Shown here: positions 1 through 58,707 of the stretch, piece after piece
How the letters are laid out: each line of letters opens with the position of its first letter
Position numbering within the stretch: the first letter of the stretch is position 1
Source: Steroidobacteraceae bacterium
Lineage (GTDB): Bacteria; Pseudomonadota; Gammaproteobacteria; Steroidobacterales; Steroidobacteraceae
DNA: 58,707 nucleotides
Assembly: GCA_035937715.1 (NCBI GenBank)
Contig: DASZHQ010000023.1
Span: 1 to 58,707, forward strand
Reading direction: 5' to 3'
Notes under the pieces: generated by a model
What the model saw: only the letters and a program-made list of their open reading frames with translations
Told to the model about the DNA's origin: nothing
Databases searched by the model: none
Translations under genes and position numbers: made by a program

Positions 1-202
1 GCTTGTCGGCGCGCGCGACTTCCACCCAGCGCGCCGCGCGTGATCCGGCGCGCGCAAGTGCGGCGTGCACCTCGGAGAGATCCGCGAGCGCTTCTCCGGA
101 GGCATCGGCCTCCGGACGCAGCGTCGCGGCGCGCAGCTGCGTGCGCAATTCCGCCAGGGCATTCGCGCCGTTTGCCCTCCCAGTCGCCGCACTCACCGTC
201 AT
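1..202 (-). CDS. 5' fragment of a gene running off the left edge. N-terminus reads MTVSAATGRANGANALAELRTQLRAATLRPEADASGEALADL... Possibly PutA-like, given the divergent Lrp-family regulator.
   Basis: ATG at 200-202 on the minus strand. The frame stays open to the window edge with strong G/C third-position bias. The product guess rests on context only. Confidence 0.3.
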   Translation of the reverse strand, partial: MTVSAATGRANGANALAELRTQLRAATLRPEADASGEALADLSEVHAALARAGSRAARWVEVARADK

Positions 203-298
203 ATCCAGCCCGTTTCCTGAATAGTCAATTATGCTTATTCTAGCTGCACAATCAGAGATAAATTATCCATTTTGGCCGATTTATCAGTAGAATTTACT
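203..298. promoter_or_regulatory. AT-rich divergent intergenic/promoter region between the left-edge gene and the Lrp-family regulator
   Basis: A conspicuous drop in GC (tgaatagtcaattatgcttattctagctgcacaatcagagataaattatccatttt...) between two divergently oriented coding regions. Confidence 0.4.
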
Positions 299-808
299 AT
301 GATGGGGTACAGGAAAACCGCCGCGACCGCGGTTGCCAGCGAGCGCGGTCTTGATCGCATCGACCGACGCCTGCTCGCGCGGCTGCAGCAGGATGGCCGG
401 GTGGCGGTCTCGCAGCTCGCGCGCGAGGTGCACCTCACAGTGACCCCGACCCTCGAGCGCGTGCGGCGCCTGGAGTCTTCCGGTTACATCGAGGGGTACT
501 TTGCACGGCTGAGCCCGGGACGCCTGGGATTGGGCCTGCTCGCCTACGTCGAGGTCTCGCTCGATCGCACCACGCCCGATGCCTTCGAGCGCTTCAAGCA
601 GGTGATGCTGGCGCACGACGAGGTGATGGAGTGCCACATGGTGGCGGGCGGATTCGACTACCTGCTGAAGGTGCGCGTCACCGACATGGAGAGCTACCGG
701 CGCTTTCTCGGCGATCGCATTGCCGCGGTGCGCGGCGTGCAGCAGACCCACACCTACTTCGTCATGGAAGAGGTCAAGTCGACGCACCGGATCATCGTGC
801 CGGAGTGA
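299..808 (+). CDS. Lrp/AsnC family transcriptional regulator
   Basis: ORF 272..808. It has an N-terminal HTH (LDRIDRRLLARLQQDGRVAVSQLAREVHLT) and an AsnC-type C-terminal domain. Position 272 is TTG; I prefer the ATG pair at 299/302. Confidence 0.85.
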   Translation: MMGYRKTAATAVASERGLDRIDRRLLARLQQDGRVAVSQLAREVHLTVTPTLERVRRLESSGYIEGYFARLSPGRLGLGLLAYVEVSLDRTTPDAFERFKQVMLAHDEVMECHMVAGGFDYLLKVRVTDMESYRRFLGDRIAAVRGVQQTHTYFVMEEVKSTHRIIVPE

Positions 809-866
809 GCCGGCGGTGCGCGCCACAGTGCCGGCACGACAACGCCGCCGACGTCGCGGCATGCGC

Positions 867-2063
867 CTAAGCCGCGAGCACCTGGGCCACCGCGCGTGCG
901 AAGTACTCGAGGTTCTCCTGCCGCAGCCCGGCGACGTTCATGCGGCTGTCCTCGGTCATGTAGACGTGATGGCGCTCGCGCAGCGCGCGTACCTGCGCAC
1001 TGCTGATGCCGCAGAAGGAGAACATGCCGCGCTGCGTGGCGATGAAGTCGAAATCACGCTGCGGACAGTGTGCCTTAAGTTGCTGCACCACCTCGTGCCG
1101 CAGGCCCTGGATGCGGCGGCGCATGCTGGCGAGCTCCTCCATCCATTGCGAACGCAGGGACTCATCGCCCAGGATCCCGTGCACGATGGCGGCGCCGTGA
1201 TCCGGCGGCATCGACCAGATGCCGCGCGCCAGGCGCACCATCTGGCTCAGCGCGGCGTCTGCTGCCGCGGGCGATTCACCGACGAGGTGCAGTGAGCCGG
1301 TGCGCTCGCGGTACAGGCCGAAGTTTTTCGAGCAGGACACCGCGAACAGCACTTCGGGGAGCTCGGCGCAGAGCAGCCGCAGCCCGAAGGCGTCTGCGTC
1401 GAGGCCTTCGCCCAGTCCCTGGTAGGCCATGTCGATGAAGGGGAGGAGCTGGCGGCGCTTCACCAGTGAGAGCAGCTCGCGCCATTGCGCCTGCGACAGA
1501 TCCGCCCCGGTCGGGTTGTGACACGAGGCATGCAGCAGCACCACCGTGCGCGCCGGCAGGCGCTCGAGCGCCGCAGTCATGGCGTGGAACTGCACTCCGC
1601 CGGTAGCGGCATCGAAATATGGGTAGCGCTCCAGTTTCAATCCGCTGCCCGCGAGCAGCGGCGTGTGGTTCGCCCAGGTTGGCGTGCTCACGTGCACGAC
1701 CGCATCCGGGCAGGCCGCGCGGATGAGCTCCGCTCCGAGGCGCAGGGCACCGCAGCCCCCAGGCGCCTGCACGCTGCGCACGCGTCCCGCCGTAAGTGCC
1801 GGATGCGCCGCCCCGAGCACCAGCCGCTCCATGGCCTGATTGAATCCCGCGTTACCGGCTGGCCCCACATAGCTCTTGGTCGTCTGGCGCTCGAACAGTG
1901 CGCTTTCCGCCTGCTGTACGGCGCCGAGCACCGGCGTGTCGCCATGCTCGTCGCGATACACCCCGATGCCCAGATCCACCTTGCGTGCATCGGGGTCGGC
2001 GCGAAAGGCGGCCATCAGGCCGAGAATCGGATCGGGAACGACCGGCTCGAGACGCTCGAACAT
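867..2063 (-). CDS. Class I aspartate/aromatic amino acid aminotransferase
   Basis: 398 aa starting MFERLEPVVPDPILGL...VDLGIGVYRDE, with a SCSKNFGLYRERTG PLP-lysine region typical of the AspC/TyrB family. Confidence 0.9.
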   Translation of the reverse strand: MFERLEPVVPDPILGLMAAFRADPDARKVDLGIGVYRDEHGDTPVLGAVQQAESALFERQTTKSYVGPAGNAGFNQAMERLVLGAAHPALTAGRVRSVQAPGGCGALRLGAELIRAACPDAVVHVSTPTWANHTPLLAGSGLKLERYPYFDAATGGVQFHAMTAALERLPARTVVLLHASCHNPTGADLSQAQWRELLSLVKRRQLLPFIDMAYQGLGEGLDADAFGLRLLCAELPEVLFAVSCSKNFGLYRERTGSLHLVGESPAAADAALSQMVRLARGIWSMPPDHGAAIVHGILGDESLRSQWMEELASMRRRIQGLRHEVVQQLKAHCPQRDFDFIATQRGMFSFCGISSAQVRALRERHHVYMTEDSRMNVAGLRQENLEYFARAVAQVLAA

Positions 2064-2252
2064 GCACCTGACTCCGTATTGACTACTGGCCGCTCAGCGT
2101 GGCGAGCGCGCGCTTGCGCCATGCCGCAACGGTAGCATGCAGCCAACCCGACGCGTACGGCCTCATTCCTTGCGCCTGCCTCTCCAGCGGCGGAAGCGCC
2201 AGTGCCGTAGCCCAACAAAAACAACCCCCGAGCGGCGTCCCGTGATCCCCTG

Positions 2253-4766
2253 GTGCCGCGCCTGCGGCGTCCTGGCGGGCCGTTTCGGGCTGGTGGCCCG
2301 GCCGATGTGTCTGGACGCATCCGGCACCGCCTCTCTACACTCGCTGCGCATCCGACCAAGCGGATCAGGAGTTCGATTCTGCGGCTGTGGGGTTTCATTT
2401 GCTTCGCGGCCGCAACGCTGCCGGTCGTCGCGTCTGCCGCCGAGGCGACGGCGGCTTCTCCCAGCAATCCGGCGACTGCCCAGGAGCTTCCGCAGGTCAC
2501 GGTGATCGGTACCACGCCGCTACCGGGTCTCGGCCTGCCTCTGAATCAGATACCCGCAAATGTACAGACCGCCGACAGCAGGGACATGCAGCGTCAGCAG
2601 GCTCTGGGTCTGGCGGATTACCTGAACAACAACTTCAGCGGCGTCAACGTCAGCGAGAGTGCCGACAACCCGTTTCAACTGGACATCAATTACCACGGGT
2701 TCACGGCGTCGCCGCTTCTGGGTACGCCCGAGGGCCTGTCGGTTTACGTGGATGGTGTGCGCGTCAATGAGTCATTCGGCGATACCGTCAATTGGGATCT
2801 GATCCCACGAGCGGCCGTTTCGACCGTAACCCTCATATCAGGCTCCAATCCCGTGTTCGGGCTCAATACCCTTGGCGGAGCGCTCTCGGTACGGACCAAG
2901 AGCGGACATGATGACCCGGGGACCGTGTTCGAGGCGTACGGTGGGTCTTTCGGCAGGCGGTCCTTCGAAGGGGAGACGGGCGGAGAGTTCGGCAACTTCG
3001 ACTATTTTCTGACAGGAAATTACTTCGACGAGACCGGTTGGCGTGATAACTCGCCGACGCGCCTCTATCAGGGCTTCGCCAAGGCTGGCTGGCAAAACGA
3101 CAGGACTGACATCGACCTGAGCTACACCTATGCGGACACCCGCCTGTACGGTAATGCTGCCCTGCCCACCAGCATGTTGGATTTTCGCCGCCAGGCAAGC
3201 TACACGCCCGACTTCACGCAGAACCTCCTCAATTTCGTGAATCTCACCGGCACGCAGTTCTTGACGGAGAAGTTGCTCCTGTCGGGGAGCATCTACTATC
3301 GCCATCTGCTGACGCGTGCCATCAACGGCAATATCAACGACAGCTACCTCGATAACAGCTACACCGGACCGCCCTTCGATTGCACGGCACCGCCCACCAG
3401 TCGAGCGGACCTCGCCTACTGCGCATCGGGCCAAAACGCCACCTCGCGGCTGACCCAGCGCACTAAAGGCCTCGGCGCACAGCTCACCGATTCCCAGAAT
3501 TTGTTCGGCTGGGCCAACCAGGCGATCCTGGGTGCGGACTACAGCGACTCGCGCGACACGTTTGTCCAGTCACAGCAGTATGGGCCGCTGTCGCCGCAGC
3601 GGATGCTCATCTACGAAGTCACTCCGTTCAACAATGAAACGGTCATCGCGCTCAGCGGAGACAACAAGATCTATGGGGTGTATGCGACCGACAACCTCTC
3701 GCCGAACAAGCTGCTGCATTTCTCGCTGTCCATTCGCTACAACCGCAGCACGGAGACACTCAACGGATACAGTGTGGACACGCATGTGGCCGATGTCGGC
3801 TCAGGATTTGACGAGGCGAGGCCTGTGATCGGCGATCATACGTTCAGCCGCGTCAATCCGGCTTTCGGATTCACGCTGACGCCGAGCGACGCCCTGACCC
3901 TTTTTGCCGACTATAACCAGGCGAGTCGTGCACCGACGGCAATTGAGCTCGGCTGCGCCAATTCCGCGGCGCCGTGCGGTCTGCCCAACGCCTTCGCAGG
4001 CGACCCGGGCTTGGACCAGGTGGTCGCGCGAACCTTCGAGGCGGGCGTACGGGGTAGTCTGCCCGATCAACGGCTGGTGTGGAGCGCAGATCTGTTCCAC
4101 ACCGTCAATAGGAATGATATCCAGTTTGTCGCGACCGCCGCCAACCAGGGCTATTTCACCAACGTTGGCAGTACGCGCCGGCAGGGACTTGATCTGGCGT
4201 TGGGCGGCAGACAAGGCGGCCTGCACTGGCAGACGGCGTATAGCTTCGTCGATGCCACCTTTCAGTCGAAGTTTGAAGTCAGTGCCAATTCGAACAGCAG
4301 CGCCGATGCCGACGGAAACATTCTCGTTCGCCCCGGAGATCGGATTCCGCTGATTCCGCGGCATACGGGCCGGCTAGTCCTCGACTACGAGCTGAGTAAA
4401 CGCTGGGAGGTGGGTGGCAACCTGGTGGTGGCCTCCGGCTCTTACCTACATGGAAATGAGAACAATGCCAATCAGGTCGGTGGCACCAACGGTGGGGGCG
4501 CTCATATCACAGGAACCGGATCGATTCCCGGTTACGCCGTGGTCAATTTGCAAAGCACCTGGCACATAAGGAAAAACGCCGAGGTTTTCGCCCACCTCGT
4601 CAACTTGTTTGACCGGGAGTATTCCACGGCCGGATTCCTGACCCGCGACGCGTTCAACCCAAACGGGTCCTTCATCCCAAATCGGGCGAATTGGACCAAT
4701 GAAAACGCAGTTTCACCCGCGCAGCCGCGCGCCATTTGGGCAGGGATGCGAATACGCCTGGATTGA
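2253..4766 (+). CDS. TonB-dependent outer membrane receptor
   Basis: Signal-like segment LRLWGFICFAAATLPVVASA, a plug start ELPQVTVIGT, and a long beta-barrel with typical TBDT motifs. The true start is probably near 2379 (non-ATG, after AGGAG); 2253 is the maximal ORF. Confidence 0.85.
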   Translation: MPRLRRPGGPFRAGGPADVSGRIRHRLSTLAAHPTKRIRSSILRLWGFICFAAATLPVVASAAEATAASPSNPATAQELPQVTVIGTTPLPGLGLPLNQIPANVQTADSRDMQRQQALGLADYLNNNFSGVNVSESADNPFQLDINYHGFTASPLLGTPEGLSVYVDGVRVNESFGDTVNWDLIPRAAVSTVTLISGSNPVFGLNTLGGALSVRTKSGHDDPGTVFEAYGGSFGRRSFEGETGGEFGNFDYFLTGNYFDETGWRDNSPTRLYQGFAKAGWQNDRTDIDLSYTYADTRLYGNAALPTSMLDFRRQASYTPDFTQNLLNFVNLTGTQFLTEKLLLSGSIYYRHLLTRAINGNINDSYLDNSYTGPPFDCTAPPTSRADLAYCASGQNATSRLTQRTKGLGAQLTDSQNLFGWANQAILGADYSDSRDTFVQSQQYGPLSPQRMLIYEVTPFNNETVIALSGDNKIYGVYATDNLSPNKLLHFSLSIRYNRSTETLNGYSVDTHVADVGSGFDEARPVIGDHTFSRVNPAFGFTLTPSDALTLFADYNQASRAPTAIELGCANSAAPCGLPNAFAGDPGLDQVVARTFEAGVRGSLPDQRLVWSADLFHTVNRNDIQFVATAANQGYFTNVGSTRRQGLDLALGGRQGGLHWQTAYSFVDATFQSKFEVSANSNSSADADGNILVRPGDRIPLIPRHTGRLVLDYELSKRWEVGGNLVVASGSYLHGNENNANQVGGTNGGGAHITGTGSIPGYAVVNLQSTWHIRKNAEVFAHLVNLFDREYSTAGFLTRDAFNPNGSFIPNRANWTNENAVSPAQPRAIWAGMRIRLD

Positions 4767-4961
4767 GGCAGCGTTACCCCGCTAGCGCGTTGACGAGCAA
4801 GCGAAAGCTCCGCCTGGTGAGCGAAGTCCAGCACCGCCCATGTGCCCTGTCGGAGCCATGCGCGCCTCTGCCGAGACAGCGTCGTGAGGCAGGAGTAACA
4901 TGGATGGCCGACCGACCTGTCGCACGCGGCGCGCCGCCCGGAAACAACCCGCACCAGCACC

Positions 4962-6053
4962 ATGAAGCGCGATGCCAGGAGCCTCCTCGTCGCCGGAGCC
5001 TCGATGTTCGGGCGTGCAGCCCTCGTCGGCGCCCTGCTCGCCTACGCGGCACTGATCCCCGCCTCGGCTGACGGTCCGACGCCGGCCTCCGCGGTGCAGT
5101 TCGGGGGACAGTGCGCGGAAGGGTTGTCTCAGGGCCGGCATGTCATGACCAACTGCACCTCGACCTGGACGGCCAAGGACGGCAAGGTCTACTGCTTCAG
5201 CAGCGAGTCGGCCAGGAAGGCATTCCTCGAGCACCCGGACGCGAATCTGCAGAAGGCGCGCGACTTCATCGCCGCCAGCAGTGTCGAATCGACCGAGAAG
5301 GCGATGCAGGACTTCGACAGTGCAGATGCGGAGGCGCTGGTCAAGGCACTCATCGACGCAAAAACCAAGGCGAATAGCGGCATATTTCCGCTGCAAGACC
5401 CGCTCAACGGCGAGCAGCTCAAACTCGTTTTCGACGCCATCGACTTCACGCGCACCATCGATGGGTACGGCTTCTTTCCCGACGTGAAGTTTCACGATCA
5501 GGCCGAGGCACAGAAGCGCTACCTGATCGATTTCTGGGTGGCACCGGCCGACGGACAGCTCAAAGTCCAGGAGATCCGCATCTACAAGGAACCGATCAAG
5601 AGTGACGGCGCCTGGGCTGTGACGGCGCGCTCGCCGGTGCCGTGGTGGTGGATTCCCGCTTCCGAGCACCCCGGACACGTCGCCAACAAACGCGGCTGGG
5701 AAGTGATGTCGGCCGTCGAACAGGGGGCGCTCGCCGAGGCGGCGAAGAACAACGGCGTGTTCAAGCTCAAGGATGACAAGACCGGCAAGGTGCTGGATCT
5801 CGAGTTCATCGACACGCATCAGCCGATCCGGCAGCTCGACGAGAACGGGCATTACTTTGCCTGTACCGACTTTCGCGCGGTCGGTACCAAGGACCAGATC
5901 TACGACATCGACTTCTGGATCACCGACAAGGACGGCAAGATGACCATCGAGCAGACCCGCGTGCACAAGGTGCCGGAGCTCAAGGATGGCAAGTGGGTAC
6001 AGGTGCCGCGCTACGAGTGGAAGGATCTCGGCAGCTCCCACGTCGTTCCCTGA
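4962..6053 (+). CDS. Secreted hypothetical protein: N-terminal YHS-like module plus two tandem copies of an uncharacterised domain of about 72 aa
   Basis: Signal peptide ending ALIPASA. YHS-like segment GGQCAEGLSQG...WTAKDGKVYCFSSESARKAFLEHPDANLQKA. Internal repeats at aa 141-212 and 265-338 share F.L.D...G..L.L.F...DG...Y.IDFW...DG...R..K.P. Confidence 0.7.
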   Translation: MKRDARSLLVAGASMFGRAALVGALLAYAALIPASADGPTPASAVQFGGQCAEGLSQGRHVMTNCTSTWTAKDGKVYCFSSESARKAFLEHPDANLQKARDFIAASSVESTEKAMQDFDSADAEALVKALIDAKTKANSGIFPLQDPLNGEQLKLVFDAIDFTRTIDGYGFFPDVKFHDQAEAQKRYLIDFWVAPADGQLKVQEIRIYKEPIKSDGAWAVTARSPVPWWWIPASEHPGHVANKRGWEVMSAVEQGALAEAAKNNGVFKLKDDKTGKVLDLEFIDTHQPIRQLDENGHYFACTDFRAVGTKDQIYDIDFWITDKDGKMTIEQTRVHKVPELKDGKWVQVPRYEWKDLGSSHVVP

Positions 6054-6107
6054 CTACTCGCGGCGCGCAGGCGCGGGTGGCTCATAGCCTGCACGCTGGA
6101 GGAACTG

Positions 6108-6497
6108 TCAGCGTGCCTGGCCGCCGAGGCGAAGCCATTGCGCGCCTGCCCGCTCGAGATAGGCGCGGGGGCCGTCGAGAAAAAACACCAATGACGTCGC
6201 ACTCGAGAAGCAGTAGAGCTTGCCCGCATCCGGATCGACCCAGTTGATGGAGCAATCCGCTGCGATCCTCACTCCGGCGGCAAGACCGAACGGGTCGTGG
6301 TTATCGAACTCCCCGTGCATCGTACCCGGCGGCGGCACGACTGCCTTCCAGATTCCGACGCGCTTCTGAGTCGTTGAGCGCTCCACGTCCCCCTCGCCGT
6401 CGTCGGCGGCCGCGATGGCCATCGAGGTCGCGTATGGACCGCTAACTGTCGCAGCTATTGCGAGCACCAGCAGACTCCGTAGCCATCCGCAGCTCAT
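6108..6497 (-). CDS. Small secreted YHS-like protein, paralogous to the N-terminal module of 4962..6053
   Basis: Signal peptide LRSLLVLAIAATVSG. Motif CSINWVDPDAGKLYCFSSATSLVFFLDGPRAYLERA. Its ATG overlaps the stop of the upstream beta-propeller gene (ATGA). Confidence 0.65.
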   Translation of the reverse strand: MSCGWLRSLLVLAIAATVSGPYATSMAIAAADDGEGDVERSTTQKRVGIWKAVVPPPGTMHGEFDNHDPFGLAAGVRIAADCSINWVDPDAGKLYCFSSATSLVFFLDGPRAYLERAGAQWLRLGGQAR

Positions 6498-7567
6498 TCA
6501 GGCACTACGGCCGCTACGATGCCCCAGGGACTGCCTCCGACTGCGATCTTGGCGTCGACGTGACCTGACCTCAGATCGACGACGGCGATATCGCCCGAGG
6601 GTCCATTGGCGGTGTAGGCCTTAGTCCCGTCGCGGCTCAAAGCCACGCCCCAGGGACGCTGTCCGACCTTGTCAATGGTCCTCAGGATCCGGCCGGTCTC
6701 TGCGTCGACCTCGAGCAGTGCACCAAATCGCCCGGTAGTGACGTAGAGCCGCCGACCATCCGGCGAGGCGATCCCCATCGGACGCACGACTTTCGGGTCA
6801 CCCAGTGCGATGGTCTTCAGGACCTTGTAATCGTCAGTGCTGAAAGCCGTGAGCGCCGCGCCAAATTCGCCGGTCACATAGCCGCGGTGGCCTTCCTTCG
6901 CCAGCAGAATGGCGCGCGGGCGCTTCTCGGTGGGAATCTTCGCGAGGACCTTCATGCCCTGCGCATCGACTACGTATACGGCGTTGGCAGTCTCGCAGGC
7001 GACGTAGACGATGCGATCATCGCGGCTCACCGCCACGCCTTCCGGCTCTGAACCCACGGCTACGGTGGCGCGCAACGTGCCCCTGTTCAGATCAACGGCC
7101 GACAGCATGCCCGTGTCTTCATTGGAGACGTACAACGCCTTGCCGTCGTGCGAAAGCGCAAAAGTCTCCGGATCCGCACCACTCGGGTAGGTACTGATCA
7201 GCTTCTGCGACTTGAGGTCGACCACGCCGATGCCGTCGTAGCGCCGGTCCGGCGGCGGAAGCTTCGATTCATCGACGTTCGGGCCGCCCATGGGCGAGCC
7301 CGACAGAGCCACGTACAGTCTCTGCTGGTCCGGGGAGAGCTGGATGCCGCGCGGGCGCTTACCCACCGCGATGCGCGCCACGACGCTGGCGTGCTGTGGA
7401 TCCACGATCACTACGTTGCCGCCCGTCTCATCGGAAACGTAGAGACGCTCCGCGGAAGAGGCGGCGTCATTCGCCCAGGCGCCCTGCCCCACGAGATTCA
7501 ACACCGTCAGGATCGCTGCGGCGCCGAGCTCATGCCAGCGGCCGCCAGGTGAGAGTCTCTCGCTCAT
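6494..7567 (-). CDS. YVTN-family beta-propeller repeat protein, of the class associated with PQQ-dependent catabolism
   Basis: Repeated ...YV(S/T/A)N/...G.V.V.D... blades and signal peptide AAAILTVLNLVGQGAWA. Start taken at MSERLS (ATG 7565-7567, preceded by AGGA) rather than ORF start 7597. Confidence 0.85.
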   Translation of the reverse strand: MSERLSPGGRWHELGAAAILTVLNLVGQGAWANDAASSAERLYVSDETGGNVVIVDPQHASVVARIAVGKRPRGIQLSPDQQRLYVALSGSPMGGPNVDESKLPPPDRRYDGIGVVDLKSQKLISTYPSGADPETFALSHDGKALYVSNEDTGMLSAVDLNRGTLRATVAVGSEPEGVAVSRDDRIVYVACETANAVYVVDAQGMKVLAKIPTEKRPRAILLAKEGHRGYVTGEFGAALTAFSTDDYKVLKTIALGDPKVVRPMGIASPDGRRLYVTTGRFGALLEVDAETGRILRTIDKVGQRPWGVALSRDGTKAYTANGPSGDIAVVDLRSGHVDAKIAVGGSPWGIVAAVVPE

Positions 7568-7720
7568 TGCATCATCCTGTTGCAGATCAGCGCACAAGAT
7601 ACCACTGCGCGCAAAGCGCGCCTTGAACCGCTCGGGTGCCGGAGCCGCCCGGGCGGTCTGGCGACGCGGCGCGGCGGCACGGCTGGGTAGGCCGCGGACG
7701 CCCGGGCCGGGAACTCCGGC

Positions 7721-8830
7721 TCAGTAAATGACAACGCTGCGGATCGAGGTACCGGCGTGCATCATGTCGAAAGCGTCGTTGATCTTATCGAGCGGCATCG
7801 TGTGCGTGATCAGCGGATCGATCGCTATCTTGCGGTCCATGTACCACTCCACGATCTTCGGCACGTCGGTGCGCCCGCGGGCGCCGCCGAACGCCGTTCC
7901 CTTCCACACACGGCCGGTCACCAGCTGGAAGGGCCGGGTCTTGATTTCCTGTCCGGCGCCGGCCACGCCGATGATGACCGACACGCCCCAGCCGCGGTGA
8001 CAGCATTCCAGCGCCTGGCGCATCAGGTTGACGTTGCCGATACATTCGAAGCTGTAGTCCGCGCCCCCGTCGGTGAGCGCGACGAGGTGCGCCACCAGGT
8101 CCCCCTCGACTTCCTTGGGGTTGACGAAATGGGTCATGCCGAACTTCTCGCCGAGCGCCTTGCGATTTGGGTTCAGATCGATGCCGATGATCTTGTTGGC
8201 GCCAGCCAGGCGCGCGCCCTGGATCACGTTGAGCCCGATACCGCCCAGGCCGAACACGGCGACGTTGGCGCCGGGCTCCACCTTGGCGGTATTGATCACC
8301 GCGCCGATCCCGGTGGTGACGCCGCAGCCGATGTAGCAGACCTTATCGAAGGGGGCGTCCTCGCGGATCTTGGCCACCGCGATCTCGGGCAGTACCGTGA
8401 AGTTGGAGAAGGTGGAGCAGCCCATGTAGTGATACACCTTCTCCTTGCCGAGGGAGAAGCGGCTCGTGCCGTCGGGCATCACACCCTTGCCCTGCGTGGC
8501 GCGGATCGCGGTACAAAGATTCGTCTTGCGCGACAGGCAGCTCTTGCACTGGCGGCACTCTGGCGTGTAGAGGGGAATGACGTGATCGCCGCTCTTCACC
8601 GAGGTGACCCCGGGTCCGACCTCGACCACGATGCCAGCGCCCTCGTGTCCGAGAATCGACGGGAACAGGCCCTCTGGGTCTCCTCCCGAGCGCGTGAACT
8701 CATCGGTGTGGCACACACCGGTTGCCTTGAGTTCCACCAGTACCTCGCCGGCCTTTGGCCCCTCGAGATCAACCATCACGACTTCGAGTGGCTTACCGGC
8801 AGCGTAGGCAATCGCAGCACGTGTTTTCAT
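7721..8830 (-). CDS. adhC: S-(hydroxymethyl)glutathione dehydrogenase / class III alcohol dehydrogenase
   Basis: [46 protein letters not shown]...GHEGAGIV...CRQCKSC, a hallmark class III Zn-ADH. ATG at 8828-8830 is preceded by AGGAAC. Confidence 0.95.
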
Positions 8831-8892
8831 GGCTGACAGGTTCCTGATGGCCCCGCGCACCAGCGCGGGGCTTTGAGTTCACAAACGTTCCT

Positions 8893-9474
8893 CTACGCGG
8901 CCAGCACGCCTTTGGCTTTCGCCGTGTGCGTGGCGATCAGATCCATCAGCGCTGGCGACAGGCAATCATAGGGTTCGAGCCCGAGTTCCTTAAGCCTGGC
9001 GCGGATGGCACCCATCTGATCCGGCTTGGTGCCCGACTCGATGATCGAGGACACGAAGGCCGCAAAGCGCGGCTCCTCCCAACCTTGATCCTTCGAAAGC
9101 TCGGTGTGGAAGAAGTCGAAGCCGTAGAACGGGTGCGCCTTGTTCTCGATGCGCCCGTACATGTGCACCCCGCAGCCGGTGCAGGCATAGCGCTGGATCG
9201 GGGCCTTCTCGTCCACAATCTTCAGCTTCTGACCGTTGGCAGTCACCGAGACCTTGTCGCGCCCGGCGACACCGACGATGGAGAACTGCGCGCCCGCGGG
9301 CTTCCAGCACTTGGTGCAGCCGCAGGCGTGATTGAAGGCCACGTTCGATCCGATGCGCACCGTCACCGGGTTGCTCGTGCACTTGCAGGTGAGCGTGCCG
9401 CCAGCGAAGCCCGCCGTGCCCTTCTTGACTCCGTTATCAACCATCGGGTGAATCTTGGTTGCCATCTTAGTCAT
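8893..9474 (-). CDS. gfa: S-(hydroxymethyl)glutathione synthase (glutathione-dependent formaldehyde-activating enzyme)
   Basis: Collinear similarity, from my recollection of Paracoccus Gfa: KIHPMVDNG...GGTLTCKC...[11 protein letters not shown]...[14 protein letters not shown]...FVSSIIESG...LGLEPYD. Confidence 0.95.
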
Positions 9475-9514
9475 GCCTCGCCTCTGGGTTTGAATACGAC
9501 GTCAAGAGTTCCGC

Positions 9515-11524
9515 TCAGGAACTCATTCGGGCTCCTGGGTGCTCGCCCCGAGGTTGCTGGGCGTGCCGCATGAGTCCGTGTCGATGAATCTTGCGGTATA
9601 TGGTGCGGCGACTGATGTGCAGCCGTGCTGCAGCTGCGCTCACGTTCCATTGGCAGGACTCGAGCGTCCGCCGTAACGCCTCGCGTTCCGCATCGCTCAG
9701 TACGCTCTCGCCGTCGCCGTCGGGGAGCGGAGCCGCTTCGTCGGGCACGTCCTGCGCTGCACCGCCGCCGGCAAGCCACTCTTCGTTGAAGCCGGCCAGC
9801 GTCAGGCAATCTGACGTGCACAGCGCCAGCATGGTGCGCAAAACATTGCGCAGCTGGCGAACGTTGCCCGGCCAGGAATGGCGCACGAGCCGCTCGAGCA
9901 GCGCAGGCTCAATCTCGATCGGCGGCTCACCGGCCGCTTCGCTGCACAGTAACCTGCGAATCAGCTCCGCGCCGTCGGTGCGCTGCCGCAACGGCGGCAG
10001 CCGCACGGTGATGCCATTCAGCCGGTAGTAGAGATCCTCGCGGAACTGGCCTTTGGCGATCATATCGAGGGGGTGATGCTGCGTGGCGCTGATGACGCGC
10101 ACGTCGACGCTCACCACCTCGTTGCCCCCGAGCGGCATCACCTCGCAATCCTCGATCACATTGAGCAAGCGCGTCTGCAGCGCCACCGGCATGTCGCAGA
10201 TCTCATCAAGGAACAGCGTGCCGCCATTCGCCTGCAGGATCCTGCCCACGCCGCCTTCGCGCGTGGCACTGCTGAAAGCGCCCGGCTTGTGACCGAACAG
10301 CTCGCTTTCGATCAGAGTCTCCGGAATGGCGGCGCAGTTCACCGTGACGAAGGGTTTACCCGCGCGATTGCTGGCGTTATGGATGGCGCGCGCGCAATAA
10401 CCCTTACCGGTGCCCGTTTCGCCCAGCAACAGCACCGAGATATCGCGATCGATCACGCGCCGCAGAACCTCTACGTTGTCCCGCATCGTCGGATCCGCCG
10501 AATACAGGCACTCGAGCGAGCCGCGTGTCTCGGCGACCGACGCGCCGCCGGCGCCCTCGGCCGCGCCTACGGCGACCTGGGTGTGGTGGGGGGACTCCGC
10601 CGGCGCATGTACGGTCGCAAACCAGCGTCTCTGGGCGAACTTCGGGTTCAGCGCTTCGGCACGATAGCCGCGCTGTCCCGTCAGCCGCATTAGGGCCGCG
10701 AGGCTCGTATTGAGGACCTGATCCACCCGCCGCCCGTATACGGACTCGTGGTCGCGAAGGCCGAGCAGCTTCAGCGCTGCCCGGTTGGCGCCCTTGATGC
10801 GGCCCTGATCGTCGAAGGCAATAACCCCTTCACCGGGCGTGCTGACGAACTCCGCACAGCGGTGAAACCGCACCAGATGAAGCTCCTTGCAGGCGCTGAG
10901 CAGGGTGCGGTTTTCGACATTCTGGGCCGCCATATCGACCAGAGCCAGCGTGTGGCTCTGGGGGCTGGAGGAGGCTCCGGAGATGTCGAGCGCAGCCAGC
11001 AGCTCCCCGCGCATGTCAAAGATGGGAGCCGCGGAGCAGGTCAGCTGCGTGTTCTGCGCCAGGAAATGATCGGTGCGGTGAATCACGACGGGCCGACGGG
11101 CCGTCAGACAGGTCCCCATACCGTTCGTGCCCATCTCCCGCTCACTCCACATCACTCCCTCGCGAAAGCCGCTGCGCCGGGCGGTGGCCAGGAAGCCGCT
11201 ATCACCGAGGTAGCTCACGATAACCCCGTCGCGATCGGTCAGCATGATGCTGTACTCGGAGTGCCTGATGAGCTTTCCCAGGGCCTCCATCTCGATACGT
11301 GCGATGGCGAGCAGGACGCCAAGGCGCTCGCGACGGGCCTGCAGGTCCGCCCGCTCGACGCTGTTCGGGCGCCTGATCTCTTGCGGGTCGAGCGCGTAGT
11401 TATTGAGACAGCGGCTCCAGGAAGTCCGGACGACTTCCGGGATCGGGAACTCCGCACCATGCCTTCGTACCAGATTGCCGATGAGGTCCGCAGGATTGTG
11501 GGATGCGGGTCGCGCACGCATCAT
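9515..11524 (-). CDS. Sigma54-interaction-domain transcriptional activator (AcoR-like: N-terminal GAF-like sensory region, AAA+ domain, C-terminal Fis-type HTH)
   Basis: Walker A GETGTGKG, ESELFGH, the loop GAFSSA in place of GAFTGA (10265..10282), GTLFLDEI, and C-terminal HTH AAARLHISRRTIYRKI. Confidence 0.9.
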   Translation of the reverse strand: MMRARPASHNPADLIGNLVRRHGAEFPIPEVVRTSWSRCLNNYALDPQEIRRPNSVERADLQARRERLGVLLAIARIEMEALGKLIRHSEYSIMLTDRDGVIVSYLGDSGFLATARRSGFREGVMWSEREMGTNGMGTCLTARRPVVIHRTDHFLAQNTQLTCSAAPIFDMRGELLAALDISGASSSPQSHTLALVDMAAQNVENRTLLSACKELHLVRFHRCAEFVSTPGEGVIAFDDQGRIKGANRAALKLLGLRDHESVYGRRVDQVLNTSLAALMRLTGQRGYRAEALNPKFAQRRWFATVHAPAESPHHTQVAVGAAEGAGGASVAETRGSLECLYSADPTMRDNVEVLRRVIDRDISVLLLGETGTGKGYCARAIHNASNRAGKPFVTVNCAAIPETLIESELFGHKPGAFSSATREGGVGRILQANGGTLFLDEICDMPVALQTRLLNVIEDCEVMPLGGNEVVSVDVRVISATQHHPLDMIAKGQFREDLYYRLNGITVRLPPLRQRTDGAELIRRLLCSEAAGEPPIEIEPALLERLVRHSWPGNVRQLRNVLRTMLALCTSDCLTLAGFNEEWLAGGGAAQDVPDEAAPLPDGDGESVLSDAEREALRRTLESCQWNVSAAAARLHISRRTIYRKIHRHGLMRHAQQPRGEHPGARMSS

Positions 11525-11564
11525 AAACTAACGCCCCCCTCCAGCCGATCGTCACGGCGGCGGC

Positions 11565-12101
11565 TCATTTGCCTCCGCAGCCGAATTTGCACTCCGGCGC
11601 GCCGTGGTAATTGGCCCGTATAAACGTAAGGATGCGCCACAAATCATCATCCGTCTGCACGATTTGCCCCATGGGTGGCATGGCGCCTACGACGTTCTCC
11701 GCGGCCTTGCGGCTGTAGCCCTTGCTCTGCAGGGTCTCGCTGCCGTACGCCATCAGCCTGAACAACGTGTCGTCATCGCCGCCGTAAACCCAGACGTCGT
11801 TGGTCAGGGGCGGGCACATGCCCCCGCCGCCGGTGCCGCCGTGGCAGCCGCTGCACCCGTAGCGCATGTACACCTGGCGGCCCGCATCGACGACCCCCGC
11901 GTCGCTATCCTTATAAGGATTCTTGAGCGTGCCCTGCGGCGCGGAGTCTGCCCGCTGTACGGGCGCCATCGTGCTGCCGGATGGCGGTGAAGCTTGCGCT
12001 CCCGCCTGCGCCCCGGAAGGCGCAGCCGGTGTCTGTTCCTGCGCATATGTCAACGATGAGATCAGTCCGGCCATGCAAGCGACCAATGTAGCCTTAAGCA
12101 C
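11565..12101 (-). CDS. xoxG: c-type cytochrome, methanol-metabolism related (XoxG/cytochrome cL-like)
   Basis: One CSGCH haem motif plus a C-terminal Cys pair (CKFGCGG). Start taken at the GTG giving signal peptide MLKATLVACMAGLISSLTYA. This GTG overlaps the upstream stop (TAGTG). The maximal ORF begins at TTG 12143. Confidence 0.8.
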   Translation of the reverse strand: MLKATLVACMAGLISSLTYAQEQTPAAPSGAQAGAQASPPSGSTMAPVQRADSAPQGTLKNPYKDSDAGVVDAGRQVYMRYGCSGCHGGTGGGGMCPPLTNDVWVYGGDDDTLFRLMAYGSETLQSKGYSRKAAENVVGAMPPMGQIVQTDDDLWRILTFIRANYHGAPECKFGCGGK

Positions 12102-13765
12102 TACGCGCCTCGCTTGTCCATTTGCCCACCACGTCCGTTCCAAGCGCCGGGACGTGCGGGCGCTTCATCCAGCAGCCTGATCACCTTCTCATCACCCTTG
12201 GCGCGCGCGATCGACAGCGCCGTATCGCCGCGGTCGGTCTGCGCCTTCACGTTTGCGCCGGCGCGCACCAGCAGCTCGACCATATCGGCGCGGCCGTTCG
12301 CGGCCGCGACCATCAGCGCGGTCACGCCGCCGCTATTGCGGGAGTTCACATCAACGCCTTTTTGAATCAGAGCCTGTACCACCGCTTGCGCGCCGTTTGC
12401 AGTCGCGAGCATCAGCGGCGTATAGCCAGCGTCGCCCATCACCCGACCCGGATCAGCGCCCGCCTCGATCAGAGCCTCGGCAGCCCTGTCCTTGCCATAC
12501 TGCGCAGCGATGCCGAGCGGCGTGAAATTCTGGGCACTTGCGGCATTGGGATCACCGCCGTGTGCGGCCAGGACCTTGACATCGACGGCGTCATCGCAAT
12601 AGGCCGCCGTCATAAGTGGCGTCCAGCCGTCGCGATCGCGCTGGTTGGCGTCGGCACCATGCGCGATCAGGAACCCGACCATGGCCGGGGACCTCTGCAG
12701 CAGGGCATGATGCAGAGGCGTTTCACCCTGCAGGTCCTGGGCGGAAAGCGAGGCGTGCTTCTTCTCGAGCAGATAGGCCGCGCGCACCTGATCATCCGCC
12801 ATCACCGCGTTGTTGAGCTCCACGTTGACATTCGCGCCGTGGGCCAGCCAGTCGTTCAGCTGGGCAATGCTCACCGAGGGCCTGGCACCGCCCGGCGCAG
12901 GGGGCGCGGGCGGCGCATACGGTCCATGCGCCGGCAGGTCCCCGCTGATTACACAGGTGTCGCAGCTCACGAGCGGGACCCCGAAGTCACTCAGGATCGC
13001 GTGCAGCGCGTCGCGCTGCGCGCGCATCGCCTCGTCCAGGCGGCGCCGCAGGTCCTTGTCGCCACGACGCAGCCCGATAGCCATGTCATATTCCAGCTGC
13101 ACGGCATCGTCCATCAGATTGGCCGGCTGAATGGTCAGCGGCGCCTGTTTCATGACCCTGTAATAGCCCGCCAGCGGTCCCCAGACTGCAGCCACGTCGA
13201 GCTTGCCGTCGACCATCTGCTGCACCTGGTAGTTCGGCTGATGTGCCGTAACCAGATCGGCGTCGTGACTGAGGTAATGGATCTCGACGTTGCTGACGCC
13301 GTGATCGGCCAGAGCCTGGCGGATCGCCGAAGTCTCGTAGACGCCGACCTTGAGCCTTTTCAGTCGCGGATCATCGAGACTCTTGAGGGTGCCGAGGCCC
13401 CGGTCGCTGCGGTAAGCGAGCACGTAGGTCGTGCGGTACAGGGCCGTGGTGGTGATGACATCGTCTGAACCGAGTGGCATGTCGAGCATGACGTCGCACT
13501 GCTCGGCGTCCAGCGTCGTGCGAGTCAGCCCGCGCTCGATGCCCAGCCGGTAGTAGTACTCGACGGTGGTGTCGAGCGCGCGCGCGAGTACCGCTGCGAT
13601 CTTGTTCTCAAAACCCTCGCCGCGATTGTTGGAGAGGGGCATGTTGCCCGGATCGGCACACACGCGCAGTGCCGCCTGGGCTGCACCAGGCGCGATCAGC
13701 AGAGTGACCACCCCTGCGGCCAGCGCTGCATTGAGCACCGACCCGGCTCTCCTCCACCTCGTCAT
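12101..13765 (-). CDS. XoxJ/MoxJ-like periplasmic substrate-binding protein fused to a C-terminal ankyrin-repeat array
   Basis: Signal peptide ending APGAAQA. LRVCADPGNMPLSN...GFENKIA matches the quinoprotein-dehydrogenase-associated SBP family. After a Pro-rich linker ([12 protein letters not shown]) come about 6 ankyrin repeats (G.TPL..A...G....V..L...GA..N). Confidence 0.85.
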   Translation of the reverse strand: MTRWRRAGSVLNAALAAGVVTLLIAPGAAQAALRVCADPGNMPLSNNRGEGFENKIAAVLARALDTTVEYYYRLGIERGLTRTTLDAEQCDVMLDMPLGSDDVITTTALYRTTYVLAYRSDRGLGTLKSLDDPRLKRLKVGVYETSAIRQALADHGVSNVEIHYLSHDADLVTAHQPNYQVQQMVDGKLDVAAVWGPLAGYYRVMKQAPLTIQPANLMDDAVQLEYDMAIGLRRGDKDLRRRLDEAMRAQRDALHAILSDFGVPLVSCDTCVISGDLPAHGPYAPPAPPAPGGARPSVSIAQLNDWLAHGANVNVELNNAVMADDQVRAAYLLEKKHASLSAQDLQGETPLHHALLQRSPAMVGFLIAHGADANQRDRDGWTPLMTAAYCDDAVDVKVLAAHGGDPNAASAQNFTPLGIAAQYGKDRAAEALIEAGADPGRVMGDAGYTPLMLATANGAQAVVQALIQKGVDVNSRNSGGVTALMVAAANGRADMVELLVRAGANVKAQTDRGDTALSIARAKGDEKVIRLLDEAPARPGAWNGRGGQMDKRGA

Positions 13766-13807
13766 TCGCTGCGGCTCCTCGGCCTTGCGGTGCCTTCGCA
13801 GGGACGA

Positions 13808-13842
13808 GGGACGCGCCCGGCGCCAGCGCCGGAGCGCGTCCC
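13808..13842 (-). terminator. Strong intercistronic stem-loop between xoxF and the xoxJ-like gene (attenuator or mRNA stabiliser candidate)
   Basis: On the minus strand: GGGACGCGC-T-CCGGCGC-TGG-CGCCGG-GCGCGTCCC. This gives about 15-16 bp of pairing with one bulge and no clear U-tract. Confidence 0.45.
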
Positions 13843-13881
13843 ACCCGTCGCACTATCTGACAATAATTCCTTTGTCGCGTT

Positions 13882-15753
13882 TCATTCCTGTACTGCGAAG
13901 GTATACAGCGTCCCGCCCTGCGGAATCATGCTGAGATTCGCCGCTTTGGTCATGGCGGTGGCGCCGATCGCGCCGAACTTGTCGTTCAGATCAAGACCCG
14001 CAGTCACCGGCAGGCCGATCCAGCCGCCGATACCGCTCCACACGGACACGTACTGCTTGCCCTTGACGCGGTAGGTGATCGGGTTTCCGATGATTCCCGA
14101 TCCCAGCCGTCTCTGCCACAGCACCTTGCCCGAGGCGCGATCGACCGCGCGGAAGTCGCCGTTCAGGCTGCCGTAGAACGCCAGGCCGCCATCCGTGACC
14201 AGGGCACCGCCCCAGTTCGGATAAGGATCCGGAATTTCCCACACGGTCTCCCCGGTCAGAACGTTGAACTTCTTGAACTTGCCGGTGATGCCCGGTTTTT
14301 CCGGATACATGTAGACGTTGGCAAATACGTAGACGATACCCTGCTGGGTATGCGACCGCTCCTGGGGCTCATCTTCCATGCACCAGTTGTTGGTCGGGCA
14401 GTACGCCATGCCCGGCTCGCTCGGATCGATCGCGCAGGGCTGCTGATCCTTGCCGCCCATGGCCGACGGACAGGCCTGCGTATTGCCGTGCGCCTTCAGC
14501 GGCGAGTGCTCGAACACCTTGACGGGCCGGCCGGTCTTCATGTCGACCTTTTCCGCCCAGTTGGTGGTCACGTACTTGTGGGCGCGCAGCAGCGTGCCAT
14601 CCACGCGGTCCAGTACGTACGCAAAGCCGTTGCGGTCGAAGTGGATCAGCACTTTGCGAGGCTTGCCGTCGACGGTAAGGTCCTCGAGCATGTTCTCGTT
14701 GATGCCGTCATAGTCCCACTGGTCGAACGGCGTCATCTGATACGCCCATGCGACTTCGCCGGTTTCGACGTTGCGCGCGAAGATCGTCATCGACCACTTG
14801 TTGTCCCACTTGCCGTTGTTGCACGCCTCCTGCGTCACAGGGGTTGCTCCGCAGCGGTATTGCGGGCTCCACAGGCCGGGGTTGCCGCTCGCTGCGTAGA
14901 CCAGCTTCAGCTCAGGATCGTAGCTGTAGAAGCCCCACATCGCGCCGCCACCACGCTGCCACTCGTCGCCCGGATAGCTGGAAATGCCGACGTCGTGCCC
15001 GGCAGTACCGTACTCGGGATGCTTCTTATTGCTGTTCTTCGTCAGACACACGTCCTTGTCGCTGCCGGTGTTGTAGCACTCCCAGATCTTCTTGCCACTC
15101 TGCAGATCGTAGGCCGTGAACCGACCGCGCGCCGCGAACTCATCACCGCCGAAGCCGATCAGGACCTTGCCCTCGGCAATCAGGGGCGCAGGCGTAATGG
15201 TCTCGCCCTTGTCCGGATAAGCGTGCTTGACTACCCAGGCTTCCTTGCCCGTCACGGCGTCGAGGGCAATCACGAAGCCATCCAGCGTTCCGAACACCAG
15301 CTTGCCATTCGCAAACGACGGACCGCGGTTGACGGTGTCGCAGCACGCGCGCGGTACCGCGGATTCGTCGCGATTGGTCGTCTTCTTGTAGTTCCAGACC
15401 TCCTTCGGATGATCTGGATCGCTCAGATCGAGCGCCTGGATGATATTCGGCCAGCCGCTCTCCATGTACATCATCGGTTTGCCGTTGACGACGACGACCA
15501 GCGGTTGGCCTTCGTGGCCGCGCAACGTGCCGCTCGACTGCGACCACACCATGCCCAAATGACCAACATTCGAGGTGTTGATGTCTTTGAGCGCGCTGTG
15601 CCGCGTCAAGGCCTGATCGCCACCGGGAGCGGCCCAGAGATTAGAATCCTTTGAGCGGTCGGTGACCTCATCCCCAATTGCCGCTGCGCAGAACGCTCCA
15701 AGTGCCAGCGCGGCGCCTACGGCGCATAGGGTTCTATTGCGTTCGAATCGCAT
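13882..15753 (-). CDS. xoxF: PQQ-dependent methanol dehydrogenase, XoxF (lanthanide-dependent) type
   Basis: Signal peptide; GTLRGHEGQPLVV; vicinal Cys pair PRACCD; WDYDG, with DYD encoded at 14707..14715. ATG at 15751-15753 is preceded by AGGAGA. ORF-track start 15852 is rejected. Confidence 0.93.
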   Translation of the reverse strand: MRFERNRTLCAVGAALALGAFCAAAIGDEVTDRSKDSNLWAAPGGDQALTRHSALKDINTSNVGHLGMVWSQSSGTLRGHEGQPLVVVVNGKPMMYMESGWPNIIQALDLSDPDHPKEVWNYKKTTNRDESAVPRACCDTVNRGPSFANGKLVFGTLDGFVIALDAVTGKEAWVVKHAYPDKGETITPAPLIAEGKVLIGFGGDEFAARGRFTAYDLQSGKKIWECYNTGSDKDVCLTKNSNKKHPEYGTAGHDVGISSYPGDEWQRGGGAMWGFYSYDPELKLVYAASGNPGLWSPQYRCGATPVTQEACNNGKWDNKWSMTIFARNVETGEVAWAYQMTPFDQWDYDGINENMLEDLTVDGKPRKVLIHFDRNGFAYVLDRVDGTLLRAHKYVTTNWAEKVDMKTGRPVKVFEHSPLKAHGNTQACPSAMGGKDQQPCAIDPSEPGMAYCPTNNWCMEDEPQERSHTQQGIVYVFANVYMYPEKPGITGKFKKFNVLTGETVWEIPDPYPNWGGALVTDGGLAFYGSLNGDFRAVDRASGKVLWQRRLGSGIIGNPITYRVKGKQYVSVWSGIGGWIGLPVTAGLDLNDKFGAIGATAMTKAANLSMIPQGGTLYTFAVQE

Positions 15754-16176
15754 ACGCAGTTCTCCTAAGACTTCGAGACTTCGAGTTGTACGTTCGGTGC
15801 ATCGGTGAGTACTGCCGCGAGCGCGCGCTCGCGACAGGCTTGATCGGCCCAACCTCCGTTCCTCCCAAGCACACCCCGTGTTCCCTTTGTAGTTAATGCG
15901 GAATTTGGGCTGGATATCGTAGTCTTGTTCACATCTATCCGCAGCAGAACCTTCACCGCCGAGCCGGCGTCGAGTTCGCTACAAGGCCTGCGTCACAAAT
16001 GGCACAGTCGCGGACGCTCTTTCGTTCGCCGCCCGCGCCCGCCAGGCTCTATCGCCACGCTGACGGCGTCGCTGGCGCACAGCCGCGCGGCCCCCCCGGC
16101 ATTGGCGTGGCCTTCCTCTCGACGTAAGCAGCACGTCGACCTAAGCAACACGCGACACACAGGGCAACCGCTGGCA

Positions 16177-16204
16177 GCGTCGACGGCCGGATAGCCGTCG
16201 ACGC
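16177..16204 (-). terminator. GC-rich hairpin downstream of the porin gene (possible terminator)
   Basis: GCGTCGACGG / CCGTCGACGC arms (10-11 bp) around a short loop. A second, weaker hairpin (TCGACGT..ACGTCGA) lies about 16120-16140. No U-tract. Confidence 0.4.
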
Positions 16205-16245
16205 AATGACGTTGCTCAGCTTGGTCACCGTGCCCGCTGATCTCC

Positions 16246-17535
16246 TCAGAATCCGAGGTACGCGCCGACATTGACCGTCGTGGCGTCGTTGCTGCCGCCG
16301 AAGTGCGCTTCGCTCTTCGTCCGGCTGGCCTCGGCCAGCAACGTCAGGGCTTTGGTCAACGAGTAATACACCCCCACCGTCCCCTTGCGGTTGCTCGAGA
16401 CCAGACCGGGGTTGGCGAGCTGATCCGCCCCATTGGCGAAGTCGAGTTTGCTCTCGCCGTAGTTCACGCCCAGCTTGAGCGGCCCGAACTTGTACGTCGT
16501 TTGTAGGAGGTAGCCCTTCGAGGTGCGCGTCTCACCCAGGCCGAAAGCGCCCAGATTAAACAACGCCGTCGTCCCCAGGCCCTCGGCGTGATAGTAGTAC
16601 CCGAACACCTCCCAGTCCTGCACGTCGAGCTTGACGAAGATATCCTCGCCTCTGCCGGTGTAGCTGTAGGGAGCGGCCGGTACCCCGACCTGGTAATTCT
16701 GCTTCTGGGTAAGGAACGTCGCCGAGAGGTAGAGCTTGGTGGCTTCCGAGATCGGCATTGTGTAGCTCACCTTGGCGTGCACTCCGGGCGCCTTCTTCGG
16801 TTGGACGGCGCCGGGGTCCGAGAGCGAATTGATCGGATCGAAGATACCGGCCGTCACACTAAAGCCCGAAAGGTCCGGTGTGGTGTAGTCCATCTGCGCC
16901 AGCCAGTCCGTGTAGATATAACCGAGGCCGATCCCACCGAGTGTCGTGTTTGTGGGCGCGGGCGAAGCGGCCGAGCCGGGCCCGCCGACTCCGGGCAGCG
17001 TCATGTCATTGAGGATCACGTCGGCCGCGAACAGCCCGATATTCCGACCGAGGGTAAAGGTACCCATGGCCTTGTTGCCGAACGTCATGTAGACCTGGCG
17101 AATATCCAGACCCGTGGTCCCGAGCGCCGTGTTGGAGGAGCCGTTCCCCCTGTTTGCCTGCAGATTCGGGCTGCCGCCATCGTTGGTAGCGATGCCCGGA
17201 TAAAGGCCGAGGTGCGCTGCGAGATCGTAGCCCTCCTGCGTCGTCGCTACGCCAAACGAGAACGCTGCCGGCAACAGACCGTTACCGACGTTGGACACGT
17301 TGCTGCCGCTTGCCGAGCCCACACAGGTCAGGCCGCCGACGACGGCGACCGCACTGCTTGGGCTTTGGCAGCTGGAAAAGATGTAATCCACGTTCACGTT
17401 GCCATCGATGGAAAAGGTCCACGAGCCATCTGCGGTCTTCAGGTCCACCGCCGCCGCGGGCATTGCCAGTACGGCCAGCAGGACGCCGGCAATCGATGGC
17501 CGCAGGATCTGCTGAGTGATGTGAATGTGCTTCAT
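16246..17535 (-). CDS. Outer membrane porin (beta-barrel; family uncertain)
   Basis: MKHIHITQQILRPSIAGVLLAVLAMPAAA signal peptide, alternating beta-strand pattern, C-terminal ...VGAYLGF. ATG at 17533-17535 follows GGAGG. Confidence 0.8.
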   Translation of the reverse strand: MKHIHITQQILRPSIAGVLLAVLAMPAAAVDLKTADGSWTFSIDGNVNVDYIFSSCQSPSSAVAVVGGLTCVGSASGSNVSNVGNGLLPAAFSFGVATTQEGYDLAAHLGLYPGIATNDGGSPNLQANRGNGSSNTALGTTGLDIRQVYMTFGNKAMGTFTLGRNIGLFAADVILNDMTLPGVGGPGSAASPAPTNTTLGGIGLGYIYTDWLAQMDYTTPDLSGFSVTAGIFDPINSLSDPGAVQPKKAPGVHAKVSYTMPISEATKLYLSATFLTQKQNYQVGVPAAPYSYTGRGEDIFVKLDVQDWEVFGYYYHAEGLGTTALFNLGAFGLGETRTSKGYLLQTTYKFGPLKLGVNYGESKLDFANGADQLANPGLVSSNRKGTVGVYYSLTKALTLLAEASRTKSEAHFGGSNDATTVNVGAYLGF

Positions 17536-17789
17536 TGAGTTCCTCCCCACAGGTTGTCCTTTGTAATGCCGTTCGGGTGCTGCGCCAGCGCAGCCACGCA
17601 CGGTCCCCGGGGCATACGATAGGCCAACTTGCTGTTGTATAACAACAACAACTGTACGCTTTCCGCGCTGGGGCCTGTCGCCTCGGAAAGAAATTTCTCC
17701 GGAGGGAAAGGCCCTGCCAAAAAGGTTACAGTGTGACTCCAGGGTGTTGCGAAAATGCCTCACTACACCGCGTCAAGCGGCGAGCCTTA

Positions 17790-20700
17790 TCAGGCCCGCA
17801 ACCAGCGCGCAGCGAGCGGGGGCACGAGAACGAGACTCACGAACGTCGAGGAGACCAGCCCGCCGAGAATCACGATCGCCATCGGACCTTCGATCTCATG
17901 TCCCGGCTGGCGCGATTGCAGCGCCACCGGCAGCAGGGCCAATGCGGTGAGCAGCGCCGTCAGCAGCACGGGTGTGAGACGCTCTTCTGCGCCGCGCAGC
18001 GCGCACGACAATCCCCAGGGCTGGCCTTCGCTGGCAATCAGGTGCCCGTAGTGCGATATCAGCAAAATCGTGTTGCGCGCCGCCATGCCAAATAGCGCGA
18101 CGAAGCCGACCATCGCACCCAGTGACAGCGTCCCTCCGGTCAGCGCCACCGCGACGACACCGCCGATCAGGGTGCTTGGCAATGCGGCCAGCACCAGCAG
18201 CACCTGCCGGCTGTGACCAAAGGCCAGCGCGAGCAACAGCACGATCAGCACCAGGGCCGCGGCCGAATGCCACAGCAGCTCGTGTGCGGCTGCCGCCTGC
18301 GCCGGAGCGGTGCCGCCGTAGCGCAGATAGACATTCGGCGGCAGCCTGACGTGCGCTGCGATCGCCTGCTGCGCGGTGCGCGCGTAGCCGGCTTGATCGG
18401 AAGTGCGTGGATTGGCGACGACTACCTGGCGCCGCAGTCCGTCCTCATGCTCGATGAGACTGCGCGCCGACACCATGGTGAGCGTTGCCACGGCTGACAA
18501 CGGCACCAGTGCGCCATCGCGACCGCGCAATCGCAGCTCGCGCACGTCGTCGGGCGTCACGCCCGCCCCGGCGATGCGCGCGACCACCGGAATGGCGCGG
18601 TCGGACTGATTGAGCTGGGCTACGGCCGTTCCGTGATATGCGGCGTTCAGCACACCGAGCACGTCCGCAGCATGCAGTCCGAAGAGACTGAGGCGCTCCG
18701 GACGCATCCGCACCTGCAGTTCGGGCTGGCGCGGCGGCACCGCCAGCCGCACCGTCCCACTCTGCGGCCACTGGCGCAGCACCGCCGCGATTTCGCCGGC
18801 CACCTGATCGTCCAGGTCGAGATCAGGACCGAACACGCTGACGAAGAACGGCGCGACTTCACCGGACAACGTCTCACCGATTCGTTCTGCGAGCACCGAG
18901 TAGATCTCCACCAGCTGGTTGGGAAACTGGTCGAATACTGCGCGCACCCGGGCTTCCAGTTGCCCGGTGGTGATCGGTCGTGAAGGGTCGAGTTGAATCT
19001 CGAACTCGCTCTTGTTGGGGGCATCCGGATCCTGACCGTTTTCCGCCCGTCCGATCTGTTCGGCCACGCTCTTGACGCCGGGAATGGCCGCCAGACGCTG
19101 CGCGATGCGCTGCCCGATACGCGAGGTCTCCAGCAGAGAGATCCCGGGGCGCAGGGCGGCATGCGCAATCAGGTAGTTCTCGCGAAAGTCCGGCAGCAGG
19201 CGTGCGCCGAGCAGCGGCAGCAGCGCAAGCCCGGCGACACCGCTCAGCAGCACCGCGCCCAGCACCAGTTGCGCCTGAGGCTCGAGACGCGCAATTGCCG
19301 CCCGCTGCCAGCCCTTGCATCGGCGCAACCAGGCAGGCTCCGCGCGCGGGGCGTAGCCCTGCATCAGCAACGCGCACAGCGCCGGGGTCGCGCTCATGGC
19401 AACCAACAGCGACAGTCCGACCGCCAGCAGGAACGCCGCGGCCAGCGGCCGGAAGAAGGCTCCCTGCAGACCCGACAACATCAGGATCGGCAGGAAGGCC
19501 ACTGCCACCGCCGCGGTGGCATAGAACACCGGGCGCCTCACCTCGAGCGAGGCATTCAGCAACAGCGCGCCCCAGTTGGCGCCTGGGCCGGCACCTCGGC
19601 GGCGACGGGTGATGTTCTCCACATCGATGACCGCATCGTCGACCACCACGCCCAGGGCGACCACCAGCCCGCCCAGGCTCATCGTGTTGAGCGACAGGCC
19701 CCCGCTGCTGAGGATCCAGACGGTGGCGAGCAGCGACACCGGGATGGCACTGAAGGATATCAACGCCCCGCGCCAGTCGCGCAGCGTGACCAGCAGCAGC
19801 ACGATCACCAGCAGCGCGCCGATCAACAGCGAATTGCGCAGCTTGGCGATGGCGCTCTCGATGAAGCTGGCCGGCCGGAGTAACGCCGGGTGATATTGCA
19901 CGCCGCGCTGCGCGAGCTCCGGAACCAGAGTCTGCAGGCGGTGCTCGAGTTCGCGCGTGACGTCGAGCGTGTTGGCGCCGTATTGCGTCGATGTCTCCAC
20001 CAGAATGCCGGGCTGGCCCCCGATGATCGCATCGCCAAAGCGCGGCGCCGACCCGTCGCGCACCTGCGCAACGTCGCCAATGCGTAGCGGCACACCCGCA
20101 TGGTTCGCGATCACGGCCTGCTCGAGCGCGCCGAGTGAATCCCCGGGCGCCTGGGCCTGCAGCACGAGGCGCTGCGTCGCGGTCTCAAGATAGCCGCCGC
20201 CGGTCATCTGCGTACCCCGACGCGCAGCCTCGAAGACTTCCTCCAGGGTCACACCGGACGCGTTGAGCTTGAGCGGATCTATCCACAGCTGCCGCTCGCG
20301 CGAGTCACCGCCGAAGAGCTGCGCCTGGGCGACACCCGGCACGGCCAGGATCTGCGGCTTGATGTTCCAGCGAATCAGATCACGCAACTCGAGCGGCGAC
20401 AGCCGCTCGCTGGTGAAACCGAAGTGCAACAGGTATTCCATCGACGAGCTCAGCGGCGAAAGCAACGGAGGCCCGACGCCCGCCGGTAACAGCACGCCGG
20501 CATCGGCCAGCCGCTCGCTGATGACCTGCCGCTGCAGATAAGGATCGCTGCCGCGACCAAAGACCACTTGAATCGCCGCCAGACCCTGGCTCGAAGTGGA
20601 GCGCACCACCGCGACGTTCCCGGCGCCGGCAAGCAGATCCTCCAGCGGCCGGGTCACCATCGCTTCCACCTGGGTCGCATCCAGGCCGCGTGCCTCGGCC

Positions 20701-20849
20701 TGGACCAGCAGGTGCGGCGGCGCGAAGTCCGGAAACACGTCAAGCCGGGCGTTGAGCAGCGCGCCCACGCCCAGCAGGGCCACGAGCAAAGAAAGCGCCG
20801 TCACGATCCTTGGATTCGCCAGCGAAGCGCGAACGATGGTGGCCAGCAT
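17790..20849 (-). CDS. RND efflux transporter permease (CusA/CzcA-like N-terminal signature)
   Basis: MLATIVRASLANPRIVT...LDVFPDFAPPHLLVQAEARGLDATQVEAMVTRPLE, a TM4-like segment GVVVDDAVIDVEN, and 12-TM architecture over about 1020 aa. Its ATG lies 5 nt after the adaptor stop. Confidence 0.92.
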   Translation of the reverse strand: MLATIVRASLANPRIVTALSLLVALLGVGALLNARLDVFPDFAPPHLLVQAEARGLDATQVEAMVTRPLEDLLAGAGNVAVVRSTSSQGLAAIQVVFGRGSDPYLQRQVISERLADAGVLLPAGVGPPLLSPLSSSMEYLLHFGFTSERLSPLELRDLIRWNIKPQILAVPGVAQAQLFGGDSRERQLWIDPLKLNASGVTLEEVFEAARRGTQMTGGGYLETATQRLVLQAQAPGDSLGALEQAVIANHAGVPLRIGDVAQVRDGSAPRFGDAIIGGQPGILVETSTQYGANTLDVTRELEHRLQTLVPELAQRGVQYHPALLRPASFIESAIAKLRNSLLIGALLVIVLLLVTLRDWRGALISFSAIPVSLLATVWILSSGGLSLNTMSLGGLVVALGVVVDDAVIDVENITRRRRGAGPGANWGALLLNASLEVRRPVFYATAAVAVAFLPILMLSGLQGAFFRPLAAAFLLAVGLSLLVAMSATPALCALLMQGYAPRAEPAWLRRCKGWQRAAIARLEPQAQLVLGAVLLSGVAGLALLPLLGARLLPDFRENYLIAHAALRPGISLLETSRIGQRIAQRLAAIPGVKSVAEQIGRAENGQDPDAPNKSEFEIQLDPSRPITTGQLEARVRAVFDQFPNQLVEIYSVLAERIGETLSGEVAPFFVSVFGPDLDLDDQVAGEIAAVLRQWPQSGTVRLAVPPRQPELQVRMRPERLSLFGLHAADVLGVLNAAYHGTAVAQLNQSDRAIPVVARIAGAGVTPDDVRELRLRGRDGALVPLSAVATLTMVSARSLIEHEDGLRRQVVVANPRTSDQAGYARTAQQAIAAHVRLPPNVYLRYGGTAPAQAAAAHELLWHSAAALVLIVLLLALAFGHSRQVLLVLAALPSTLIGGVVAVALTGGTLSLGAMVGFVALFGMAARNTILLISHYGHLIASEGQPWGLSCALRGAEERLTPVLLTALLTALALLPVALQSRQPGHEIEGPMAIVILGGLVSSTFVSLVLVPPLAARWLRA

Positions 20850-20854
20850 GGACG

Positions 20855-21802
20855 CTAGTCGTGTTCCTGTTCCGCGGCGGAGAAGGTGCTGATGCCTTGC
20901 AGCGACCACAGCACGCCGGCGCCCTCCACGACGACCTGATCGGTGCGCGTGAGCCCTTCGATCATCCAGCCGCTCCCGATGCGTGCCAGTGGCTTGACCG
21001 GCACCGCCGCGTAATGAAAGGTATCGCCGCCGCTTCCATCCGCCAGTCGATAGACATAAGCGCCCTGTTCCGCATACACCAGTGCCGTCGCCGGCACCAG
21101 CAGGCCCGCCACCGCTGCGGTTTGCAAACGCACCGCGGTACGGGCCCCAGGTCCCAGGCCCTCGGGACGGCGCTCCAGTTCCAGCAGCCAGCCGGCGGTT
21201 TGCGATTGCGCATCGGTCCGCGGCAGCGGACCCAGGACGCGCGCGCTGATGTTCAGGCCGTCAACTTCCACCAGGGCGCGCTCATCAATGGTGCTGCCGG
21301 CGTGGCGCCCGGGCACATCCGCGCGCAGCAGCATTCGTTGTCCCGTGCTGAGTGCCTCGAGCAGCGCGCGTTGCTGGGCCGCGCTCCAGCTCGCCAGCGG
21401 CCCCCACTGCAGGCTGAAGCTCATCGCCGCCGCGCGCGCCTGCGCGGCCGCCTCGACCGACTGCGCTTGCGCTGCCTGCCAGGACTTGAGTGAGGCGCGC
21501 GCATCGTCGCGGTAGAGACGCTCCAGGCGCGCGGCATCGGCCAGCAGCGCCGCTGCCGTGGCCTGAGTGCTCTGCACCCGGCCCAGATCGGACACCAGCG
21601 CCACGGGATCGAGCACCGTCCCGTAGGCCTCGATCTGCGGCGCACTATGCAGCGGCAGTGGATGTTCGATCCGGATCCCCACTGCCTGCTGCTGCGACAG
21701 TGTCAGGGTAAGCGGCGTGCCCTGCCCGGCCTGCGGCGCCTCGGCGGCGCTGGCAGCCGCGCTCAGCAGCATCCACGGCAATGCCCGCATGACCGGCATC
21801 AA
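20855..21802 (-). CDS. RND efflux periplasmic adaptor (membrane fusion protein)
   Basis: Signal peptide, an Ala-rich coiled-coil hairpin segment and a beta-barrel C-terminus. It lies immediately upstream of the RND pump. Confidence 0.8.
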   Translation of the reverse strand: MMPVMRALPWMLLSAAASAAEAPQAGQGTPLTLTLSQQQAVGIRIEHPLPLHSAPQIEAYGTVLDPVALVSDLGRVQSTQATAAALLADAARLERLYRDDARASLKSWQAAQAQSVEAAAQARAAAMSFSLQWGPLASWSAAQQRALLEALSTGQRMLLRADVPGRHAGSTIDERALVEVDGLNISARVLGPLPRTDAQSQTAGWLLELERRPEGLGPGARTAVRLQTAAVAGLLVPATALVYAEQGAYVYRLADGSGGDTFHYAAVPVKPLARIGSGWMIEGLTRTDQVVVEGAGVLWSLQGISTFSAAEQEHD

Positions 21803-21844
21803 CGCAGTATAGGGCCGCGCCGCGGTGCTCGCGGAATCTCCGGG

Positions 21845-22702
21845 CTAGCGAGCGAGCGCAGCCAGCGCATCCGCATGAAAGCGAAGGTGATCCGCAACGA
21901 ACGTGGCAATGAAATAGTAATCGTGTCCGTAGCCGTCGTGACGGCGCAGCTGCAGCGGTTGACCGGCCGCCGTGCAGCCCTGTTCGAGCAGCTCCGGCAA
22001 CAGTTGCCCCTGCGGCAGAAACTTGTCCGCCAGCCCCTGGTCCACCAGAATTTCAGGGAATATTCGCGTCGCGCGCGCTGCGAGCAGTTCCACGGCGTCA
22101 TAGCTCGCCCAAGTGGAGCGCTCCTCCCCCAGATAGCGCGCGAACGCCTTCTGTCCCCAGGGGGCGCGCGTCGGCGAACAGATGGGGGCAAATGCCGATA
22201 CCGATCTATAGAGATGCGGATTTCTCAGCGCCAGTACCAGTGCCCCATGGCCTCCCATGGAGTGTCCGAAAATCCCCAGCTGCCGTTCAAGGCCCGGGAA
22301 ACGCCCCAGCACCGTCTCACGCAATTCATGGAGCACGTAGTCGTACATCCGAAAGTGCCGCGACCACGGCGGCTGCGTCGCATTGAGATAGAACCCCGCG
22401 CCGCTGCCGAATTCCCAGTCGTCCGCTTCTCCGGCAATACCGGTCTGTCGCGGGCTCGTATCGCAGCTCACCAGCATCAGGCCGTGTTGCGCAGCGACGC
22501 GTTGTGCACCGGCCTTGATTGCGAACGTCTCTTCCGTGCACGTCAGGCCGGCGAGATAAAACAGCACCGGCACCTGGCGCTGCTGGGCCTGCGGCGGTTG
22601 ATACACCGCAAAGCGCATCGGCAAACCGATAACAGCCGAGGCATGGCGGTAAAAGCCTTGCAAGCCACCAAAGCATCCATGCTCGCTGATCGTTTCGAGC
22701 AT
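21845..22702 (-). CDS. fghA: S-formylglutathione hydrolase (esterase D family)
   Basis: MLETISEHGCFGG.QGFYRH......MRFAVYQPP...PVLFYLAGLTCTEE...GHSMGGHGAL. Start taken at MLETIS. Confidence 0.92.
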   Translation of the reverse strand: MLETISEHGCFGGLQGFYRHASAVIGLPMRFAVYQPPQAQQRQVPVLFYLAGLTCTEETFAIKAGAQRVAAQHGLMLVSCDTSPRQTGIAGEADDWEFGSGAGFYLNATQPPWSRHFRMYDYVLHELRETVLGRFPGLERQLGIFGHSMGGHGALVLALRNPHLYRSVSAFAPICSPTRAPWGQKAFARYLGEERSTWASYDAVELLAARATRIFPEILVDQGLADKFLPQGQLLPELLEQGCTAAGQPLQLRRHDGYGHDYYFIATFVADHLRFHADALAALAR

Positions 22703-23176
22703 CACCCGCAGGCCCCGATCGCGGGGATCTTCCACCGGCAGCCGCTAATAACGTTCATGACACATTATGAATGCGATCGGCCGCTGTGGTCAGCGCAATG
22801 CCACGAGTGGCTCAGTCGTGCCAGATTGGACACGCAGCTCTGCGGCTGTGACAGCAGTCAGGGGGAGGTCTATATTTGTGGTACCGCCTGCGCGGCCCGA
22901 TTTATCGCGCACTTCGGCCCGCGGGCGGGAATCACATCGCCAATCGATGATTGTCGATCGCAGACCGCCCCCTTGATCTGCGGGGCGGTCTCTCTTCGCC
23001 GCGCGCGCGCTCGACCTGGCGGCGCGACAGCCCCGTGCCAGCTAGCAGCGTCTCCTGGGCCCGCACGCCGGCAAGCGCCAGTTTCTTAACACCGCTTGGT
23101 CTATCCACGCCTGCACGGCCCCGTACGATGGGCGATCCCGCCAATGGCGTTCGCGCCTGGGAAGAGGATCAAATTG

Positions 23177-25054
23177 ATGCGCACACCGAAATTCCTGCCA
23201 GGAATACTGCTGTCCGTGCTCGGCGCCGGACTGATGCTGCCCGTGGCCGATGCCACCGACCTCGGCGCGATCGTGGGTGTGGTCAGGGACCGCGCCGGAG
23301 TGCCGGTGGCGCAGGCGACCGTGACGGCCGTGAGAGTTGATGGCAGCGGCATCCGCGCCACGGTTTCGGGGAGCGACGGCGTGTATTCGTTTGCGGACGT
23401 GCCAGCCGGCACCTGGTCGGTAACTTCGGAGTTCGCGGGCTACCCGACCACGACGGTGCCTTCACTCGCGGTCATCGCGCGGAAAGCCACACGTTACGAC
23501 CTGGTAATGAACGCTGTGGGGGCGGCAACTGCGCCCGTGGCCGCCGCTGCGGCTCCCGCAGCGCCTCCTGCCGCCGCGAGCCTCGCGCAGGCCATCGCCC
23601 AGGTGCTGCCCGAGGCGCTGCAGGCGCCCGAACCCGCTGCGGCGGTCGATACCCAGACGCCGTTCGCCGTCGGCGATATCGGCTGGATGAACGGCACCAG
23701 CCGCGAGACGACGCCCGTATTCGACACCAAGTTCTTCACTCCTGAAGTGCGCTTCGACGTGAACTACCTGCAGGACTTCAACCACCCGGTGGATCACACG
23801 ATCGTCGGCTCGACGGAAGAGTTCCGCTCGGGCGAGTTTCAGATCGAGCAGGTCAGTTTCGGCGGTGACTTCCACTGGCACAATGTCAGGGCGCGTTTCC
23901 TGTCGATGTTCGGGCTGTTTGCCGTGACCACGCCGCGCAATGACGCCAGTGCCGGCGTCGGCCAGTGGGACCTGCAGGGGGCCTACAAATATTTTTCGGA
24001 GGCCAATGCCGGCTATCACTGGGACGTAAACCACGGCCTGAACGTCGATGCCGGCGTGTTCGTCTCCTACATCGGTCTGTTCAGCTATTACAACTTCGAC
24101 AACTGGACGTACCAGCCCTCGTTCGTGTCATCCAACACGCCGTGGTTCTTCAACGGACTGCGCGTGCAGTGGTTCCCGACGCAGACCCTGAAGATCGAGC
24201 CCTGGCTGATCAACGGCTGGCAGTCCTACGCCAAATACAACAGCCATCCCGGTTTCGGCGGGCAGATACTCTGGATCCCGAATGACTCCTTCAAACTGGT
24301 GCTCAACAGCTACAGCATCGGGCAGGACAACCTCGCCAGCGGGAGCGGCGTTCCCAACAATGGCGGCAACCCGAACGCCGCGATCGGCTTGCCCAAACCG
24401 AATGGGCGCTACATCAACTACGCGAACGTCACCCGCGTTCACGAGGACGACAGCATCCTGTGGAAGTACTACGACGCCAGGCAGAGCCCGGGCCAGAGCA
24501 CGGGCAAGGGCGTGTCAAAGATGGCGCTGTCACTGACCTGGGATATCGGCTGCGAATACGGTGGCGGCGTTAGCTGCTCGCACGGGCCGAACAAGGCCAA
24601 CTTCTTCGGCGTGATGCTCTATGACCGCACCTGGTTCGACCACAACCTCTACGCGGTCACCATCGGCGGCGGCTTCATGAACAACCCCGGCCGCTACCTG
24701 GCGCTGCTGCCCCCCATCAACGGCGCGACCGCCTCGAGCGGGACGCCGTACTTCAGCGAGAACCCGGGACAGAAGCTCTACCAGTGGGACCTCCAGCTCA
24801 ACTTCCAGTACATGCCGAGGGACTGGATCACGTGGTGGACGGAAGCCACGTTCCGCCACTCCGACGTTCCTTACTGGACCGGCGCGGGTGGGGTGACACC
24901 GCCCTTCGGCAATACCGGATCTCCCGCGAGCCTCGTCTGCAATAACGGCAGCGCCATCGGCGCCGACGCCTGCTCCGCCGAAGGTGGCGTCTGGTTCCCG
25001 GATCTTCGCAGCCGCGAAGTCATCTGGGGAGCGGGTCTCATGGTGAAGTTCTGA
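23177..25054 (+). CDS. Outer membrane beta-barrel protein with an N-terminal carboxypeptidase-regulatory-like domain
   Basis: Start MRTPKFLPGILLSVLGAGLMLPVADA (signal peptide). IVGVVRDRAGVPVAQATVTAV...SDGVYSFADVPAGTWSV is CarboxypepD_reg-like. Then an Ala/Pro linker and an aromatic-rich barrel ending ...GLMVKF. Confidence 0.75.
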   Translation: MRTPKFLPGILLSVLGAGLMLPVADATDLGAIVGVVRDRAGVPVAQATVTAVRVDGSGIRATVSGSDGVYSFADVPAGTWSVTSEFAGYPTTTVPSLAVIARKATRYDLVMNAVGAATAPVAAAAAPAAPPAAASLAQAIAQVLPEALQAPEPAAAVDTQTPFAVGDIGWMNGTSRETTPVFDTKFFTPEVRFDVNYLQDFNHPVDHTIVGSTEEFRSGEFQIEQVSFGGDFHWHNVRARFLSMFGLFAVTTPRNDASAGVGQWDLQGAYKYFSEANAGYHWDVNHGLNVDAGVFVSYIGLFSYYNFDNWTYQPSFVSSNTPWFFNGLRVQWFPTQTLKIEPWLINGWQSYAKYNSHPGFGGQILWIPNDSFKLVLNSYSIGQDNLASGSGVPNNGGNPNAAIGLPKPNGRYINYANVTRVHEDDSILWKYYDARQSPGQSTGKGVSKMALSLTWDIGCEYGGGVSCSHGPNKANFFGVMLYDRTWFDHNLYAVTIGGGFMNNPGRYLALLPPINGATASSGTPYFSENPGQKLYQWDLQLNFQYMPRDWITWWTEATFRHSDVPYWTGAGGVTPPFGNTGSPASLVCNNGSAIGADACSAEGGVWFPDLRSREVIWGAGLMVKF

Positions 25055-25199
25055 CAGGCTCATGCCTTGCACCCCGCGTAAGACGCCCTGAAGCCACGCA
25101 GCATGCTCAACAACGACGCAAGTCCCACTTCGCAGGGCCGGCCGTGATAAGTTAGCACGCCTCCCAGCAAGACCCTTAAGGTCAAGGACCTTTCCACGC

Positions 25200-26351
25200 A
25201 TGTCCCCCACCGCCGGCAACCAGCCCAAGCCTCCCGTGATCTGGGCCAATGCGCTGATGTTCGCGCTCACCTTCGCCGCGGCCGCGATTCTCGTGCCGTG
25301 GTATGGGCTGACGCGCGGCTTCTCGGCCGCCGCCTGGGGCTGCTTCGCGTTCTTCCTCATCGCCAACGGCATGGCGGTCACGGCCGGCTATCACCGCCTG
25401 TGGGCGCATCGCACCTACGAGGCGCACTGGACGCTGCGGCTGTTCTACCTGGTGTTCGGCACCATGGCGCTGCAGAACAGCGCCTTCGCCTGGTGCAGCG
25501 GGCACCGCCGGCATCACCTGTACGTCGATGACGAGGAGCGCGATCCGTACTCCGCGCGGCGCGGCTTCTGGTTCTCGCACATCGGCTGGATGCTGCGCCA
25601 GTACCCGAGCGGCAGGGAGGACTTCAGCAACATCCCGGACCTGAAGAAGGACCCGATGCTGGCATTCCAGCATCGCTACTACGTGCCGCTGGCACTCGCC
25701 GCCAACCTCGGGCTGCCGCTCGCAGCCGGGCTCGTGTTCCATGATCTGTGGGGCATGCTGATTCTCGCCGGCGTGCTGCGCCTGGTGTGGAGTCATCACA
25801 TCACCTTCTTCATCAATTCCTTCGCCCACATGTGGGGCAGCCGGCCCTACACCGAGGAGAACAGCGCGCGCGACAATCCGGTGCTCGCGGTGATCACCTA
25901 CGGCGAGGGCTATCACAACTTCCACCACAATTTCGCCCACGACTATCGCAACGGCGTGCGCTGGTGGCAGTGGGATCCGACCAAGTGGATGATCGCGGCG
26001 CTGCAGCTGCTCGGCCTGACGCGCCGCCTGAAGCGCACCCCGATGTTCCAGATCCAGCGCGCGCTGCTCGCCATGCAGTTCCAGCGCGCACAGGCGCGGC
26101 TGGCGAAGCACCCGACCACGGGCGCCTCGCACATCGAGCAGCTGCGTACACGACTCGCGCACGAGTACGAGAGCTTTCTTGCCGCCGTTGCTGACTGGGC
26201 GCGCGTCAAGGAGCAGTGGCTCGGCGAGAAGAAACGTGCGGTGCTCGAGCAGTGGGAGCAAGTAGACCTGCAGAGAAGCCTGCGCGAGATCGAGCGCCGC
26301 CTGAGCCTGCAGCTGCGGCGCATGCGGCTGCTGCAGGCGCAGCTCGTCTAG
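25200..26351 (+). CDS. Acyl-CoA/acyl-lipid delta-9 fatty acid desaturase
   Basis: Three His boxes (HRLWAH, HRRHH, HNFHH) and N-terminal TM pairs. Confidence 0.92.
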   Translation: MSPTAGNQPKPPVIWANALMFALTFAAAAILVPWYGLTRGFSAAAWGCFAFFLIANGMAVTAGYHRLWAHRTYEAHWTLRLFYLVFGTMALQNSAFAWCSGHRRHHLYVDDEERDPYSARRGFWFSHIGWMLRQYPSGREDFSNIPDLKKDPMLAFQHRYYVPLALAANLGLPLAAGLVFHDLWGMLILAGVLRLVWSHHITFFINSFAHMWGSRPYTEENSARDNPVLAVITYGEGYHNFHHNFAHDYRNGVRWWQWDPTKWMIAALQLLGLTRRLKRTPMFQIQRALLAMQFQRAQARLAKHPTTGASHIEQLRTRLAHEYESFLAAVADWARVKEQWLGEKKRAVLEQWEQVDLQRSLREIERRLSLQLRRMRLLQAQLV

Positions 26352-26423
26352 TCAGACTGACCGAAAGGGCGTGCCGCCCTTTCGGCTGGCAGCCCCAGTG
26401 TCGTTCGTGCACCATGCCGGCTC

Positions 26424-27146
26424 ATGGGGCGCATCTTCGAAGTCAGAAAACACACGATGTTCGCGCGGTGGAACCGCATGGCGAAGCAGTTCGCCCGCAC
26501 CGCGAAAGACATCACCATGGCAGTGAAGGGCGCAGGCGCTGACCCTTCCACCAACCCGACCCTGCGGCGGCTCATTCAGAACGCGCGCGCCCTCAACATG
26601 CCCAAGGACAAGATCGAGGCGGCCATAAAGCGCGCCGCCGGGCGCGACGCCGCCAATTACCAGCAGGTGCTTTACGAAGGTTATGCCCCGCACGGCGTGG
26701 CGCTGCTGGTGGAAACGGCGACCGACAACCCGACGCGCACCGTCGCGGCGGTGCGCAACATCATCACCAAAGGCGGCGGCAATCTCGCCACCAACGGATC
26801 CGTCAGCTTCCTGTTCCGCAAGATGGGGGTGTTCCGTCTGAACCCCGCAGGGCTGGACCAGGACGATCTCGAGCTGTACCTGATCGATCACGGACTCGAG
26901 GAGATGGGCGAGAGCAGCGGCGAGAAGGGCGAGCCGCAGCTGGTGATCCGCTGCGCCTTCGCCGACTTCGGCCGGCTGCAGGAGGCGTTGGAGGCGCGCG
27001 GGCTCACGCCGCTCTCGGCCGAGCACGAATACATCTGCAGCGTGCCGACGGAGCTGCCTGAGGAACAGGCGACCGAGGTGCTCACGCTGATCGACCGGCT
27101 CGAGCAGGACGAGGACGTGCAGAAGGTGTTCCACACGCTCGCCTGA
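26424..27146 (+). CDS. YebC/PmpR family DNA-binding regulatory protein
   Basis: [38 protein letters not shown], typical of the YebC family; 240 aa. Confidence 0.93.
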
Positions 27147-27203
27147 ACAGCGATTGCAAGCTGTCTTGGCCGCGCGACCTGCGGATGCGCGTCCGCGCCG
27201 CGG

Positions 27204-27737
27204 ATGGGCGCGACCGTCGGGACGGGTTATGCTCGTTGCGTGTACCAGTACCGCCTGGAACCAGCCCGCGTCGGGGATGCCGTGCTGCTGGCGGCGATGT
27301 CACGCCAGTTCGTGGAGGGCGGCCTCACGCCGGCGTGGGGCGCGGCGCGCATCAGCCGGCACGTACGTCATCCGGACAGCGTCGTGCTTACCGCGCGCAC
27401 CGGGCTCGCACTCGCCGGCTTCGCCATCATGCGCTACGCCGACGAGGTGGCGCACCTGAATCTCCTCGCCGTCGCTCCCGCACACCGCCGTCGCGGCATT
27501 GCCACTCTCCTGCTGCAATGGCTCGAGGAGACCGCCCTCACCGCCGGCACCTTCATCATCGGGCTGGAGCTGCGCGCCGGGAACGAGGCGGCGCGCGCCT
27601 TCTACCGCGCGCGCGGTTACCGCGAGCTCGGACAGATTCCCGGCTACTACCAGGGCGTCGAGTCCGCCCTTCGCATGGTGCGCGACGTGCGCGCCAGCCG
27701 CGAGCCGGCGCCGGGAGCGCATCAGCAGACGCCCTGA
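27204..27737 (+). CDS. GNAT family N-acetyltransferase (RimI-like)
   Basis: HLNLLAVAPAHRRRGIATLLLQWLEE...NEAARAFYRARGY acetyl-CoA binding motif. Start uncertain. Confidence 0.8.
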   Translation: MGATVGTGYARCVYQYRLEPARVGDAVLLAAMSRQFVEGGLTPAWGAARISRHVRHPDSVVLTARTGLALAGFAIMRYADEVAHLNLLAVAPAHRRRGIATLLLQWLEETALTAGTFIIGLELRAGNEAARAFYRARGYRELGQIPGYYQGVESALRMVRDVRASREPAPGAHQQTP

Positions 27738-27759
27738 GGGCGGCCGCGGTTACCTGCCG

Positions 27760-28164
27760 CTAGGCTTCGATCTTGAAGTCGAACTCGTAACTGTGCGCGC
27801 CATCCGCGGCGACGGTGATGGTCATCTTGCCGCTGATGCCGCGCAGCTCTCCGGTGCCGGAATCCGGCACGACGACGATCGATGAGACCGGGGTGCCGCG
27901 GGTCATCGTGGCACTGTGCTGCAGGACGAAGCCACCGGCGCGCCCCTTGAGCGTTCCGGTCACGCGCTCCATGGCGACGTAGCCGGCCGAGCCCGGCGTG
28001 TCCGTCTGGGTGGCCAGCATCTCGCCCTTGCTGATGCCTTCGAGATCGCCGTGGAAGCGCTTATCGATGGTGAGGCGGCCGAAGTTGGCCGCGCGCGCGA
28101 TCTGCGTGTCGGGTTTCTGCGGGGTGACTTTCACGTCGAAAGATCCGGCGGCGCGCTGGCTCAT
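27760..28164 (-). CDS. DUF3224 domain protein
   Basis: 134 aa. FDVKVTPQK......GRLTIDKRFHGDLEG.S.GEML...GSAGYVA.E.V.G.L.GR.G.FVLQH is the pattern of that family as I recall it. Confidence 0.75.
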   Translation of the reverse strand: MSQRAAGSFDVKVTPQKPDTQIARAANFGRLTIDKRFHGDLEGISKGEMLATQTDTPGSAGYVAMERVTGTLKGRAGGFVLQHSATMTRGTPVSSIVVVPDSGTGELRGISGKMTITVAADGAHSYEFDFKIEA

Positions 28165-28188
28165 GGGCTCGAGTCTCCTTCAGCAGTG

Positions 28189-28719
28189 TCAGTCCGGCAT
28201 GGGCGGCATCTGTCCCGCGAGCACATCCTCGAAGCCGAAGTTGCGCAGATCCCGCACGCGCTGCGGGAAGAGGATCCCGTCGAGGTGGTCCACCTCGTGC
28301 TGCACCACCCGGGCGTGAAACCCCTCGACGCTACGATCGATCGGCACTCCCTGCGGGTCGAATCCCTGATAGCGGACCCGTCGATAGCGCGGCACGAGGC
28401 CGCGCATGCCGGGAACCGACAGGCATCCTTCCCACCCCTCATCCTGCTCGGCACTGAGCGGTGTGACAAGCGGATTGATCAGCACCGTGTAGGGCACCGG
28501 GGTGAGGTGCGGATAGCGCGGATTGTCCTTGAGCTCGAAGATGACGACCCGTGCGCTCACACCGATCTGCGGCGCGGCGAGCCCTGCGCCGCTCAGCGCG
28601 CGCATGGTGTCCTCCATGTCGGCGACCAGCACGGCGAGCTCCGCGTCGTAGCGCGTGACCGCGGCGGCCACGTTGTGCAGCAGCGGCTCGCCCATTCTCA
28701 AGACACGTCGCACCGCCAT
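28189..28719 (-). CDS. def: Peptide deformylase
   Basis: All three PDF motifs are present: GAGLAAPQIG, EGCLSVPG, QHEVDHLDG. Start taken at MAVRRVLRMGEP. The 100-codon N-terminal extension in the ORF track overlaps pqqE and is rejected. Confidence 0.9.
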   Translation of the reverse strand: MAVRRVLRMGEPLLHNVAAAVTRYDAELAVLVADMEDTMRALSGAGLAAPQIGVSARVVIFELKDNPRYPHLTPVPYTVLINPLVTPLSAEQDEGWEGCLSVPGMRGLVPRYRRVRYQGFDPQGVPIDRSVEGFHARVVQHEVDHLDGILFPQRVRDLRNFGFEDVLAGQMPPMPD

Positions 28720-28745
28720 GTCACTCTCCAGGAGCCGCGCCGGCG

Positions 28746-30044
28746 CTAACGGCGGGTCACAGGCTCGCCCGCGACCACTGGTATGGAGGTGCGGTGATCG
28801 CGAAAATGCAGCACGTGCTCGCGCGCCACTCCCGCCGCGCCCTGCGCAGCCGGCGCGCCCGCCGCGGCTGCGCGCTCGGCCCGCGCCACCGCCGCCGTCA
28901 CCAGCGCGTGGTGCGGCGAGAGGTCGCACACCGGGTCGGCGTTGTCCGCATCGCCGGTCAGCAGGTACGCCTGGCAGCGGCAGCCGCCGAAGTCCCGGGA
29001 CCTCTCCGGGCAGCTGCGGCAAGGCTCCTTCATCCAGGCCTCGCCGCGAAAGCGGTTGAAGGCCGGCGAGTCGTACCAGATGGCACGGATGCCGGACTCG
29101 CGCACGTTCGGCAGGTCGAGGCCAGGCAGCATGCGCGCTGCGTGGCAGGGCATGGCTGTGCCGTCGGGGGCAACGGCGAGGAACACCGAGCCGAGCCCGC
29201 TCATGCAGGCCTTAGGGCGCGTCTCGAAGTAGTCGGGCACGACGAAGTAGATCTGCATGCGCCCGCCCACGCGCTCGCGAAAACGCTGCGTGGCAGCTTC
29301 CGCGCGCTCGAGCTGAGCACGGCTCGGCAGGAGCTGTTCGCGGTTGAGCCACGCCCAGCCGTAGTACTGGGTGTTGGCGAGCTCCACATACTGCGCTCCC
29401 ATCGCTTCCGCCATGCCGAGGATCTCGTCCACGTGGTCGATGTTGAGTCGGTGCAGCACGACGTTCAGCACCATCGGATAGTCGTAGCGGCGGATGAGCG
29501 CCGCGACTTTCGCCTTCAGCTCGAAGGTGTGGGTGCTGCTCAAGAAATCATTCAGCTCGCGCGTGCTGTCCTGAAAGGACAACTGGATATGATCGAGGCC
29601 CGCGGCCTTCAGCGCCCTGATGCGCGTCTCCGTCATGCCGACGCCGGAGGTGATGAGGTTGATGTAATAGCCGAGTCCGTGCGCCGCGCCGACGATCGTC
29701 TCCAGATCATCGCGCACCAGGGGCTCCCCGCCCGAGAGTCCGAGCTGCACTGCCCCGAGTGCGCGCGCCTCACCGAGCACGCGGATCCAGTCCGCCGTCG
29801 GCAGCTCCGCAGCGCTGCTGGCCAACTCGGTGGGGTTGTAGCAGTACACGCAGTGCAGCGGGCAGCGATAGGTGAGCTCCAGCAGCAGCCACAGCGGTGG
29901 CCCAGGCCCCCCTCCCTGCGCGCTCTGCGGCGGCGGGCCCGGGCGCGCAGCCTGCACTTGGGTGTCCGCAGCGCCGGCGCCCGCCTCCACCGGCGAGCCG
30001 TTCGGCGCCGACAACCCCTGGCCGATTGGTGGACCGCCGCTCAC
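28746..30044 (-). CDS. pqqE: PqqE, radical SAM/SPASM PQQ biosynthesis enzyme
   Basis: LLLELTYRCPLHCVYCYNP radical-SAM cluster motif and a C-terminal SPASM Cys cluster (CRSCPERSRDFGGCRCQA). GTG start overlaps the pqqD stop (GTGA). This leaves about 50 aa of Gly/Pro/Ala-rich N-terminus, so a later start is possible. Confidence 0.9.
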   Translation of the reverse strand: MSGGPPIGQGLSAPNGSPVEAGAGAADTQVQAARPGPPPQSAQGGGPGPPLWLLLELTYRCPLHCVYCYNPTELASSAAELPTADWIRVLGEARALGAVQLGLSGGEPLVRDDLETIVGAAHGLGYYINLITSGVGMTETRIRALKAAGLDHIQLSFQDSTRELNDFLSSTHTFELKAKVAALIRRYDYPMVLNVVLHRLNIDHVDEILGMAEAMGAQYVELANTQYYGWAWLNREQLLPSRAQLERAEAATQRFRERVGGRMQIYFVVPDYFETRPKACMSGLGSVFLAVAPDGTAMPCHAARMLPGLDLPNVRESGIRAIWYDSPAFNRFRGEAWMKEPCRSCPERSRDFGGCRCQAYLLTGDADNADPVCDLSPHHALVTAAVARAERAAAAGAPAAQGAAGVAREHVLHFRDHRTSIPVVAGEPVTRR

Positions 30045-30319
30045 TCGCGCAACTCCAGCCAGTTCTTCTCGAGCGCCAGCGCGACGAAAGCACTCACGTC
30101 GGCGGCAAGCCCCGCGAGGCCGTAGCTGCGCTCGAGGTCGGTGACGATGTCGGCGAGCGTGCGCACGCCGTCGCAGCGGCTCATGATGGCGCCGGCGCTG
30201 CTGTTGAGCTTGACCATGCCTTCGGGGTAGAGCAGTACGTGCGCTTGCTGCGCCGCTTCCCACTGCAGGCGCATACCGCGTGCCACGGCGGGTCGGCAGT
30301 CCGGCGCGGGCGTGCTCAC
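30041..30319 (-). CDS. pqqD: PqqD, PQQ biosynthesis peptide chaperone
   Basis: The last 92 codons of ORF 30041..31021: ...[45 protein letters not shown]... GTG start overlaps the pqqC stop (GTGA). Confidence 0.88.
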
Positions 30320-31014
30320 GGGTTCGGCCCGTAAGCGAGCGCCATGGCATCGTTCATCTGCCACAGCACATCGAGCTTGAACTGCAGGATCTCGAGCGCG
30401 CGCTCCTGCGCGAGACGCGTGTAAAAGCGCTCGAGCGTCACCGCGAGAGCGAACTCGACATCGCGCTGCGCGCGACTGGCGCGGCTCTGGAAGTAGCTCA
30501 GGCCGGCGCGATCGATCCACGGGTAATGCTCGGGCCAGCTGGCGAGTCGCTGTCGGTGGATCTGCGGCGCGAACAGCTCGGTGAGTGAGGCACACACGGC
30601 TTCCGGCCAGGGCGCGCGGCGCGCGAAGTTGACATAAGCATCCACCGCAAAGCGCACGCCCGGCAGCAGCTTGCTCAGGCTCTCCACCTCCCCGCGCTCG
30701 AGTCCCACGGCCTCGGCCAGCCGCAGCCACGACTCGATTCCGCCCGGATCGTCGCCGTGCCCATCGTGATCGAGAATGCGCTGCACCCAGTTGCGGCGCA
30801 CGGCGCGCTCGTCGCAGTTGGCGAGAATGGCCGCATCCTTTACGGGGATATTGATCTGGTAGTAGAAGCGGTTCGCCACCCAGCCGCGAATCTGCTCCGG
30901 CGTTGCCCTGCCGGTGTTCAGCATCACGTTGAAGGGGTGATGAATGTGGTAAGCGCGGCCGCGCTCGCGCAGACGTTGCTCGAACTCCTCCCGTGTCCAT
31001 GCGGCGGCCGTCAC
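30316..31014 (-). CDS. pqqC: PqqC, pyrroloquinoline-quinone synthase
   Basis: [37 protein letters not shown], a hallmark of PqqC. GTG start overlaps the pqqB stop. Confidence 0.95.
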
Positions 31015-31931
31015 AGCTCAATCTCCAGGCCGTCCCAGGCGACCTCGATCCCGCGGCGCGTGAGCTCGGCGCGTTGTGCGGAATCCTCGTCGAGAATCGG
31101 ATTGGAGTTGTTCACGTGGATCAGGATTCTGCGGGTGCCGCCGGGGAGCTTGTCGAGCCACTCGAGCATACCCCCGGGGCCGCTCTGCGGCAGGTGGCCG
31201 ATGTCGCGTGCGCGCTTAGCCGAAAGTCCGAGTGAAGGCATCTCGTCATCGCTCCAGAACGTGCCGTCGACGAGGACGCACGCGGCCGCCTGCATGGCGC
31301 GCCACACCGCCTCCTCCATCGACCCCAGGCCCGGGGCATACACCGCCGTCCGGGCGGTGCCGGCGTCGCCGATCACGAGCGCCACGTTGTCCCCCGCCAC
31401 GGGTCTCTCGCGATGCGCTGAGTAAGGCGCGGGCTTGCTCGCCACGGCAAGCGCGCGCCAGGTAACGTCGGCGATCCCATCGACCGTGAACTCGCGCCCG
31501 TCGGGCGTCATGCTGCGCCGGTCGACACCGCAGTAGTGCCCAAGGACCCCGAAGACGGGATTGCCACGTGTCAGGTCCGCATGGACATTGTCCGTGCACC
31601 AGATCGGAAGCGCTGCGCGGGACTCGCGCAGCATGAAAAGTCCCGTCGTGTGGTCGATCTGCCCATCCACCAGCACGATGCCCACGATCGCGCTGTCGCG
31701 CGCGGCGCGCGCCGGTTGCAGGACGGGATTGGCCTTGAGCTGCGCGAGGATGTCGGGCGAGGCGTTCACGAGCGCCCAGGCGCTGCGGTTGCGGCCGCAA
31801 ACACCGATCGAAGACTGAGTTCGGGGAAGAGCCCGCACAGTACCGTCGCGGACGCCCGAACAGTTGCGGCAGTTGCAGTTCCACTGGGGAAAACCGCCGC
31901 CGGCAGCAGACCCCAGCACCCGGATCTTCAC
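31011..31931 (-). CDS. pqqB: PqqB, metallo-beta-lactamase-fold PQQ biosynthesis protein
   Basis: [23 protein letters not shown]...IDHTTGL. GTG start at 31929-31931. Confidence 0.93.
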
Positions 31932-32017
31932 GGTTTGGCTCGAGCAGCAGGCCGGGTCCCGCGCCCAACGGGCTTACGGAGCCCGGCGGCCAGGCTCCCA
32001 GCCCTTTCCGCTTCAGC

Positions 32018-32092
32018 CTAGCGGTTCGCGATATACATCGTGATTTCCATACCGAAACGGAAATCAGTCGCTCGTGGCGTTTCCCAGCGCAT
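32018..32092 (-). CDS. pqqA: PqqA, PQQ precursor peptide (24 aa: MRWETPRATDFRFGMEITMYIANR)
   Basis: Hand-translated; too short for the ORF track. It contains the conserved E-x3-Y (EITMY) cross-link pair and the W..P N-terminal motif. AAGGAA precedes the ATG, and it sits 86 nt upstream of pqqB. Confidence 0.9.
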   Translation of the reverse strand: MRWETPRATDFRFGMEITMYIANR

Positions 32093-32232
32093 AGTCTTAG
32101 TTCCTTCGTTGGGTCAATTGGACACGGTCTACAAGTACCAGTGTATCCTTCTCCGGGCAGGCGGGAGACGAAAGCGGATGATCATGAAAGTGACCTCATG
32201 ATTTTCTTGAGGCCACGGGATTAGGTCCGTCC
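32093..32232. promoter_or_regulatory. Divergent promoter region between pqqA and the sensor kinase gene
   Basis: The lowest-GC stretch of the island. It contains the palindrome ATGATCAT (32178..32185) and two TCATGA hexamers 14 nt apart (32182..32187, 32196..32201). Confidence 0.4.
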
Positions 32233-33579
32233 ATGAAGCTGCGAACGCGCCTGAACCTGGTGCTGACCGGCCTGACCGCGGTGCTCGTAGCGGTGCTGGT
32301 CGCCGACGAGATCCGTGATACGCGCTCCTCCGTCAGAGAGGAGGTCGAGGCGGCGAACCGCGTGGCCGCCCATGTCCTGGGGCGCCTCGCCCCGGAGTAC
32401 TCCGGCTCAGGCGGCACCGCGGCCGTCCACGATCTGCTGCAGCAGCTCGGCCATGTGCGTGCCAACGAGATCACGCTACGCGCGGCGTCCGGGGAGGTCC
32501 TCTACCACTCTCCCCCGCCGGTCTACAAAGCCGGCCGCGAGGCGCCGGCGTGGTTCACGCATCTGCTGGCGCCGCGGCCCGCGCGACAAGTGTTCCCGCT
32601 CGCGGGCGGCGCGCAGCTCGTGATCGAGGCACAGCCCTCGCGCGCCATACTCGACGCCTGGGACGATCTCACGCGGCTGGTGGCCATTGCGGGGGTCATG
32701 CTGCTCGTGCTCAGCGGGCTCGCCTTCTGGCTGGTGGACCGGGCGCTGGCCCCGTTTCCCGTCATCGTCGACGGCCTCGAGCGCCTGAAGCGCGGCGAAT
32801 TCGCATTCCGCCTCCCGCCGCTGCCCGGAGCCGAGGCGCACGCGATCGGTGCGGCGTTCAATCGCATGGCGCACGCAGTGGAGAACAACGTGCACGTGGA
32901 ACGCGAGGCACGCGAGGCCCGCACCCGGCTGGAAGAGCGCCGCGAGCTGGCGCTGCTGGTCGAGCAGAGCGTCGAGGAGGAGCGGCGTCTGATCGCACAC
33001 GAGCTGCACGATGAGCTCGGGCAGTCGGTCACCGCCATGCGCAGTCTCGCCATGGCGATCGCGACGCAGTCGCGTGAACCGGACATGAGCGAGGCGGCGC
33101 GCCTGATCTGCGACGAGGCGGCACGCCTCTACGACGCGATGCACGGCCTCATCCCGCGCCTCAGGCCGCTGTCCCTCGACACGCTCGGACTTGCGGAATC
33201 CCTCGAGAGCCTGGTGCGCGACTGGCAGCGCCGCCAGTCGTCCCCGCTCCTGTCGCTGCGGCACCAATTGCCGTCGGACCTGGGCACCAGCGCAACGCTC
33301 GCGGCCTACCGCGTGGTGCAGGAAGGGTTGGTCAACGCCCTGCGTCACGCCCACGCCACTTGCGTTGTGATCGATGTCAGCTCCACCGGCCAGCGCATGA
33401 TCGTCTCGGTGACCGACGACGGTATCGGTCTGCCGGCGCAATGGTCGCGGCCGGGTCGCTTCGGGCTGCGCGGTCTGGCGGAACGGGTAGAGCACCTCGG
33501 CGGGACTTTGCAGGTGCGCAACAGCGAGCCGCGCGGTGTGTGCCTGACGGCGGAGATTCCGCTGGCGGTGGGCGCATGA
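32233..33579 (+). CDS. Sensor histidine kinase (TM, HAMP, HisKA_3, HATPase), ExaD/PedS2-like
   Basis: Two TM segments, a HAMP region, the H-box HELHDELGQSVTAM, and N/G boxes (VTDDGIGL, GLRGLAERV). Confidence 0.88.
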   Translation: MKLRTRLNLVLTGLTAVLVAVLVADEIRDTRSSVREEVEAANRVAAHVLGRLAPEYSGSGGTAAVHDLLQQLGHVRANEITLRAASGEVLYHSPPPVYKAGREAPAWFTHLLAPRPARQVFPLAGGAQLVIEAQPSRAILDAWDDLTRLVAIAGVMLLVLSGLAFWLVDRALAPFPVIVDGLERLKRGEFAFRLPPLPGAEAHAIGAAFNRMAHAVENNVHVEREAREARTRLEERRELALLVEQSVEEERRLIAHELHDELGQSVTAMRSLAMAIATQSREPDMSEAARLICDEAARLYDAMHGLIPRLRPLSLDTLGLAESLESLVRDWQRRQSSPLLSLRHQLPSDLGTSATLAAYRVVQEGLVNALRHAHATCVVIDVSSTGQRMIVSVTDDGIGLPAQWSRPGRFGLRGLAERVEHLGGTLQVRNSEPRGVCLTAEIPLAVGA

Positions 33580-34211
33580 TCCGCGTGCTGCTCGTAGACG
33601 ATCATTCGGTGGTGCGTACCGGCTTTCGCCTGTTGCTGCAGGCGCATGCGCAGACCACGGTGGTTGGTGAAGCGGACTCGGGAGAAAGCGCCTGCCAGCG
33701 TTACCTCGAGCTCACGCCGGATGTGGTCGTCATGGATCTCGCCATGCCCGGCATGGGCGGACTGGAGGCACTGCGGCGCATTCGTGCGCACCATCCGCAG
33801 GCGCGGGTGCTGGCGCTCTCGGCTCACGATGACCCGGTGCACGCGCGGCGGGCGCTACGCGAGGGCGCGCGCGGTTTTCTCTCCAAGCGCAGCGCACCGG
33901 AAGCGTTGCTCGAGGCGATCACGACCGTAGCGGCAGGCCGCCGCTACGTCGACGTCAACCTCGCGCAAAGGCTCGCGCTGGATGACGTGGAAGGCGCCGG
34001 CAAGTCCTCCGTGGAGCGCCTATCGGAGCGTGAGTTCGATGTGTTCGTGCGCCTGGCCGGCGGCGCCAGCGTACAGCGCATCGCCGAAGACCTGAAGCTG
34101 TCCGCGTCCACAGTCGGGACGCACCTCTACAACATCAAGCAGAAGCTCGGGGTCTCGAACCAGGCCGAGCTGACGCTGATCGCGATCCGGCACGGACTGC
34201 TCGAGGCGTAA
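33576..34211 (+). CDS. LuxR/FixJ (NarL) family response regulator, ExaE/PedR2-like
   Basis: MIRVLLVDDHSVVRTG...VVMDLAMPGMGG receiver domain plus a C-terminal LuxR HTH (LSEREFDVFVRLAGGASVQRIAEDLKLSASTVGTHLYNIKQKL). ATGA overlap with the kinase stop. Confidence 0.92.
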   Translation: MIRVLLVDDHSVVRTGFRLLLQAHAQTTVVGEADSGESACQRYLELTPDVVVMDLAMPGMGGLEALRRIRAHHPQARVLALSAHDDPVHARRALREGARGFLSKRSAPEALLEAITTVAAGRRYVDVNLAQRLALDDVEGAGKSSVERLSEREFDVFVRLAGGASVQRIAEDLKLSASTVGTHLYNIKQKLGVSNQAELTLIAIRHGLLEA

Positions 34212-34248
34212 GGCCGTCGCCTCCGCTCTGCGAGCGTGGCGGTGCGGC

Positions 34249-34503
34249 TCAGCGCTCCGGTCCGCGCGCCACCGCCACGCGGCGCGTCAGCCGTTCGAGT
34301 GAGCGCCGCGCCGCCGCCTTCGCGATGTGCTTGCACCACAGCGGCTCGCGCTGGCTGCCCTGGCGGCGAAACCTGTCGCAATCACAAGTCCACAGGATCC
34401 GGTCATCCTGTGTCCTCAGCACCTGCACGGTGCGGCTGGGGAAGCTGTAGGTCCCGAGAACCTCGTTCTGCGCCTCGCGACGCCGACGAAAGCGGATGGC
34501 CAT
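34249..34503 (-). CDS. Small SWIM-type zinc-finger protein
   Basis: 84 aa with CDCDRF...(16 aa)...WCKHI, which fits the CxC-x(n)-CxH SWIM signature. Confidence 0.6.
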   Translation of the reverse strand: MAIRFRRRREAQNEVLGTYSFPSRTVQVLRTQDDRILWTCDCDRFRRQGSQREPLWCKHIAKAAARRSLERLTRRVAVARGPER

Positions 34504-34527
34504 GGCACGAGCCTAGCGCAGCTCGGC

Positions 34528-34570
34528 TGTGGATTGCCTGTGGATTACCTGTGACTACTTGTGCATTGCC
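34528..34570. repeat. Four tandem imperfect repeats of about 11 bp (TGTGGATTGCC TGTGGATTACC TGTGACTACT TGTGCATTGCC)
   Basis: Read directly from the sequence, 25 nt upstream of the SWIM gene start on the minus strand. Helical-turn periodicity. Confidence 0.7.
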
Positions 34571-34664
34571 GGCGCGTGCTCGGACTGCGGCGAAACACAG
34601 CACCGATGCTGCCGAGCAGCAAAGCCGCATCGAGCACGACCTGCGCGCTCGCGAGCCGCTCGCA

Positions 34665-35264
34665 TCACGAGGAAACGATCTTGGCCTTGATGGCTTCGTA
34701 CTCGGCGTCCGTGATGAGCTTCGCGTCCAGCATTTCCTTGGCCTCCCGGAGCCGGCGCACGGCCTCCCCTTGGGCGGGCGCCGCGGCGGCGGGGCCGGAG
34801 CTCACCTGGATGCCACCCGAGCGAGCGCGCAATTCCTCCAGCTCGCGCACGCGGCGCTTCTCGCGCCACGCCTGGTCCTGGCTCTGGCAGATACGATAGA
34901 CGGCCTGCGACTGCTCCTTGCGCAGGCCCTGGAACTCGATCCGCTGCGCGCCCTGCGCGCCGAGGGAGGCGAGATCCGTCGCCTTGCCGGCGCGCAGCGC
35001 GAGGTCAGCGCTCAGCATGCCGACGCTGAGGGTAACCTCCTCCAGGTCCTGCCAGCGGATGGTGGTGACGTCGAATCCGCCGAGGAGCCGGCGCGCCAGC
35101 ACGATCAGCCGGCCGCTGGTGGCGGCGAGGAGGAGCCTGCGGTGCGTGAGCGCGAACAGCCGCCGCTGGATCGTCCACGCCTCGAGAATCTCACCCGCAA
35201 TCAGCACCGAGCGCAGTTCCGCAAGCGGCCTCTCGAGCCCCGCCTCGTTCATTGCGTCGTTCAT
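34665..35264 (-). CDS. Bacterial PH-domain protein with C-terminal SHOCT domain
   Basis: The N-terminal region resembles bPH/YdbT-like modules (LLLAATSGRLIVLARRLLGGFDVTTIRWQDLEEV). The C-terminus, LREAKEMLDAKLITDAEYEAIKAKIV, is a SHOCT-type motif. Confidence 0.65.
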   Translation of the reverse strand: MNDAMNEAGLERPLAELRSVLIAGEILEAWTIQRRLFALTHRRLLLAATSGRLIVLARRLLGGFDVTTIRWQDLEEVTLSVGMLSADLALRAGKATDLASLGAQGAQRIEFQGLRKEQSQAVYRICQSQDQAWREKRRVRELEELRARSGGIQVSSGPAAAAPAQGEAVRRLREAKEMLDAKLITDAEYEAIKAKIVSS

Positions 35265-35276
35265 GGTTCGGGCCTC

Positions 35277-36092
35277 TCAGGGTTCTTTTTTCTTCACGAT
35301 CTCGGCGCGAAACTCGCGCAGCTTCGCCTTGATGGCGCGCTCGTTGGCCGGCCCCATGCGGATCAGGAGTTTCTGTCCGGCCGAGCGGCCCTCCAGGTTC
35401 TTATCGGCGTACTCCCACAGTACCTTCGGCTGCACGAGCTGGATGGGCGCGGACAGCTCGGGCGCCTCCAGCAGGTGATCGATTACCTCCACCAGGCGGT
35501 CGTTGAAATACTTGCCCGGATAGCCGAGATCCTCGTACGCCTGCTGGAACAGTGGGTACAGCCGCTCGTACACCACTGCCAGCGCCTTGGGGTCGGCGCC
35601 TTCCACCATGCGCACCAGCGGCGCGTAGCGCGCGAAGTTCGCCTCGCTGAGCGTGGTGATCTCGCCCTGCTTCGAGGTCACGGCCTGTCCGGGTGTCGGC
35701 TTGACGGGCCGCAGCTCGACGGCGACGCGATGCCGCGGCAGGTTATCGACCGTCACCACGATGTGCCGCACGAGGTTCTGCGGCACGAGAAACTGATCGA
35801 CCAAATTGCGGCCGACGACCCCGGCGAGCGAGTCGTGCGTCACCTGATCGCTGTCATTGAGCGCCGGCAATGCGGCGGCGCCGTTCACCTCACCCGGGAT
35901 GGGATGTGAGATCTGCGGGGCGCTGCTCGCCGGCGTCGGCGCGGCGGGAGTGACGGGGGCCGCCGGAGCGGCGCTGCGCATGCGCCCGGCGTACCAGTAC
36001 CAGCCGCCGAAGGCAACGGCGGCGGCGGCGATGATGCCGATCACCCACGCGACCTTGCGGTGGGCCAGATCTTCCAGTTCCTCTTCCCACAT
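35277..36092 (-). CDS. DUF3014 family protein (single N-terminal TM segment)
   Basis: TM segment VAWVIGIIAAAAVAFGGWYWY, then LNDSD....D.L......LV..FLVP.NLVR.IV.TVDNLPR, a pattern I recall for DUF3014. Confidence 0.75.
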   Translation of the reverse strand: MWEEELEDLAHRKVAWVIGIIAAAAVAFGGWYWYAGRMRSAAPAAPVTPAAPTPASSAPQISHPIPGEVNGAAALPALNDSDQVTHDSLAGVVGRNLVDQFLVPQNLVRHIVVTVDNLPRHRVAVELRPVKPTPGQAVTSKQGEITTLSEANFARYAPLVRMVEGADPKALAVVYERLYPLFQQAYEDLGYPGKYFNDRLVEVIDHLLEAPELSAPIQLVQPKVLWEYADKNLEGRSAGQKLLIRMGPANERAIKAKLREFRAEIVKKKEP

Positions 36093-36320
36093 CCTGGCGG
36101 CATCCCCTCGACTTAGGTCACAAGCCCCGCCACTTTACTCCGGTTTCGCGCGCCGGGCTGCCTCGCGGCGTGGCCCGTCGCGGCCAGGGCCGCGGCCGGT
36201 CCCGCGGGCGGTGCACGTGCACCCGGCATACAGCTGCGCGACGCTCTGCGCACTGGGTGCTGTGTGAATTTGCGTTCCGCCAAATGCGGGCCGGGCGCGG
36301 TGTGTGTTTCAATTCGCACC

Positions 36321-39300
36321 ATGCCCGTATCCTTCCACCCGGCGGTCGCCCGCTGGTTCGAACGCACCTTCGATGCGCCGACGCCCGCGCAGCGCGAGGC
36401 CTGGCCGGCGATCGCAGCGCAGCGCCACGTACTGATCGCGGCCCCCACCGGATCGGGCAAGACGCTCGCCGCGTTTCTCGCCGTGATCGATGAGTTGGTG
36501 CGCGCCGGCCTGGCCGACAACGGCCTCGCCGACGAGACGCGGGTCGTGTACGTGTCGCCGCTCAAGGCGCTCTCCAACGACATCCACAGAAACCTGGAGG
36601 CTCCGCTCGCCGGCATCCGCGAGGAGCTGGGCGCGCTCGGCCTGCCGCAGATCGAGATCCGCACCTTCGTGCGCACCGGCGACACGCAGCAGCACGAGCG
36701 CACCGCGATGCGCAAACGCCCGCCGCACATCGTGGTCACCACGCCCGAATCGCTCTACATCCTCATGGGCTCCGAGTCCGGCCGACAGATGCTCGCGAGC
36801 ACCCGCACGGTGATCGTGGACGAGATCCACGCCCTGGTGGGCAGCAAGCGCGGCGTGCATCTGGCACTGACGCTCGAGCGGCTCGAAGCCCTCGCCGGCC
36901 GTAAGCTGACGCGCGTCGGGCTGTCGGCCACGCAGAAGCCCATCGAGGAAGTGGCGCGCTTTCTCGTCGGCACGCGCAACCTCGACGCCGCGGGCCGCGC
37001 CGCCTGCACCGTCGTCGATTCCGGCCACGTGCGCGAGCGCGACCTGCAGCTGGAGATCCCGGCCGCGCCGCTCGAAGCGGTGATGTCCGGGGAAGTGTGG
37101 ACGCTGCTGTACGACCGCCTGGCTGAGCTCATCGGCGAGCACCGCACGACGCTGGTGTTCGTCAACACCCGCCGCCAGGCCGAGCGCATCGCCCGTCACC
37201 TCACCGAACGCCTCGGCGAGCGGCAGGTCACGGCGCATCACGGCAGCATGGCGAAGGAGTCGCGGCTCGATGCCGAGGCGCGCCTGAAGCGCGGCGAGCT
37301 GCGCGCGCTGGTCGCCACGGCATCCCTTGAGCTCGGCATCGATATCGGCGCGGTCGACCTGGTATGCCAGCTCGCCTCCCCGCGCTCGATTGCCGCCTTC
37401 CTGCAGCGCGTGGGGCGCTCCGGACACTCGGTCGGCGGAACGCCGAAGGGGCGCCTGTTCCCGCTCTCGCGCGATGACCTGGTGGAGTGCGCCGCACTCC
37501 TCGCCGCCGTGCGCCGCGGCGAGCTCGACCGGCTCGTCATGCCAGCCAAGCCCCTCGACGTGCTGGCCCAGCAGATCGTGGCCGAGGCTGCGGCGCGCGA
37601 GTGGAACGAGGACGGCCTGTACGCGCTGTTGCGGGGTGCGTGGCCGTACCGCGATCTCGAGCGCGCCGAGTTCGACCAGCTGGTGCGCATGCTCGCGGAG
37701 GGTTACAGCACGCGCCGCGGTCGCCACGGCGCGCTGCTGCATCACGATGCCGTCAATCACCTCCTGAGGGGCCGGCGCGGCGCGCGCCTCACCGCCATTA
37801 CCTCCGGCGGCACCATCCCCGACACCGCCGACTACCAGGTGATTCTCGAGCCGCAGGCGCAGTTCGTCGGCACGGTGAATGAGGATTTCGCGGTGGAAAG
37901 CCTGCAGGGGGACATTTTCCAGCTCGGCAACGTCTCCTACCGCATCCTGCGCGTCGAGGCCGGAAGGATCCGTGTCGAGGATGCGCGCGGTGAGCCACCG
38001 ACCATCCCCTTCTGGCTGGGCGAGGCGCCGGGACGCACCGATGAGCTTTCGGCGAGCGTGTCGCGGCTACGGAGCGAGCTCGAGGCGCGGCTCGATGCGG
38101 GGATCGAGCCGGCCACGGCGTGGCTGGTGGCGGAGGCCGGCATCGCGGCTCCCGCCGCCGCGCAACTCGTCGACTATCTCGCCGCAGCGCGCGCCGCCCT
38201 CGGCGCCCTGCCGACACAGCGCAGCGTCATTTTCGAGCGCTTCTTCGATGAAGCCGGCGGCATGCAGCTCATCATCCACTCCCCCTTCGGCAGCCGCATC
38301 AACCGCGCTTGGGGACTTGCGCTGCGCAAGCGCTTCTGCCGCTCGTTCAACTTTGAGCTGCAGGCCGCGGCGACCGAGGACACCATCGTGCTGTCGCTCA
38401 CCACCGCGCACAGCTTCGAGCTCGGCGAGGTCGCGCGTTACCTGCATTCCAACACGGTGCGAGCGCTGCTGGTGCAGGCGCTATGCGCGGCGCCGATGTT
38501 CCCGCTGCGCTGGCGCTGGAGCGCGACCATTGCGCTGGCGCTGCCGCGCTTCCGCGGTGGCAAGAAGGTACCCGCGCCGCTCGCGCGCATGGCGGCCGAA
38601 GACCTGCTCGCGGCAGTGTTTCCCGACCAGGTGGCGTGCGCCGAGAACCTGCCCGGGGAGCTGGAGATTCCCGATCATCCGCTGGTGCACCAGGCGATCC
38701 GCGACTGTCTCGAGGATGCGATGGACATTGGCGGCTTGGAGCGGGTGCTGCGTGGGCTCGAGGCCGGCAGCATCCGCGTCATCGCGCGCGACCTGACCGA
38801 GCCCTCGCCACTCGCTCTCGAGGTGCTCTCGGCGAGGCCGTACGCGTTTCTCGATGACGCACCGCTCGAGGAGCGCCGTACGCAGGCGGTGATGAGCCGG
38901 CGCTGGCTCGATCCGCAAAGTGCCGCCGACCTCGGCAAGCTCGACGCGCAGGCGATCGAGCGGGTGCGCGAGGAGGCCTGGCCGGACGCCACGAACGCGG
39001 ATGAGCTGCACGATGCGCTCCTGTGGCTCACGTTCATCACCGCCGGCGAAGCCGCGCGCGCACAGAGCTGGGAGCAGCTGCTCACCGAGCTCGCCGCACA
39101 GCGCCGCGTCACACGACTGGAAAGCGGCGCGCTGCGGCTGTGGGTGAGCGCCGAGCGGCTGCCGCTGCTTCAGGCGCTGTACCCGCAAGCGCGCTGCGAG
39201 GCGGGCGTCGTGACACCCGCCGCTCACGCCCGCAGCTTCACCGCCGAGGGAGCGCTCATAGAAGTGGTACGCGGGCGGCTCGAGGGGCTCGGCCCCACGA

Positions 39301-40664
39301 CCGCCGCGGCGCTCGCCGCCTCGCTCGCCCTGCCCGTCGCACGCATCGATGCGGCGCTCGCCGCGCTGCAGGCGGAAGGCTTCGCGATGCGCGGGGCGTT
39401 CACGCCCGAGGCAACGCCTGCGAGCGAGTGGTGCGAGCGGCGCCTGCTGGCGCGCATTCACCGCTACACGGTCAAGCGCCTGCGCGCGGAGATCGAGCCG
39501 ATCGAGGCGCGCGACTTCCTGCGCTTCCTGTTCGAGTGGCAGCGCGTCACTCCAGCGGGCCGCATGGAGGGACCCGACGCGGTCGGCGCGATCCTCGCCC
39601 AGCTCGAAGGCTTCGAGGCCCCGGCAAGCGCCTGGGAAACGGAGCTCCTTCCCAACCGTATCAGCGAATACGAGCCCGCCTGGCTCGATGAGCAATGTCT
39701 CGCCGGACGCTTCGTGTGGACGCGTTTAGCCCCGCGGCGGAGCGAGGCCGAGCGCAGCGCCGCGCCGGTGCGCGCTACGCCCATCGTGCTGCTGGCACGG
39801 CGTAACCTGCGGATATGGTCGGGGCTCGCGACCCCGGCCGAACCGGGGCATTCTTCCGGGAATGCGCAGCGCGTGGCGGCGTATCTCGCCACCCAAGGCG
39901 CGTCGTTCTTCGATGAGATCCCCGCCGCCACGGGGCTCTTGCCCACGCAGACCGAGGAGGCGCTGGCGGAGCTGGTGGCGCTCGGCGTGGTCAACTCCGA
40001 CAGCTTCGCGGGGCTGCGGGCGCTGCTGGTCCCCGCCGACCGCCGCAAGCCCGTCACGGGAGGCCGGCGGCGCCGGCGCATCGCGCTCTTCGGCATGGAG
40101 GCGGCGGGGCGCTGGTCGAGGATCGCACGTCCCGCCGAGCCTGAGGCGACAGGCGCGACAGCCGCTGGGCGCGGACGCAGCGAGGAGATGATCGAGCACG
40201 TGGTGCGCACGCTCCTGCGCCGCTGGGGCGTGCTGTTCTGGCGGCTGCTGGCGCGCGAGGCCGACTGGCTGCCGCCCTGGCGCGATCTGCTCATGTGTTG
40301 CCGCCGCCTCGAGGCACGCGGGGAGATCCGTGGCGGCCGCTTCGTCGCCGGCTTCAGCGGCGAGCAGTACGCGGCGCCGGAGGCGATCACGCTGCTGCGC
40401 GCGGCGCGCCGCAAGCCGCAGGAGGGACATTACCTGTCGCTGTCGGGCGCGGACCCGTTGAACCTGGTGGGCATCCTCACGCCCGGCGCGCGACTGCCCT
40501 CCCTTAGCGGCAACCGCCTGCTGTACCGTGACGGCGTGCCCGTCGCTTTGCTCTCCGGCGGTGAGGTAACGTTCCTCGCCGAGCTGGCGCCGCCCGAGCA
40601 GTGGCAGGCGCGCAATCTCCTGCTGCGCCGTCACGTGCCGGCCGTGCTCGCCGACCTTGCCTGA
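36321..40664 (+). CDS. lhr: Lhr-type large ATP-dependent DNA helicase (DExH box)
   Basis: [27 protein letters not shown], Walker A APTGSGKT, and DEIH. The long C-terminal extension typical of long Lhr gives about 1447 aa. Start taken at MPVSFHP. Confidence 0.93.
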
Positions 40665-40748
40665 AGGCGCGGCGCAGCGCGCACCGCCGCCTGCCCCACG
40701 CGCAGCTTCACGGTGCACCAGCGCACCGGGGCGCGCGCCTGAGCTCCC

Positions 40749-41297
40749 TCAGCTCTGCTTGTGCTCCTCGCGCCACTTCCTGACGGCGGCCATGGTGTTC
40801 TGGACGTGTTTGTCGGGATCCATCGCCGTGTAGGAGTAGACGATGCGCCCATCCGGAGCGATCACGTAGGAGGTGCGGTTGGCGTACTCCGGGTGGGTCG
40901 GCAGCACCGAGTCGTACGCCTTCATGATGCTGCCGTCCGCATCGGAGGCCACCGCGAACTTGTTGCGGCACTCGCTCACCGAGAAGCGGTCGAGCTTCTC
41001 GATCGGGTCGTGCGAGACGCCGATGACCGTTGCACCCAGCTCGTGGAACTTCGCGGTGGCTTCGGCGAACTCGTGCGCCTCCACCGTGCAGCCGGGTGTG
41101 AACGCCGCCGGGTAGAAGTACAACACCACGGGCCCTTTCTTCAGCGCATCGGCCAGCGAGAACTGGAACTCCTTGCCCGCGAGCGTCGCCTGGGTCTGGA
41201 TGTCGGGCGCCCGGGTGCCGTCCGGGAGCGCAGCGTAAACCGGAAGTGCAGCGGCCAGAACGGTCGCCGCGGTGACAAATGCAGCTCGCATGTTCAT
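40749..41297 (-). CDS. Secreted peroxiredoxin (AhpC/TSA-Bcp family)
   Basis: Signal peptide MRAAFVTAATVLAAALPVYA and active-site FYPAAFTPGCT. The start is either MNM (41297) or the ATG at 41291, which has better spacing from AAGGAG. Confidence 0.88.
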   Translation of the reverse strand: MNMRAAFVTAATVLAAALPVYAALPDGTRAPDIQTQATLAGKEFQFSLADALKKGPVVLYFYPAAFTPGCTVEAHEFAEATAKFHELGATVIGVSHDPIEKLDRFSVSECRNKFAVASDADGSIMKAYDSVLPTHPEYANRTSYVIAPDGRIVYSYTAMDPDKHVQNTMAAVRKWREEHKQS

Positions 41298-41365
41298 CTC
41301 CTTCGGTCCCTCACGCGGCGGCATCATCGGGCAACGCGCGCGCAGGCGCCAGTAGCCCCGCGCCA

Positions 41366-42583
41366 TCAGCGTTCCGGGGCGTAACCGACCAGCTCCACAT
41401 AGCCGCGCCCGCTCACGCTTTCGCCCGAACGCTCACCGCCGGCGTCCACCGCCCCCTCCCAGTAGTGCGGCGTGGTCTTCAGCTCCTGGTCGGGCAGCAC
41501 CGGCCGCACCGCGAGGCTGAGCGCGAGCGCGGGCACCTCGATGCGCCAGGCGGCCGGATAGCGCACGCCCTGCGCGTTGCGCCAGCTGTCGGTCACGGCG
41601 ATCGCCACGTCGGCGTTCGCGAGCGGCCGCGCCTCACCGGTGGGCGCGATCCAGGTGCCGGCGCTCCAGGGGTCGCGGCGGCCGTCCCGCTCGCGCAGCG
41701 CGTAGAACATGAGGGCGCCGCCGTCGCTCAGCTGCAGGGCGAACCAGTCCCAACCGGCCTGCTCTGCCGCCAGCCCCCCGCTGCCCCACTCGCGATCGAG
41801 CCAGGCGAGCCCGTGCACCTCGAGCGGGCGATCATCGCGCAACAGCCGGCCGCGCACCTTGAGCCGCGGCACCGAGTAGTAGTAGTTGGCGGCGGAGGGC
41901 TCGGCCGACTTGCGCGACAGTCCCGCCGCGCCATTCGGCACCGGTGCCGTCAGCGGCTCGAGTGTGAGCTCGATTTCGTAACCGTCCTGCGCGGCGTGCA
42001 GCGTCCACGGCGCCAGCGCAGCGGGCGTAGGCGCCGGCTCGATCCCTGCCAGCGACCAGTCGTCGATCCACACCCGCAACGGTGGCGCCTGCGCGCCGGC
42101 CAGGCCGAGCGCCGCGCGCGAGAGCTTCTGCGCGAAGCGAAAACGCCGGCGCGCCACGTCGGTTATGGCGAAATGCGCCATGTACATCTCGCGCGTACGC
42201 CAGGCGGAAGTTTCCCCCGGCGTAGCACCCGGCGCGCCAGGCATGTCGGCCCCTGCAGTGGCGGCGGGGCCTGCCGCAGCGGGCGGCGCGAGGGCGAAGC
42301 GAAAGAAGGTCAGCTCGAATCCAAAGCGCTCACCGCTCGCGGCGTCGAGATTGCCGGTGACGTACCACCATTCCTGCCGGTACTGCGGGTGCGGCCCGTG
42401 GTCGCGCGGAAACACGAACGGCCGTGACTCCAGCGCCTGCGCAAATCCCGCTCCGGGCGCTGTGCCGGGCAACACGCGGCCGGTCGCGGGGGGCGCTGCC
42501 GCGGCAGTGGCCCAACCGAGGGCGCCCGCGAGTGCACCCGCCCATACGGCAACTGCCGCCCGATGCGCGCCTGCGCCGGGCAT
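41366..42583 (-). CDS. AttH-like lipocalin/CrtC-domain protein (ABC-transporter associated)
   Basis: FPRDHGPHPQYRQEWWYVTGNL......FGFELTFFR motif. The ATG overlaps the permease stop (TGATG). Confidence 0.85.
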   Translation of the reverse strand: MPGAGAHRAAVAVWAGALAGALGWATAAAAPPATGRVLPGTAPGAGFAQALESRPFVFPRDHGPHPQYRQEWWYVTGNLDAASGERFGFELTFFRFALAPPAAAGPAATAGADMPGAPGATPGETSAWRTREMYMAHFAITDVARRRFRFAQKLSRAALGLAGAQAPPLRVWIDDWSLAGIEPAPTPAALAPWTLHAAQDGYEIELTLEPLTAPVPNGAAGLSRKSAEPSAANYYYSVPRLKVRGRLLRDDRPLEVHGLAWLDREWGSGGLAAEQAGWDWFALQLSDGGALMFYALRERDGRRDPWSAGTWIAPTGEARPLANADVAIAVTDSWRNAQGVRYPAAWRIEVPALALSLAVRPVLPDQELKTTPHYWEGAVDAGGERSGESVSGRGYVELVGYAPER

Positions 42584-45132
42584 CACTCCTCCCGCAGCCC
42601 GCTGGCGAGCGGCGCGCGCGCGCTGCGCCACGCCGGATACGCGCCCGCAGCCAGCGCCGCGGCGAACGCCAGCCACAGGGCATTGCCGAACTGCGCGGGC
42701 GCGAGGTGCAGCCCGATCTGCCAGCCGAAGGCGCGGCGATTGATGACGTCGGTGAGTACGAGCGCGGTGCAGAGGCCCGCCGGGATGGCCGCCAGGAACG
42801 CCGCGACTCCCATGAAGGCGGTCTGCCCGACGACGAGCAGCGCGATCGCCGCGCGGGTGAGCCCGAGCGTGCGCAGCAACGCCAGCTCGCGCGCGCGCTC
42901 GAGCTCCCAGGCCAGCAGCGCGCTCACCAGGCCCACGGCGGCGACGCCGGCGGCGAGCCAGTACAGCACCCGCGTGATCACGAAGGTGCGCTCGAAGATG
43001 CGCATCGACAACGCGCGGATGTCGGCGTTGGAGCGGATGAGAAGCGCCTGACGGCCGCGCGCGGCGGAGCGCAGCTCGCGAACAGCCTGCGCAGCCGGGA
43101 TGCCCGGTGCCAGGTAGATTCCGAGCGCGGCGATGCCCTCATCATGCCACCACTGCCGGTACGCCTCGAGGTCCATGAGCACCTCGCCGCGATCGTTGCC
43201 ATACTCGCGGTAGACGCCCGCCACCGTGAACGCCCGCGGGCCGGAGGCCGTGATCAGGGTCAGCCGGCCGCCCGGTGCCAGGGACAGCCGCCACGCGAGG
43301 GGCTCGGAGATCAGGATCGCGCCGCGCGCGAACTGCGGCCAGGCGTGCGCGGCCTCGCCCTGCGTGAACCTGTAGCCGGCATAGCTCTCGGCGGCGAGAT
43401 GCACCGCGTTGAGATCCAGCGCGCCTGCGGAGGAGGTCACTGTCACGCGCCGTCCCTCGCTGTGCGCGCGCACGCCCGGCACCTGCAGGAGCGCGCGGAT
43501 CACCTGCGGGTCGAGACGCCGCTCGAGGCTCTCGGCGACCCCGGGGGCACTCACATAGACGTCCGCGCGCAGACTCTGGATCAGCCACTCGCGCAGCGAC
43601 TCGCGGAAGCTCTCCACCATGATGGCGACGCCGATCATGGCGGTGAGCGCCATGCCGAGCGCCGCGATGGCGACACCGGTGCGGCTGAGCGATGCGGCGA
43701 TGTCTGCGCAGGCGAGCCGCGCCACGGGGCTGAAGCGCGCGGCAATTGCTGCCGCGGCGCCGGCCAGCGCCCGCAGCGCCGCCGGCGTGAGCGCCGCAAC
43801 GCTCAACAGCAGCATGAACAGCGCCACGAAGCCGGCCAGGAGGCTGCGGCTCGAGCCCGCGATCGTGAGCAGCGCACCGAGTGCGAGCAGCACGCTCACG
43901 ATCACCAGGCGCCGGGCGACCTGTAGGGCGCGTCGCTCGAGCACCGAGCGTGCCAGCCCGAGCTGTGGGGAGCTGCCGGCCACTTCGAGCGCCGGCAGGA
44001 GCGCGGCGACCAGCGCCGTCGCGAGCCCCGCGCACAACGCCTTGACGAGCACGCTCGCCGGCACGCTCACCTCGCTCACCGCGACCACGAAGTACAGGTC
44101 GTTGATGGTCTGCGCCACCAGCCCCACCAGGCCTCGGCCGATCGCGAGCCCGAGCAGCACCCCGCAGACGGCGCCGGCGATGCCGAGCACCGCCGCCTCG
44201 CTCAGCAGCATGGCGAGCACTTCGCCCCGCGTGGCGCCGAGGGCCCGCAGCACCGCGATGATGGAGCGACGCTGCAGCACGGCGAAGCTCACTGCGCCGT
44301 AGATGAGGAGCGTGCCGACCAACAGCGCGAGCAGACTCATGGCCTTGAGGTTAGTCGTGAACGCGTCCGTCATGGCGAAGGTCTCGCGCGCCTCCGCGCG
44401 CGTCGCATGCAGCGCCAGGTCGGCCGGCAGTTGCGCTGCGAGCCGCGCCAGCAGCGCCGTACCCGCCGCGCCCGCTGGTACGCGCACATCGATGCGTGAC
44501 AATCGCCCTACCGTCCCGAGCCACTCCTGCGCCTGCGCGATATCGGTGAGCAGCAGAGCGTCGAAGCCGGCCCCAGCGTCCTCGAGCCGCGCGATCAGCC
44601 GGGCCGGATGGCGCACTCCGCCGACGGCGAGCTCAAAGCGCCCGTCGGCCGCGATGCCGAGCTCGCGCGCGCTGGAGGCGCTCATGACCACCGTGCCGGG
44701 TTCGGTGAGCCATTCACGCGCTTCCTCCGCGCCGTGCAGCGCGAAGGCCGGCGCAGCGCTGGCGGCAGCGCCGTCGAGCTCCGCGCTCGCCGGCGGGTCG
44801 ACGCCGAGCAGCTGCATCACGCGCTCGCCCACCGTGACGTACCCCGCCACCACCGGCGCCAGCTGCGCGCGCGGCTCGCCGGGCGGGTGCGGCGCGCTGC
44901 GCAGCCGCGCATAAAGCTGCTCGTCGATGCCGCGCGGCCCGCCCACGATCTGATGGGTCGCGGCGCCGTTCACCGCCTGCAGCGAGAGCTCGAACGCGCG
45001 CCGGGCACTGGCGGTGGCGATGTCGACCGCCACGATCGTACCCACCCCGAGCGCGAGCCCGACGAGCGCCAGCGCCAGTTGCGCCGGATGGCGCAGCAGG
45101 TGACGCAGGCTTGCGGCGCGCAGCGCCCTCAT
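42583..45132 (-). CDS. ABC transporter permease with duplicated FtsX domains (AttF/AttG-like fusion)
   Basis: 849 aa. Two blocks of four TM helices, each preceded by a large periplasmic loop. 4-nt overlap with the ATPase gene. Confidence 0.9.
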   Translation of the reverse strand: MRALRAASLRHLLRHPAQLALALVGLALGVGTIVAVDIATASARRAFELSLQAVNGAATHQIVGGPRGIDEQLYARLRSAPHPPGEPRAQLAPVVAGYVTVGERVMQLLGVDPPASAELDGAAASAAPAFALHGAEEAREWLTEPGTVVMSASSARELGIAADGRFELAVGGVRHPARLIARLEDAGAGFDALLLTDIAQAQEWLGTVGRLSRIDVRVPAGAAGTALLARLAAQLPADLALHATRAEARETFAMTDAFTTNLKAMSLLALLVGTLLIYGAVSFAVLQRRSIIAVLRALGATRGEVLAMLLSEAAVLGIAGAVCGVLLGLAIGRGLVGLVAQTINDLYFVVAVSEVSVPASVLVKALCAGLATALVAALLPALEVAGSSPQLGLARSVLERRALQVARRLVIVSVLLALGALLTIAGSSRSLLAGFVALFMLLLSVAALTPAALRALAGAAAAIAARFSPVARLACADIAASLSRTGVAIAALGMALTAMIGVAIMVESFRESLREWLIQSLRADVYVSAPGVAESLERRLDPQVIRALLQVPGVRAHSEGRRVTVTSSAGALDLNAVHLAAESYAGYRFTQGEAAHAWPQFARGAILISEPLAWRLSLAPGGRLTLITASGPRAFTVAGVYREYGNDRGEVLMDLEAYRQWWHDEGIAALGIYLAPGIPAAQAVRELRSAARGRQALLIRSNADIRALSMRIFERTFVITRVLYWLAAGVAAVGLVSALLAWELERARELALLRTLGLTRAAIALLVVGQTAFMGVAAFLAAIPAGLCTALVLTDVINRRAFGWQIGLHLAPAQFGNALWLAFAAALAAGAYPAWRSARAPLASGLREE

Positions 45133-45824
45133 CGCGCGGCCGCCGGGTGCGGTGCACGCCGCTCGTGCAGGCGTCCTTCGCGCAGCTCCAGTACCCGGCC
45201 GGCGCTGGCGGCGAGCTGTTCATCATGCGTGACGATAACGAGCGTGGCGCCGTGCTCGCGCACGAGCGACAGCAGCGCCGGCAACACCTCGCGTGCGGTC
45301 TCGTCGTCCAGGTTGCCCGTGGGCTCGTCCGCCAGCAGCAACCGCGGGCGGTGCACGAGCGCGCGCGCGATCGCCACGCGCTGCTGCTCGCCGCCGGAGA
45401 GCTCCTCGACTGCGCTGTGGGCGCGCGCGCCGAGACCGACGGCCTCGAGCACCGCAAGGCTGCGAGCACGCGCCGGCGCACCGTGCACGCCGTTCAGCTC
45501 GAGCACCAGGCGCACGTTCTCAGCGACATCGAGCGTTGGGATGAGGTTGAAGAACTGGTAGACGAAGCCGATGTGCGCACGGCGGAACAGCGTGCGCGCG
45601 GGCTCGGCGAGGGATGTGACCTCGCGGCCGTCGATGTGCACCGTGCCGCCATCGGCTCGATCGATGCCGCTAATGAGATTGAGGAGCGTGGACTTGCCCG
45701 AGCCGCTGCGCCCCATGATGGCCACGATCTCGCCGCCGGCGATCTGCGCGCTTGCCTCCTGCAGCACCGTGTGCACACGAGCGCCCTCGCGGAAGCTGCG
45801 GGAGAGTTGCCGAATCTCGAGCAT
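45129..45824 (-). CDS. ABC transporter ATP-binding protein (LolD/MacB-type, AttE-like)
   Basis: Walker A GRSGSGKST, signature LSGGEQQR, Walker B LLLADEPTGNLD. Confidence 0.95.
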   Translation of the reverse strand: MLEIRQLSRSFREGARVHTVLQEASAQIAGGEIVAIMGRSGSGKSTLLNLISGIDRADGGTVHIDGREVTSLAEPARTLFRRAHIGFVYQFFNLIPTLDVAENVRLVLELNGVHGAPARARSLAVLEAVGLGARAHSAVEELSGGEQQRVAIARALVHRPRLLLADEPTGNLDDETAREVLPALLSLVREHGATLVIVTHDEQLAASAGRVLELREGRLHERRAPHPAAAR

Positions 45825-45867
45825 GCGTCGCCCTGGTGGATGCCGGTGGCCCTACAATAGCGGGACG

Positions 45868-46131
45868 ATGCCTGGATCAGAATGGCGGCTGCTCGAAACG
45901 CTCCCGGACGTGCCCTCCGCGCAGTTGCTGGCCGGGATCCTCGCCGCCGAGGGCATTGCCGTGCGCGTCATGTCGGACGCGGGGGTTCTCGGGCAGGCCG
46001 CGCCGTCGCGGATCTATGTCGAGGCGACGCAGCTGCTACGGGCGCGGCACTCTCTCGCGCAGCGCCAGTTCACCGACGAGGAGCTCGGGCACCTGGCGTG
46101 CAGCGCTGCGCCCGCCGACCCCGAGCTCTGA
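45868..46131 (+). CDS. DUF2007-like small protein (putative signal-transducing fold)
   Basis: The last 87 codons of ORF 45571..46131: W..L......A.LLAG.L...GI.V... Confidence 0.55.
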   Translation: MPGSEWRLLETLPDVPSAQLLAGILAAEGIAVRVMSDAGVLGQAAPSRIYVEATQLLRARHSLAQRQFTDEELGHLACSAAPADPEL

Positions 46132-46311
46132 GCCCATCCCCGGTTCGCGGGCGAGGAGTTCCGCTGCCGGCGTGACGCGCAACCGCGACCGCTGCAACGA
46201 GCGCTCGCCCGCAGCCTCGCTGGCAACCGCGGTGCCGATCGGCCAAACTGCGCCGCCGAAAGCGGTTCCAAGCCGTGCCGTGCACGGCCCGCATGCCACC
46301 AAGGACCCCCC

Positions 46312-47196
46312 ATGACATTGCCAGCGCCGCGCAGCGGCCGCACGTTCCTGATCGTCAACGCCGCCGCTGCGGGCGCACTTCTTGCGGGCACGCTGCTCGC
46401 GCAGGCGCCGCAGCCCTCCTCGGGTGCAGCAACGCCGGCGGCGGGCGAGACTGCGACGAAGAAAGCGCCCGCCGCTCAAGGCGCCACCAAGACAGCCGCT
46501 GGCAGCTCGGGCGCTGCGAAGGCGCCCGCGAGCGAGAAGAGCTCGGTCAGCTACAGTCTTGGAGTGTCGATGGGCGAGCAGCTGCACGGCGCCGGTGTCA
46601 GCGCCGAGGCCGTGAGCAGCGAGCGCCTGGCTCAGGGAGTGCGCGATGGACTCAGCGGCAAGGCGAAGATGACCGATGCCGATCGCGAGAAAATCAACAA
46701 GCTGGTGCGCAGCGCCTATGAGGCCGCCGGCGAGACCAACCACCGCGCGGCAGCGAAATTCCTCGCCGAGAACGGCAAGAAGGCGGATGTGGTCACGACG
46801 GCGAGCGGCCTGGAGTACAAAGTGGTGACCGCCGGGAGCGGGGAGGCGCCCAAGGCCACCGATGAGGTCACGGTGAACTACCGCGGCACGCTCCTCGATG
46901 GCACCGAGTTCGACAGCAGCTACACCCGCGGGCAGCCCGCGAGCTTCGCGGTGAATAAGGTCATCCCCGGCTGGACCGAGGCGCTGCAGCTGATGAAGCC
47001 CGGCGCGAAGTACCAGTTGTTCGTGCCGCCGCAGCTGGCGTATGACCTGCGCGCGCGGCCGGGGATACCGCCGGGCTCGATGCTCATTTTCGATGTCGAG
47101 CTGCTCGGCATCAAAGCGCCGCAGTCCTCCGCCACGCCGGCATCCCCGGAGACACCCTCCCCGACCCCCGCCGCCGGGCAACCGCCGCCGAATTAG
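46312..47196 (+). CDS. fkpA: FKBP-type peptidyl-prolyl cis-trans isomerase (FkpA/Mip-like, secreted)
   Basis: SGLEYKVVTAGSGEAPKATDEVTVNYRGTLLDGTEFDSSY..G.P..F....VI.GW.EALQLM..G....L.VP..LAY. Confidence 0.9.
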   Translation: MTLPAPRSGRTFLIVNAAAAGALLAGTLLAQAPQPSSGAATPAAGETATKKAPAAQGATKTAAGSSGAAKAPASEKSSVSYSLGVSMGEQLHGAGVSAEAVSSERLAQGVRDGLSGKAKMTDADREKINKLVRSAYEAAGETNHRAAAKFLAENGKKADVVTTASGLEYKVVTAGSGEAPKATDEVTVNYRGTLLDGTEFDSSYTRGQPASFAVNKVIPGWTEALQLMKPGAKYQLFVPPQLAYDLRARPGIPPGSMLIFDVELLGIKAPQSSATPASPETPSPTPAAGQPPPN

Positions 47197-47210
47197 CGGC
47201 GCCTCAGGTC

Positions 47211-47714
47211 CTAAGCGTTGGCGCCGGGACTGTAGCGCATGGGTTTGGTCACGCCGAGGCGGGTCAGCTCGCGCAGCAGATTCCCGGCGAGCTCCTCGCA
47301 GGCGGCGCGCTCGAATGGCGGAGCCGCGTTCCAGTCGTACGCCCAGGGCGGTGCGGCGCGCAGCCCCGGCGGCTCATCGAGGTAGCGCGGGATCACGTGC
47401 GCGTGCAGCGCCGGATCCTGGTTGCCGAAGATGGCGTAGTTGATGCGCACAGCTCCGGTGACCTTCAGCAGCGCATCGCCCAGGCGCGACATGTCGGAGA
47501 GAAAGGCGATGCGCTCGCGGGCACCGAGCGCGTTGAGGTCCGGCACCACCGGGTCGGGCAGCAGCAGCGCGTAGCCGCGCACGAACTGCCGCTCCCCGAA
47601 CACCGCCCACCCGGAGAACAACCGCGCGATCACGCGCGGATCGCGGCCCTCGCGGGCGGCGATCACCTGGGTGTGGATGGCGGTCTGCGGCTCCGCCGCG
47701 GCGTCGTTCTTCAT
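47211..47714 (-). CDS. HIT family hydrolase
   Basis: Histidine triad HAHVIPR. Start at MKNDAAAE (ATG 47712-47714). The upstream 160 codons of the ORF track are rejected. Confidence 0.82.
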   Translation of the reverse strand: MKNDAAAEPQTAIHTQVIAAREGRDPRVIARLFSGWAVFGERQFVRGYALLLPDPVVPDLNALGARERIAFLSDMSRLGDALLKVTGAVRINYAIFGNQDPALHAHVIPRYLDEPPGLRAAPPWAYDWNAAPPFERAACEELAGNLLRELTRLGVTKPMRYSPGANA

Positions 47715-47815
47715 GTGGTGGCTGGCGATCGGAACACGAAATATACCGCACCGAGGATGCACAGCGCTGCCCACAGATAGTCGAGCCGCAGGGACTTGTG
47801 CCTGTACCGGCTCAT
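47711..47815 (-). CDS. Candidate 34-aa single-TM micro-protein (MSRYRHKSLRLDYLWAALCILGAVYFVFRSPATT)
   Basis: Hand-translated. GAAGGA precedes the ATG, and its TGA overlaps the HIT start (ATGA). It fills the HAD-HIT gap exactly. Confidence 0.35.
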   Translation of the reverse strand: MSRYRHKSLRLDYLWAALCILGAVYFVFRSPATT

Positions 47816-47824
47816 GGCGATCCT

Positions 47825-48421
47825 TCAGCAGTGGACCTCGAGGCTGCGCAAGGCGCTGAGCGTGTCGCGGTAGTCCCCGTGCACGATGCCGCGCCAGCCG
47901 CGCCCGCAGGCGGTAGCGATGTTGTCGGCGCGATCGTCGATGAACACCGTCGCGGTCGGCTCGAGCGCGAAGCGCCGCTCCGCCTCGGCATAGATACCGG
48001 CGTGCGGCTTCATTACCCCGGCGAGATACGAGGGCAACGCCCCGTGGCCGATGGCATGCAGGCGGTATTCGCGCGAGAGGTGCGCCCAGTGCAGATCGCC
48101 GATGTTCGACAGCAGGTAGACGCGGTAGCGCTCGCTCAGGCGGTGCGCCAGCTCGACCATCGCGGGCTGCAGCTCGAACACATCCTGCCAATGTGCCAGC
48201 GTCTCATCGAGAGACACCCGCTCGCGCGCCAGGCCCGCCAGTTGCTCGAGCAGTCCCTGCCCGGGAAGACGTCCGCACTCGTGCTCCACGAGGGCGATGC
48301 GCGCCATCACCGCCGCGCGGTCGCCGACGTCTGCGCCGTGCGCTTGCAGGAAGCCGAGCAGGCGGCGATAGTCGAGCCGCACCAGCACCCAGCCGATGTC
48401 GAACACGATGTTGCAGATCAT
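47825..48421 (-). CDS. HAD-superfamily hydrolase
   Basis: MICNIVFDIGWVL (DxG/DxD-like motif I), LLSN (motif II), K...FIDDR (motifs III/IV). ATGA overlap with the upstream decarboxylase stop. Confidence 0.82.
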   Translation of the reverse strand: MICNIVFDIGWVLVRLDYRRLLGFLQAHGADVGDRAAVMARIALVEHECGRLPGQGLLEQLAGLARERVSLDETLAHWQDVFELQPAMVELAHRLSERYRVYLLSNIGDLHWAHLSREYRLHAIGHGALPSYLAGVMKPHAGIYAEAERRFALEPTATVFIDDRADNIATACGRGWRGIVHGDYRDTLSALRSLEVHC

Positions 48422-49593
48422 GGCGGGAGCGAGCTGACCGAGCCGCTGTCCCCGGGGCGCAGGTTCACGCTCACGACCGTGGCCTTGGGGAAGAAGTTGA
48501 ACTCGGTCGCGCTCGCCCAGGTATAGGCGCCCATGGCCCGACCCACGACCAGGTCCCCGACCCGCAGCTGCGGCAGCATGAGGTTCTCGGCGACCACGTC
48601 GGTGCTGTCGCAAGTGGGCCCTGCGAGCACCGATGGCAGCCGCTGCGCGCCCTCCCGCAGCGGCTCCACGGGGTAACGCACGTGATCGAACAGCTGTCCG
48701 CTATAGGAGCCGTACAGCCCGTCATCGAGGTAGTACCACCAGTGCCCCTCGCGCTGCGCGCGGCCCATCACCGAAGCGACACCAATGGCTGCGGGGCCGA
48801 CGACGTAGCGGCCCGGCTCGGCGATCACGCGCACGCGCCTGGGGACCTTGGCGATCGCCGCGCGCAGCGGCGCGCAGAAGCGGCCGATGTCCTGCACCGG
48901 CTGCGCGTAATCGATAGGGAAGCCGCCGCCGATGTCGAGCGTGTCGAAGGAGCCGAGCCGCTCACGGCGCCCGGCGGCCATCAGCTTCGCGCACGCCCGC
49001 AGCGCCTCGACATGCTTGGTGGCGTCCGGCGTCTGCGAGCCGGCATGGAAAGACAGGCCGCGCACCTCGATCCCGAGGTCCGCGGCCTGCCGCGCGAGCG
49101 GCAGCACGTCTTCCGGATCGCAGCCGAACTTGCGCGAAAGGTCGACCATCGCACCGGGGTTGCGGAACGAAACGCGCAGCAGCAGCTGCGCCTGCTCCGC
49201 GAGGCGCGCGAACTTGCGCACCTCGTCGGGATTGTCGGCGACGAAGAGGCGCACGCCGAACTGCAGTGCGTTGCCGATGTCCTCGGGGCGCTTGATCGGA
49301 TGCGTGTGAATACAGCGCTCCGGCGCCACTGCGAGGCGCCGCGCCAGCTGCACCTCACCGCTCGTGGCGAGATCGAGAAACCCGCCCTCCGCGATCACCG
49401 TCTGCATCACCGCCGCATGCGGCATGGACTTCAGTGCATAGTGCAGATCCACCCGCGGCAGCGCCTTCTTCAGCTTGCGCCACTGCACGCGCACGCGCTC
49501 GCAGTCGAGAATCACCAGCGGGGAGCCGAACTCCCGGACGAGGCGGCGGACTTCGGCAGGCTGAAACGGGTCGATGAATCGCGGGCGGCGCAC
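48418..49593 (-). CDS. Type III (alanine racemase fold) PLP-dependent decarboxylase of the Orn/Lys/DAP/Arg family
   Basis: HYALKSMP PLP-Lys region, a GGGFP phosphate-binding loop, and a C-terminal CDS..D motif. Start placed at the GTG 8 nt after the tsaC stop. Confidence 0.86.
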   Translation of the reverse strand: MRRPRFIDPFQPAEVRRLVREFGSPLVILDCERVRVQWRKLKKALPRVDLHYALKSMPHAAVMQTVIAEGGFLDLATSGEVQLARRLAVAPERCIHTHPIKRPEDIGNALQFGVRLFVADNPDEVRKFARLAEQAQLLLRVSFRNPGAMVDLSRKFGCDPEDVLPLARQAADLGIEVRGLSFHAGSQTPDATKHVEALRACAKLMAAGRRERLGSFDTLDIGGGFPIDYAQPVQDIGRFCAPLRAAIAKVPRRVRVIAEPGRYVVGPAAIGVASVMGRAQREGHWWYYLDDGLYGSYSGQLFDHVRYPVEPLREGAQRLPSVLAGPTCDSTDVVAENLMLPQLRVGDLVVGRAMGAYTWASATEFNFFPKATVVSVNLRPGDSGSVSSLPP

Positions 49594-49601
49594 CGCGGCG
49601 T

Positions 49602-50621
49602 CTAGGGCAGGACGGCCATGGCGCCGGTGCCATCGTCGCTCTCCGCCACGCTGCTCGCGCCGCGCCGCAGGCGGTCGCGGACGGCGTCCCACGGATCGCC
49701 TTCGGGCGCATCCTGCACCAGGATGCGCTGACAGCCCGCCTTGTCGAGCGTGCGCAGGTTCGTATACAGATCGCGCCCGTAGCTATCAGGGCGGCGCCCG
49801 GCATTGATCCAGGTGACGTACTTATGAGCGCGCAGCGGCAGGCGCTGCGCCAGCACGGCGATGCGCCGGCCTCCGGCAGAGGCGGCATCCGCCTGTGCGT
49901 CGATCTCTCCGGCCGGTACGATAGTCATGGGAGTGCTCGGCGCATAGTGCGTCGCGGCGCTCCCGGGCACTCTCGGGGAATCGCGCTCCGCGCCCACCAG
50001 CAGCTCGCCCACCAGCGCGCGGATCTGAGCGGCCGTGACGCTCCCCGGGCGCAGCAGCCGCACGCTCCCCTCCTCGAACGCTACGATCGTCGATTCGAGG
50101 CCGATCTGGCACTCCCCGCCGTCGAGGATCACGCGCACCGCGTCGCCGAGCTCCTCGCGCACGTGCTCGGCACGCGTCGGGGAGAGTCTCCCGAAGCGAT
50201 TGGCGGAGGGTGCCGCGATGCCGCCGCCGAAGGCGGTGAGCAATTGTTGCGCCATCGGGTGCGCGGGCACGCGCACCGCGATGGTGTCCTGGCCGCCGGT
50301 GATGACGTCGTGCACGGTGGCAGCCCGGGGCATGACCATCGTGAGAGCCCCCGGCCAGAACGCCTCCGCGAGGCGCGTGGCGGCTTCCGGCACCTCACGC
50401 ACCCAGCGGTGCAGGAAGCGCGGGCTGTCCAGGTGCACGATCACCGGATGGTTCGGCGGACGCCGCTTGGCCGCAAAGATTTTCTGCACGGCCGCCGGAT
50501 TCTGCGCATTCGCGCCGAGGCCGTAGACGGTCTCGGTCGGAAACGCCACCAGCTCGCCGTCGCGCAGCGCCTGCACGGCGGTCTCGATCTCGACCTGCGT
50601 CGCTCTGACAACTCGCACCAT
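49602..50621 (-). CDS. tsaC: L-threonylcarbamoyladenylate synthase (Sua5/YwlC-type TsaC with C-terminal Sua5 domain)
   Basis: AVQALRDGELVAFPTETVYGLGANA.N..AV.KIF.AK.RP..HP.IVH. Confidence 0.92.
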   Translation of the reverse strand: MVRVVRATQVEIETAVQALRDGELVAFPTETVYGLGANAQNPAAVQKIFAAKRRPPNHPVIVHLDSPRFLHRWVREVPEAATRLAEAFWPGALTMVMPRAATVHDVITGGQDTIAVRVPAHPMAQQLLTAFGGGIAAPSANRFGRLSPTRAEHVREELGDAVRVILDGGECQIGLESTIVAFEEGSVRLLRPGSVTAAQIRALVGELLVGAERDSPRVPGSAATHYAPSTPMTIVPAGEIDAQADAASAGGRRIAVLAQRLPLRAHKYVTWINAGRRPDSYGRDLYTNLRTLDKAGCQRILVQDAPEGDPWDAVRDRLRRGASSVAESDDGTGAMAVLP

Positions 50622-50824
50622 GATGCGATGGATTCTAGCAAGCGGCGGGCGGAGGCTCGCGCGTGTTGTGCGAAAGCATCACGTGTGTCACAACCTTGCT
50701 ACGCGAAGCAGAAGGCATGCGGGCTGGCGTGCTAGCGGGCGGCGTCGCACGACGCCGACGGGGGCGGGCCGGCGCGTGCGCCACAGCCTCGATCAGGCGC
50801 GCAGCGCGCGTGGGCCGCGCCGCC

Positions 50825-53788
50825 TCACTCGAGCACGCGCCGCACCCAGCCTCCCGCGGGCGTGCGCCGCAGCTCGTACGCCGGCCAGTAGTGCTTGTCG
50901 AGCTTCAAGGTGGTCACTTCGGGCGCATTGCTCCAGGTGAGTGTCTTCAGGCGCACCGAGGAGCGATCCGGACGGCCGGTCACGACCTTCAGGAAGGTGT
51001 CGATGTCCGGCGTGGGCACGCCGTCGACTTCCACGATGCGGCGGCCGGGATACAGGGCGTAGCGCGTGGCGGGGGAGCCATAGGCAAAATAGCCGACGTA
51101 CACGCCCACCGGCGCGATGCCCCGCTGCACGCTCATCGCGCGATGCGGTGCCTGTAGGGTGGCGCCCGCCCACTCCACCAGCCGATCGACATCCGTGCCG
51201 GGCAGTTCTGCGGTGGCGACATCGAGCGTCTGCTCGGACTGGCCGCGCCAGACCGTGACTTTCACTTGCGCCTTGTCGGCCGCGGCCTGCTCCACCTCGC
51301 GAAAACGCGTCACCACCTGAGCGTCGATCGCGAGCAGCAGATCGCCCTGCTGCAGGCTCTGCGTCGCCGCAGAGCCGCCCACCAGGCGCACCACGGTAAG
51401 CGCCGTGCGGCGCGTCGGCGTGTGCTGCGCGAGTCGCTGCGTCCAGGCATCCGACAGTCCGATCTGCCGCGCGGTCGCGAGCGGCAGCACCCCGAGCTCC
51501 ACCTCGAGGGAATGGAGCGGGCGGTCGGTGCGCACCCGATCGATCATGTCGGCCGCTACGTCGATCGGCACTCCGCGCGTGTCCTGGGCGAGCTCGCGCC
51601 CGTTCTCGTAGGCGAAGCTCGACCAGGTGCCGAGCACCTCGCCGCTCTTGTCGGTGAGCACTCCGTCGAATTCGGTGGGCGGATTGACCAGCTGCACGGT
51701 CTCGAGGTTGCTGTCGCGAAAGCGCATGGTGCGCGATAACGGCAGCTCGAGCGGCTCGATGCTCGCGATCTCGGTGCTGCGCGAGTGCATCTGGCTGTCG
51801 GCCCCGAGCCCCACCACCCACAGCCGCTCCCCGGGAGCGAGCGCGCGTGGGGTGAGCTTCGCGGATTTCACCGGCGTGCTGCCGATGAGCTGCGGATCGT
51901 AGGCCACGACCGCGAAGTTATGCAGCGGATGGATGTACACGACCCGGCCCGGAACCCGCACCGTGCCGGCAAAAGTCACCGTCACATTCCCGACCGCCAC
52001 CGGGACGGTGTTGCGGTCCACAACCACGAGGCCGCGCTGTGCATCCACGACCAGTCCCGTGCCGTGGTAGTTGCGCTCGGTGATGCCGGAGATCGAGTAC
52101 GGCATGTCGAACGTCACCATGGCGAGCGAGGGCGCGAGCGCGTTAAGGCGCGGGTCGCTGAAGTGCGGGAACGCGGTGGAGCTCGCCGCCAGCGCTTTCG
52201 GTGCCGGTCCCGCGGCGAGATCCCGGCAGTCCCACAACCCGCTGTGGTCGTCACGATCGCAGTGGTGCGCCGGGAACCACAGCCGGTCCATGCGGACGGA
52301 GCGCAGCTGGCGGTTGTTGGGATCGTCGATGGCCAGGTAGCGCACGGTGGCGTGATCGCCGTCGCCGAGCTGCGCGATGCCCTTCTCGAAATCCTTCAGC
52401 GTGTCGGTTTGCGTGCCATTGATAGTCAGCACGACGGCGCCGCGGGTGATGCCGGCCGCCCCGAACACGTAACCGGGGTTGGCGACGTACACCCCGCGCA
52501 CCGGCACGTTGAAGTGCCGCGCCTGCTGATAGGACAGAGCATGCACCACGGAGTCGCCGAACTCGGCGTAGGCGCTGGGGGTGATGGCGTGCAGATCACC
52601 CACGGGAAGCTTCGCGGACACGAGCTTGCCTCCGCGCTCGAGCTCCAGCTCCACCTGCCCGCCGACTGAGCCGTCGAGCACTTCCTCGAGCGGCTCGAAC
52701 TGCGTGAGATAGCGGCCGTTGACACGCAGCAGAATGTCCCCGGGCTGCAGCACGTTCTCGCTCGGGCTCCCCGGCAGTACCTCGGTCACCACCAGCATGC
52801 CGGTGTAGCGTGGAAAGGCCTTGCGCACCGCCGCCTCGGTGCCGGCATCGAGCCCGAGCCGCTCGAGCTCGTCGTAGGGCATGTAGTTGAATACCGTGAA
52901 CAGCGTGCCGCGCGTGACCGGCTTGCCCTGCTGCAGGAGGGTGAGCGCACGCCGCACCCGCCCGAGCGGCAGATAGAAGCTCGAGGCGGCCCCGTTCGCG
53001 CCGCCGGCGTTGAGCGCCACGACGCGCCCGCGGATGTCGATCACCGGAGAACCCGAGGAACCTCCGGAGGTTCCCGACGCCGCCTGCAGATAAAAGGTGT
53101 TGAAGTCGTTGTACTTGCCGACGCCGTACTCGGGCGCGTCGCGATCCAGCCGGGCGAGCGTGCCGGCGAGGATCGACAGCTGCTCCCCGGCATTGTTGCC
53201 GACCACGCGGATCTCACGGCCGATCTGCGCCCCTTCCGGGTACAGCGGCAGTGCCTTCGGTTTGATGAAGCGCAGCTTCTTCGTGTCATAGCGGTAGACG
53301 CCGAAGTCATGCACCGGATCGCGGTAGATCGGATACAACTGCACTTCCTCGCGATTGAGGAAAGTCGCTTCCGCGGTCACCGGTCCCGGAGTCACCACGT
53401 GGCGGTTGGTGAGGATCAGTCCGTGTTCCGCATCGACCACGAAGCCGGTCGCCTGCGCGCTCGTGTTCCACTCAGTGTCGAAGGCGCGCGTCGAATCGAC
53501 GTCGATCGACACGACGCTGCTGGAGATGCGCTCGAGGGTCTCCGCCCAATCGGGATTACCCTCGACGGCGGCCGCCTGCTGAGCGGCCTGGGAGGGCTGC
53601 GTCTCCGCCCCGGGCGGGGGCGGGTTCTCCTGGGGCGGTGGTGCGAGGGCCGGGGCCGGGGGTGCCGGTTGGGGCACGGCGGCGGCGGGCGTGCCCGGCG
53701 CCGGAGCGGGCGTGAGCGGACCCGCCGACGCGCCAAAAGAGGCGCACGACACCAGCAGGCACGCCCACAGCAGGCGCAGGGGTTGCAT
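50825..53788 (-). CDS. Large secreted trypsin-like serine protease with PDZ domains (Nma111/HtrA-like, duplicated architecture)
   Basis: Signal peptide, Pro-rich linker, catalytic His (ILTNRHVV) and Ser (GTSGGSSGSPVID) motifs. These are followed by PDZ-like segments and a second, degenerate protease-like half. 987 aa. Confidence 0.88.
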   Translation of the reverse strand: MQPLRLLWACLLVSCASFGASAGPLTPAPAPGTPAAAVPQPAPPAPALAPPPQENPPPPGAETQPSQAAQQAAAVEGNPDWAETLERISSSVVSIDVDSTRAFDTEWNTSAQATGFVVDAEHGLILTNRHVVTPGPVTAEATFLNREEVQLYPIYRDPVHDFGVYRYDTKKLRFIKPKALPLYPEGAQIGREIRVVGNNAGEQLSILAGTLARLDRDAPEYGVGKYNDFNTFYLQAASGTSGGSSGSPVIDIRGRVVALNAGGANGAASSFYLPLGRVRRALTLLQQGKPVTRGTLFTVFNYMPYDELERLGLDAGTEAAVRKAFPRYTGMLVVTEVLPGSPSENVLQPGDILLRVNGRYLTQFEPLEEVLDGSVGGQVELELERGGKLVSAKLPVGDLHAITPSAYAEFGDSVVHALSYQQARHFNVPVRGVYVANPGYVFGAAGITRGAVVLTINGTQTDTLKDFEKGIAQLGDGDHATVRYLAIDDPNNRQLRSVRMDRLWFPAHHCDRDDHSGLWDCRDLAAGPAPKALAASSTAFPHFSDPRLNALAPSLAMVTFDMPYSISGITERNYHGTGLVVDAQRGLVVVDRNTVPVAVGNVTVTFAGTVRVPGRVVYIHPLHNFAVVAYDPQLIGSTPVKSAKLTPRALAPGERLWVVGLGADSQMHSRSTEIASIEPLELPLSRTMRFRDSNLETVQLVNPPTEFDGVLTDKSGEVLGTWSSFAYENGRELAQDTRGVPIDVAADMIDRVRTDRPLHSLEVELGVLPLATARQIGLSDAWTQRLAQHTPTRRTALTVVRLVGGSAATQSLQQGDLLLAIDAQVVTRFREVEQAAADKAQVKVTVWRGQSEQTLDVATAELPGTDVDRLVEWAGATLQAPHRAMSVQRGIAPVGVYVGYFAYGSPATRYALYPGRRIVEVDGVPTPDIDTFLKVVTGRPDRSSVRLKTLTWSNAPEVTTLKLDKHYWPAYELRRTPAGGWVRRVLE

Positions 53789-53800
53789 CCGGTTCCTTAC

Positions 53801-54142
53801 CTAACGGCCGAGCAGCACCAGCAGCCACACGGCGGCCAGCAGCACAAAGGACATGAAGACCGCCGCAGAGCTGATGTCCTTGGCGAGCCCGGCGAGCGCA
53901 TGCCGCTCGAATCCAATTCGGTCCACGGTTGCCTCGATCGCGCTGTTGAGGAGCTCTACGGCGAGAATCAGCAGCACCGGCCCGATGAGCAGCGCCCGCT
54001 CGACGCCGCTGTGACCGAGCCACAGGCCCAGGGGTATGACGAGCGCTGCGAAGGCGAGTTCCTGGCGGAAGGCCGCCTCCTCGCGAAAAGCGCCCGCGAG
54101 CCCGCGCGCACTCGAGCCCACGGCACGCAGCACGCGAGTCAC
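53801..54142 (-). CDS. dgkA: Diacylglycerol kinase
   Basis: TRVLRAVGSSARGLAGAFREEAAFRQE...VELLNSAIE..VDRIG aligns with my recollection of E. coli DgkA. Start uncertain: GTG at 54142 or at 54133. Confidence 0.85.
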   Translation of the reverse strand: MTRVLRAVGSSARGLAGAFREEAAFRQELAFAALVIPLGLWLGHSGVERALLIGPVLLILAVELLNSAIEATVDRIGFERHALAGLAKDISSAAVFMSFVLLAAVWLLVLLGR

Positions 54143-54162
54143 TCCCCGGGGCTTGTAACGGT

Positions 54163-55641
54163 CTACGGCTGTGCCTTCGGCTGCCACGTGAGATCCAGTT
54201 GTCGGGCCGCCCGGACATCGTCGAGACGGCGCACCGGCATGGTATGCGGCGCGCTGGTCACGCGCGCGGGGTCCTGTTCGGCTTCCTTCTGAATCTGTGA
54301 CATAGCCGTCACAAACGCATCCAGCACCTCCTTGCTCTCGGTCTCGGTCGGCTCGATCAGCAGGCACTCCGGGACCAGCAGCGGGAAGTAGGTGGTCGGG
54401 GCATGGAAACCGTAGTCGAGCAGCCGCTTGGCGAAGTCCATCGCGCTCACGTTGTGCTCGCGCGCCTGGCGCCTGAGGGTCACGATGAACTCGTGGCTCG
54501 CGCGGCGCTGCGGATAGGCGGCGTCGAAACCCGCATCCTGCAGGCGCTTGAGGAGGTAATTGGCATTGAGCGTGGCGAATTCGCCCACCCGCCGCATGCC
54601 TTCGCGCCCGAGCAGGCGCATGTAGATGTAGGCGCGTAGCAGCACGCCGGCGTTACCCATGAATGCCGACAAGCGGCCGATGGACTGCGGCAGATCGGCT
54701 TCGGTCAGCCAGCGATAACGCTCCCCGTCCCTGCCGACCACGGGGATCGGCATAAAGGGCATGAGGCGCGCGCTCACCCCGACCGCACCGGCCCCCGGCC
54801 CGCCGCCGCCGTGCGGGGTGGAGAAGGTCTTATGCAGGTTCATGTGCATGACGTCGAAGCCCATGTCTCCGGGACGCACCTTGCCGAGGATGGCGTTCAG
54901 GTTCGCGCCATCGTAATAGAGCAGCCCGCCGGCATCGTGCACCACGCGGGCGATCTCCACGATGCCACGCTCGAACACCCCGAGCGTGGAGGGGTTGGTC
55001 AGCATGATGCCGGCGGTGTTGGGACCGACCGCGCGTCGCAGCGCCTCGAGGTCCACGTCCCCCTGGCGGTCCACCGGGATCTCGCGCACCACGCAACCGC
55101 ACATGGTGGCGGTCGCGGGGTTGGTACCGTGCGCCGCCTCCGGCACGATGATCTCGTTGCGCCCGAGGTCACCGCGCGCGCGGTGATAGGCGCGGATCAT
55201 GGCGACACCGGCAAATTCGCCGTGAGCGCCGGCCATGGGGCTGAGTGCAACGCCTTCCATGCCCGTGAGGGCCTTCAGCATCTCCTGCAGCTCGTACAGA
55301 CAGGCGAGAAACCCCTGGCCCTGCGCTTCCGGCGCGAGCGGATGGCGCGCCAGGAATTCCGGCAGCATGGCGTACTGGTTACACGCCTTGGGGTTGTACT
55401 TCATCGTGCAGGAGCCGAGCGGATAGAAGTGCGTGTCGATGGAGAAGTTCAGCTGCGACAGGCGGGTGAAATGGCGCACCGCCTCGAGCTCGCCCACTTC
55501 GGGCAGCTGCGCCCGGCGCCCGCGGCGCAGCGACGCCGGCAGATCCGCCAGCGCCGCCTCGCCCGGATCGTGCGGCCACTGGTCGCTCGCCCCGCGCCCG
55601 GGACGCGAGTATTCGAATATCACGGGCTCATGCACGTTCAT
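54163..55641 (-). CDS. gcvPB: Glycine dehydrogenase (decarboxylating) subunit 2
   Basis: Typical GcvPB sequence, including [16 protein letters not shown] (PLP-Lys). Confidence 0.95.
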
Positions 55642-57014
55642 GCGACTCTTTTCGCCGCCTGCAGGGCATCGCTCAGGTGCGTGCGATAGCGGTCGAGGTC
55701 GGCGGCGGACTTGGTCTCAGTGGCGCACACCAGCAGCGCGTTGCCGAGCTCGGGGTAGTATGCGCACAGGTCGAGGCCGCCGAGAATGCCGCCGCGCGCT
55801 AGCGCCTTGAGCACCGGCGCCACCGGACGATCAAGCTGCAGCACCACCTCGTGAAAATACGGGCCGGTGAACGCCAGACGCACGCCCGGCACGTGCGTAA
55901 GTGCCGAAACGAGCTCGCGGGTGCGCGCGTGCGCGGCGGCCGCCGTGCGCTCCAGTCCCTGCGGCCCCATGAGCGACATGTAGATGGTCGCGGCCGTGAC
56001 CGCCAGACCCTGGTTGGTGCAGATGTTGGAGGTCGCCTTGGCGCGGCGGATGTGCTGCTCGCGCGCCTGCAGTGTGAGGGTGAAGCCCTCGCGGCCGGCG
56101 CTATCGAGCGTGCGCCCGACGATCCGGCCGGGCATCTGCCGCACGTGTTCCAGGCGCGTCGTCATGAAGCCGAAGTAGGGGCCGCCGGAAGACAGCGGCA
56201 CCCCGAGCGGCTGGCCTTCGCCGACCGCGATGTCCGCGCCACGCGCGCCCCATTCTCCGGGGGGCTTCAGCAGCGCCAGCGAAGTCGGGTTGACCACGGC
56301 GACCGCCAAGGCCCCGCGCGCGTGCGCCCAGTCGGTCAGCGCATCCACATCCTCCAGGCGGCCGAAGAAGTTCGGCTGCTGGATCACGATGGCCGTGATG
56401 TCCTGGCCGTCGTACTTGGCGAGGGAGGCGGCCGGGGTAATGCCTTCCCCGGTGCAGTACGGCAGCTCGTCGAACTTAAGTCCCTGGTTGCTGGCGGTGG
56501 TGGCGGCCACCTTGCGGTAGTGCGGATGCATGGTCGTCGGCACGAGAATACGCGCCGACTTCGACTTGCGGTTGGCGCGCACCGCCATGAGCGCAGCTTC
56601 CGCCGTGGCGGAGGCGCCGTCGTACATCGAGGCGTTGGAGACTTGCATGCCGGTGAGGCGCGCGATCATGGTCTGAAACTCGTAGATCAGCTGCAGCGTC
56701 CCCTGGCTGGCCTCCGCCTGGTAGGGCGTGTACGCGCTGTAGAACTCCCCGCGCGAGGCGATGGCCCACACCGCCGCCGGAATGTGATGCTCGTAGGCGC
56801 CGGCGCCGAGAAAGGAGAGCGCCGTGCCATCGGCGCGCGCGCGCTCGCTCATGAGGCGTCCGATCTGCATCTCATTGAGCTGCTCTGGCACGCCGGCGAG
56901 CGCGCCGACGCGCAGGCCCGGCGGGATCTCATCGAAGAGATCCTCGATACTGCGGGCGCCGATGGCGGCGAGCATCGCCGCGACGTCGGTCTCGGTGTGA
57001 GGAATGAAGGCCAT
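55638..57014 (-). CDS. gcvPA: Glycine dehydrogenase (decarboxylating) subunit 1
   Basis: [29 protein letters not shown]. Start overlaps the gcvH stop (TGATG). The 76-codon extension in the track is rejected. Confidence 0.95.
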
Positions 57015-57412
57015 CAGCCAACCTCCGCGTCCAGCAGCTTCTGATAATCGGCCGCCGACATCAGCGCCGCCGCGGCGAGCGCGCCCGCTGCAGGTCGCAG
57101 CCGCATCAGCCAGCCCTCCCCGTACGGCGCAGCGTTCACCGTCTCGGGGGCGGCGCCGAGGCGGGCATTTCCTTCCGTGATCTCTCCGCTGAGCGGCGCG
57201 TACACGTCCGAGGCGGCCTTTACCGACTCCACCACCGCGCACGGCTCACCTGCGCGCACCGCGCGCCCGGGCTCGGGCAGTTCCACGAACACCAAGTCGC
57301 CGAGCGCGTGCTGGGCGTGATCGGTGATGCCGATCTCGACCCTGCCGTCGCCGAGCGTGCGCACCCATTCGTGGGACTTGGTGTACCTGAGATCCGGCGG
57401 AACATTGCTCAT
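57014..57412 (-). CDS. gcvH: Glycine cleavage system H protein
   Basis: YTKSHEWV......GITDHAQ..LGD.VFVELP..G......[10 protein letters not shown] (lipoyl-Lys motif). Confidence 0.95.
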
Positions 57413-58515
57413 GGAAGATCCTTCGCTTGACTCACCAGGGGTTTGCCGGCGCGCACGAACGGCGGCTTCACAACGCGCGCGTGCAGCAGCTTGCCGCGAA
57501 TGTCCACCTGCACCCTGTCGGCGGCGGCGGACGGGACACGCGCGAAGGCGATGGAGCGCTCGAGCGTCGGGGAGAAGGTGCCGCTGGTGATCTCGCCCTC
57601 ACCGACGCCGGGGCTGAGCACTTTCTGGTGGCTGCGCAGCACGCCGCGATCTTCGAGCAACAGCCCGACGAGCTTACGCGCGGAGCCGCGCCTCGCGATG
57701 ACCTCGAGCGCGTCGCGGCCGATGAACGGGCGCTCGCGCGGCTCGAGCGCCACCGTCCAGCCGAGACCTGACTCGAAGGGATGCGTGCTCTCGTCCATAT
57801 CGTTGCCGTACAGGTTCATGCCGGCTTCCAGCCGCAGCGTGTCGCGCGCGCCGAGCCCGCAGGAGGCAACCCCGAGCGAGTTGAGCTTGCGCCACGCGGG
57901 AACGGCGGTGGAGGCGGGCAGCATGATCTCGAAGCCGTCCTCGCCCGTGTAGCCGGTGCGGGCCACGAACCAGCCGCCGAACTCACGGGCGGCGAAGGCG
58001 GCGAGCCCGAGCGCGGCGTCCGCGTGCGCCGGCGGCAGCAGCTGCACCGCCTTCTCGCGCGCCTCGGGACCCTGGATCGCGAGCATGGCGAGGTCGCTGC
58101 GCTCCGTGACTTCGATGCCGTAGGCGTCACCGTGGCGGCGGATCCATGCCAGGTCCTTCTCACGGGTGCTGGCGTTCACCACCAGGCGATACCATGAATC
58201 TGAGAGGGAGTACGCAATGAGATCGTCAAGCACGCCGCCCGCATCGTTGAGCATGCAGCTGTAGAGCGCCCGGCCGGGCGTTTTGAGCTTCGCGACGTCG
58301 TTGGCCAGCAGGCGCTGCAGGAACACGCGCACGCGCGCGCCTCTCAGGTCGACGATCCCCATGTGCGAGACGTCGAACACGCCGGCTGCGCGCCGCACCG
58401 CGTGGTGCTCGCCGATCTGCGAGCCATACTGCACCGGCATGTCCCAGCCGCCGAAATCGACCATCCGGGCGTTGAGTTCCTGGTGCAGTCTGAACAGCGG
58501 CGTCTGTCGTCCCAC
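57409..58515 (-). CDS. gcvT: Glycine cleavage system aminomethyltransferase T
   Basis: [23 protein letters not shown] start at 58513-58515 is preceded by AGGAGA. Confidence 0.95.
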
Positions 58516-58534
58516 AGTTAGTCTCCTGCGCAGG

Positions 58535-58568
58535 CGCTTTCAGCCAATAAACGCTTTCAGCCAATAAA
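58535..58568. repeat. Perfect tandem duplication of a 17-mer (CGCTTTCAGCCAATAAA x2)
   Basis: Read directly: 58535..58551 equals 58552..58568. It lies in the gcvT leader between the terminator T-tract and the RBS. Confidence 0.9.
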
Positions 58569-58616
58569 AAAGGGCGGCCCCGCCTCCCGTCCGCCCTGAC
58601 GCGAGGCCGGCCGCCC
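58566..58616 (-). terminator. Intrinsic terminator forming the expression platform of the glycine riboswitch
   Basis: On the minus strand, GGGCGGCC (58609..58616) pairs with GGCCGCCC (58572..58579), followed by TTTTTTA. Confidence 0.6.
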
Positions 58617-58707
58617 TTCTGTCCTGTGACCTGAGAGATCAGGCGCCGTTCAGCCGCCGCTCCCCTTCGGTGGGCGGATCCGCTCGCGCAATCCACCGCT
58701 CTCCAGA
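58617..58707 (-). ncRNA. Glycine riboswitch aptamer. At least one complete aptamer is present; any upstream tandem aptamer is cut by the window edge.
   Basis: The minus strand reads ..CUGGAGAG...CCACCGAAGGGGAGC...CUCUCAGG.CACAGGACAG, matching the conserved glycine-aptamer core as I recall it. It lies directly upstream of gcvT, the classical location. Confidence 0.8.

What the first reader, a model, noticed from the sequence alone, without database searches (positions are those of the whole stretch)
2253..15753. Lanthanide-type xoxF heads a long gene string with a non-canonical accessory set: candidate undescribed lanthanide/metal acquisition and handling system
Eight minus-strand genes are co-directional from 15753 to 6108, with short gaps or overlapping stop/start codons: xoxF, xoxJ-ankyrin, xoxG, a sigma54-type activator, gfa, adhC, a YVTN beta-propeller and a small YHS-like protein. 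Convergent on the end of this string is a larger secreted protein carrying the same YHS-like module, and next to that a TonB-dependent receptor.

XoxF enzymes need a rare-earth ion delivered to the periplasm. The known uptake systems (lut-type TonB receptor plus ABC transporter, lanmodulin) do not resemble the YHS-like pair or the ankyrin fusion seen here, and no lut-type ABC genes are adjacent. The gene set therefore looks like a different solution to the same problem.

The functional link is inference from gene order only.
Basis: partly seen in the sequence, partly recalled or inferred. Interest (0 to 1): 0.75.

Follow-up and report, generated by a model that had tools for sequence, protein, structure and literature searches.

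The report
Lanthanide methanol-oxidation island, unusual accessory genes
This is a soil-bacterium (Steroidobacteraceae-type) gene island for rare-earth-dependent methanol oxidation and glutathione-linked formaldehyde removal; it carries an unreported XoxJ-ankyrin fusion, while the 'YHS-like' proteins and TonB receptor proposed as a new rare-earth uptake system are only optional neighbours with no shown metal role.

Summary
All ten genes are present at the stated coordinates. The minus-strand string is longer than described. It begins at fghA (22735) and runs through an efflux adaptor, a CzcA/ZneA-like RND pump and a porin before reaching xoxF.

The dehydrogenase is an XoxF1-type lanthanide enzyme, 62% identical to PDB 7o6z. 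It has the DYD motif and the XoxF1-diagnostic Asp. gfa, adhC and fghA complete glutathione-dependent formaldehyde oxidation. pqqB, pqqD and pqqE (and probably pqqC) and a MoxY-type sensor kinase lie 13-18 kb away.

Comparative genomics over about 170 related loci gives three tiers:
- Core: xoxF, XoxJ-ankyrin, cytochrome c, sigma54 activator, gfa and adhC. The RND pump is nearly always nearby, and the porin and beta-propeller usually are.
- Facultative: the 363-aa YHS-like protein adjoins 6 of 9 independently sampled clusters, yet two thirds of its own loci lie elsewhere. The 129-aa protein is in about 40% of clusters and also occurs in unrelated contexts.
- Already known kind: the beta-propeller belongs to the PedA2 kind found in lanthanide-uptake operons.

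No metal binding is shown for any of these proteins. Verdict: observation confirmed, interpretation partly supported, and a new variant of a known kind. The XoxJ-ankyrin fusion and the unannotated 363-aa family are the new items.

The parts
2253..4766 (+). TonB-dependent outer-membrane receptor; facultative neighbour of the cluster
   Evidence: Plug and TonB_dep_Rec_b-barrel domains. No NCBIfam equivalog reaches its cutoff; the PqqU model gives 86 bits against a cutoff of 1200. No PDB relative by sequence. A homologue of at least 55% identity lies in 17 of 30 xoxF-linked loci. Only a 36%-identical one was seen in the loci scored as unlinked (L080).
4962..6053 (+). 363-aa secreted protein ('Y363'): signal peptide, YHS-like N-terminal module, then two copies of an unannotated alpha+beta domain
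   Evidence: No Pfam family; NF041384 25 bits, below the cutoff of 70. More than 1030 homologues at 73-86% identity, in Steroidobacteraceae-type MAGs. AF2 model with pLDDT 75: each repeat is a helix plus a six-stranded sheet; there is no significant PDB match and the nearest shapes are NTF2/cystatin-like. Internal duplication of 32% identity over 93 aa, E 8e-15. The repeat also occurs alone or doubled without the N-terminal domain, and once fused to a Metal_resist/LTXXQ domain.
6108..6497 (-). 129-aa secreted YHS-like protein ('Y129'); last gene of the minus-strand string, overlapping the propeller gene's stop
   Evidence: Shares 40% identity over 47 aa with the Y363 N-terminal module. Weak Pfam YHS hits in 25 of 29 family members, best E 6e-4. 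The AF2 model is of low confidence (pLDDT 56) and no fold match was found. 561 homologues. Found in about 10 of 23 clusters that keep both flanking genes, and also in unrelated contexts. A 60-62%-identical homologue lies near the xoxF cluster in a distant lineage.
6494..7597 (-). Periplasmic YVTN seven-bladed beta-propeller of the PedA2 / 'PQQ-dependent catabolism-associated' kind
   Evidence: TIGR03866 222 bits (cutoff 287); TIGR02276 YVTN repeats 134 bits; Pfam YNCE. PedA2 of the lanthanide ABC-uptake operon is a YVTN propeller (PMC6839425). Follows adhC in most related clusters.
7721..8860 (-). adhC/frmA, S-(hydroxymethyl)glutathione dehydrogenase
   Evidence: TIGR02818 623 bits, above the cutoff of 544.
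8893..9474 (-). gfa, S-(hydroxymethyl)glutathione synthase
   Evidence: TIGR02820 322 bits, above the cutoff of 235.
9515..11524 (-). Sigma54-dependent activator (GAF, PAS, AAA+, Fis-type HTH; MimR_N-type N-terminus in homologues)
   Evidence: Sigma54_activat 210 bits, plus GAF and HTH_8. MimR_N is annotated on homologues. The gene is conserved inside the cluster in every lineage examined.
11565..12143 (-). XoxG-position c-type cytochrome (CSGCH haem motif), divergent from canonical cytochrome cL
   Evidence: Cytochrome_CBB3 and Cytochrom_C domains. TIGR03872 MoxG only 41.6 bits against a cutoff of 148. Always follows xoxJ-ankyrin in related loci.
12101..13765 (-). XoxJ-ankyrin fusion: signal peptide, XoxJ-type periplasmic binding fold (aa 32-266), Cys-containing linker, about seven ankyrin repeats (aa 300-540)
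   Evidence: TIGR03871 245 bits, above the cutoff of 212; Ank_2 224 bits. The 120 listed homologues, at 71-99% identity, all carry ankyrin domains and run 522-567 aa. Full-length matches extend down to 39-50% identity in metagenomes. No paper in the searchable library holds both 'XoxJ' and 'ankyrin'.
13882..15753 (-). XoxF1-type lanthanide-dependent PQQ methanol dehydrogenase
   Evidence: TIGR03075 553 bits, above the cutoff of 480. Best PDB hit is 7o6z, the Nd-XoxF1 of Methylacidimicrobium: 862 bits, 62% identity. WDYDG, the vicinal CC and the XoxF1-diagnostic Asp in GGDEF are all present.
15943..16006 (-). xoxF upstream control region: weak GG-N10-GC sigma54-like site (15958-15943) and a TGTG-N10-CACA-like inverted repeat (16006-15989)
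   Evidence: Canonical TGGCAT-N5-TTGC lies 120-285 bp upstream of xoxF in 14 distant-lineage loci, and TGGCAC-N5-CTGC in L104, L109 and L136. In the window's own lineage only the TGCTGCA part and the upstream inverted repeat are conserved. A consensus scan of the whole window is not above chance.
16246..17763 (-). Outer-membrane porin (Porin_4 type in homologues); the likely true start is near 17535
   Evidence: Homologues are annotated PF13609 Porin_4. Sits directly upstream of xoxF in the window's lineage. A 36-41%-identical homologue lies near the cluster in the distant lineage.
17790..20909 (-). RND inner-membrane pump of heavy-metal-efflux type (CzcA/ZneA-like)
   Evidence: ACR_tran 709 bits. 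Best NCBIfam model is CusA/CzcA TIGR00914, 517 bits against a cutoff of 701. Best PDB hit is ZneA at 360 bits, ahead of CusA at 280 and AcrB at 217. ZneA residues D602 and E610 are kept and D654/D658 become E. CusA M573 aligns with His and M623 with Lys. A 69-90%-identical homologue lies next to xoxF across lineages.
20855..21802 (-). RND periplasmic adaptor (membrane fusion protein)
   Evidence: TIGR01730 40 bits against a cutoff of 95, so a weak match; its position matches the adaptor gene in relatives. No outer-membrane factor gene is present anywhere in the window, unlike several relatives.
21845..22735 (-). fghA, S-formylglutathione hydrolase; first gene of the string
   Evidence: TIGR02821 433 bits, above the cutoff of 282.
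28746..31931 (-). PQQ biosynthesis genes pqqB, pqqD and pqqE, with an unscanned ORF in the pqqC position; context rather than part of the string
   Evidence: PqqB TIGR02108 384 bits, PqqD TIGR03859 104 bits and PqqE TIGR02109 512 bits, all above their cutoffs. pqqC is inferred only from the 232-aa ORF at 30316-31014, which I did not scan.
32233..34211 (+). MoxY-type sensor kinase plus NarL/LuxR-type response regulator; context
   Evidence: LapD_MoxY_N, HisKA_3 and HATPase_c domains. The response regulator's best model is UvrY/GacA at 192 bits, below its cutoff of 280.

Best explanation
The region is the core of a C1-oxidation island in a Steroidobacteraceae-type gammaproteobacterium.

**Proposed pathway**
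- Methanol reaches the periplasm, plausibly through the porin encoded just upstream of xoxF.
- The XoxF1-type enzyme, carrying PQQ and a lanthanide, oxidises it. Electrons pass to the adjacent c-type cytochrome.
- Formaldehyde is trapped by glutathione (Gfa), oxidised (AdhC) and hydrolysed to formate (FghA).
- The embedded GAF-PAS sigma54 activator probably drives xoxF from a sigma54 promoter.
- PQQ is made by pqq genes about 13 kb away.

**Accessory proteins**
- XoxJ is fused to a periplasmic ankyrin domain. This is the obligate form of XoxJ for this XoxF subclade. It most likely tethers XoxJ to XoxF, XoxG or another partner during cofactor loading or electron transfer.
- A CzcA/ZneA-like RND pump with a carboxylate-rich periplasmic site is almost always next to xoxF. 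It is the best candidate for hard-cation (lanthanide) homeostasis.
- The TonB receptor, the 363-aa protein and the 129-aa protein form a facultative add-on present in only some lineages. It is plausibly an outer-membrane import step plus periplasmic carriers that supply a metal or metal chelate. It is not required by the cluster.

**Shown:** gene identities, gene order, conservation and domain architecture.
**Inferred:** substrate, regulation, every metal role and the function of the ankyrin domain.
For: - Enzyme and pathway identities pass curated cutoffs.
- XoxF1 assignment: 62% identity to 7o6z; DYD motif; diagnostic Asp172 equivalent.
- The core order xoxF, xoxJ-ankyrin, cytochrome c, sigma54 activator, gfa, adhC recurs in the near lineage, and the same gene set recurs rearranged in other lineages. 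The RND pump is nearby in most loci that extend far enough.
- Canonical sigma54 promoters lie upstream of xoxF in related lineages.
- Published parallel: in M. flagellatus, La3+ induces XoxF, XoxG, a TonB receptor, a sigma54 regulator next to xoxF, and a CusA-family pump whose Cu-binding Met triad is replaced (PMC9988556). The window's pump likewise has His and Lys at two of those positions and keeps ZneA's acidic site.
- The TBDR-Y363 pair adjoins the cluster in two different arrangements, and xoxF-linked Y363 copies cluster together in a tree.
- One relative carries the Y363 repeat fused to a heavy-metal-resistance domain.
Against: - There are no expression, binding or genetic data.
- Y363 and Y129 families are mostly found away from xoxF, and complete clusters exist without them.
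- All relatives come from one order-level group of MAGs. Shared synteny could therefore reflect descent rather than selection.
- The sigma54 site in the window itself is weak and not above chance.
- The RND pump, the propeller, the cytochrome and both YHS-like modules all score below their families' curated cutoffs.
- The pump has no outer-membrane factor gene in this window.
- Fold searches for Y363 and Y129 gave nothing significant.
Confidence: 0.6

Rival explanations
1. The YHS-like pair, the TonB receptor, the beta-propeller and XoxJ-ankyrin together form a dedicated, previously undescribed lanthanide acquisition and handling system that replaces the lut/lanmodulin systems.
For: - The TBDR-Y363 pair is adjacent in 6 of 9 unbiased clusters and in two arrangements.
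- TBDR homologues of at least 55% identity appear only in xoxF-linked Y363 loci.
- A Y129 homologue lies near the cluster in a distant lineage.
- No lut-type ABC genes were seen among the window ORFs I scanned.
- Y363 is acidic, with pI 5.4 and many invariant Asp, Glu and His residues.
- The Y363 repeat occurs fused to a Metal_resist domain.
Against: - The components do not travel as a set. Y129 is in about 40% of clusters, and some clusters have none of the three.
- Both YHS-like families also occur in unrelated contexts, and one genome has xoxF and Y363 about 600 kb apart.
- The propeller is of the known PedA2 kind.
- No metal-binding evidence exists.
Confidence: 0.2
2. The TonB receptor, Y363 and Y129 have nothing to do with XoxF. 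They are lineage-specific periplasmic proteins, for example for iron or copper uptake or for thiol/redox homeostasis, and they lie next to the cluster in some genomes only through inherited synteny.
For: - 54 of 80 Y363 loci are elsewhere, most often beside a DsbA gene (22 loci) or a LytS/LytTR system.
- Y129 homologues lie beside ROK and amine-oxidase genes.
- Y363 is transcribed convergently to the string in the window.
- All loci come from related MAGs.
Against: - Adjacency survives rearrangement in L136 and L104, where TBDR and Y363 head the same strand as RND and xoxF.
- Y129 overlaps the stop codon of the propeller gene in the window.
- Y129 recurs near the cluster in a lineage where XoxJ is only 48% identical.
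- xoxF-linked Y363 copies form coherent clades.
Confidence: 0.3
3. The island serves periplasmic alcohol and formaldehyde detoxification or co-oxidation in a heterotroph, not methylotrophic growth. The RND pump and porin would handle organic solvents or aldehydes rather than metals.
For: - The full glutathione formaldehyde-detoxification set brackets the pump and porin.
- No C1-assimilation genes were found among the window ORFs I scanned.
- The activator's N-terminus resembles MimR/AcoR-type small-molecule sensors.
Against: - The pump is closer to metal pumps (ZneA 360 bits, CusA 280) than to multidrug pumps (AcrB 217), and it keeps ZneA's acidic metal site.
- XoxF1-type enzymes are characterised as methanol dehydrogenases (PMC8546591).
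- One relative has RuBisCO inserted beside the cluster.
Confidence: 0.3

Closest known systems
XoxF1-type Nd/Ln methanol dehydrogenase of Methylacidimicrobium thermophilum AP8 (PDB 7o6z; PMC8546591)
   Same: 62% identity over the full length. Shares the PQQ-ADH fold family, the vicinal Cys-Cys, the lanthanide-coordinating Asp (WDYDG), the XoxF1-diagnostic Asp in GGDEF and the Gly259 equivalent.
   Different: The host is a gammaproteobacterial soil lineage rather than a verrucomicrobial thermoacidophile. Ala replaces Cys240. The partner XoxJ carries an ankyrin domain. No biochemical data exist.
Canonical xoxFGJ operons with XoxJ of Methylorubrum extorquens, and the xoxF / adhI-gfa neighbourhoods of Paracoccus and Rhodobacter (recalled from memory, not tested here)
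   Same: xoxF sits with a dedicated c-type cytochrome and a XoxJ-family periplasmic binding-fold protein. It is linked to glutathione-dependent formaldehyde oxidation (gfa, adhC, fghA).
   Different: The gene order is xoxF-J-G. XoxJ is fused to about seven ankyrin repeats. The cytochrome is far below the MoxG model cutoff. A sigma54 activator, an RND pump, a porin and a propeller are embedded in the string.
Lanthanum-response proteins of Methylobacillus flagellatus (Hemmann et al. 2023, PMC9988556)
   Same: Shares a sigma54 activator next to xoxF, a TonB receptor, and a CusA-family RND pump with adaptor that lacks the Cu-binding Met triad. That study also found a tandem small-domain periplasmic lanthanide binder, LanP.
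   Different: There the genes are scattered and their link comes from proteomics; here they are contiguous. Y363 has no detectable PepSY domain. Lanthanide induction here is unknown.
PedA1A2BC / Lut lanthanide ABC-uptake systems (PMC6839425)
   Same: A YVTN beta-propeller of the 'PQQ-dependent catabolism-associated' kind (PedA2) sits beside a lanthanide-dependent PQQ dehydrogenase.
   Different: No substrate-binding protein, ATPase or permease of that system was found among the ORFs scanned. The propeller scores 222 bits against a cutoff of 287. It is followed by a YHS-like gene instead.
XoxF3 neighbourhoods in Acidobacteria, Gemmatimonadetes and Verrucomicrobia MAGs (PMC10875860)
   Same: Uncultured soil bacteria in which xoxF co-localises with a TonB transporter, a YncE-type propeller, XoxJ/XoxG and small (~110 aa) hypothetical proteins.
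   Different: A different XoxF clade and phyla. Those clusters carry cytochrome oxidase and NRAMP genes. I saw no mention of an ankyrin fusion, an RND pump or YHS-like proteins in the passages I read.
AnkB of Pseudomonas aeruginosa, a periplasmic ankyrin protein needed for full catalase KatB activity (recalled from memory, not tested here)
   Same: An exported ankyrin-repeat protein encoded next to a periplasmic redox enzyme, acting as its helper.
   Different: AnkB is free-standing and serves a catalase. Here the ankyrin repeats are fused to XoxJ.

Membership tests
XoxF (lanthanide-dependent PQQ methanol dehydrogenase), clade XoxF1 | Member of the PQQ methanol/ethanol dehydrogenase family | tested here: met
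   TIGR03075 553 bits, above the cutoff of 480.
XoxF (lanthanide-dependent PQQ methanol dehydrogenase), clade XoxF1 | Extra lanthanide-coordinating Asp two residues after the catalytic Asp (DYD rather than DYA) | tested here: met
   FDQWDYDGINE aligns residue for residue with the same motif in 7o6z.
XoxF (lanthanide-dependent PQQ methanol dehydrogenase), clade XoxF1 | XoxF1-diagnostic Asp172 (GGDEF), described in PMC8546591 | tested here: met
   The window has GFGGDEF aligned to GYGGDEF of 7o6z. The companion Cys240 is Ala here.
XoxF (lanthanide-dependent PQQ methanol dehydrogenase), clade XoxF1 | Lanthanide-dependent methanol oxidation activity | not testable with these tools
   Needs enzyme purification and assay.
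XoxJ (quinoprotein dehydrogenase-associated periplasmic binding-fold protein) | Match to the XoxJ/MoxJ_2 family model | tested here: met
   TIGR03871 245 bits, above the cutoff of 212, over aa 32-266.
XoxJ (quinoprotein dehydrogenase-associated periplasmic binding-fold protein) | Single-domain architecture of roughly 230-280 aa | tested here: not met
   The protein is 554 aa with a C-terminal ankyrin array (Ank_2 224 bits). The fusion is conserved in all 120 listed homologues.
XoxG / cytochrome cL | Match to the MoxG equivalog model | tested here: not met
   TIGR03872 41.6 bits against a cutoff of 147.8. The CxxCH motif and the conserved position next to xoxJ are present.
Glutathione-dependent formaldehyde oxidation (Gfa, AdhC/FrmA, FghA/FrmB) | All three enzymes are present | tested here: met
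   TIGR02820 322 bits, TIGR02818 623 bits and TIGR02821 433 bits, all above their cutoffs.
Lut/Ped-type lanthanide uptake (TonB receptor LutH/LanA, ABC transporter, YVTN propeller, lanmodulin) | PedA2/LutB-type YVTN beta-propeller | tested here: inconclusive
   TIGR03866 is the best model at 222 bits, below the cutoff of 287.
Lut/Ped-type lanthanide uptake (TonB receptor LutH/LanA, ABC transporter, YVTN propeller, lanmodulin) | Adjacent ABC substrate-binding protein, ATPase and permease | tested here: not met
   None among the scanned ORFs between 1 and 28 kb. The only transporter of that sort seen is a MacB/FtsX-type permease at 42.6-45.1 kb. Not every small ORF was scanned.
Lut/Ped-type lanthanide uptake (TonB receptor LutH/LanA, ABC transporter, YVTN propeller, lanmodulin) | Orthology of the TonB receptor to LutH/LanA | not tested
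The receptor matches only generic TonB models.
YHS domain (Pfam PF04945) / YHS (seleno)protein NF041384 | Score above the family threshold | tested here: not met
   Y129: YHS 15.3 bits against a cutoff of 30.3, with weak hits in 25 of 29 relatives. Y363: NF041384 25 bits against a cutoff of 70. Remote homology is plausible; membership is not shown.
Heavy-metal-efflux RND pumps (CusA/CzcA, TIGR00914) | Score above the family threshold | tested here: not met
   517 bits against a cutoff of 701. It is still the best-scoring model, ahead of the multidrug models at 417 bits or less.
Heavy-metal-efflux RND pumps (CusA/CzcA, TIGR00914) | Periplasmic metal-site residues | tested here: inconclusive
   ZneA D602 and E610 are kept and D654/D658 become E. 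CusA M573 aligns with His and M623 with Lys (alignments). This pattern is compatible with a hard cation, but it is inference only.
Sigma54-dependent regulation of xoxF | Enhancer-binding protein with an AAA+ sigma54-interaction domain and an HTH | tested here: met
   PF00158 210 bits and HTH_8 46 bits.
Sigma54-dependent regulation of xoxF | A -24/-12 promoter upstream of xoxF | tested here: inconclusive
   Canonical sites are present in related lineages. In the window there is only CGGTGA-N5-TCTGCT, and the window-wide scan is not above chance.

The most novel reading that the evidence does not exclude
Three linked proposals remain open.
1. The TonB receptor and the 363-aa protein are an outer-membrane importer and a periplasmic carrier for lanthanides or a lanthanide chelate. 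The 363-aa protein is a YHS-like module followed by two copies of a domain with no Pfam family. The small YHS-like protein and the PedA2-like propeller would hand the metal on to XoxF.
2. XoxJ-ankyrin is the docking scaffold for that hand-off.
3. The CzcA/ZneA-like pump exports excess lanthanide.

Together these would form a contiguous, ABC-independent periplasmic lanthanide supply-and-homeostasis system specific to XoxF1 enzymes of soil Gammaproteobacteria.
Probability: 0.2. Interest if true: 0.8.

Novelty: new variant of a known kind. Interest (0 to 1): 0.5.

Why it matters
How lanthanides reach periplasmic XoxF enzymes is known for only a few model methylotrophs, and the proteins involved differ between lineages. 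These Steroidobacteraceae-type bacteria appear repeatedly in soil and peat metagenomes, and their XoxF1 cluster has not been described in the literature I could search.

The cluster offers three concrete, testable items:
- An obligate XoxJ-ankyrin fusion, which could reveal what XoxJ binds.
- A metal-type RND pump physically joined to xoxF. This matches a lanthanum-induced pump seen by proteomics in another methylotroph.
- A highly conserved protein family with no Pfam family that often pairs with a TonB receptor beside the cluster.

If any of these handles rare earths, it would add new parts for lanthanide biochemistry and for bio-recovery of these metals. If none does, the region is still a clean example of a complete lanthanide methanol / glutathione-formaldehyde oxidation island.

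Tried and rejected
- An exact-sequence lookup of the 363-aa protein found nothing, so I used homologues instead.
- Fold search of the Y363 model found no match at E <= 0.001. The nearest shapes were NTF2, cystatin and VirB8-like tandem domains.
- The Y129 model is low confidence (pLDDT 56). Its fold search gave only E > 1 hits to the small ribosomal protein eL24, a zinc-ribbon/TRASH-like fold as I recall. That fits YHS/TRASH loosely but is not evidence.
- The TonB receptor has no sequence relative in the PDB.
- A window-wide sigma54 consensus scan found 29 matches against 28 expected, with none in the xoxF upstream region at two mismatches or fewer. Phylogenetic footprinting was more informative.
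- Sigma70-promoter and terminator scans did not exceed shuffles. The one well-placed promoter-like site lies upstream of fghA at 22793-22764.
- Literature searches for 'YHS domain' with xoxF and for XoxJ with ankyrin returned nothing.
- I considered that the TonB receptor might be the PQQ importer PqqU. I rejected this: 86 bits against a cutoff of 1200, and pqqB, pqqD and pqqE are present in the window.
- I considered that Y363 might be a tandem-PepSY protein like LanP. No PepSY hit appeared, and each repeat is larger, with a helix plus six strands.
- The tRNA-Glu call inside adhC is probably a false positive.

Full report

Yes.

- TonB-dependent receptor: 2253-4766 (+).
- 363-aa secreted protein (Y363): 4962-6053 (+).
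- 129-aa secreted protein (Y129): 6108-6497 (-).
- YVTN beta-propeller: 6494-7597 (-). Its stop overlaps the Y129 start.
- adhC: 7721-8860 (-).
- gfa: 8893-9474 (-).
- GAF-PAS-sigma54-HTH activator: 9515-11524 (-).
- c-type cytochrome with CSGCH: 11565-12143 (-).
- XoxJ fused to ankyrin repeats: 12101-13765 (-).
- PQQ dehydrogenase: 13882-15753 (-).

Y129 and the N-terminus of Y363 share a module: 40% identity over 47 aa, E 1e-9. Calling that module 'YHS-like' is fair only as remote similarity. Pfam YHS scores 15 bits against a cutoff of 30 for Y129, though 25 of 29 relatives hit weakly. NF041384 scores 25 bits against a cutoff of 70 for Y363.

**2.

The minus-strand string does not begin at xoxF. 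Upstream, on the same strand, lie four more genes.

- A porin, 16246-17763. Homologues are annotated Porin_4.
- An RND pump, 17790-20909.
- The pump's adaptor, 20855-21802.
- fghA, 21845-22735 (TIGR02821, 433 bits).

With gfa and adhC, fghA completes glutathione-dependent formaldehyde oxidation. The three genes bracket the pump, the porin and the xox genes.

The pump is closest to metal pumps. Its best NCBIfam model is CusA/CzcA (517 bits, below the cutoff of 701). Its best PDB hit is ZneA at 360 bits, ahead of CusA at 280 and AcrB at 217. In the printed alignments ZneA's proximal-site residues D602 and E610 are kept, and D654 and D658 become Glu. CusA's Cu-binding M573 and M623 align with His and Lys. 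Unlike several relatives, the window has no outer-membrane factor gene.

Further along the window are two more relevant features.

- pqqB, pqqD and pqqE score above their cutoffs within 28746-31931 (-). An unscanned 232-aa ORF at 30316-31014 sits where pqqC would be expected.
- A kinase with a LapD_MoxY_N sensor domain, plus a NarL-type regulator, lies at 32233-34211 (+).

**3. The enzyme**

XoxF scores 553 bits on TIGR03075, above the cutoff of 480. It is 62% identical to PDB 7o6z. That entry is the neodymium XoxF1-type methanol dehydrogenase of Methylacidimicrobium thermophilum (PMC8546591).

It has the vicinal Cys pair, the lanthanide-coordinating Asp (WDYDG), and the Asp in GGDEF that the paper calls diagnostic for XoxF1. 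The paper's Cys240 is Ala here.

**4. XoxJ-ankyrin**

The XoxJ part passes its family cutoff: TIGR03871, 245 bits against 212. About seven ankyrin repeats follow a conserved Cys-containing linker. A signal peptide implies the whole fusion is periplasmic.

All 120 listed homologues, at 71-99% identity, are 522-567 aa long and carry ankyrin domains. A metagenome scan found full-length fusions down to 39-50% identity. Wherever upstream sequence exists, these sit next to an XoxF that is 73-97% identical to the window's. Plain XoxJ proteins sit next to XoxF proteins only 39-51% identical, which are other clades.

The fusion is therefore the standard XoxJ of this XoxF1 subclade. No paper in the searchable library contains both 'XoxJ' and 'ankyrin'.

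**5. Comparative genomics of the accessory genes**

*Sampling on Y363.* Searching 185,579 species genomes found 196 loci. The 80 fetched were labelled Steroidobacteraceae, Steroidobacterales, a related Rudaea, or only as uncultured (gamma)proteobacteria.

- 26 of the best 80 lie next to the xoxF cluster and 54 do not.
- The commonest neighbours of the 54 are a DsbA gene (22 loci), DUF5996, and a LytS/LytTR system.
- In an NJ tree the xoxF-linked copies cluster together, and a large separate clade is never linked. Some genomes hold two copies.

*Sampling on XoxJ-ankyrin.* This sample is not conditioned on Y363. The conserved core is:

fghA, (outer-membrane factor), adaptor, RND, porin, xoxF, xoxJ-ankyrin, cytochrome c, sigma54 activator, gfa, adhC, (propeller).

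Among nine distinct contexts that extend far enough:

- Y363 is adjacent in six: L089, L095, L099, L100, L104 and L136.
- It is absent in three: L087, L088 and L107.
- Y129 is absent in all nine.

In L136 the order is TBDR, a Y363 homologue (54% identity), a ~900-bp gap I did not annotate, RND, xoxF, and so on, all on one strand. That is a different arrangement from the window's convergent one.

In one 3.8-Mb contig the cluster lacks Y363, and a 76%-identical Y363 homologue sits about 600 kb away.

*Y129.* It lies between the propeller and Y363 in about 10 of 23 clusters that keep both flanking genes. Two 61-62%-identical homologues sit between ROK and amine-oxidase genes with no xoxF nearby.

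A distant lineage has XoxJ-ankyrin at about 48% identity and XoxF at about 78%. There, a 60-62%-identical Y129 homologue lies beside the porin, or a few kb beyond it, in four loci. SoxYZ, MBL and FCSD genes intervene in L132, and homologous ORFs do so in L120.

*TBDR.* A homologue of at least 55% identity appears in 17 of 30 xoxF-linked loci. Only a 36%-identical one appears in the loci scored as unlinked (L080).

**6. What Y363 is**

It has no Pfam family. The AF2 model has pLDDT 75.

- A small N-terminal module spans aa 44-100.
- A helical linker follows.
- Then come two repeats, each a helix packed on a six-stranded sheet.
- The repeats are joined by an invariant PWWWIPASEHPGH loop.

The two repeats are 32% identical, E 8e-15. 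Foldseek finds nothing significant, and the nearest shapes are NTF2, cystatin and VirB8-like.

The family is unusually conserved, at 73-86% identity among the top 120 clusters. A profile search of 1.8 billion representatives finds 889 relatives. They include:

- proteins of about 275 aa with both repeats but no N-terminal module;
- single-repeat proteins of about 180 aa, preceded by EH(A/P)G motifs;
- one protein with the repeat fused to a Metal_resist/LTXXQ domain (29.3 bits against a cutoff of 29.2).

That fusion, an acidic composition (pI 5.4) and the pairing with a TonB receptor are hints of a periplasmic metal role. They are not evidence of one.

**7. Regulation**

Canonical sigma54 promoters of the form TGGCAT-N5-TTGC lie 120-285 bp upstream of xoxF in 14 distant-lineage loci. 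TGGCAC-N5-CTGC lies there in L104, L109 and L136.

In the window's own lineage the match is weak: CGGTGA-N5-TCTGCT at 15958-15943. A conserved TGTG-N10-CACA-like inverted repeat sits about 35 bp further upstream. A window-wide consensus scan is at chance level.

Sigma54 control of xoxF by the embedded activator is therefore likely for the family and only plausible for this window.

**8. Comparison with what is known**

[quoted passage not shown] A tandem-PepSY lanthanide binder was also found there (PMC9988556). The window places the same classes of gene side by side.
- PedA2 of the lanthanide ABC importer of P. putida is a YVTN propeller (PMC6839425). The window's propeller is therefore a known kind, here without the ABC genes.
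- XoxF3 clusters in other soil phyla co-localise with TonB transporters, YncE-type propellers and small hypothetical proteins (PMC10875860). The general idea of non-canonical accessory sets around xoxF is thus already published.

**9. Verdict**

- The association of the TBDR and Y363 with the cluster, and to a lesser degree of Y129, is more than casual.
- That association is facultative, and it is not specific to those protein families.
- No metal role is shown for any of them.

This is a new variant of a known kind of system. Its two unreported elements are the XoxJ-ankyrin fusion and the Y363 domain family. Interest: 0.5.

Noticed in passing
window 28746-31931 (-): PQQ biosynthesis genes about 13 kb from xoxF. 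pqqB, pqqD and pqqE score above their NCBIfam cutoffs. pqqC is inferred only from an unscanned ORF at 30316-31014.
   Followed up: partly
window 32233-34211 (+): A histidine kinase with a LapD_MoxY_N periplasmic sensor domain, followed by a NarL/LuxR-type response regulator, divergent from the pqq genes. It is a candidate methanol/lanthanide-switch two-component system.
   Followed up: partly
window 58609-58707 (-): A glycine riboswitch aptamer (Rfam RF00504, 37 bits, cut by the window end) lies upstream of gcvT (57409-58515) and a split glycine dehydrogenase (54163-57242).
   Followed up: no
window 7871-7963 (-): ARAGORN calls a 93-nt tRNA-Glu inside the adhC coding sequence. It is probably a false positive.
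   Followed up: no
window 20855-22735, compared with L087-L089, L093, L111 and L104: Relatives carry an outer-membrane factor (OEP) gene just upstream of the RND adaptor. In L089/L090 it lies between an Esterase-family gene in the fghA position and the adaptor. The window has no OEP homologue anywhere in its 58.7 kb.
   Followed up: partly
L002 7375-9915: In a relative with a 79%-identical Y363, a RuBisCO large-subunit gene and a LysR regulator are inserted between the TonB receptor and Y363, right beside the xoxF cluster.
   Followed up: no
L132 17466-21466; homologous ORFs in L120 and L128: In L132, in the distant XoxJ-ankyrin lineage, a SoxYZ fusion, a metallo-beta-lactamase-fold protein and a flavocytochrome-c sulfide dehydrogenase lie between the porin and the Y129 homologue, and a TnpB gene lies beside it. 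ORFs homologous to the first two also follow the porin in L120 and L128.
   Followed up: partly
L003-L082 (54 loci not linked to xoxF): Y363 copies away from xoxF most often have a periplasmic DsbA-like thiol-disulfide oxidoreductase gene immediately downstream (22 loci). Others have DUF5996 or a LytS/LytTR pair upstream.
   Followed up: partly
P0444, P0468, P0372 (representative library): The Y363 repeat is a free-standing, unannotated domain. It occurs singly (~180 aa, preceded by EH(A/P)G repeats), doubled (~275 aa), and once fused to a Metal_resist/LTXXQ domain.
   Followed up: partly
window 23096-25054 (+) and 36264-40664 (+): A CarboxypepD_reg plus BBP2 beta-barrel porin lies divergent from fghA, and an Lhr-type large helicase lies further on. 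Neither has an obvious link to the cluster.
   Followed up: no
L128, L132, L135: The distant lineage carries two adhC-like genes at the cluster. One is 84-86% identical to the window's adhC. The second, where measured (L135), is 59% identical and sits after the sigma54 activator.
   Followed up: no
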